DNA from: Thermodesulfovibrionia bacterium
Lineage (GTDB): Bacteria; Nitrospirota; Thermodesulfovibrionia; Thermodesulfovibrionales; SM23-35
Assembly (NCBI GenBank): GCA_041488675.1
Contig: JBGPPR010000001.1
Span: 1 to 31,444 of the forward strand
Direction of reading: 5' to 3'
DNA: 31,444 nucleotides
The notes beneath the pieces are model-generated. The model was not told the DNA's origin. It did no database searches and was given only the letters and a program-made list of their open reading frames with translations. The position numbers were made by a program, and so were the translations under genes. Positions 1 to 31,444 of this stretch are shown piece after piece. How positions within the stretch are numbered: the first letter of the stretch is position 1; every line of letters begins with the position of its first letter.

Positions 1-11
1 AGGAGGGATAT

Positions 12-1211
12 ATGGCAAAGGCTAAATTTGAGAGGGTAAAGCCTCATGTAAATGTAGGGACGATTGGTCATATAGACCATGGGAAGACGACACTGACATC
101 AGCGATCACGAAGTACCTGGCAATGAAGGGGATGGCGCAGTACCGGTCATTTGACAGCATTGATAATGCGCCTGAGGAGAAGGCGAGGGGAATCACGATA
201 GCGACGGCACATGTAGAGTATGAGACGGACAAGAGGCACTATGCGCATGTTGATTGTCCTGGTCATGCTGATTACATAAAGAACATGATCACGGGGGCGG
301 CGCAGATGGACGGAGCGATTCTGGTAGTGGGTGCAAATGATGGGCCGATGCCGCAGACGAGGGAGCACATATTATTGGCGAGGCAGGTAGGGGTACCGTA
401 CATTGTGGTGTTCATGAACAAGGTAGACATGGTGGATGATCCTGAGCTTTTGGATTTAGTAGAGCTTGAGGTGAGGGAGCTGTTGACGAAGTATCAATTT
501 CCTGGGGACAAGATACCGGTGATCAGGGGCAGTGCATTGAAAGCGATGGAGAGCACGAGTACGGATATGAATGCAGAGGAATACAAGGGCATACAGGAGC
601 TGATGGATGCGGTAGACAGCTACATACCGACGCCTGAGAGGCCGATAGAGAAGCCATTTTTGATGCCGATAGAGGATGTATTTACGATTTCCGGACGCGG
701 GACAGTGGTAACGGGGAGAGTGGAGCGTGGAATAGTCAAGGTAGGAGAGGAAGTAGAGATCGTAGGGATACGGGAGACGAGGAAGACGGTAGCCACGGGG
801 GTGGAGATGTTCAGGAAGCTTCTGGATGAGGGACGAGCAGGAGACAACATTGGGGTATTGTTGAGGGGCACAGGCAAGGACGAGGTAGAGAGGGGGATGG
901 TGCTTGCTAAACCTGGGAGCATAACACCTCATACGAAATTCAAGGCAGAGGTATATGTATTGACGAAAGAAGAGGGTGGAAGGCACACACCCTTTTTCAA
1001 GGGATACAGGCCGCAATTTTATTTCAGGACGACCGATGTGACAGGAGTAGCGCAACTGCCTGAGGGGGTGGAGATGGTGATGCCGGGGGACAACACAAAT
1101 CTAACGGTAGAGCTGATAGCACCGATCGCTATGGAGAAGGAGTTGAGATTTGCCATCAGAGAGGGAGGAAGGACAGTCGGTGCAGGCGTTGTTACGGGAG
1201 TGCTGGAGTGA
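12..1211 (+). CDS. tuf: Elongation factor Tu
   Basis: 399 aa; GHIDHGKT P-loop, [27 protein letters not shown]; AGGAGG SD at 1-6. Confidence 0.99.
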
Positions 1212-1216
1212 AAAGA

Positions 1217-1302
1217 ACACAGATGGCCGCAGATGTCACCAACAAATTCACACAGATGTCTTCTGCGATATTCTATATTTTTGTGTCAGTGATTATCTGT
1301 GT
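1217..1302. repeat. Short-repeat imperfect hairpin in the tuf-rpmG spacer (ACACAGATG/CCGCAGATG units)
   Basis: ACACAGATG 1217-1225 and 1250-1258, CCGCAGATG 1227-1235; inverted copies ATCTGTGT 1295-1302 and TCTGCG 1262-1267. Confidence 0.7.
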
Positions 1303-1320
1303 AGAAGAGGAAATGAGGAA

Positions 1321-1473
1321 ATGCGTGATATAATTCTTTTTCAATGCACAGAGTGCAAACATAGAAATTATTCGAGTATGAAGAATAAGAAGAATACACC
1401 GGACAAGCTTCAGTTGAAGAAATACTGCAGACATTGCAGGAGGCATACGGCACACAAAGAGATAAAGGCATAG
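1321..1473 (+). CDS. rpmG: 50S ribosomal protein L33 (Zn-ribbon, CxxC...CxxC form)
   Basis: ATG 1321 after GAGG; [17 protein letters not shown]...[17 protein letters not shown], 50 aa; C-terminal part of track ORF 1150..1473. Confidence 0.97.
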
Positions 1474-1548
1474 GCCAGTAGCTCTAACGGCAAGAGCGTC
1501 GGACTCCAAATCCGAGGGTTGGGGGTTCAAATCCCTCCTGGCCTGCCA
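1472..1548 (+). tRNA. trnW: tRNA-Trp (anticodon CCA)
   Basis: Acceptor AGGCCAG/CTGGCCT, D stem GCTC/GAGC, anticodon stem TCGGA/TCCGA with loop CTCCAAA, T-loop TTCAAAT, discriminator G, encoded CCA end; 77 nt. Confidence 0.98.
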
Positions 1549-1608
1549 TGCATAAGTCATGGGGAAGGAAAGAAGACAAACTATGAACGGGTACGAATAC
1601 AGAAAAAG

Positions 1609-1794
1609 ATGATAAACAAGGTCAAGGAATTTTTAGGGGAAGTAAAAAAAGAAATAAAGAAAGTGGTTTTTCCCTCAAAGGATGAACTGATTGGTTCGAC
1701 CTGGGTTGTCATAATCACCGTTTTGGTTATTTCAATATTTCTGGGGTTTGTTGACCTCGGTCTTTCAAGACTGGTCGGGGTAGCACTAAGGTAA
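1609..1794 (+). CDS. secE: Preprotein translocase subunit SecE
   Basis: 61 aa from ATG 1609; FLGEVKKEIKKVVFPS motif plus one TM helix; between tRNA-Trp and nusG. The track start at 1519 lies inside the tRNA. Confidence 0.95.
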   Translation: MINKVKEFLGEVKKEIKKVVFPSKDELIGSTWVVIITVLVISIFLGFVDLGLSRLVGVALR

Positions 1795-1797
1795 AAA

Positions 1798-2322
1798 ATG
1801 GCAAAGAATTGGTATGTCGTTCACACATATTCAGGATATGAAGAGAAAGTGAAGCTCACGATAGAAGAGCGAAGAGATAAGAAAGGTCTTCAGGATAGAA
1901 TATCGAGAATTCTCATACCCACAGAGAAGATCATAGAGATCAAGAGTGGTAAGAAGAGAGAGAGTGATAAGAAATTTTATCCTGGGTATATCCTCGTGGA
2001 GATGGAAATGGATGACGAGACATGGCACCTTGTCAGGAATACACCACGAGTGACGGGATTTGTTGGCGGAACAACACCAGTTGCCCTCTCTGAGGAAGAG
2101 ATTGCTGTTATCCTTCAACAGCTTGAAAAGGGACCAATGCCGCAGGCTCGGACGAAGTTCTCGAAGGGAGAGCAGGTCAGGATCATCGATGGTCCCTTCA
2201 CAAATTTTGTTGGTTATGTGGAAGACTTTGATATAGACCATGGCAGGCTCAATGTTCTGGTCAGTATATTTGGCAGGCAAACGCCTGTAGAGCTTAATTT
2301 TTCTCAGGTAGAAAATGCATAA
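1798..2322 (+). CDS. nusG: Transcription termination/antitermination factor NusG
   Basis: WYVVHTYSGYE, FYPGYILVEM, VRNTPRVTGFVG, KOW domain, IFGRQTPVEL. Confidence 0.99.
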   Translation: MAKNWYVVHTYSGYEEKVKLTIEERRDKKGLQDRISRILIPTEKIIEIKSGKKRESDKKFYPGYILVEMEMDDETWHLVRNTPRVTGFVGGTTPVALSEEEIAVILQQLEKGPMPQARTKFSKGEQVRIIDGPFTNFVGYVEDFDIDHGRLNVLVSIFGRQTPVELNFSQVENA

Positions 2323-2341
2323 GGACCCTTAGGAGGTTTAG

Positions 2342-2773
2342 ATGGCGAAGAAAAAGGAAGTTACTGCTCAGGTCAAGCTCCAGATACCTGCAGGGAAGGC
2401 GAATCCGGCACCACCGGTAGGACCGGCTCTTGGTCCGCACGGTATCAACATCATGGAATTCTGTAAGTCCTTCAATGCACAGACCCAGACACTTGGAGAT
2501 ACTATAATACCTGTGGTATTAACGGTTTACGCGGATCGGTCCTTTACGTTCATAACCAAGACACCGCCTGCGTCAGACCTTCTGAAAAAGGCAGCAGGTA
2601 TCATAAAAGGTTCAGGCACACCGAACAAAGAAAAGGTTGCAAAAATAACATCAGCACAGGTGAGGGAGATAGCGCAGAGGAAGCTCCCGGATCTAAATGC
2701 CTATTCCCTTGATGAGGCTGAAAAGATAATAAAAGGTACCGCCAGAAGCATGGGTATCGAAATAATAGACTAA
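2342..2773 (+). CDS. rplK: 50S ribosomal protein L11
   Basis: [27 protein letters not shown]; AGGAGG SD. Confidence 0.99.
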
Positions 2774-2782
2774 GGGTGAAAA

Positions 2783-3475
2783 ATGGGAAAGAAGATGAAG
2801 GCAGCAGATGAAAAGATCGAGAGGGGCAAGGAATATTCTCTTGAAGATGCGATACGCCTTGTCAAAGATGCCTCTTATGTAAAGTTTGACGAGACTGTTG
2901 ACCTGGCTTTCAATCTTGGTATTGATCCGAAGAAATCGGACCAGATGGTTAAGGGATCAGTCGTCCTACCTCATGGGATAGGAAAGAAAGTGAGAGTTCT
3001 GGTTTTTGCAAAAGGGGAAAAAGAAAAAGAGGCTGGTGAAGCAGGTGCTGACATCGTCGGAGCGGAGGACCTTGTTGAGAAGATAACTAAAGGATGGCTT
3101 GATTTTGACAAAGCCGTTGCGACGCCTGATATGATGGGCATTGTAGGGAAATTAGGAAAAATACTCGGCCCGCGAGGGCTGATGCCAAACCCTAAACTTG
3201 GCACAGTCACTTTTGATATTACGAGGGCAGTGAAAGAGATAAAAGCAGGGAAGGTTGAGTATAGGGCAGAAAAGGCAGGGATTGTACATGTTGCGATAGG
3301 TAAGGTATCCTTCGATAATCATAAGCTTTTCGATAATGCGAAGGCAGTGGTTGACTCTATTCTCAAGGCCAAACCAGCAACAAGCAAAGGGAGGTATCTG
3401 AAGAAGATATCCATCTCATCAACTATGGGACCGGGGGTGGCGGTTGATATAGCATCTCTGGGAAAGGGGGTATAA
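2783..3475 (+). CDS. rplA: 50S ribosomal protein L1
   Basis: [36 protein letters not shown]. Confidence 0.99.
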
Positions 3476-3476
3476 C

Positions 3477-3995
3477 CTGAAAAAGGGAAAGAAAGAACAG
3501 ATCATAAGTGAGCTTAATGACGAGTTTCATAGAGCAAGGGCGTTGATTTTTACCGATTACAGGGGATTGACCGTAGCTGAGCTTTCAGAATTCCGGGGTC
3601 TGCTGAGGGAGGGAGACATAAAATACAGGGTAGTGAAAAATACCCTCGCAAATATTGCATCTCGGGGGACTTCTGCTTCTGCTGCCCGGGACTCTTTCAG
3701 AGGTCCTGTCGGTGTCGTTATCAGTTTTGATGACCCTGTACTGACAGCGAAGCGGGTCCTCGAGTATTCGAAGAAGAATGAAAAGCTGAAGGTCGGCAGC
3801 GGAATCATTGAGGGAAGGTTCTGCATGCTTGATGATATAAAGGCTGTTGCTGAGCTGCCGTCCAAGAGGGTATTACTGTCCATGATTGCAGGTTCGTTGC
3901 AGGCGTCGATCGGCAAATGTGCAGCCGCCCTCAGTGCCACAATTCATGGTTTTATTCATGCGATGGAAGCATTGAAAAATAAAAGAAGTAGTTAG
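3477..3995 (+). CDS. rplJ: 50S ribosomal protein L10 (probable CTG start, 172 aa)
   Basis: DYRGLTVAEL, RVVKNTL, LPSK motifs. The frame is open upstream of the track start (TTG 3543) to TAG 3450. CTG 3477 follows AAGGGGG (3464-3470) and gives a typical L10 N-terminus (KKGKKEQIISELNDEF). The start is inferred. Confidence 0.93.
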   Translation: MKKGKKEQIISELNDEFHRARALIFTDYRGLTVAELSEFRGLLREGDIKYRVVKNTLANIASRGTSASAARDSFRGPVGVVISFDDPVLTAKRVLEYSKKNEKLKVGSGIIEGRFCMLDDIKAVAELPSKRVLLSMIAGSLQASIGKCAAALSATIHGFIHAMEALKNKRSS

Positions 3996-4072
3996 TGGTC
4001 AGCAGTCAGTAGTTAAGGGAAAATAGTAATATTCTCTTCTGACTGCTTACTGCTGACTATATAACTACTGAC
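3986..4072. repeat. Heptamer-repeat hairpin element (CAG[C/T]AGT units) spanning the rplJ stop and the rplJ-rplL spacer
   Basis: AAGTAGT TAGTGGT CAGCAGT CAGTAGT (3986-4013) and TCTGACT GCTTACT GCTGACT (4038-4058); perfect IRs 3998-4006/4049-4057 and 4005-4014/4063-4072. Confidence 0.8.
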
Positions 4073-4092
4073 AATACAAGGAGGATTGGAAA

Positions 4093-4476
4093 ATGGCTAT
4101 CACAAAGGAAGAGGTTTTTGAGTTTATCGACAACATGACGGTTCTCGAGATGTCAAAGTTCATAAAAGAATTTGAGGAGAGATACGGAGTTACAGCTGCA
4201 GCGCCCGTGGCTTTCGCTGTTATGCCAGGAGCTGCTGTAGGAGCCGCACCGGAAGTAGAAGAAAAGACAAGCTTTGATGTCATCCTGTCTGCTGCCGGTG
4301 AAAAGAAGATACAGGTCATAAAGGTTGTAAGAGAACTTACCGGACTCGGGCTCAAAGAGGCGAAGGACCTTGTTGACGGAGCTCCAAAGCCTGTTAAGAC
4401 AGGTGTTTCGAAAGAGGAAGCTGACTCAGTAAAAGCTAAGCTTGTGGAACAGGGAGCAACAGTCGAGATTAAATAG
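4093..4476 (+). CDS. rplL: 50S ribosomal protein L7/L12
   Basis: [34 protein letters not shown]; AAGGAGG SD 4078-4084. Confidence 0.99.
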
Positions 4477-4487
4477 GGCCTGATGTT

Positions 4488-4529
4488 CGGGATTAGGTTT
4501 GAAGAGCAGGAATGTCTCACCTAATCCCG
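4488..4529 (+). other. Perfect 11-bp inverted repeat (stem-loop) just after rplL; possible attenuator/processing site
   Basis: CGGGATTAGGT 4488-4498 and ACCTAATCCCG 4519-4529, 20-nt loop, no U-tract. Confidence 0.6.
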
Positions 4530-4671
4530 GTACGAAGAGAACAAGAATTCTTAGGAAAGAGCTTGAGAGATAAAACCATACAACATTTGATACAATACGA
4601 GAGTAAACCTTTTTAAGATTGAATATTTTGTCTAACCTAATTCCCAATCCGAGAAAGAAAAAAGGAGAAGT

Positions 4672-7600
4672 ATGCCTAGAGTTTTGAGAGAAAGATTACG
4701 TTTTGGAAATGTCCCCCTCTTTCTTGAAGTCCCTAACCTTGTCGAAATACAGAGGAGGTCCTTTGATAAGTTTGTGCAGAGAGATATACCACCTGACAAG
4801 AGGGAGGAGTTGGGATTGCAGTCCGCATTTCTCAGTGTCTTTCCGATAATGGATTACAATGAAACAGCCTCGATAGAGTTCTTAGGGTACATTGTGAGCG
4901 AACCAAAGTTCAGTGTTCGTGACTGTCTCCAGAAGGGGATTACCTATGCATCTGCGCTAAAGATCAAGGTGAAACTCAATTTCTGGGAAGTTGAGCAAAA
5001 GGGGAACAAGAGATTAAGAGAATCGAGAGAGGAAGATGTCTATGTCGGCGAAATGCCTTTGATGACAGATACGGGCACGTTCATTGTCAACGGCACGGAA
5101 CGTGTCGTTGTAAGTCAGCTTCACCGTTCTCCCGGAGTGTTTTTCAGTTACGACAAAGGGAAGACGCACTCAAGCGGAAGACTTCTCTATTCTGCGAGGG
5201 TGATTCCCTCAAGAGGTTCATGGCTCGATTTTGAGTTTGATGCCAAGGATATCTTGTACGTCAGGATCGATCGGCGGAAAAAGCTTCCCGCAACAATAGT
5301 TCTTAAAGCACTCGGTTATACGAATGAGGACCTCCTGAAAATATTCTATCCCGTCGAAATCATAAAGGTAGAGAAAAATAGATTTACACGTCCTGTCAGC
5401 GAAGTTCTTACAGGTATCAAATCTTCTCAGAACATTGTTGATCCTCACTCAAAGGAATTGATCGTTAAGGAAGGGAGTAAGATTACAAGAGGCGCTATTC
5501 GGAAAATGGATGCCTTTAAGATCAAGGAGATACCAATCTCGAGGGAAGAGATTCTCGGGAGGGTAACCTTGAAGGATATCATTGATCCATCGACAGGGGA
5601 GGTCATACTCGAGGGCAACGAGGTGATTACCGAGGATGCATTGAACAAGATTCTCTCCCTCAAGATCGATATGCTGAGCCTTCTCTTTATCGACAATGTC
5701 AATTATCTGCCTTCTCTCAGGGATACCCTCTTAACAGATGGCGTAAGTACGGGGGCTGAAGCCCTTGTGGAGGTTTACAAGAAACTCAGGCCTGGCGAGC
5801 CTCCTACCTTAAATGCGGCAAAGGCTTTGTTTAGCGGCTTGTTTTTTGACGCAAAACGGTATGACCTTGCACCTGTTGGACGCTTGAAATTGAACAAAAG
5901 ACTTGGTGTCGACGTCACCCTTGAAAACAGGGTGCTCACTGATAAAGACATTATAGAGATTGTCCGATATCTGTTCATTCTCAGGACCGGAAAGGGAGAG
6001 GTTGATGATATAGATCATCTGGGGAACAGGCGAGTCAGAGGCGTTGGGGAGCTTCTTGAAAACCAGTTCAGGATCGGACTCGTGAGAATGGAGCGGGCAG
6101 TAAAGGAAAAAATGACGCTTACAGACCTCGATACTGCCATGCCGCATGATCTCATCAATGCGAAACCCGTGGTAGCTGCTGTCAAGGAGTTTTTTGGTTC
6201 AAGCCAGCTCAGCCAGTTTATGGACCAAACAAACCCTCTCTCCGAAATCACTCATAAGCGGCGACTTTCTGCCCTCGGTCCCGGCGGTCTTACCCGTGAG
6301 AGAGCGGGTTTTGAAGTGAGAGATGTCCACCCAACACACTATGGGAGGATATGTCCGATAGAGACGCCGGAAGGTCCTAATATTGGACTGATAACCTCTC
6401 TTGCCACATACGCAAGGGTAAATGATTTTGGATTTATAGAAGTTCCTTATCGAAAAGTCCTGAATGGAAAGGTAACGAAAACAGTTGAATACCTCTCTGC
6501 AATAGATGGTGAAAAATATATTATTGCTGAGGCAACTTCATCAATGGATAAGCATGGCAATCTGCTTGGAGAAACTGTTTCTGCGAGAGTTGGCGGGGAC
6601 TTCAGGATGGTATTACCCCAGGAGGCACAGTACATGGATGTCTCTCCAAAGCAGATTGTTGGTGTCTCTGCTTCTCTCATACCTTTCCTCGAGAATGATG
6701 ACGCAAACAGGGCATTGATGGGGTCGAATATGCAGAGGCAGGCTGTACCTCTTTTAAATCCGGAAGCCCCGATTGTGGGTACAGGTATGGAAGACGTGGC
6801 AGCGCGGGATTCAGGTGCCCTTGTCCTGGCAAAAAGGGCGGGTGTCATTGAGAGTGTTGATGCATCCCGGATTGTCGTAAGGGTTTCCGATGATGGCAGA
6901 AGTGTAGATATATATAACCTCATAAAGTTTCACAGGTCTAATCAGGCAACATGCATTAACCAGAGACCGATTGTGAGAGTTGGTGATCTCGTCGAGCAAG
7001 ACGATATCCTCGCCGAAGGTCCTTCCACCGAGCTCGGCGATCTCGCCCTTGGCAAGAATGTCCTCGTGGCGTTTATGCCCTGGGGCGGGTACAATTTTGA
7101 GGATGCAATCCTCGTCAGTGAGCTACTTGTGAAGGATGATGTCTTTACGTCAATCCATATTGAAGAATTCGAGATCGAATCGAGAGAGACAAAGCTCGGC
7201 CCTGAAGAAATCACCAGGGATATACCCAATGTTGGCGAAGAGGCACTGAAAGATCTCGACGAGAGTGGGATTATTCGTACAGGCGCTGAAGTGAAGCCGG
7301 GGGATATTCTCGTAGGTAAAGTCACCCCGAAAGGAGAAACGCAACTCACGCCGGAAGAAAAACTCCTGAGGGCCATTTTCGGAGAAAAGGCAGAAGAAGT
7401 AAAGGAGAGTTGTCTGTATGTTCCTCCCGGAATAGAAGGAACGATTCTTGACGTGCGGATATTTTCAAGAAAAGGAACGGAGAAGGATGAAAGAGCAAAA
7501 AGCATAGAAGAAGAAGATATTCAGAGGTTACAGCGGGATTTCGAGGAAGAAGTGAGGATTATAAAGGAGGAGAAATTCAAAAGGTTTAGAGAACTCCTTA

Positions 7601-8604
7601 CGGGGCAAAAAGTCACCGAGGATGTAAGAGACCAAAAGACCAAGGAGGTTATGTGTCCTGAAGGCGGGAAACTCAAAGCTGAACATGTTAACCGGATAAA
7701 GGATGAACATCTGATGCGCATAAAGATTGAAACCGCGGCTATTCGCGAGAAGATGGAGGCTCTCCATAATGAAACGAGCCAGTACATCCGCTACCTTGAA
7801 TCGAGGTACGATGAAAGAATAGACCGGGTAAAGACTGGTGACGAACTCTCCCACGGAGTCAATAAGGTTGTCAAAGTATATGTTGCGATGAAACGGAAAG
7901 TCCAGGTCGGTGATAAGATGGCCGGCCGGCACGGCAATAAGGGGGTAGTTGCAATGATCCTTCCTGAAGAAGATATGCCGTATTTGCCTGACGGAACGCC
8001 TGTTGATATCGTTCTCAACCCCCTGGGAGTCCCGTCAAGGATGAACGTGGGGCAGATACTCGAGACACACCTGGGGTGGGCCGCAAAAGCCCTGGGACTG
8101 CATGTAGCAACTCCTGTCTTTGAGGGTGCAAAGGAATCAGATATAAAGGATTACCTCGGTAAGGCCGGTCTACCGAAATCCGGTCAGATAACCCTCTGCG
8201 ATGGCAGGACCGGCGAGCTCTTTGATAAACCTGTGACTGTCGGACAGATGTATATGATGAAACTCCATCACCTCGTAGATGATAAAATGCATGCCCGTTC
8301 CATCGGACCCTATTCTCTTGTTACGCAGCAGCCCCTCGGCGGGAAAGCCCAGTTTGGTGGACAGAGGCTCGGTGAAATGGAGGTATGGGCTCTCGAGGCG
8401 TACGGTGCGGCCTATACGCTTCAGGAATTTCTTACCGTTAAGAGTGATGATGTTACGGGAAGGGCACACATGTATGAAGCAATTGTGAAAGGAGATGCAA
8501 CCCTGGAACCTGGGATTCCGGAATCCTTTCATGTATTAATAAAAGAACTCCAGAGCCTCGGACTTGATGTAGAACTTCTGGAGAAAAAGGAGAAGGGAGA
8601 ATAA
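4672..8604 (+). CDS. rpoB: DNA-directed RNA polymerase subunit beta
   Basis: 1310 aa; [55 protein letters not shown]. Confidence 0.99.
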
Positions 8605-8606
8605 GT

Positions 8607-11600
8607 TTGGCGGAGGAAATCTATTCAATCTTTCAGAAACCAAAAAATCCTTTAGACTTTGAGGCTATGAGGATTAGACTCGCATCACCTGAAAAGATCA
8701 GAGAATGGTCTTACGGTGAGGTGAAGAAACCGGAGACGATCAATTATCGAACCTTTAAGCCTGAAAGAGATGGTCTTTTCTGTGCAAAGATCTTCGGACC
8801 TGTAAAAGACTGGGAGTGTATTTGCGGCAAGTACAGGCGGATGAAGCACAGGGGTGTCGTGTGTGATAAATGTGGGGTTGAGGTTGTTCAGTCAAAGGTG
8901 AGGCGTGAACGGTTAGGGCATATAGAGCTCGCAAGCCCTGTAGCTCATATCTGGTTCCTGAAGGGGGTGCCGAGCAGAATAGGGACCTTGCTTGATATGA
9001 CAATGAGGCATCTTGAGAAGGTGCTCTATTTTGAAAACTACGTTGTAACAGATCCGGGAGACACAACCCTTAAAGAGAAGGAACTCCTTAGTGACGATGC
9101 AAAAAAGAAGAAGGACGCGGAATATGGTACACGATTCAAGGCAGGGATGGGTGCAGAGGCAATCAGGGAACTTCTAAGGAAGGTCGATATTGAGGCGCTC
9201 GCTGTGGAGATTAAGATGAAGGTCAAAGAGGCGTCATCACTCGGAGTAAAGAAGAAGCTTACAAAAAGGTTAAGAGTTGTGGAGGCATTCAGAAAGTCCG
9301 GCAATAAACCGGAATGGATGATCATGGATGTCATACCGGTTTTGCCTCCTGATCTCAGACCGCTCGTACCGTTAGAGGGCGGACGTTTTGCAACCTCTGA
9401 CCTGAACGATCTCTACCGGAGGGTTATCAACAGGAATAACAGGCTGAAAAGGCTGATGGAGCTGAAAGCGCCAAGTGTAATTATCAAGAATGAAAAGAGG
9501 ATGCTCCAGGAGGCTGTTGACGCGCTTTTCGATAACGGGAGGAGAAGCAAGATTCTGAAGACGACGACAAAAAGGCTCCTAAAGTCTCTAAGCGATATGA
9601 TAAAGGGAAAACAGGGTCGATTCAGACAGAATCTTCTCGGGAAACGTGTAGACTACTCAGGCAGGACTGTCATTGTTGTAGGTCCCGAGCTGAGGCTTCA
9701 TCAGTGCGGTCTTCCAAAGAGGATGGCTTTGGAGCTCTTTAAGCCCTTTATCTTCCACAAACTCGAAGAAAAAGGCTATGCTACGACGATCAAGGCCGCA
9801 AAAAAGCTTGTAGAGAAAGAGGAGTCTGAGGTATGGGATGCCCTCGAAGATGTCATACGGGAACACCCTGTACTCCTTAACCGGGCACCAACTCTTCACA
9901 GGCTTGGAATCCAGGCATTCGATCCGGTTCTCGTTGAAGGGAAGGCTATAAAACTGCATCCTCTCGTTTGTACTGCCTTTAATGCAGATTTTGACGGAGA
10001 CCAGATGGCTGTTCATATCCCCCTTTCGATAGAGGCTCAGGTAGAGGCAAGAGTTCTTATGATGTCGGTCAACAACATCCTTTCTCCTGCTAATGGAAAA
10101 CCTATCATCGTACCGACGCAGGATATGGTCCTCGGGATTTATTTTCTCACAAAAGAGAGAAAAGGTGCTAAAGGGGAAGGCAGAGTTTTCGCTGACCCTG
10201 AGGATGTGAGGGTTGCTTATGATGCGGGGATACTTGAAGAACATGCAAGAATAAAGGTTCGGATGAACGGGGAGTTTGTTGATACAACAACGGGCAGGAT
10301 TCTCTTCAGCGAGATTCTACCGAAGACGATTCCTTTTGAAATGATCAACAGGGATATTACCAAGAAAGAAATCGGTAAACTTATAGAATTCGCGTATAAG
10401 AGGGCCGGGAGGCGGGAAACGGTTGTCTTTCTTGACAATCTGGAAAAGATTGGTTTCCAGTATGCGACGAAGTCAGGTATATCTATCTGTATGGATGATA
10501 TGCACATACCGTCAAAGAAGGCAAGGCTGATAGAGATAGCGCAGCAGGAGGTTATCGAGGTTCAGAAACAATATAACGAAGGCCTTATTACCCATGGTGA
10601 ACGATACAACAAAGTAGTCGACATATGGGCAAACGCGACAGAGAAGATTGCCGACGAAATGATGAAGGAACTCGGCGCCGAAGCCGGCAAGCCTTTTTCT
10701 GAAGAAGAAGTCAAAGAAAGGAGATCTTTTAACAGCATCTTCATGATGGCTGACTCAGGTGCAAGGGGAAGTACTGCTCAGATAAGGCAGCTTGCAGGAA
10801 TGAGGGGCTTGATGGCAAAGCCCTCAGGCGAAATTATAGAAACACCAATAAAAGCGAATTTCAGGGAGGGATTATCTCCCCTTGAGTACTTCATCTCTAC
10901 CCATGGTGCAAGGAAGGGGCTTGCTGATACAGCGTTAAAGACGGCAAACTCGGGTTATCTGACGAGGAGGCTCGTCGATGTTTCACAGGATATTATTATT
11001 ACCGAGGATGACTGCGGGACGACAGACGGCATCGTCGTTTCATCCCTCGTGGAGGGCGGTGAGATCATACAGCCTCTTGAAGAGAGGATTTTTGGCAGAA
11101 TAGCTGCAGAGGATATCAAAGACCCTGTGACCAAAGAACTGGTGGTCAAGAGAAATCACGAAATAGACGATGAGCTTACCCAGAGGGTTATTGACGCGGG
11201 AATAGACAGGGTCAAAATAAGGTCGGTACTCACCTGTCAGTCAAAGTATGGAGTTTGTACGAAATGTTACGGCAGGGACCTCGCGAGGGGTGAACCTGTG
11301 GAGATCGGCGAGACTGTAGGAATTATAGCGGCTCAGTCCATTGGTGAGCCGGGCACACAGCTTACCATGAGAACTTTCCATATCGGTGGCGCGGCTGCGA
11401 GAGTAGTGGAACGGACAGTGCTTGAAAGCAAAAATCCCGGGATTATCAAGTTCATCAATATCAACACCGTAAGAAACCGGGAAGGTCTCTCCGTTGTCAT
11501 GAACAGGAACGGAAGCATCGCTGTTGTCGATCCAAAGGGGAGGGAGAAAGAGAAATACTCTGTTGTCTACGGGGCAAAGCTCCTCGTTGAGAATGGTCAG

Positions 11601-12710
11601 AAAGTAGAAATAGGACAGAGGCTCGTTGAGTGGGATCCTTACGCCACACCGATACTGACTGAGATCGGTGGGAAAGTGGCGCTCGGAGATATTGTTGAAG
11701 GGGTAACGGTGAAGGAAGAGGTTGATGAGACAACAGGCCTTTCCCACAAGGTTATCATCGAGTATCCTGCGACTATGAGGCCGAGGATATCAGTCAAGGA
11801 TGAACAGGGCAGGACAACAAAGATCCCGGGTACAAGCAATCTCGCGCGGTATCTCCTGCCTTCAGGCGCACACATACTCGTTGAAAAGAACGACGGTGTA
11901 CATCCGGGTGACATACTTGCAAAGATTCCAAGGGAGACTACAAAGACAAAGGATATAACCGGAGGACTTCCCAGAGTCGCCGAACTCTTTGAGGCGAGGC
12001 GGCCGAAGGAGCAGGCGATCGTCGCTGAGATAGGCGGCATGGTAGAGTTCAGAGGTGCACAGAAGGGAATGCGCGTTGTTGTTGTAAAGGGTGGAGATGA
12101 CGTGAGGGAATATCTGATACCGAAAGGCAAGCACGTCAGTGTTCATGAGGGTGACTGGGTAAGGGCCGGAGAACCGCTCATGGACGGTGCTGTGAATCCT
12201 CACAATATTCTTGACATCCTTGGACCGAAGGAGCTCCAGCGATATCTTGTTGATGAAGTCCAGAAAGTTTACCGGCTCCAGGGTGTTTCTATCAATGACA
12301 AACATATTGAAATTATTGTAAGGCAGATGATGAAGAAGGTAAGGATTGAGGACCCGGGTGATACGATGTTCCTCACAGGGGAACAGGTGGACAGGCCGCA
12401 GTTCCAGGAAGAGAATGCAGCAGTGAAGGCGCAAGGCGGCAAACCTGCACAGGGTAAGCCCCTTCTCCTTGGTATCACAAAGGCATCTCTGTCAACAGAC
12501 AGTTTTATCTCTGCTGCCTCTTTCCAGGAGACAACAAGGGTACTCACAGAGGGAGCAATCAATGGTGCTGTTGATGAACTCAGGGGACTCAAGGAGAATG
12601 TGATCATGGGAAGGGTCATCCCAGCCGGCACAGGAATGACAAAGTACAAGAATACCTTTGTGAAACGCGATCTCCAATTTTTGATTCCTGAACCCCAGCA
12701 GGCCGAATAA
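8607..12710 (+). CDS. rpoC: DNA-directed RNA polymerase subunit beta'
   Basis: 1367 aa, TTG start 2 nt after rpoB; catalytic [10 protein letters not shown], Zn-finger [20 protein letters not shown]. Confidence 0.99.
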
Positions 12711-12719
12711 TAGATCCAT

Positions 12720-13202
12720 GTGAAGGATGAGGAAGAACAGGGAAGTCACCGCTTCATCGCTGATGTCATGCTCGGGAGACTTGCGCGATGGCTGAGACTC
12801 TTAGGATTTGATACACTCTACTATCCCGACATAGGCGACAACCAGCTCATCAGGATTGCGAAAGAGCAGGGACGGTTTATCTTAACGAGAGACACAGGTC
12901 TCGTAAGGATAAAAGGTATTGGGGATTACCTTCTCATGGAATCGAACGATTCCTTTCAGCAGCTCCTCGAGGTAATACGAGCACTGAACCTGAAAGACTT
13001 TCATCTTCTCAACAGGTGTGTTTCCTGTAACGGGCAGCTATCAAGGCTTTTGGACAAAACGGAGATAAAGGACGCAGTCCCAGATTTTGTTTTCCTGAAT
13101 TTCCATATTTTCCTCAAATGCGGTGGTTGCGGCAGGGTTTACTGGGAAGGGACTCATCCGAGACTGTTTAAGGAAAAACTGGCAAAGGTTCTTGACAGTT
13201 AA
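12720..13202 (+). CDS. Mut7-C RNase domain protein (DUF82, PIN-like fold with Zn ribbon)
   Basis: FIADVMLGRLARWLRLLGFDT, ILTRD, RCVSCN, CGGCGRVYWEGTH match the Mut7-C pattern; GTG start. Confidence 0.88.
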   Translation: MKDEEEQGSHRFIADVMLGRLARWLRLLGFDTLYYPDIGDNQLIRIAKEQGRFILTRDTGLVRIKGIGDYLLMESNDSFQQLLEVIRALNLKDFHLLNRCVSCNGQLSRLLDKTEIKDAVPDFVFLNFHIFLKCGGCGRVYWEGTHPRLFKEKLAKVLDS

Positions 13203-15907
13203 CCTCCTGTATAGGACTTCCTTCTCAGAATTGCTTTTATCGCCTCCATCGAGGCAAAGACAACAACACCGAAGCCTAAAATCATAACAAGGGTGGAAAC
13301 CGTGGGTTTCAGAATTCCAAAAGACTCCCGCACAGAAGGGATGTGGATTATAAAAGCTGTCAGGATAATCTGCGAGACGATTGCAAGGAGGAGCCATTTG
13401 TGTGGCGGCGCCTTGAAGATACTGTATCTCAGAGACCTGAAGTTCAGAGCGATGATGAGCTCTATAATGATAAAGAGAAAGAAGATCTCTGTCCTTGCGT
13501 ATGCCCTATCACCGAGTTCATGGAAAAAGAGAAAATAAAAGAAAGGGATCTCGATTACCAGTGCGAGCAAGATAAAAGCCATCACATCCCGTGAGAATAC
13601 GCTCTCCTTCGGGTCCCTCGGTGGCCGCTGCATGATATCAGGGTCAGGAGGTGCTACTCCTAAAGCGAGTGCCGGCAGTCCATCAGTGACTAAGTTTATA
13701 TACAATATAGCAGCAGGAAGAAGAGGGAGATACTCAGGCCCCTTGATGAGCACAACACCTCCGATAACTACCACTTCCGTGATATTACATCTGAGCAGAT
13801 AGGTAAGGTACTTTTTTATGTTGTCGTAAATCCACCGGCCGCGCTCTATAGCCTTTACTATGGTGGCGAAGTTGTCATCACTAAGAACCATATCGGATGC
13901 CTCTTTCGTGACCTCAGTGCCTGTTATTCCCATGGCTATACCTATGTCGGCATGTTTGAGGGCGGGGGCATCATTTACACCGTCACCGGTCATTGCAACC
14001 ACCTCACCTTTCCTCTTCCATGCCTTGACTATTTTTAACTTATCCATCGGTGATACCCTCGCATAGACAGTAACTTTGTCCACGATAGTCTCGAATTTTT
14101 CATCAGACAACCTTTCCAATGCTTCACCAGTCAGTACGATATCGCCTTCCTTGTAAATACCGATTTCCTTTGCCACAGCTACAGCAGTGAGCTCATGATC
14201 ACCCGTAATCATTATTGGTCTGATGTGCACCTGTTTGCATACCTTTATAGCCTCCATCGCCTCATCCCGCGGCGGATCAATCATTCCGGCGAGGCCCAGG
14301 AATATCATGTCCTGTTCGACCTGTTCCTCCGCGTATGTGCTCCCTTCCGGAAGATATTTCTGAGCAACTGCAAGAACCCTCAAAGCACCCTGTGCCATCT
14401 CTTCATTAATTTTCAGGATCTGTTTCTTCTCTGCTTCATTAAGCTCCTTTATCCCGCCATCTTTTAGGACATGAGAACACTGCTCCAAAACCACTTCCGG
14501 CGCTCCCTTTGTAAATGCAACTGTTTTCCCTTCTTTCATCTGATTGATGGTGGTCATCCTTTTTCTCTCGGAGCTGAAAGGTATCTCTTCAGTCCTTGGA
14601 TTTTCAAGACGTACCTCAGCTTGATGCAAGTTTGCCTTTGCTGCTGCAACGACAAGAGCTCCTTCTGTAGGGTCCCCCTTTATCGTCCATTTGCCATCCA
14701 CTTTTTCCATGGAGGCATCGTTGCAAAGAAGTCCTCCCATTAGGAATGTCCGAATTATTTCACTCTTCATTGCAGCCGCGACATCATACCCTTTGAATTC
14801 TCCAACAGGCGCATAGCCGGCACCTGTAACCTCGATCGTTCTGCCACCTGTGAATATCTTCCTGACAGTCATCTCTCCCTTCGTGAGAGTACCTGTCTTG
14901 TCCGAGCATATTACCGTTGTACAACCCAGGGTCTCTACAGCGGGCATTTTCCGTATCAGGGCATTTCTCCCGGCCATCTGGTGCATGCCAATGGCAAGGG
15001 TGCCTGTGACAATTGCTGCCAGGGCCTCAGGGACTGCTGCTACAGCGAGGGAGACGGCAAACATTACCATACCCACGATGAAGCCTGCATCGATCTTCCC
15101 GTTCAGTGACTCTCTGAAAATGCTTATTCCTGCGACGAGAAAGCAGAGGACGAGAGAAATGATACCGAGCCACTTGCCGATCTCATTCGTCCTTTTCTCC
15201 AGAGGTGTCTTTTTTGGCTCGACTGCTGTCACTTCTTTGGCAATTTTTCCAAATTCCGTATTCATCCCTGTTGAGGTGACAACGGCTTTTCCCCTGCCGT
15301 ACGTGATTATCGTTCCTGCAAAGACCATATTGCGCCGGTCATTTATAGCTACGTCTTCTGGTAGCTCCTTTGCGTGTTTCTTTACGGGGACAGACTCCCC
15401 TGTGAGTGACGCCTCATCACTTTTCAATGAATGGACTTCAATCAACCTGGCATCTGCAGGAATCTTGTCTCCGGCCTCAAGGATGAGGATATCCCCCGGG
15501 ACGAGATTTTTTGTAGGTATCTCCTCCTCCCTGCCTTCTCTCAAAACAGTTATGTTCGGAGAGAGCATCTTTTTCAATGCCTCAATCGCGTGCTCTGCCT
15601 TGTACTCCTGGATGAATCCCAGCAATGCACAGAAAGTTACGATTACGAGAATGAGTACGGCATCGAATAGTTCCCCGACAAGGGCTGAAAGGACAGTAGC
15701 TATGAGGAGAATAAGGATGAGAACGTTTTTGAACTGATTGGTGAAAATGGCGAGGGGAGAAACTCTCTCTTCTTTTTTCAGTTCATTGTAGCCATGCTTC
15801 TCAATGCGGTTTTCTACCTCTTGAGAAGTCAGACCATTCTGAGGATCGGTATTCAGTTCCTTTAGAATCTGTGATACATCCATCAAATGCCAAATGATTT
15901 CTCTCAT
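13199..15907 (-). CDS. Cation-translocating P-type ATPase, P2A (SERCA-like, probable Ca2+ pump)
   Basis: TGES, PEAL, DKTGTLT phosphorylation site, KGAPE, TGD, GDGVNDAPALK, NLVTDGLPA; about 10 TM helices. Confidence 0.95.
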   Translation of the reverse strand: MREIIWHLMDVSQILKELNTDPQNGLTSQEVENRIEKHGYNELKKEERVSPLAIFTNQFKNVLILILLIATVLSALVGELFDAVLILVIVTFCALLGFIQEYKAEHAIEALKKMLSPNITVLREGREEEIPTKNLVPGDILILEAGDKIPADARLIEVHSLKSDEASLTGESVPVKKHAKELPEDVAINDRRNMVFAGTIITYGRGKAVVTSTGMNTEFGKIAKEVTAVEPKKTPLEKRTNEIGKWLGIISLVLCFLVAGISIFRESLNGKIDAGFIVGMVMFAVSLAVAAVPEALAAIVTGTLAIGMHQMAGRNALIRKMPAVETLGCTTVICSDKTGTLTKGEMTVRKIFTGGRTIEVTGAGYAPVGEFKGYDVAAAMKSEIIRTFLMGGLLCNDASMEKVDGKWTIKGDPTEGALVVAAAKANLHQAEVRLENPRTEEIPFSSERKRMTTINQMKEGKTVAFTKGAPEVVLEQCSHVLKDGGIKELNEAEKKQILKINEEMAQGALRVLAVAQKYLPEGSTYAEEQVEQDMIFLGLAGMIDPPRDEAMEAIKVCKQVHIRPIMITGDHELTAVAVAKEIGIYKEGDIVLTGEALERLSDEKFETIVDKVTVYARVSPMDKLKIVKAWKRKGEVVAMTGDGVNDAPALKHADIGIAMGITGTEVTKEASDMVLSDDNFATIVKAIERGRWIYDNIKKYLTYLLRCNITEVVVIGGVVLIKGPEYLPLLPAAILYINLVTDGLPALALGVAPPDPDIMQRPPRDPKESVFSRDVMAFILLALVIEIPFFYFLFFHELGDRAYARTEIFFLFIIIELIIALNFRSLRYSIFKAPPHKWLLLAIVSQIILTAFIIHIPSVRESFGILKPTVSTLVMILGFGVVVFASMEAIKAILRRKSYTGG

Positions 15908-15977
15908 AAATCTCTCTTGATTTTACTGAATCCTTTTTGTTGTGTTCATTTTAATATACCAAGCTAAGAAGTAAGTC

Positions 15978-16007
15978 ATTATACCAGAAGACTAAAGACG
16001 TTCTGAA
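15978..16007 (-). promoter_or_regulatory. Putative sigma70 promoter for the ATPase
   Basis: Minus strand TTCAGA-N18-TATAAT with extended -10 (TGG TATAAT), 70 nt upstream of ATG. Confidence 0.5.
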
Positions 16008-16161
16008 TTTATGATATCGAATCTCATATCTGATTGAAACCCTCACTTAACTGCAGGGGCAATACGAAATTGCGATCATCTCTGATGCACAGCGGCAAAC
16101 TATTGTGGAGTTTTTATCGCGCTCTCTGACTTATGAACTGTGGCTCTTTTGTACTTTTGGA

Positions 16162-17145
16162 CTAATACAATCCCATTGCATCCCGCACAAGCTGCATAGT
16201 CTCTTCTACTGACTTTTTTGCCTTGTCCGTCCCTTTCTTGACGATGTCAAAGAGTACGTCCGGATTCGCAATGAGCTCATTGCGTTTTTTCCAGATCGGA
16301 TCCATAACTGTGAAGATATTCTTAAGGAGAACCTTCTTGCAGTCAATACAGCCAATACCTGCAGTTGCGCATCCTGTCCCAACCTCCTCGATCTCCTTTT
16401 CTGACGAGAAGACCTTATGGATCTGATATACGGGCGAGAGTTCAGGATTTCCCGGGTCTGTCCTTTTCACCCGTGCGGGATCGGTCATCATTGTCATGAT
16501 TTTCTGTTGAACCACTTCAGGACTATCAGAGAGGAATATTGCGTTGTCATAACTCTTGGACATTTTCCTCCCGTCAACACCCACCACTTTTGGAAACTCT
16601 GTAAGTAATGCCTCTGGTTCAGGAAAGGTTTCTCTGTAGAGGTGATTAAAACGCCTTGCTATCTCTCTGCTTATCTCGAGGTGCGGCACCTGATCAATCC
16701 CCACAGGAACATATTTTGCCCTGTATATCAGGATGTCTGCTGTCTGAAGCAGGGGATATCCGAGGAACCCATAGGTTGATAGATCTTTGTCCTTGAGTTC
16801 CTGCTGTTTTTCTTTGTAGGTAGGAACTCTTTCGAGCCAGCCAAGAGGTGTTATCATTGAGAGGAGCAGGTGCAGTTCTGCATGTTCGGGAATCTTAGAC
16901 TGGAGGAAGATCGTGCATTTTTCGGGGTCAAGGCCTGCCGCGAGAAAGTTGATGAAGATGTCTTTTGTGGATTCCCGTATGAATGAAGGGTCTGAATACA
17001 TTGTTGTTAAAGCGTGCCAGTCTGCGACGAAATAATAACAATCATATTGATCCTGAAGCCTGACCCAGTTACTCAGTGCACCCACCAGGTTACCCAGGTG
17101 TAGTCTGCCGCTCGCCTGCATCCCGCTCAAGACTCTGTCTTTCAC
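16162..17145 (-). CDS. trpS: Tryptophan--tRNA ligase
   Basis: SGMQASGRLHLGN (HIGH), YPLLQTADIL, VPVGIDQVPH, KMSKS; GTG start overlapping the upstream TGA. Confidence 0.98.
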   Translation of the reverse strand: MKDRVLSGMQASGRLHLGNLVGALSNWVRLQDQYDCYYFVADWHALTTMYSDPSFIRESTKDIFINFLAAGLDPEKCTIFLQSKIPEHAELHLLLSMITPLGWLERVPTYKEKQQELKDKDLSTYGFLGYPLLQTADILIYRAKYVPVGIDQVPHLEISREIARRFNHLYRETFPEPEALLTEFPKVVGVDGRKMSKSYDNAIFLSDSPEVVQQKIMTMMTDPARVKRTDPGNPELSPVYQIHKVFSSEKEIEEVGTGCATAGIGCIDCKKVLLKNIFTVMDPIWKKRNELIANPDVLFDIVKKGTDKAKKSVEETMQLVRDAMGLY

Positions 17146-17837
17146 ATTAAACCTCCAAAGGGTAAAAGAAATATTCGAAGGATGATCTCAATAAAAGCCT
17201 GTATCGGCACAATAATATAATGAGCTATCCCTGTAAACCAGAGGGCGAGCACAATTAGAATACCATAAGGTTCAAGCTTGCTGAAGTGATAAGAATATTT
17301 TGTCGGCAGGAGGCTTGCGACTATTCTTCCCCCGTCGAGCGGCGGAACAGGAAAAAGGTTAAAGGCAGCGATAAAAAGATTGAACTTTATACTGTAATCA
17401 AACATGAGTGAAAGAGGAATCACAATCCTCTGAACAGCAGATGCTGAAGATGTGGAGGAAGGGAAAATCTTGAGAATAAGAGTAAGAAATAATATACCGG
17501 CAAGAGCGAGAACAACATTCATGGCCGGTCCCGCAGCAGAAACAATAGCCGAGTCCCGTCTCGGGTGTCTCAGATTGTGGAAGTTCACAGGAACGGGTTT
17601 GGCCGTTCCGAATATGAAGGATCCGTTTGATAATATAAAAAGCATCACAGGAACGACTACTGTTCCAATGGGGTCGATATGCACGAGCGGATTAAAGGAA
17701 AGCCTTCCCATCATCCTGGCTGTTGGGTCCCCCAATTTGTTTGCGACAAAACCGTGGGCAACCTCATGAAAGGTTATTGCAAACAAAATAGGAATAGCGG
17801 CTATGATGAGGTGCTGTACCGTAGAGGCGACGTCCAA
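17142..17837 (-). CDS. Site-2 protease family (M50) membrane metalloprotease
   Basis: HEVAH (HExxH), LGDPT, AAGPAMN, NLFPVPPLDG; coupled to trpS; TTG start. Confidence 0.93.
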   Translation of the reverse strand: MDVASTVQHLIIAAIPILFAITFHEVAHGFVANKLGDPTARMMGRLSFNPLVHIDPIGTVVVPVMLFILSNGSFIFGTAKPVPVNFHNLRHPRRDSAIVSAAGPAMNVVLALAGILFLTLILKIFPSSTSSASAVQRIVIPLSLMFDYSIKFNLFIAAFNLFPVPPLDGGRIVASLLPTKYSYHFSKLEPYGILIVLALWFTGIAHYIIVPIQAFIEIILRIFLLPFGGLM

Positions 17838-17850
17838 ACAAAAAACCTTT

Positions 17851-19512
17851 CTAAACAGGATGCAGAATCTGGTCGATCACGATTCTTGCCGACACAAGAG
17901 GATCTATGAAGATGCTGTCCATATCCTGTTCCAAATCCCTTTTGTTGGATAAATATGTAATACGGTCCTGCATCCTGTCACGGAGGAAGCTCAGATAAGC
18001 AGGTTCTCTCGTTGGTTTGTATTTCTTGTCATAATCGTTGCCAAAAAGCTCTTTCCCATTCTTGGGTAAGAGAAGCCCCTGAAACGCCCTCCATTCCCTC
18101 CACTCAATATTTCCCCGCACCAGTTCTGTGACAATTGGGAGGGAAAGTTCTTTTGGAATGTCAATGAGATTCCCGGGGAGTCCGAAGGCATGGGTATTCA
18201 GGATATAGCACTCTGTTCCGAGCTTGAATAACTTCGTGAATTGCACGCAGTCTACAAGGAGAGGATGAACCCTGAAGGGGTTTGCAAAAGGTTCGATGAC
18301 GAGCCTTTCAAGTTCCTTAGGGTCGACATTTTCTACTCCCTTTGCACGCAAAGTGCTCAGCGATGCGCCTATGGCTACTGCAAGATTTGTCGAATTAACC
18401 TTGCAGATGGGAGGGATGCTTGTATCCTTCTGGAGCCAGATAACCATCCCGGGTCTTTCGCATGAATCGTCATGGTTAAACATGTCTCTTGTTTTCAGGC
18501 AACGGCCATTGTCATTCCTGATATCGGAGCAGACAATCCTCTTGTTCCCACCGGGCCGCTCTGTTACGGCTACATTTTGAGCTGAGTAGAAATATTTGAT
18601 TATGGGGTCCTGAAAGACAACCGCATCTGTCTTATCAAAGAGACTTGGCTCAAGGGCAACAGTAAAGTCATGCTCAAGGTCGATCAGGAACGCATCATCG
18701 TGGACAACAGTGACCTTTTCATTCTTCCTCAATGTTCCCGCATGATCATGGCTATTGGTAATAGAAGATTTCCCCGAACCTGAGAGACCGAATACTGCTA
18801 CGGGCGGCTTATTTCCAATTTTCTTGATACCGCCGTGGCAGGCAACCATATTTTGACGCACACCGATAGTCCAGGCAAGGGTAAGGGTACCTTTTTTCCT
18901 TTCACCAAAATACCGGAGTCCTAAAATAGCAATGCAGTTCTGTATCTCATCGATGATGACCAGTCCATTGGGGAAATCGGGATGGGACCATTCAGGGTCA
19001 GCAAAAACCAGGATGTCCGGTTCATCCAACGCCCGCGATTTCGCATACAGATCGCTCCACGGTTTCATCCAGGGGGTAAAATTAAATCCCCAGTCGAGCA
19101 TGTTCTTGGCATCTGTCACCGGACTCAAGAGATGGGCCTTAACCATAAAATCATGATGGAGGCCGACAATTCCTTCAAGCCACAATGCCTCACGGCGGTT
19201 CAAATTATATATTGCCTCTCCCAATAAATAGAGATACTTGTCTCTGTCTTTTCCCATCTCCCGGACCAGTCTCCTTGCTCTGGCTGTGCGGCCTACAATA
19301 CCTCCGTCATTGGAGATGAGGACCTTAGCGTTCTTGGGGAGACCAAACTGTTCAGGCTTGTAAAGCGGCTCAGAGGTTGTTACCACTTCCGGTTGTTTAA
19401 CGGCAAGCTTATAAAGTTCAGCCATTGTCGTCTTTCGAACAGAGTTCGAAAAAAAAGCGCTCTCGATGTATGCCCTCCACGAAGAGCCTGGAAGCTTGTG
19501 CACTGACGCCAT
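17851..19512 (-). CDS. pckA: Phosphoenolpyruvate carboxykinase (ATP), divergent subgroup
   Basis: VGRTAR, YFGERKKG, ACHGG, GLSGSGKSS, HDD, NGR, ANPF, YILNT align to ATP-PEPCK catalytic motifs. Start moved to ATG 19512, 11 nt after AAGGAGG (19524-19530); 553 aa. Confidence 0.8.
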   Translation of the reverse strand: MASVHKLPGSSWRAYIESAFFSNSVRKTTMAELYKLAVKQPEVVTTSEPLYKPEQFGLPKNAKVLISNDGGIVGRTARARRLVREMGKDRDKYLYLLGEAIYNLNRREALWLEGIVGLHHDFMVKAHLLSPVTDAKNMLDWGFNFTPWMKPWSDLYAKSRALDEPDILVFADPEWSHPDFPNGLVIIDEIQNCIAILGLRYFGERKKGTLTLAWTIGVRQNMVACHGGIKKIGNKPPVAVFGLSGSGKSSITNSHDHAGTLRKNEKVTVVHDDAFLIDLEHDFTVALEPSLFDKTDAVVFQDPIIKYFYSAQNVAVTERPGGNKRIVCSDIRNDNGRCLKTRDMFNHDDSCERPGMVIWLQKDTSIPPICKVNSTNLAVAIGASLSTLRAKGVENVDPKELERLVIEPFANPFRVHPLLVDCVQFTKLFKLGTECYILNTHAFGLPGNLIDIPKELSLPIVTELVRGNIEWREWRAFQGLLLPKNGKELFGNDYDKKYKPTREPAYLSFLRDRMQDRITYLSNKRDLEQDMDSIFIDPLVSARIVIDQILHPV

Positions 19513-19545
19513 ATCTATCTTTTCCTCCTTTTCTCCTAAGTAAAA

Positions 19546-19598
19546 ACTATACTGGTTGAGGAAAGGTATTGTCAAGACAGGGGATAGAATTATATAAT
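19546..19598. promoter_or_regulatory. Putative bidirectional sigma70 promoter with overlapping -35 boxes
   Basis: + strand TTGTCA(19569-74)-N18-TATAAT(19593-98); - strand TTGACA(19575-70)-N18-TATAGT(19551-46). Confidence 0.65.
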
Positions 19599-19611
19599 TA
19601 GTAATTAAATT

Positions 19612-22055
<2,444 letters not shown>

Positions 22056-22057
22056 CA

Positions 22058-22885
22058 TTGACCAGAGAAATAAACATAGGAAATGCAAGACTTGGAGGCA
22101 ATAATCCACTTTTCATCATTGCAGGTCCCTGTGTTATTGAAAGCCAGGATGTTGTTTTTTATACTGCGGAAAAACTGAAAGAAATATGCCGGAGAGTTGG
22201 ACTTTCCTTTATTTTTAAGAGTTCTTATGATAAATCCAACAGGACATCCCTTTCCTCATTCAGGGGCCCGGGAATGGAAAAGGGATTAAAGATGCTTTCT
22301 GATGTCAGGAGCAAATTCAATGTTCCGGTAATTTCTGATGTCCATGCAATAGAGGAGATTAAACCTGCCTCTCAGGTTCTTGATGCTCTTCAGATACCTG
22401 CTTTTTTGAGCAGACAAACTGATTTAATCCTTGCAGCATCCCGCACGGGCAAACCTGTGAATATCAAGAAAGGCCAGTTCCTTGCCCCCTGGGATGTTAA
22501 AAATATCATTGATAAATTTACCTCTACAGGCAATCAAAACCTTTTCATTACAGAGAGGGGAACATCCTTTGGATATAATAATCTTGTTGTCGACTTCAGA
22601 GGATTAACCATTATGAAGTCTTTTGGATATCCCATTCTTTTTGATGTGACTCACAGCCTGCAACTTCCAGGCGGAAAGGGAAACTCCTCGGGAGGGCAGA
22701 GGGAATTTGCAGAACCTCTTGCAAGGGCAGCTGCAGCAGTTGGAGTAGACGGGCTCTTCATCGAGGTCCATCCTGATCCTGACAGGGCATTGTGTGACGG
22801 ACCAAATATGGTTTCAGTAGATAGTGTCCTTGCTCTTTTGAGGACGGTGGAAAATATTCACACGGCAGTCTTTCCCCAGAGATAG
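22058..22885 (+). CDS. kdsA: KDO 8-phosphate synthase (probably metal-dependent: AGPC Cys, DVTHS, CDG)
   Basis: IAGPCVIE, SYDKSNRTS, QIPAFLSRQTDL, NIKKGQFL, ERGTSFGY; TTG start. Confidence 0.98.
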   Translation: MTREINIGNARLGGNNPLFIIAGPCVIESQDVVFYTAEKLKEICRRVGLSFIFKSSYDKSNRTSLSSFRGPGMEKGLKMLSDVRSKFNVPVISDVHAIEEIKPASQVLDALQIPAFLSRQTDLILAASRTGKPVNIKKGQFLAPWDVKNIIDKFTSTGNQNLFITERGTSFGYNNLVVDFRGLTIMKSFGYPILFDVTHSLQLPGGKGNSSGGQREFAEPLARAAAAVGVDGLFIEVHPDPDRALCDGPNMVSVDSVLALLRTVENIHTAVFPQR

Positions 22886-22915
22886 TTTTACGGATTGCGT
22901 GAACTGCAAAAATTT

Positions 22916-23269
22916 ATGGAAATAAAATATTTTTTCTATTTCTTGACGGGTGGGATCGTTGTGAGTGTCGTTACCTTTTTCGCCAGCCATGCAAAAGGTC
23001 TGCTGGCAGCCTTCCTCGCAAATTTACCGGTTGTGACAATGATAACGTTTTTGACCATTTATTTTGAATCCGGACAGAAGGCTGTCGTTTCATATGCTGA
23101 GGGGCTTATCATCATGCTCTTCCCCTGGCTTGCTTATATATTTTCTGTAGTCTTTTTGACAAGGAGAACAGGATTCCTTCCCGCACTGATTATCGGAATT
23201 TCCCTCTACCTTGTATGCGCCTATTTCATAATGAATGCAAAAAAATATTCTGATGAAGCGTTTTTTTGA
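22916..23269 (+). CDS. DUF3147/GlpM-like small membrane protein
   Basis: About 4 TM helices; FLTGGIVVS..., LAAFLANLP pattern; start may be ATG 22916 or TTG 22895. Confidence 0.6.
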   Translation: MEIKYFFYFLTGGIVVSVVTFFASHAKGLLAAFLANLPVVTMITFLTIYFESGQKAVVSYAEGLIIMLFPWLAYIFSVVFLTRRTGFLPALIIGISLYLVCAYFIMNAKKYSDEAFF

Positions 23270-23311
23270 CAATTATCCAAGGCAAGAAGCATATCCTGTT
23301 TCTTGAACGGC

Positions 23312-23338
23312 ATGAGATTTTTCATATGAAAAGCTCAT
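23312..23338. promoter_or_regulatory. Palindromic candidate operator upstream of the kdsD promoter
   Basis: ATGAG-AT-TTTTCATATGAAAA-G-CTCAT; perfect 14-bp core 23319-23332. Confidence 0.45.
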
Positions 23339-23348
23339 ATTAGAAGGC

Positions 23349-23377
23349 TTTAAAAGATGAAGGTGATACGATATAAT
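23349..23377 (+). promoter_or_regulatory. Putative sigma70 promoter for the kdsD operon
   Basis: TTTAAA(23349-54)-N17-TATAAT(23372-77). Confidence 0.5.
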
Positions 23378-23457
23378 AGCCTCGTGGATTTAGTTCAGAT
23401 CCCGGCAGTGTCTGTGAAAATATTGACAAGAACAGATAATCTGGAGACCTTGATTGA

Positions 23458-24426
23458 ATGGACAATATTCTTGATATAGCAAGAAAGGTCTTGAGAACAG
23501 AAGCAGATGCCGTCTATGCCCTGATCGAAAGGCTTGGCAGCAATTTTGAGAAGGCTGTTGAGAGTATTTATGAATGCAGAGGGAGAGTGGTTGTAACCGG
23601 CATGGGCAAGTCTGGTCTTGTTGGTAAGAAGGTAGCAGCCACACTGGCGTCAACAGGCACGCCCGCCTTTTTCCTGCACCCTGCAGAGGCAGGTCATGGC
23701 GACCTGGGAATGGTTACCTCCCGTGATGTCCTATTAGCCATCTCTAACAGCGGTGAGACAGAAGAAATTGTGGGGTTGATACCTTTTTTAAAGAGGTTCA
23801 ACCTTTGCCTTATCTCAATAACAGGAAATCCAAACTCTACGTTGTCCAGGGCGGCTGACGTCACTCTCGATGTCTCTGTAAAGGAAGAGGCATATCCCTT
23901 CGGCATTGTGCCGACGGCATCAACGACTGCGGCCATGGCAATCGGTGATGCCCTGGCTGTTGCCCTGCTCGTGAAAAAAGGCCTAAAAGAAGAAGACTTT
24001 GCCTTTTTCCATCCCGGGGGAAGCATTGGCAAGAAACTGCTCATTACCGTGCAAGACCTTATGCATAAGGGGGGCAATATCCCAAAGGTGTTTCTTGATA
24101 CACCGATGTCAAAGGCGGTGATAGAGATGTCTTCCAAGAGACTTGGCCATACCATTGTCCTGGACAATAACGGCAGGGTTGCGGGGATCATTGCCGACGG
24201 AGATGTAAGGAGGGGCTTGGAAAAATGGGGCGGCCGGCTCTTTGAGTTGACAGCAAAAGAGGTTATGTCGGGAACCCCTAAAACATTACGTGAAGAGGAA
24301 CTGGCTGCGAAAGCATTGTCTATTATGGAAAGTCATTCAATAACAGCCTTGGTTGTACTTGATGGCGATGGTCGAGCAATCGGGATAATACACCTCCACG
24401 ATATATTGAGACAGGGAATAGTCTGA
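23458..24426 (+). CDS. kdsD: Arabinose 5-phosphate isomerase (KpsF/GutQ family, SIS + 2 CBS)
   Basis: GMGKSG, ATLASTGTPAFFLHPAEAGHGDLG, SNSGET, FHPGGSIG, tandem CBS domains. Confidence 0.96.
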   Translation: MDNILDIARKVLRTEADAVYALIERLGSNFEKAVESIYECRGRVVVTGMGKSGLVGKKVAATLASTGTPAFFLHPAEAGHGDLGMVTSRDVLLAISNSGETEEIVGLIPFLKRFNLCLISITGNPNSTLSRAADVTLDVSVKEEAYPFGIVPTASTTAAMAIGDALAVALLVKKGLKEEDFAFFHPGGSIGKKLLITVQDLMHKGGNIPKVFLDTPMSKAVIEMSSKRLGHTIVLDNNGRVAGIIADGDVRRGLEKWGGRLFELTAKEVMSGTPKTLREEELAAKALSIMESHSITALVVLDGDGRAIGIIHLHDILRQGIV

Positions 24427-24437
24427 AAGATTCGAGA

Positions 24438-24980
24438 GTGAAAAAAAATTCCGAGAAGAAGCTCCTGAACTTTGCCAGGCACATTAAGATAGTTATTGTT
24501 GATGTTGATGGCGTCCTTACTGATGGCAGCATTATGCTGGATAATGAGGGAAATGAGTTCAAGTCCTTCCATGTGAGAGATGGACATGGAATCAAGATGC
24601 TCATAAGGGCAGGGTTCATAGTGGCGATGATTACGGGTAGATATTCGAAAGTTGTCGAGAGGAGGGCTTCTGAACTCGGCATAACCGAAGTCTATCAGAG
24701 GTGTCATGACAAGAGGGTTCCCTATCGTCATCTGCTTGAAAAATATTCCGTCGACTCAGGAAAGGTCGCATATATTGGTGACGATATCGTTGATCTCCCT
24801 CTCTTGCAAGGGGTTGGATTTTCCGTCGCTGTTGCAGATGCTGCTGAAGAAGCAAAGAGAGCTGCAATGATGATAACAAAAAGTAAGGGAGGCAGGGGCG
24901 CCGTCAGAGAAGTATGTGATTTTCTTTTAAAAGCAAAGGGTCTGTGGGAAGGCATAATCGATGAATACTCTCAGGCTTAA
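24438..24980 (+). CDS. kdsC: KDO 8-phosphate phosphatase (HAD)
   Basis: DVDGVLTDG, FHVRDGHG, ITGR, YIGDDIVD, GGRGAVRE; GTG start. Confidence 0.96.
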   Translation: MKKNSEKKLLNFARHIKIVIVDVDGVLTDGSIMLDNEGNEFKSFHVRDGHGIKMLIRAGFIVAMITGRYSKVVERRASELGITEVYQRCHDKRVPYRHLLEKYSVDSGKVAYIGDDIVDLPLLQGVGFSVAVADAAEEAKRAAMMITKSKGGRGAVREVCDFLLKAKGLWEGIIDEYSQA

Positions 24981-25650
24981 CCTGCCGACGGTCCTGACGT
25001 TGAGCAGGATTCTCCTCGTCCCCGTTTTTATATTCTCTGTCTATCAGCATCAGATAGTCGGTGCCCTAATATTCGGAATCGCCTCAATAACAGATTACCT
25101 CGACGGTTATTTCGCACGTCACTCCGGAGAAATAACGAAATTGGGGATTATCCTTGATCCTCTTGCAGACAAGTTCTTAGTTATATCTGCGCTGATTGTA
25201 CTCGTTGACATGGAAAGGCTGCCGGCATGGATAGCAATTGTTATCATAGTGCGGGAGTTCCTCGTGACAGGTCTTAGGGCTGTAGCCCTTTCAAAAAATG
25301 TTATCATCCCGGCCGAAATGGGGGGCAAGATGAAGACCTTTACGCAGATAATTGCCATTCTCTGTCTCATTCTCATGGGGAGCATATTCGACAAAATGGT
25401 GATTGTATTCGCAGTTATTGCTTCCTTTCTCTTTTATGCAACATATTTAATACAACAAAGATATAAGAGGTTAGCACGGAAAATAACAGCGATATCATTG
25501 TCTATTATTGCTTTTGGGGTTATATCGGCTCTATTTTCTCCTCGAATAGACAGTCTTTACGATGCCGGATTTATATTGATATCGGTTGCGCTTATGCTGT
25601 CTATAATATCAGGAGCCCAGTACACTATATCTTTCTGGAGAAAGATATGA
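24961..25650 (+). CDS. pgsA: CDP-diacylglycerol--glycerol-3-phosphate 3-phosphatidyltransferase, with an internal hydrophobic insertion
   Basis: DYLDGYFAR-x8-G-x3-DPLADK motif, REFLVTGLR, GKMKT; 229 aa. Confidence 0.93.
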   Translation: MNTLRLNLPTVLTLSRILLVPVFIFSVYQHQIVGALIFGIASITDYLDGYFARHSGEITKLGIILDPLADKFLVISALIVLVDMERLPAWIAIVIIVREFLVTGLRAVALSKNVIIPAEMGGKMKTFTQIIAILCLILMGSIFDKMVIVFAVIASFLFYATYLIQQRYKRLARKITAISLSIIAFGVISALFSPRIDSLYDAGFILISVALMLSIISGAQYTISFWRKI

Positions 25651-25680
25651 AAAAAAGGTGATGATATCATTTATATACAT

Positions 25681-26268
25681 ATGCTGAAAATAACTCTCCT
25701 TATTATTTGTGCCTTTATAATGGGATCGATCCCTGTTGGTATGTTAGTAGCAAAGGCAAAAGGGGTTGACCTTAAAAAGGTTGGAAGCGGAAATATTGGT
25801 GCAACCAATGTCCTGAGGTCTCTCGGAAAGGGACCGGCTGCTTTAACCCTCCTTGGCGACATGCTGAAGGGTACTCTCGCAGTAGCACTGGGAAGATACT
25901 TTGGACTGGGAACTTTCTATGAAGGTATCATAGGTCTTTCGGCCATCCTTGGGCATAACTTTTCCGTCTTCCTGGGCTTCAGAGGAGGTAAAGGAGTTGC
26001 GACAAGCCTTGGAGTATTTATCCTTTACTCTCCACGAACAGCTCTCATTACTTTTGTGATATGGATGGCGGTTGTTATAACTACAAAGTATTCTTCTCTC
26101 GGTGCTCTTATATCCTTTGGACTCTTGCCATTAAACATTATTCTTTTCGATAGTAAAGACAAGCTTCCTGTCGCTCTTCTTGTAACACTTTTTATTCTCA
26201 TACGCCATACAGATAATATCCAAAGGCTCATGAAAGGCACTGAGAGAAGGATAGGAGAACGCGTGTGA
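25681..26268 (+). CDS. plsY: Glycerol-3-phosphate acyltransferase PlsY
   Basis: GSIP, GSGNIGATNVLR, GHNFSVFLGFRGGKGVATSLG, RHTDNIQRL. Confidence 0.97.
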   Translation: MLKITLLIICAFIMGSIPVGMLVAKAKGVDLKKVGSGNIGATNVLRSLGKGPAALTLLGDMLKGTLAVALGRYFGLGTFYEGIIGLSAILGHNFSVFLGFRGGKGVATSLGVFILYSPRTALITFVIWMAVVITTKYSSLGALISFGLLPLNIILFDSKDKLPVALLVTLFILIRHTDNIQRLMKGTERRIGERV

Positions 26269-27935
26269 AAAAGTTTTCTATCGCAGTTTTCTTGTCTTTG
26301 CTTCTCATTCCTTTTTTTTCAGCAGGGAAAGATTTCTATGAAGAACAGCTTGATAGAGGGATCAGAAATTCAGAGTCTTACTCATATTTTCTCATAGAGA
26401 AGTCAAGAGCAAATCCTTCCCAAAAGGAGGAAATTCTGAAAGAAGCATTGAGATGCTCTCCAGACTTGCCGGCAGTATATTTTGAGTTATCAAAGGCCAA
26501 TTTTTCCGCCTTTGGAGGAAGGATGTACAAAGCCTATGATTATATGCTCGGAGGAATAGAGGCATATAAGAGGAACTTTTGGTGGACCTTTACGCTTGCG
26601 GGTTCCCTTTTCTTGGGTTTGATCATTTCCTTTGTCTTCTCCATGTTAATTATTATTATCATAAGGCTTATGAGAGATTTGCCTCTTCTTACTCACGATA
26701 TCATGGAGCGGAAGAACAGGATGCTCCTCCTTCTAATTGTAATCATTTCAGCTTTTGCAGGGCCTCTCCTCTTAATGGGAAGTATCCTCATCGTACTCGG
26801 ACTTTATTTGAAAAAAGTTGACAGATCTGTTGTTTATCTGTACCTTCTTTTTCTCTTCCTTTCCCCATGGCTCTTAAAAGCCTCTTCGATCGCTTTTAGT
26901 GTCCCTTCTTCGAGCGTCCTTAAGGCAGTTATTGAAGTCAATGAGTCAAGAGATAGCAGATATGCCCTTTCTGTTCTGAATAATTCCGAAGATGAAGCAG
27001 CCCTTTCCTCGTATGCCCTTGCCTTGAAACGTGAAGGGTATTACGACGAGGCGATAGAGATATACAATAAACTTATTGCGGGAAATCCCGACCCTGCATT
27101 TTACAACAATCTTGCAAATTGCTATGTTGCAAAAGATGATTTGGAAAAGGCCATAAAACTCTATCAACAATCGATACAGATAAAACCTCTTGTTTCTGCT
27201 TACTACAATATGAGCCAGGTTTTGAGAAGGACACTCGATTTGGTGAAAGGTGAGGAGTATTTTCTCTATGCTCAAAGGATGGATCCTGATGCAATTACAG
27301 GGTTCCAGGCAGTCTTCAGCCAGAACCCGAACAGACTTGTTGTTGATGAAGTCCTTCCAATCTCAGCTCTCTGGGAATACTCTCGCGAGAAAGCAGCCGG
27401 AGTCTCTGCATTTGGCTTGTCAATGCTACCGCCGAGACGGTTGCCTGTTCTGGCTGTTTTCATTGGTGCCCTGTTTTATGTATTAAACAAGCGCATGAGA
27501 GCCAGGGCATACAGGTGCAAGAAATGCGGTACAATCATCTGTAACAAATGTGTGAGAAGAGTACTGTGGGGAAATATGTGTTTGCAGTGTTATAAATCCC
27601 TGATTGAACTCCATGAACTCGATGCAAGAGAGAGAATCACAAGGCTTAAGACTGTTTATGAATATCAGATGAGACGTAGAAGTATACTAAAGGTCCTGTC
27701 TTTCCTGCTGCCGGGATCTGCCTACATATATGCAGGATTCGTATTAAAAGGTTTTTTCATTCTCTGGTTGTTCTTATTCCTCCTGACAGCCTTCATCATC
27801 AGTTCTACCTTTGTGGTTGGAATGCCTTATTTTCCGCACCTCTGGCTGAATTGGGGTGCTCCTTTCCTTCTGGTAATGGTACTTCTCGTATCTAATATCA
27901 TTACACAACTGAGGCTTGCCAAGGGATGGCTTTGA
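26265..27935 (+). CDS. Multi-pass membrane protein with TPR repeats and a 6-Cys zinc-finger-like motif
   Basis: Signal-like N-terminus, several TM stretches, TPR-like repeats (ALKREGYYDEAIEIY, FYNNLANCY...AIKLYQQSI), CxxC-x4-CxxC-x9-CxxC at 27516-27590; GTG start overlapping the plsY stop. Confidence 0.8.
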   Translation: MKKFSIAVFLSLLLIPFFSAGKDFYEEQLDRGIRNSESYSYFLIEKSRANPSQKEEILKEALRCSPDLPAVYFELSKANFSAFGGRMYKAYDYMLGGIEAYKRNFWWTFTLAGSLFLGLIISFVFSMLIIIIIRLMRDLPLLTHDIMERKNRMLLLLIVIISAFAGPLLLMGSILIVLGLYLKKVDRSVVYLYLLFLFLSPWLLKASSIAFSVPSSSVLKAVIEVNESRDSRYALSVLNNSEDEAALSSYALALKREGYYDEAIEIYNKLIAGNPDPAFYNNLANCYVAKDDLEKAIKLYQQSIQIKPLVSAYYNMSQVLRRTLDLVKGEEYFLYAQRMDPDAITGFQAVFSQNPNRLVVDEVLPISALWEYSREKAAGVSAFGLSMLPPRRLPVLAVFIGALFYVLNKRMRARAYRCKKCGTIICNKCVRRVLWGNMCLQCYKSLIELHELDARERITRLKTVYEYQMRRRSILKVLSFLLPGSAYIYAGFVLKGFFILWLFLFLLTAFIISSTFVVGMPYFPHLWLNWGAPFLLVMVLLVSNIITQLRLAKGWL

Positions 27936-28996
27936 GAGGTTCTTTAGAAGTCTTTGGCCTTGCCGATATACTCCAACTGATTCATTTCCAGCGGAAGAGC
28001 GGGGTTCTTGCCTTGGAGGGAGAGAAAGATGAGGTAAAGGTCTTTTTCATGGAGGGCAACATTGTAAGAGCTACATCACAAAGGAGGCAGGAAGACGCCA
28101 GGCTGGGGAAGGTGCTTCTGAAAAGAGGTGCCTTGAAGGATGAAGACCTGCAAATTGCTCTCGAGGAACAACGCAGAACGGGAAAGGCGCTCGGCGGTAT
28201 CCTCCTGAAAAAGGGGGTTGTTGATAAAGAACACATAAAGGAAGTTTTGACCGGCCAGATTACTGAAACAGTTCTCCAATTGTTTAGCTGGGAGAAGGGG
28301 ACCTATGAGTTTACACCTCAGGCAATAACTCTTGATTCCGCCGGTGATAAGGAAGTTCCCATAACTCTTGATACTCAACACCTGCTTATGGAGGGCCTGA
28401 GGATACTTGATGAATGGTCTGTCCTTGAAGGAAGATTAGCGCTCGATGCAGTTTTAATAATTACTACAGGGGCTGTTGCTGATTTGAGCAAAGAGGAGCA
28501 AGAAATCCTGCCGTTGGTAGACGGAGAAAATGATCTCAGCACAATAATCGATATCAGCGGAAAAGACGGGTTCACAGTAGCCAAAATCCTCTTTTCCCTC
28601 ATGGGCAAAGGAATTGTGGAAGCCAAAGAGGTTGCTCCTGTTATTGAAGAGCCATTAGAAGAAGTAAGAATACCAAGGATTTCTGATTCAGTATTGTATA
28701 AAGTTGCTGTGAAGGGAGCGATAGTAATTTCCGTCATGCTCTCACTTTCTCTCGCTTTTTTAAATGGGGATGATACAATTAAGAAATTCAGGGCGTCAAA
28801 AGCAGTTGAGAGCTTGAGGTTGAAGATAGAAGCGTATAAGTTTGAGCACGGTGATTACCCGGAGACATTGGATGCTGTATCCAGACAATTAGATCCCTGG
28901 AAAAGACCTTACATTTACAAACACGGTATGCATACATTTGTTGTCATGAGTACTGGGGCGGACGGAAAAGAAGGAACTGCAGACGATGTTTTCTGA
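27926..28996 (+). CDS. DUF4388 (PatA_N-like) protein with tandem MshEN-like motifs, one TM helix and a C-terminal GspG-like pseudopilin head
   Basis: [18 protein letters not shown]...KSGVL (DUF4388); RLG..LL..G....L..AL..Q x2 (aa 59-111); TM aa ~261-279; IEAY..EHGDYP...DPWKRPYIY...[13 protein letters not shown]. Confidence 0.8.
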
Positions 28997-29007
28997 AGGG
29001 TGAAGAG

Positions 29008-29796
29008 ATGACGAGAAGGAAAGCTGTGGTTCTCCTCAGCGGGGGAATTGATTCGTCAACGACCCTTGCAGTTGCAAAATCCGAGGGGTATGAATTATAC
29101 GCCCTCAGTTTTGATTATAACCAACGGCACAAGAGGGAGATTGAGTCCGCACAGTTGGTTGCCGAAGCCCTTGGAGTTGGACGGCATCTTATTATTCATT
29201 TTGATCTCCGGAGCATCGGGGGTTCGGCTCTCACTTCAGATAGGAAAGTACCCAAACGAGTCACAATTAACGAGCCACAAGTAACGTGTGAAAAAAAGGA
29301 CTCGTCACTAATTCCGGTGACCTATGTCCCGGCCCGCAATACAATTTTTCTCTCCTTTGCCCTGGGTTGGGCAGAGGTTTTAGAGGCTGAGGATATCTTT
29401 ATCGGTGTAAATTCCGTCGACTATAGCGGTTATCCCGACTGCAGACCTGAATACCTTTGGGCATTTGAGGATATGGCAAACCTTGCAACAAAAGCTTCTG
29501 TTGAAGGCAGGTTAAGGTTTGTGATAAGAGCGCCTCTCGTATCAATGGAAAAATCTGAGATAATCAAGAAGGGAGTGGAACTCGGGCTTGATTACTCTTT
29601 AACCTGGAGCTGCTATGACCCGCAGAAAGGCGGTGATGCGTTATCCGTAATGCGTAATGGGATGAGAAAAAACACACATTACACTTCACGCATTACTCAT
29701 CACAATTATGTCCCCTGTGGTTTATGTGAGAGCTGCGTAATCCGCACAGAAGGTTTCAGAAAGGCGGGGTTAAAGGATCCGCTCATGGAGCCCTAA
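29008..29796 (+). CDS. queC: 7-cyano-7-deazaguanine synthase, with two repeat-derived in-frame insertions
   Basis: [36 protein letters not shown]...CGLCESC..R. Confidence 0.97.
29255..29309 (+). repeat. Degenerate heptamer repeat with an inverted half, in frame in queC (insertion 1)
   Basis: AACGAGT CACAATT AACGAGC CACAAGT AACGTGT (29255-89); GACTCGT 29299-305 is the reverse complement of ACGAGTC 29256-62. Confidence 0.7.
29632..29704 (+). repeat. 4x7 + 4x7 heptamer hairpin, in frame in queC (insertion 2)
   Basis: GGTGATG CGTTATC CGTAATG CGTAATG, 17-nt loop, CATTACA CTTCACG CATTACT CATCACA. Confidence 0.85.
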
Positions 29797-29807
29797 AAGA
29801 CTTAGAC

Positions 29808-30215
29808 ATGACGTTTCCCATCAGACCGTGCATCAGACTCAGAGGGCATCATCTCATGTGTCTCCATTTCTTTAGTGGGGAAGGTTACGCTCTCGAATTT
29901 ATTTCAAACCTGAGGAAGATTTTGGAAAGAGCCGGATCTGGAGAAGAGATTGCAATTTGTACCGGTGCGGATGATGTTTGTGGCAAATGCCCCCATCTGA
30001 AAGGGGAAAGATGCCTTGTTGATAAAGATTCCGATGATGAGATAAGAGAGATGGACAGGAGAGCATTGGAATTGCTAAGATTGAGCGCTGACGGAAAAGT
30101 ACAGTGGTCGATGATAAAGGATAAAATTCCAGAGATAATCGAGGAATGGGCAAATACATATTGTAAGGCCTGTGGCTGGAGAAAGGCGTGCGGGCAACAT
30201 TTACAGATTTTATAG
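29808..30215 (+). CDS. DUF1284 family Cys/His-rich protein
   Basis: RLRGHHLMCLHFFSGEGY, DDVCGKCPH, C-terminal CKACGW. Confidence 0.8.
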   Translation: MTFPIRPCIRLRGHHLMCLHFFSGEGYALEFISNLRKILERAGSGEEIAICTGADDVCGKCPHLKGERCLVDKDSDDEIREMDRRALELLRLSADGKVQWSMIKDKIPEIIEEWANTYCKACGWRKACGQHLQIL

Positions 30216-30249
30216 GTGTCAAGAACTATGAATAAAGATCGTTCATGGA

Positions 30250-30837
30250 ATGAAACTACTGAAGGTAGACTTTGATGAAATTCAGAAGGCGATGGAAGAT
30301 GTCGTCAGGGATTCCTTTGATTACTTCCTTGACCTTCATACCGGAGAAGTTATAGCTCTATCAGAGGATATCCTGGACAAGGTTGGGGTGAGACTCTATG
30401 AGGGTGATTTTGATGCGATCGGAGACGATATTGAATACATTGAATTTTCTGAAGAGCCAACATTGCCTTCTTGGATGGAAGATGAGGTAGAACTCGTACT
30501 GAATGTGATGCTCGACAAAGATGGAAGATATGTCCGCATCCCGGAGAGACATTCGCCTGAGGCACATCAGGTTATGCTTGAATTTTTGGAAACCGTTGAA
30601 GAACCTGTTCTTAGAGGAGAGCTTGCTCATGCGCTCGATGGTAAAGGAGCTTTCAGAAGATTTAAAGACGTCCTTAGTTATCATCCAAAGGAGAGGAAAA
30701 AATGGCATGGCCATAATGCACGGGCCATGAAGAAAGTTATTACAGAATGGTTGAGGTCTTTAGAGGTAGAACCTGTGCAAATTAACCGGGAGAGAAAGGA
30801 AAGGGGGCAAGACGATGTCGGAGAAGTTGAGCTATGA
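30250..30837 (+). CDS. UPF0158 family protein
   Basis: YFLDLHTGEV, YVRIP, MLEFLE, ALDGKGAFRRFKDVL, ERKKW. Confidence 0.82.
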   Translation: MKLLKVDFDEIQKAMEDVVRDSFDYFLDLHTGEVIALSEDILDKVGVRLYEGDFDAIGDDIEYIEFSEEPTLPSWMEDEVELVLNVMLDKDGRYVRIPERHSPEAHQVMLEFLETVEEPVLRGELAHALDGKGAFRRFKDVLSYHPKERKKWHGHNARAMKKVITEWLRSLEVEPVQINRERKERGQDDVGEVEL

Positions 30838-31093
30838 AGAATTTATAAGGAGAGCAATCGTGAGTTTAAGAAAGGAGGGATACAAGGGAATTCATTCTGT
30901 ATATTCCGGATTTAATAGTGCCTTCAAGAAATATTTTGATGGTGAAAACCCTGTCGAGGTAACGAACAGATTAGCCCAGGAAGGAAGGATTGTCGTAAGA
31001 CCGGTTAAAGGTGGGGTGATGCTCTATCTCCCTGAGGAGGTGACTTCTCCAAGAGATTCGGCTGACGAGGCACTAAGGAAAATGGGATTGTAG
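30815..31093 (+). CDS. Small hypothetical protein (92 aa)
   Basis: ATG after AAGGGGG, overlaps the UPF0158 gene by 23 nt; protein-like sequence (KGIHSVYSGFN, RPVKGGVMLYLP). Confidence 0.75.
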   Translation: MSEKLSYEEFIRRAIVSLRKEGYKGIHSVYSGFNSAFKKYFDGENPVEVTNRLAQEGRIVVRPVKGGVMLYLPEEVTSPRDSADEALRKMGL

Positions 31094-31138
31094 TTCACAA
31101 ATTTGTCTTCTGTTTAGTAAAAAAGGACGTGACAACTG

Positions 31139-31293
31139 TAGTGTCTGAAACACTTCTTTACACTGATTCCGATGCTGTCATTCCCGCGAAAGCGGGAATC
31201 CAGAGCAAGAAGACTGGATTCTCCATGAGTCGTAGACCGGGTCAAGCTCGGAATGACGAAAGACGTAAAGTTATTTATAAGACAGCACACTAG
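31139..31293. repeat. Nested REP/dRS3-like palindromic element, possibly a degenerate MITE
   Basis: GTCATTCCCGCGAAAGCGGGAATCCAG 31177-31203 (ATTCCC-N8-GGGAAT), CTGGATTC 31214-21, GGAATGAC ending 31257; outer TAGTGT...CTTTAC vs GTAAAG...ACACTA. Confidence 0.7.
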
Positions 31294-31444
31294 TGGAGCA
31301 GTGCCTGAAATTCAGAATTCTGCTCAGTGAGATGTATCAAAGTACTGTTTGAAAACACATGGTTGTGCCGAGGTTAAGAAGACGTCAGATTGCAACTTTG
31401 GTTTTAGAGAAAATTCAAACTTCTTCCTGATTGACATTACCTAA

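What the first reader, a model, noticed from the sequence alone, without database searches (positions are those of the whole stretch)
1217..29704. Family of short-unit repeat hairpins sharing architecture but not sequence, in spacers and coding regions
Seen: at least five elements in otherwise core genes: 1217-1302 (ACACAGATG-type), 3986-4072 (CAGCAGT), 20115-20142 (GAGCAGA), 29255-29309 (AACGAGT) and 29632-29704 (CGTAATG). Most have a purine-rich arm of 7-nt units followed by a pyrimidine-rich complementary arm. Unit sequences differ, so these are not copies of one MITE. Inference: a shared generating or propagating mechanism creates these hairpins and they are tolerated in protein loops. This is reminiscent of Rickettsia palindromic elements in coding genes and cyanobacterial heptamer STRRs, but with unit diversity. 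This is the best candidate here for an under-described system.
Basis: partly seen in the sequence, partly recalled or inferred. Interest (0 to 1): 0.75.

Follow-up and report, generated by a model that had tools for sequence, protein, structure and literature searches.

The report
Heptamer-armed palindromic repeats inside genes
This uncultured sediment bacterium (Nitrospirota, Thermodesulfovibrionales) and its relatives carry several families of small palindromic repeats whose arms are built of 7-base units; copies sit between genes and, in frame, inside loops of essential enzymes, a habit otherwise best known from Rickettsia and, for the 7-base hairpins, from Nostoc.

Summary
Seven-base periodicity is clear for four of the five elements. 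Genome-wide there are 65 period-7 arrays against 4.4 in shuffles, and no other period is comparably enriched. Only 3986-4072 is a significantly stable hairpin. 20115-20142 is a lone array and 1217-1302 is weak.

These are not five unique structures. Four of them can be traced to dispersed repeat families or to an orthologous element in congeners.

- **The CGTAATG element (29632-29704).** It is one copy of a palindrome of about 80 nt found in 58 of 301 genomes of the class, at up to 13 sites per genome. It lies in frame in QueC, LpxB, TsaD, LeuRS, CbiG-methylase, BioF-like and other genes, and is always read as ..DRNALSVMRNE..SRITHH...
- **Hot spots.** The QueC loops, the KdsB loop and the rplJ-rplL spacer are occupied in most of the related genomes examined. 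Different unit families occupy them even in near-identical relatives, which means whole-cassette replacement.
- **Stability.** Two of the window's copies were unchanged in near-identical strains from four independent metagenomes.

Closest known are the Rickettsia palindromic elements and the Nostoc heptanucleotide hairpins (STRR, trnL P6b). I found no description for Nitrospirota. The enzymology is unknown. The scan's only earlier notes on this are from this same window.

The parts
1217..1302 (.). Degenerate repeat element in the tuf-rpmG spacer (CACAGATG-type words with a 10-bp outer stem). This is the weakest of the five.
   Evidence: Sequence. Fold z = -1.1. No TRF row. No other copy in this genome. 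Contigs in three metagenomes join 1218 to 1307 and skip exactly this stretch; they may come from related organisms. The tuf-rpmG spacer of relative G009 holds a different heptamer hairpin with unit AAAAATC.
3987..4069 (.). Strong hairpin of the CAGCAGT/CAGTAGT family between rplJ and rplL. Its left arm overlaps the last rplJ codons and the stop codon (3993-3995).
   Evidence: -43 kcal/mol, z = -8.0. Inverted repeats I1 and I2. The orthologous hairpin in three congeners keeps 31 pairs, 4 of them by compensatory change. A second copy lies at C31:8008-8041. Other relatives carry AAGTTAA, GAACAGT or CGCCTTA hairpins in the same spacer, and distant ones have a 33-50 nt spacer without an element. 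It is unchanged in four metagenome populations except 4060 T>C, which turns a G.U pair into G.C.
20115..20144 (+). (GAGCAGA)x4.3 tandem array translated inside the KdsB loop between YFSRSPIPY and YKHIGIY. It has no complementary arm.
   Evidence: TRF score 53. Translation. No hairpin, z = +1.0. Congener G002 has an orthologous (AAGAGCA/GAAGAGC)x4 array, four other congeners have an ACGAGTT hairpin at the same place, and distant relatives have short loops. The AAGAGCA pattern gives 16 matches in this genome, 0 for the control. Contigs of two of the four metagenomes span it, without gaps.
29255..29309 (+). Decayed ACGAGT/ACTCGTC-family element in QueC loop 1 (between VPK and [10 protein letters not shown]).
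   Evidence: TRF period 14, score 50. A 7-bp stem only, z = -1.0. Congeners G001 and G002 carry fuller hairpins of the same family at the same site. AlphaFold gives pLDDT below 50 for residues 89-98.
29625..29712 (+). Copy of the class-wide CGTAATG/CATTACG palindromic element in QueC loop 2, between Cys202 and the CxxCxxC zinc motif. It is read as [26 protein letters not shown].
   Evidence: TRF rows 29636-29659 and 29673-29708. Arms of 16 nt at 81% complementarity. A copy lies at C146:1600-1653 at 87% over 54 nt. The 20-mer at 29638-29657 recurs in 58 of 301 genomes of the class. The same element sits in frame in many other genes. The four zinc-motif cysteines are invariant in 40 QueC sequences. 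pLDDT is below 50 for residues 219-228.
29008..29796 (+). queC (7-cyano-7-deazaguanine synthase), host of two elements.
   Evidence: Translation. Orthologues. Model with mean pLDDT 85.7.
19612..20400 (+). kdsB (CMP-KDO synthetase), host of the GAGCAGA array. The gene name comes from sequence motifs and my own knowledge; no family search was run on it.
   Evidence: Translation. Orthologues.

Best explanation
The five features belong to several families of small (about 50-110 nt), non-coding-in-origin, dispersed palindromic repeats, or are decayed remnants of them. Each arm is a short run of degenerate 7-nt units. The 5' arm is purine-rich, the 3' arm is its pyrimidine-rich complement, and the centre is A-rich.

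Shown:
1. Whole elements are copied between unrelated sites and genomes.
2. Copies persist between genes. Inside genes they persist where the product tolerates them and where the reading frame is free of stops.
3. Once a site is occupied it stays a hot spot. Its cassette is swapped for one of another family, or refreshed, faster than the flanking protein sequence diverges.
4. Within an array, a unit change spreads to all units (concerted evolution).

Inferred: propagation is mainly by copy-and-replace between hairpin-forming copies. That means ectopic short-patch gene conversion or template switching at stalled or extruded hairpins, plus slippage inside arrays. It is less likely to be cut-and-paste by a dedicated transposase. 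The elements are probably selfish or neutral passengers rather than regulators.
For: Period-7-specific excess and pairing of arrays. Arm polarity.

Copying of whole elements.
- The 20-mer of window 29638-29657 occurs in 58 of 301 class genomes, at up to 13 sites per genome. The reversed control gives about 0-1 per genome.
- The fetched copies share 15-nt terminal inverted repeats (AAAGACCGTRATGCG...CGCATYACGGTCTTT), the centre, and internal irregularities.
- 17 copies lie in frame in confirmed QueC, LpxB, TsaD, LeuRS, CbiG/TP_methylase, aminotransferase, BadF/BcrA-activase and PMT_2 genes. All are read in the same frame as the same peptide.
- In G009 the same CAGGATA...CATGCATC element sits in both QueC loop 1 and the KdsB loop.
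- Window 29632-29704 has a copy on C146.

Hot spots and replacement.
- QueC loops 1 and 2, the KdsB loop and the rplJ-rplL spacer carry arrays in most genomes of the family, with different units.
- Each QueC loop needs 22 or more changes of family on a 68-row tree.
- L028 and L039 have 98% identical loop 1 but an entirely different loop 2. L018/L019 and L024/L045 behave likewise.
- In LpxB the element replaces a native segment with no net gain of length. Congeners hold decayed versions.

Concerted evolution: CAACTAT x4 against CAACTCT-type units in near-identical L034 and L044. Compensated changes occur in the orthologous rplJ-rplL hairpin.

Tolerance: the QueC core is modelled with confidence and both inserts with low confidence, and the zinc cysteines are invariant.

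Not an assembly artefact: the same sequence appears in contigs of four independent studies.
Against: - No donor-recipient event was caught in the act, and no exact junctions or target-site duplications could be defined.
- 15-nt terminal inverted repeats would also suit a transposase-mobilised MITE.
- Near-identical strains from four metagenomes show no copy-number change or replacement at elements 2 and 3. Turnover is therefore slow on that time scale, and slippage is not rampant.
- About two thirds of the arrays have no clear complementary arm, and some elements have non-complementary arms (C109 and C35:445; L034 loop 1). Hairpin formation therefore cannot be essential for persistence.
- The conserved, compensated rplJ-rplL hairpin could mean that some copies have a function.
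- Why the unit is 7 nt long, and why the purine-rich arm comes first, is unexplained.
Confidence: 0.6

Rival explanations
1. Classical MITEs: non-autonomous transposons with terminal inverted repeats, mobilised in trans by a transposase encoded elsewhere. Candidates are an IS with matching ends, or a Y1/RAYT-type enzyme acting on single-stranded hairpins. Hot spots would reflect target preference for existing hairpins.
For: 15-nt terminal inverted repeats and many dispersed copies. Patchy distribution over 10 families of the class. Nested insertion of another small palindrome (CCCCCC..TTTAGTAAA..GGGGGG) in the centre of heptamer hairpins. Y1 transposase genes are present in this genome and in relatives.
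Against: In a palindrome, inverted termini come for free. No target-site duplication was seen. In LpxB and the QueC loops the element replaces sequence between fixed borders instead of adding to it. Y1_Tnp is present in 5 of 5 element-rich genomes and in 5 of 5 genomes without the CGTAATG family. Four Y1 loci are not flanked by heptamer arrays. No long element with the same ends was looked for systematically.
Confidence: 0.25
2. Local origin only: each array arises on the spot by replication slippage with a polymerase-determined 7-nt preference, and the second arm arises by fold-back template switching. There is no transfer between sites.
For: Heptanucleotide repeats are reported as the commonest long simple repeats in many bacteria, as cited in PMC4679880. 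Concerted unit changes occur inside arrays. In L160 the arms extend into host codons (ATTCCGGTT). Units form a cloud connected by single changes.
Against: The same element of about 80 nt, with the same irregular units, centre and termini, occurs in more than 10 unrelated genes and dozens of genomes. Arrays show no length polymorphism among near-identical strains.
Confidence: 0.05
3. Functional RNA or DNA structures: the intergenic hairpins are processing sites, attenuators or stabilisers for ribosomal-protein operons, or protein-binding arrays, kept by selection. The coding copies would be by-products.
For: The rplJ-rplL spacer is occupied in 10 of the 12 family genomes checked. The orthologous hairpin keeps its pairs through compensatory changes. 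4060 T>C improves a pair in all four populations. MacGregor proposed a translational role for TAACTGA heptamers upstream of start codons (PMC4679880).
Against: Other families of the same order lack any element in the same spacers and loops. Sequence families are exchanged freely at one site. The same elements sit inside coding loops. No Rfam family matches. Compensation is also expected from arm-to-arm copying.
Confidence: 0.08
4. Allelic exchange: the variable loops are exchanged between species by homologous recombination of the host gene, so the differing cassettes reflect imported alleles and not element mobility.
For: Replacement has fixed borders in conserved codons. Close relatives differ in one loop only. 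A similar idea was raised for the Nostoc trnL P6b region (PMC4476775).
Against: It cannot explain the same element in loop 1, in loop 2 and in other genes. It also cannot explain identical cassettes in QueC and KdsB of one genome.
Confidence: 0.02

Closest known systems
Rickettsia palindromic elements (RPE; Ogata et al. 2000, 2002, as summarised in the MITE review PMC10969869)
   Same: Several families of short dispersed palindromes. Many copies are inserted in frame in unrelated housekeeping genes and read as a conserved peptide. The host proteins stay intact, and the insert lies outside the folded core.
   Different: Different phylum, and free-living anaerobes rather than an intracellular parasite. 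The elements are shorter (about 50-110 nt against about 100-150). The arms are lattices of 7-nt units. Sites are re-used and cassettes exchanged between families. In LpxB the element replaces native sequence instead of adding to it. Sequence similarity to RPE families was not tested.
Nostoc/Calothrix trnL(UAA) intron P6b stem and cyanobacterial STRR heptamer repeats (Costa 2002; PMC4476775; PMC3488679; Mazel 1990 from my own knowledge)
   Same: A hairpin whose two arms are degenerate heptanucleotide repeats. Two unrelated unit classes (TDNGATT, NNTGAGT) give the same architecture at the same site. One class repeatedly replaces another on the phylogeny. There are copy-number changes and side insertions of other small elements. 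The mechanism is unresolved. NNTGAGT-like units (AATGAGT, GACGAGT) also occur here.
   Different: The P6b case is one site in a non-coding intron in cyanobacteria. Here there are many sites, many unit families, a different phylum, and translated copies inside proteins.
Small dispersed repeats (SDR) of Nostoc punctiforme (Elhai et al. 2008; paper not held, cited from memory and via PMC3116915)
   Same: Very small hairpin-forming repeats without a transposase, found nested in other repeats. Mobility is inferred from comparison of orthologous loci.
   Different: SDRs are 21-27 nt and not built of heptamers. Their closest counterpart here is the CCCCCC..TTTAGTAAA..GGGGGG element that nests inside heptamer hairpins, not the heptamer elements themselves.
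TAACTGA heptamer direct repeats of Beggiatoaceae, cyanobacteria and Bacteroidetes (MacGregor 2015, PMC4679880)
   Same: Genome-wide excess of tandem heptamers. Patchy phylogenetic distribution that suggests horizontal spread without a known vehicle. Mostly intergenic.
   Different: That case has one unit only, direct repeats almost never paired as hairpins (one inverted case), placement just upstream of start codons, and stop codons that keep the repeats out of genes in one orientation.
REP/REPIN-RAYT systems (PMC3116915)
   Same: Short palindromic dispersed repeats, concerted within genomes and arranged as inverted pairs.
   Different: REPs are extragenic, are not heptamer lattices, and are tied to a flanked RAYT gene. 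Here Y1 genes do not track the elements and are not flanked by them.

Membership tests
RPE-like protein-coding palindromes (as a kind) | Dispersed multi-copy family with a conserved sequence | tested here: met
   58 of 301 genomes, up to 13 sites per genome, control about 0-1. Copies line up on a shared sequence.
RPE-like protein-coding palindromes (as a kind) | Palindromic, able to form a hairpin | tested here: met
   Terminal inverted repeats and complementary arms in the fetched copies. Window copy: 16-nt arms at 81%, though its fold z is only -1.25.
RPE-like protein-coding palindromes (as a kind) | Inserted in frame in unrelated genes and translated as a conserved peptide | tested here: met
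   17 copies in long ORFs in one frame, read as ..DRNALSVMRNE..SRITHH... Hosts confirmed by Pfam.
RPE-like protein-coding palindromes (as a kind) | Insert compatible with the host fold (surface or loop) | tested here: met
   QueC model: core pLDDT above 90, inserts 89-98 and 219-228 below 50. This is a prediction only; no solved structure was compared.
Rickettsia RPE families proper | Sequence homology to RPE-1 to RPE-10 | not tested
   No RPE sequences were available from a tool. Different phylum and length, so membership is not claimed.
Cyanobacterial heptanucleotide-repeat hairpins (STRR / trnL P6b type) | Tandem 7-nt units, specific to that period | tested here: met
Cyanobacterial heptanucleotide-repeat hairpins (STRR / trnL P6b type) | Both arms of a stem built from complementary heptamers | tested here: inconclusive
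   True for about a third of arrays: 23 of 65 against 2-5 in controls. False for the kdsB array and for several elements with non-complementary arms.
Cyanobacterial heptanucleotide-repeat hairpins (STRR / trnL P6b type) | Different unit classes replacing each other at one site | tested here: met
Cyanobacterial heptanucleotide-repeat hairpins (STRR / trnL P6b type) | The same unit sequences (CCCCAGT, TDNGATT, NNTGAGT) | tested here: inconclusive
   NNTGAGT-like units occur (AATGAGT in L139; GACGAGT at C213 and C267). No cyanobacterial genome was compared.
Classical MITE | Terminal inverted repeats | tested here: met
   15 nt, but this is trivial for a palindrome.
Classical MITE | Target-site duplication | tested here: inconclusive
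   None recognised in the flanks. LpxB and QueC show replacement, not simple insertion.
Classical MITE | Parent IS or transposase with the same ends | not tested
   Only Y1_Tnp was examined.
REP/REPIN-RAYT | A Y1 (RAYT) gene flanked by the repeats and co-distributed with them | tested here: not met
   Y1_Tnp is found in 5 of 5 genomes with the CGTAATG family and 5 of 5 without it. There are no heptamer hairpins around four Y1 loci; the only array found lies over 1 kb from the gene at L165.
Hypermutable simple-sequence contingency locus | Copy number varies among close strains | tested here: not met
   No indel at 3986-4072 or 20115-20144 in the contigs spanning them in four (3986-4072) and two (20115-20144) metagenomes from different studies. 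Contigs drop rare variants, so minor alleles cannot be excluded.

The most novel reading that the evidence does not exclude
Heptamer-lattice palindromes form a distinct class of mobile DNA with its own, still unidentified machinery. That machinery would recognise 7-nt-periodic hairpins and exchange whole cassettes at occupied sites, a kind of site-bound cassette replacement. It would be shared, or horizontally passed, between Thermodesulfovibrionia, Nostocales and perhaps Beggiatoaceae. It would explain the unresolved class switching of the Nostoc trnL P6b stem, and it would make in-frame remodelling of essential enzymes a regular evolutionary process outside Rickettsia.
Probability: 0.15. Interest if true: 0.85.

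Novelty: new variant of a known kind. Interest (0 to 1): 0.64.

Why it matters
In-frame 'protein-coding palindromes' have been treated as a peculiarity of Rickettsia. The paper held here calls their frequency there unusually high and only speculates that other prokaryotes may do the same (PMC10969869). Separately, how heptamer-repeat hairpins arise and switch class has stayed open since the Nostoc trnL work (PMC4476775).

This lineage shows both phenomena in one system. It has many families, many host genes, clear hot spots, and dozens of public genomes at graded distances. Questions such as donor choice, junctions, rate and associated genes become directly testable by comparative genomics.

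It also matters in practice. These inserts inflate and diversify loops of conserved marker proteins (QueC, KdsB, LpxB, TsaD, LeuRS, the L10 C-terminus). The many repeat families probably contribute to fragmenting the assemblies of these organisms (300 contigs here).

Tried and rejected
1. **Purine-first polarity as stop avoidance.** I asked whether this polarity exists because it keeps all six frames open. Rejected. Elements have fewer open frames (1.35 of 6) than random genomic pieces (2.4) and a higher density of stop triplets. Swapping the halves changes little.
2. **RAYT/Y1 transposase as the mobilising enzyme.** The gene is present in genomes with and without the CGTAATG family. Its loci are not flanked by arrays. 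No support, though not excluded.
3. **Phage vehicle.** There is no exact copy of the 20-mer in viral contigs.
4. **Hypermutable slippage.** There is no length variation among near-identical strains in four metagenomes.
5. **BLAST clustering of the arrays at E <= 1e-4.** Most arrays are too short and degenerate to link. A single-mismatch unit graph is too permissive to define families, although it does show excess similarity. A count of reverse-complement units with one mismatch allowed had controls nearly as high, so I replaced it with diagonal scoring.
6. **Known RNA families.** Rfam finds only tRNA-Trp in the window.
7. **The TTA-for-TAA 'patch'.** All 17 coding copies carry it, and 10 of 16 other copies carry TAA or TGA. 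This is partly true by construction, since an ORF cannot hold an in-frame stop. It shows filtering, or a coding-competent sub-family.
8. **Papers not reachable.** Elhai et al. 2008 could not be read and is cited from memory. My literature searches found no description of such elements in Nitrospirota.
9. **tuf-rpmG spacers of relatives.** My pattern picked up mostly the second tuf copy, upstream of rpsJ. Only G009 was informative.

Full report
**Setting.** The window is contig C1 of a 1.42 Mb assembly in 300 contigs, about 85% complete. The nearest QueC loci are labelled Nitrospirota / Thermodesulfovibrionia / Thermodesulfovibrionales MAGs. The window runs tuf, rpmG, tRNA-Trp, secE-nusG-rplKAJL, rpoBC, and later kdsB and queC.

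**The observation.** All five stretches are there.
- Tandem Repeats Finder sees period 7 at 20115-20144 (score 53), 29636-29659 and 4039-4058. It sees period 14 at 29255-29286 and 29673-29708. It sees nothing at 1217-1302.
- Only 3984-4075 folds significantly better than shuffles (-43 kcal/mol, z -8.0).
- 1212-1305, 29250-29315 and 29628-29712 have z about -1. The kdsB array has no hairpin at all.
- As a set of five hairpins the claim is therefore too strong. As a set of heptamer-built elements it holds for four.

**More than chance.** These counts are for the whole assembly.
- Four-copy arrays number 20 at period 7. They number 4 or fewer at periods 4-13, 8 at period 14 and 0 in shuffles.
- Three-copy arrays number 65 against 4.4 in local shuffles. 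Periods 8 and 9 give 14 and 2.
- A third of the arrays have a complementary partner within 120 nt: 23 at a score of 10 or more against 5 and 2 in controls, and 15 against 0 at 12 or more.
- In 18 of 20 distinct hairpins the purine-rich arm is 5' (p = 4e-4). Because the element is a palindrome, this holds on both strands.

**Same sites, different units.** I compared orthologues from the same genus, family and order.
- Both QueC loops carry heptamer arrays, often with a partly complementary second arm, in most of the related genomes. The units differ. Loop 2 is AGTTCAA...GAACTCC in most, CGTAATG...CATTACG here, and GAAGTCA, AAAGTGA or ACAGAAA elsewhere.
- The KdsB loop behaves the same way. GAGCAGA/AAGAGCA occurs here and in G002, an ACGAGTT hairpin in four congeners, and GTCACGG, CAGGATA or AGTTTCA in others.
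- So does the rplJ-rplL spacer. CAGCAGT/TAGTAGT occurs here and in three congeners, and AAGTTAA, GAACAGT or CGCCTTA in others.
- Several other families of the order, and other phyla, have short 'empty' versions: QueC loop 1 about 51 nt, loop 2 18-33 nt, spacer 33-50 nt.
- In 59 Nitrospirota QueC loci there are 78 arrays in 156 kb. In 21 loci from other phyla there are 3 in 55 kb.

**Turnover.** On a tree of QueC with the loops removed, each loop needs 22 or more changes of unit family. Resolution is modest, but several pairs with near-identical cores differ.
- L028 and L039 share a 98% identical loop 1 but have entirely different loop 2 cassettes between the same border codons.
- L018/L019 and L024/L045 behave likewise.
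- L034 and L044 show the same substitution in every unit of an array: CAACTAT against CAACTCT.
- The sites are therefore old, and their content is exchanged or homogenised quickly.

**Whole elements are copied.**
- The 20-mer GCGTTATCCGTAATGCGTAA (window 29638-29657) occurs, with at most 2 mismatches, in 58 of 301 genomes of the class. It is found in 10 families and at up to 13 sites per genome, some of them exact. The reversed control gives almost nothing.
- The 30 fetched loci show one element of about 75-90 nt: AAAGACCGTRATGCG, heptamers, an A-rich centre, heptamers, CGCATYACGGTCTTT.
- Seventeen copies lie inside long ORFs, always in the same frame, and give ..KDRNALSVMRNE(L/I)K...THHASRITHH...
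- Pfam confirms the hosts: CbiG/TP_methylase (twice), a class I/II aminotransferase, LpxB, TsaD, LeuRS (twice), BadF/BcrA-type activase and a PMT_2/PAP2 membrane protein, besides QueC loops 1 and 2.
- A copy in reverse orientation lies in the Pfam-confirmed L152 activase and gives a similar peptide, because the element is a palindrome. Five further reverse copies lie inside long open frames that were not checked by Pfam.
- All coding copies have TTA where most non-coding copies have TAA or TGA. This is partly true by construction.
- Within this genome the element has further copies at C146 and C79.
- The AAGAGCA pattern of the kdsB array gives 16 matches on about 9 contigs here and is rare elsewhere in the phylum.
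- The rplJ-rplL hairpin has a relative on C31.
- In G009 one and the same CAGGATA...CATGCATC cassette sits in QueC loop 1 and in KdsB.
- Purely local origin by slippage is thus excluded as the only process.

**Insertion or replacement.**
- In QueC the loops are longer than in outgroups, so there is a net insertion.
- In LpxB of G100 the element occupies the place of a native helix-strand segment without lengthening the protein. Congeners carry decayed versions, and more distant relatives carry unrelated native sequence.
- Together with the fixed borders of swapped QueC cassettes, this looks like templated replacement rather than simple transposition. That is an inference.

**Tolerance and stability.**
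- AlphaFold models the QueC core confidently (mean pLDDT 85.7). Both inserts score below 50 (residues 89-98 and 219-228).
- The zinc cysteines C202, C237, C240 and C243 are invariant.
- Contigs from four studies hold near-identical strains. Element 2 is spanned in all four and element 3 in two, and both are unchanged there. The only difference is 4060 T>C, which improves a pair.
- Contigs in three of those runs join 1218 to 1307 and skip exactly element 1. They may belong to related organisms.
- The elements are therefore real and not hypermutable on that time scale.

**Other structure evidence.** The orthologous rplJ-rplL hairpin of four congeners keeps 31 pairs, 4 through double changes. Either selection on the stem or arm-to-arm copying would give this.

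**Mechanism.**
- Shown: dispersal of whole elements, in-frame persistence, hot-spot reuse with cassette exchange, concerted change within arrays, and nesting of a second small palindrome (CCCCCC..TTTAGTAAA..GGGGGG) in hairpin centres.
- Inferred: copy-and-replace between hairpin-forming copies, plus slippage.
- Not supported: a Y1/RAYT link, a phage vehicle, and stop avoidance as the reason for arm polarity.
- Unexplained: why the unit is 7 nt, why the purine-rich arm comes first, and what seeds a new site.

**Comparison with what is known.**
- The in-frame behaviour matches Rickettsia palindromic elements (PMC10969869).
- The heptamer-armed hairpin, with unrelated unit classes replacing each other at one site, matches the Nostoc trnL P6b stem. 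Its evolution is described as unresolved (PMC4476775, PMC3488679).
- Heptamer excess with patchy distribution is also known from Beggiatoaceae, cyanobacteria and Bacteroidetes (PMC4679880).
- My searches found no report for Nitrospirota.
- I therefore rate this a new variant of a known kind. It is a second lineage with protein-coding palindromes, and it joins the RPE and STRR phenomena.
- The scan's earlier notes on this are all from this same window.

Noticed in passing
whole assembly (e.g. C32:1805-1914, C127:2855-2926, C39:1934-2129, C119:4347-4460, C183:1241-1288): The genome holds at least five other families of small dispersed repeats: TGTCATTCCCGCTTGTCGGGAATC... (about 40 copies), GAAAATAGCCGAGGCATCTTGCCTCGG... 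(about 20), an element of about 190 nt starting CTAACCCAGATTATTCAC... (about 15), CCCTCCCCCTTGAGGGGGGAGGG... (about 18), and AAATCCCCCCTCACCCCCCTTTAGTAAAGGGGGGAAGGGGGGATT (about 15). They probably explain the fragmented assembly.
   Followed up: partly
C8:4803-4848, C102:1482-1530, C111:3785-3826; L007 QueC loop 2; L039 QueC loop 2; L103 KdsB loop: C-run/G-run palindromes sit in the centre of heptamer hairpins, also inside coding loops. They are the CCCCCC..TTTAGTAAA..GGGGGG element, and in L039 and L103 a related CCCTCCCCC..GGGGGAGGG type. This nesting resembles the small dispersed repeats of Nostoc.
   Followed up: partly
window 3984-3995: The last rplJ codons (..KNKRSS) and the stop codon TAG lie inside the left arm of the hairpin, so the element has remodelled the C-terminus of ribosomal protein L10.
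   Followed up: partly
window 6879-6900: One metagenome population (X2) carries a 21-nt in-frame insertion in rpoB behind 6900. It is an imperfect tandem copy of the preceding 21 nt and is not heptamer-periodic.
   Followed up: no
window 15950: Three of four metagenome populations have an extra AAC in the intergenic region behind 15950.
   Followed up: no
   Followed up: no
L183-L196 (LpxB of G100 and relatives): In LpxB the palindromic element replaces a native segment of about 27 residues without changing the protein's length. Native versions are purine-rich (Glu/Lys codons) followed by pyrimidine-rich (Leu/Val codons). Such segments may act as natural proto-hairpins that attract conversion; this is speculation.
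   Followed up: partly
L160 (QueC loop 1 of G186): The arms of the CGTAATG element pair right into host codons: AACCGGAATGCG ... CGCATTCCGGTT, where ATTCCGGTT encodes the conserved IPV. The palindrome has apparently been extended into, or fitted to, the flank.
   Followed up: no
G000:C16:1-141 and relatives' second tuf loci (L169, L171): There is a second tuf copy upstream of rpsJ. Its downstream spacer in G008 also carries an AAAGTGA-type array.
   Followed up: no

Follow-up and report, generated by a model that had tools for sequence, protein, structure and literature searches.

The queC gene of a Thermodesulfovibrionales bacterium carries a 73-nt hairpin, built of 7-nt units, within the stretch that encodes the zinc-binding motif of QueC. 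We consider it probable, at roughly 0.8, that this hairpin is a copy of a dispersed heptamer-hairpin element, that is, a tolerated and translated piece of selfish DNA that would occupy a permissive loop of the protein. The window, by which we mean the whole stretch of DNA analyzed (31,444 nt of contig JBGPPR010000001.1, assembly GCA_041488675.1), belongs to a 1.42-Mb Thermodesulfovibrionales MAG that is fragmented into 300 contigs and is 85% complete. A preliminary description of the window had reported a 73-nt 4x7/4x7 hairpin at 29632-29704, inside the zinc-binding motif of QueC. Our analysis confirmed this arrangement (Table 1): four units of 7 nt, a loop of 17 nt and four units in inverted orientation lie in frame in an intact queC.

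Table 1. Positions of queC, its predicted zinc ligands and its repeat-derived inserts in the window
Feature	Position	Strand	Remarks
queC (7-cyano-7-deazaguanine synthase)	29008..29796	+	262 aa, intact; PF06508 E 6e-69
Second, independent heptamer-derived insert in queC (site 1)	29255..29309	+	AGTnACn-type units; TRF period 14
Cys202, predicted zinc ligand 1	29611..29613	+	Aligns to 3bl5 C186; invariant
CGTAATG-type hairpin element copy (type A cassette), the hypervariable cassette of the locus	29627..29710	+	nhmmer envelope
Left arm	29632..29659	+	GGTGATG CGTTATC CGTAATG CGTAATG; four heptamers, consensus CGTAATG
Codon in unit 2 of the left arm	29641..29643	+	In-frame TTA (Leu); the consensus unit would read TAA there
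Loop	29660..29676	+	17 nt, A-rich; homologous to loops in other element copies
Right arm	29677..29704	+	CATTACA CTTCACG CATTACT CATCACA; four inverted heptamers, consensus CATTACG
Cys237-x2-Cys240-x2-Cys243, predicted zinc ligands 2-4	29716..29736	+	Align to 3bl5 C195/C198/C201; invariant

The predicted product of queC matched the PF06508 profile over nearly its full length (E 6.1e-69; residues 5-253 on profile positions 1-209 of 210). We aligned 117 QueC homologues and found 55 invariant columns, which included the PP-loop SGGxDS (L10-S11-G12-G13-x-D15-S16) and all four cysteines. An AlphaFold (AF2) model generated from the same alignment was confident in its core, with 131 residues at pLDDT >90, and its best match in the PDB was QueC 3bl5 (E 1.7e-15, TM 0.82 normalised by target). 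Only two segments of the model fell below a pLDDT of 50, residues 72-108 and residues 211-231, and these correspond to the two repeat-derived inserts; at the first of them, site 1, relatives differ by an indel of 7 aa (21 nt). The alignment with B. subtilis QueC (3bl5), which is without the insert segment, bore out the earlier claim that the first cysteine spacing has been widened from x8 to x34: C186-x8-C195-x2-C198-x2-C201 in B. subtilis corresponds to C202-x34-C237-x2-C240-x2-C243 in the window, where the ligands are predicted from the alignment. Tgt and QueA were found in the same MAG. The profiles used gave no match for QueF or for a PTPS-type QueD, which at 85% completeness does not demonstrate their absence from the genome.

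Within the hairpin, the units pair at 6/7, 4/7, 5/7 and 6/7 positions from the outermost to the innermost, the same numbers as given previously but in a slightly different order, and repeat finding returned 27-nt arms that are 78% complementary. The right arm is free of stops in all frames and encodes the peptide H-x-SRITHH. On either side, the conserved flanks of the zinc loop, CCRCAG and CTGTGG, are themselves an inverted repeat.

The left arm poses a coding problem. As 7 and 3 share no common factor, TAA comes up once per 21 nt in each frame of a perfect (CGTAATG)n array, so that such an arm cannot code unless each third unit is altered. In the left arm of queC, unit 2 alone has its stop triplet position in frame, and it is also the sole unit with a pyrimidine at position 4; the replacement of the expected TAA by TTA is as the preliminary description had noted. 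The six type A orthologues (the allele of the window; see below) are split evenly at position 4 of unit 2, three having T and three having C, and the partner of unit 2 still has a C that is able to pair with G. Elsewhere in the genome, position 4 of this repeat family is G in 25 units, A in 18, T in four and C in one, and hence T or C in five of 48 units (10%). A pyrimidine at this position is thus a standing minor variant, and a mutation after insertion looks the same as the survival of only those copies or registers that were free of the stop. The claim that the stop-creating unit had been mutated therefore holds in that the unit is altered, whereas the timing of the change has to be left out of it; the stop-safe variant of unit 2 may have been present already on arrival.

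The same rule was followed elsewhere in the genome. In six genes including queC, the in-frame stop triplets were changed in 8/8 cases and the out-of-frame ones were kept in 18/19; the finding of 0/8 intact in-frame stops is partly built in, as the elements were picked inside open frames, and what is informative is how this differs from 18/19 and that domains lie on both sides of the inserts. Besides queC, this set comprises flgI, an activase gene on C8, where two units are critical, and the genes for a class I aminoacyl-tRNA synthetase (C32), for a DNA polymerase III subunit (C267) and for an M23 peptidase, the last with changes in units 1 and 4 of five. Furthermore, the consensus unit was stop-free on the sense strand in 27 of 33 genic arrays, compared with 45 of 84 strand readings of intergenic arrays.

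We then asked how the queC cassette relates to other repeats of the genome. The cassette aligned through both its arms and its loop with copies on three other contigs (C146, C79 and C177), in one orientation only and with z of 9-20. An nhmmer profile also found copies outside its training set, on C8, C46 (two loci), C79, C12 and C122, with E from 1e-6 to 1e-3. The CGTAATG-type element occupies ~10 loci in the MAG, of ~75-85 nt each, and two of these lie in long ORFs, namely queC and the BcrAD/DUF2229 activase gene on C8. The sharing of arms and loop, together with the recovery of held-out loci by the profile, indicates that the queC insert is a discrete element copy and not merely a local microsatellite.

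The CGTAATG type is part of a wider class in this genome. In a census with thresholds of our own setting, four-unit arrays of period 5, 6, 7, 8, 9, 10 and 11 numbered 1, 0, 64, 24, 5, 0 and 0 in the MAG, and none was found after shuffling. An inverted partner was present within 60 nt for 33 of 75 three-unit arrays by a calibrated local score (a strict version with a mismatch penalty of -2 gave only eight), and for none with shuffled flanks. Members of the class have a common architecture with differing units, for example CGTAATG, AAGAGCA, AGTGACG, AGTTAAA and GAAATGA. The purine-rich arm lay 5' in 19 of 25 hairpins, and the reverse polarity was seen in none. Merged heptamer elements fell well inside ORFs of at least 600 nt in 20 of 61 cases, compared with 60% of random 70-nt windows; heptamer elements are under-represented in genes, yet genic copies are common. 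Nearly all of the host ORFs (19/20) carry Pfam domains, and the host genes include those for two class I aminoacyl-tRNA synthetases, a DNA polymerase III subunit, FlgI, FlgA, MoeA, BioW, HemC and dihydroorotase. Over 60 genomes of the order, four-unit matches to the pattern nGTnAnn were patchy, with up to ~300 matches per genome in some families (f2, f7, f12 and f13 were rich) and almost none in others (f4, f5 and f11). We found no composite elements, that is, inverted arrays 60-2500 nt apart and possibly gene-carrying, in this fragmented MAG, and inspection of five element copies revealed neither a target-site duplication nor a shared flank. With no target-site duplication seen and no linked enzyme, the term "mobile" refers solely to the dispersed copies that share arms and loop.

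To place the queC insert among its orthologues, we compared 27 loci, comprising 19 genomes of relatives, seven metagenome contigs and the window; these sequences are related and do not count as independent. An insert was present in every one, and the frame from WSCYDPQ to CxxCxxC was open in 27/27. In six sequences, type A, the allele of the window, has a constant length of 132 nt, counted from the W up to the last Cys. In type B, a small CCTGC..GCAGG stem precedes (AGTTCAA)n, which is followed by an A-rich loop and by (CCGAACT)n as the right arm; a right-arm unit exactly complementary to the left one, TTGAACT, would contain a TGA, and none of the observed right-arm units retains it. Type B alleles are 138, 117 or 96 nt long and differ by 21 or 42 nt, that is, by three or six heptamers. 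Other relatives carry (AAGTCAG)4, an array of a 14-mer, or C-rich/G-rich hairpins, and one genome (G012) has a hybrid in which a foreign hairpin replaces the left arm of type B. Unit types grade into one another among relatives, in the series AGTTCAA, AGTTAAA, AGTTAAG and AGTGAAA. Across the 117 homologues, the first two cysteines were between x7, the canonical spacing, and x54 apart; x34 and x36 were the modes, and x29 formed a smaller peak. Some relatives of the same family and most other families of the order matched the query as two adjacent pieces with residues ~206-233 missing, which indicates a short canonical loop in those relatives; G015 and G023 are among the genomes with the short loop. 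The preliminary description had named an equally long, non-repeat loop in relatives as evidence that would count against it; the equally long loops that we observed are heptamer or hairpin repeats.

These comparisons lend support to the earlier claim that selection has kept the frame open and that the ~26 extra residues are translated and tolerated. Beyond the open frames and the length steps of 21 or 42 nt, the four cysteines and the rest of the protein are conserved, eight of nine substitutions in the flanks are at third codon positions, and in-frame stops have been lost in five other genes. We consider it very likely from this pattern that the insert segment is translated; a search for RNA runs containing the gene listed none.

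The alleles appear to have been exchanged. In a core-protein tree from which both inserts had been removed, types A and B were intermixed, and P0005 (type A) and P0011 (type B) were sisters with support 100/99. Over 1.4 kb the contigs of this pair show ~99% identity and have the same insert at site 1, but they have a wholly different cassette of ~93 nt between GACCCACA and TTCCCTGTGG; the few mismatches are grouped near the cassette, no more than ~100 nt away. As both alleles have older homologues elsewhere, short-tract homologous recombination via the conserved flanks is the simplest reading. This allele swap is seen in short-read metagenome contigs, and a double strain-switch chimera from short-read assembly keeps a residual probability as the source of the difference between P0005 and P0011. 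For the window itself, an independent 5.5-kb contig from another study covers 29450-29850 with three differences over 401 nt, and the insert was also present in other samples. Contigs of relatives part from the window at 29624-26 and rejoin it at 29711-14, with 74 or 94 other letters of other heptamer types in between. A search of this genome with a type B profile found no full copy elsewhere; apart from a partial relative located in another gene (C111, E 4e-5), it gave weak matches only. We rejected programmed cassette switching from a silent copy, as there was no full type B copy in the genome. Judged by these alignments, the insert does not stand for a single isolated event; most of the family has a hypervariable repeat cassette at this loop, of which the insert is one allele.

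We weighed other explanations for the hairpin. It could have arisen in situ by 7-nt slippage and template switching between the arms, as a local microsatellite or quasi-palindrome and not as a copy of a dispersed element. Bacteria are known to have an excess of heptamer simple-sequence repeats, for which slippage has been put forward as an explanation (Mrazek 2007, in the form in which PMC4692102 cites it). The whole-unit shifts in copy number at the queC site (138, 117 and 96 nt), the graded unit series among relatives and the failure to see a target-site duplication are in keeping with such an origin. What speaks against it is that a 17-nt loop, besides the arm units, is common to the copies on three other contigs and that the match depends on orientation; nor would gradual local drift be expected to place the unrelated types A and B at one site in near-identical backgrounds. 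We hold an origin in situ to be unlikely, and slippage probably explains the length changes after the arrival of the element. Alternatively, the insert could have a function, either as a hairpin that regulates queC by pausing, mRNA stability or attenuation, or as a loop recruited for partner binding or for tuning of the zinc site. An insert of ~20-36 residues is held at this site across many genera, the length of type A is fixed in the six orthologues, and in these six 68.5% of cells paired in register compared with 17-43% when the partner was slid. Only one pair, however, had changed on both sides, a value that 265 of 500 shuffles reached, and 16 of the 28 hairpin pairs departed by mismatches only. 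We therefore rejected structure-based selection on the hairpin as unsupported, double-sided change being no better than in shuffles. The fold energy was likewise unexceptional (RNA fold z = -1.48, not significant), and an Rfam scan of 28900-30300 at a permissive threshold gave sub-threshold chance matches only, with none at gathering level and none resembling an intron. The peptide gave a similar picture, with variable sites among the six type A sequences distributed over codon positions 1:2:3 as 13:8:9 in the insert and as 0:1:8 in the flanks, pairwise dN/dS within the insert mostly 0.4-1, and a low pLDDT for the segment. In relatives the site is filled by unrelated sequences or, in G015, G023 and most other families, by the short canonical loop. 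The even spread over codon positions and the lack of covariation argue that frame and length are kept and that peptide sequence and hairpin are not. We consider a functional insert quite improbable and suggest that the insert is likely neutral or nearly so.

Two further explanations concern the gene product and the gene itself. RNA excision, or a translational bypass of the T4 gene 60 type, would give a mature QueC with a canonical loop, and the T4 gene 60 bypass element indeed features a hairpin inside a coding region. A skipped segment, however, needs neither a frame nor stop avoidance, yet the queC insert is open in all 27 loci, changes in 21-nt steps and has its in-frame stops altered; moreover, no stop follows a take-off codon, the Rfam scan gave nothing intron-like, and bacteria are not known to rejoin an mRNA that has been cut at a hairpin. 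The preliminary description had regarded removal at the RNA level as less likely than translation, and we agree, considering removal or skipping of either kind very improbable. It had also named a non-expressed pseudogene or an assembly artefact as outcomes adverse to its reading; we considered a decaying pseudogene and an artefact. The fragmentation of the MAG into 300 contigs at 85% completeness and the failure to find QueF and QueD could be taken to point that way, but the frame is intact, the PP-loop and all four cysteines are invariant, flank substitutions are concentrated at third codon positions, Tgt and QueA are in the MAG, and the same insert recurs in several independent samples and assemblies. 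By this evidence queC is an intact gene, and the chance of a pseudogene or an artefact is so slight as to be ruled out for practical purposes.

The queC insert resembles several known systems. Functionally the closest are the Rickettsia palindromic elements (RPEs), dispersed palindromes that lie in frame in many housekeeping genes and are read through in a manner judged compatible with fold and function (Ogata et al. 2000/2002, as summarised in PMC10969869). Like RPEs, the queC insert belongs to a dispersed multi-copy family (~10 CGTAATG-type loci; 61 heptamer elements), lies in frame in a conserved gene and presumably contributes a translated peptide. The same peptide also recurs, as H-x-SRIT(H/S), in QueC, in the activase on C8 and at site 1 in QueC of relatives, and in the AF2 model the insert is predicted to lie outside the core (pLDDT <50 at 72-108 and 211-231 only, core >90). 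RPEs, by contrast, are ~100-150 bp long, each with its own conserved sequence, and occur in Rickettsia, whereas the elements described here are 73-85 nt long, consist of tandem 7-nt units and occur in Nitrospirota. One architecture with many units, 21-nt slippage and allele turnover at one site are features of the present elements and not of RPEs. By analogy, the queC element appears to work like RPEs without being a member of them, from which its length, heptamer build and host set it apart.

In structure, the element can be placed among the bacterial heptanucleotide repeats. Heptanucleotide tandem repeats include the cyanobacterial STRR, GGGGA(C/T)T in Nostoc and GGGAATC in Xanthomonas (Rehm et al. 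2015, PMC4692102), and elements of 4 x GGACCGG have been reported from Geobacter metallireducens both inside genes and in the intervals separating them (Aklujkar et al. 2009, PMC2700814). Arrays of ~4 units of 7 nt with many copies per genome are common to these repeats and to ours, as are inverted pairs (in Xanthomonas and Nostoc) and genic copies (in Geobacter). The published repeats differ in their unit sequences and have been described as mostly intergenic, and as G-quadruplex or putative regulatory elements; those descriptions mention no in-frame translation, no periodic loss of in-frame stop units and no allelic cassettes in a protein loop. STRR units are CCCCAGT, TTGGTCA and CAACAGT in a cyanobacterial host, as opposed to CGTAATG, AGTGACG, AAGAGCA, AGTTAAA and others in Nitrospirota. 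A full-text literature search found no description of heptamer repeats in Thermodesulfovibrio or in Nitrospirae/Nitrospirota.

REP/RAYT systems, with their Y1/HUH transposases, and MITEs are likewise short, hairpin-forming dispersed repeats with no coding capacity. Unlike REPs, the queC-type elements have no GTAG/CGTC tag; their arms are inverted repeats as in MITEs, but five copies showed no target-site duplication, and no cognate IS was identified. The MAG contains one Y1_Tnp gene fragment (C161), such genes being common in the order. The hairpins upstream of this fragment are ordinary and not built of heptamers, and no element adjoins it. Across the order, the presence of Y1_Tnp was only loosely associated with heptamer abundance, and Y1_Tnp occurred in about half of the genomes that are nearly free of heptamers. 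Given the non-heptamer hairpins at C161 and this loose distribution, we rejected a RAYT/IS200 link. Coding palindromes, perfect and up to 284 bp long, have also been found in mitochondrial genes of Nematomorpha (PMC6649704). As there described, these are inverted repeats in protein-coding genes with both arms translated, as we infer for queC; they differ in being long, perfect and animal-mitochondrial, and they are neither heptamer-built nor a dispersed bacterial family.

Taken together, we propose that an element of four units of 7 nt, an A-rich loop of 15-17 nt and four more units in inverted orientation litters, along with related elements, the genomes of a Thermodesulfovibrionales lineage, mostly in intergenic regions. 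Genic copies would survive only where the encoded loop is structurally permissive, the length preserves the frame and each unit with an in-frame stop is altered. In queC, the permissive place would be the loop that separates zinc ligand 1 from ligands 2-4, a loop whose ends the metal site pins together. The element would be transcribed and translated with the gene, giving a disordered loop of ~26 residues on an otherwise normal, functional QueC, while the hairpin, with no demonstrable role inside the gene, would be decaying there. The zinc loop would be a long-lived landing or turnover site, with cassettes A, B and others in different relatives, which may be swapped between close strains, most simply by homologous recombination via the conserved flanks. 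A spread of copies through some copy-and-insert process is plausible, and the copies would then slip in whole units. We also entertain, as a doubtful extension of this proposal, that heptamer hairpins are a structure-targeted mobile class, in which new copies prefer existing hairpins or cruciforms and unrelated cassettes replace each other at self-perpetuating hotspots, also among strains of ~99% identity; the conserved flanks of the zinc loop, as an inverted repeat of their own, would make it such a site.

The periodic loss of exactly those units that would place a stop in frame is a clean signature of translation, read from DNA alone, that can be used for annotating inserts in uncultured genomes. 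The queC case suggests that a metal-binding motif can absorb a repeat-derived stretch of 26 residues between its ligands, and the wider census that an entire bacterial lineage tolerates translated repeats by the dozen in its core genes, among them those for aminoacyl-tRNA synthetases, for a subunit of DNA polymerase III and for cofactor enzymes. With its allelic cassettes, a single site would offer a natural system in which to follow the arrival, turnover and recombination of selfish repeats in genes, and the raw material that they may provide for protein loops. Were insertion indeed structure-targeted, the strict arm polarity would be a footprint of the mechanism, and the heptamer hairpins would represent a form of DNA mobility not described so far, one by which the loops of proteins are continuously reshaped in Nitrospirota and similar phyla.

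The rule that units with a stop triplet in frame are changed while out-of-frame units are kept could be followed in a gene other than queC. In the M23 peptidase gene of the window's own genome, the sense-strand array reads TTCGCTC TTAGCTC TTAGCTC TTTGCTC TTAGCTC, and the changed units are exactly 1 and 4, where TAG would be in frame, a textbook periodicity. In the same genome, the frame of a BcrAD_BadFG/DUF2229 activase contains heptamer arrays or hairpins at four separate places; among them is another copy of the element found in queC (CGTAATG type), which encodes the peptide PITDHASRITS. The GAGCAGA array of the window lies in a putative kdsB, so named in the preliminary description from the sequence. 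Its unit has no stops on either strand and belongs to the AAGAGCA-like class, the most abundant unit class in this genome.

We also found a second heptamer-derived insert in queC, at which a 7-aa (21-nt) indel separates the relatives. In some of them, VTHHTSRIT-like peptides at this position correspond to a translated CATCACG-type arm, and residues 72-108 of QueC, at the same insert, have low AF2 confidence. At the main cassette, the flanking DPQ and PCG codons, which are conserved, form a 6-nt inverted repeat (CCRCAG/CTGTGG), so that the repeat hairpin is stacked on a small pre-existing stem. This inverted repeat may be a coincidence.

Coordinates of the features described (C, contigs of the window's own genome; L, loci of close relatives)
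Feature	Location	Strand	Details
Conserved DPQ codons beside queC cassette	window 29617-29625		GACCCGCAG
Conserved PCG codons beside queC cassette	window 29714-29721		CCCTGTGG
Second insert in queC	window 29255-29309		AGTnACn-type units, period-14 tandem repeat
(GAGCAGA)x4 array	window 20114-20145		within open frame 19609-20397
M23 peptidase array	C55:5839-5878	minus
BcrAD_BadFG/DUF2229 activase	C8:2599-7122	minus	single 1508-aa open frame
Arrays/hairpins within activase frame	C8:3790, 4769, 4849, 5124
CGTAATG-type element, intergenic copy	C177:2061-2138	minus	six-T run directly after element
Example hairpins in polarity count	C2:11039-11113; C31:871-982; C267:1957-2049
Conserved gene neighbourhood of queC	window 27926-31093; L027, L030, L032, L055

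Genome-wide, 19 of the 25 heptamer hairpins had a purine-rich 5' arm and a pyrimidine-rich 3' arm, six were neutral and none was reversed. This strict polarity is identical whichever strand is read, which rules out an artefact of orientation. In a few alleles of QueC from relatives (genomes G012, G019 and G024), the C-rich part comes first. The six-T run gives the intergenic copy on C177 a resemblance to an intrinsic terminator, and some intergenic copies of the CGTAATG-type element may serve as terminators. Tandem arrays of period 8 were also over-represented in this genome (24 vs 0-5 for periods 5, 6, 9, 10 and 11).

Across the order, Y1_Tnp (IS200/RAYT-type) genes, many of them long forms of 220-330 aa, occurred in 21/22 genomes where nGTnAnn heptamer arrays are abundant; among genomes almost without such arrays, about half (15/28) had them. 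This is a weak association between Y1_Tnp presence and heptamer abundance among non-independent genomes, and only a lead.

Gene order around queC was kept in all close relatives: a DUF4388/GspG-like protein, queC, DUF1284, UPF0158 and then a 92-aa ORF. The DUF1284 protein is Cys-rich and 131-139 aa long, and its tight pairing with queC might hint at a queuosine-related role.
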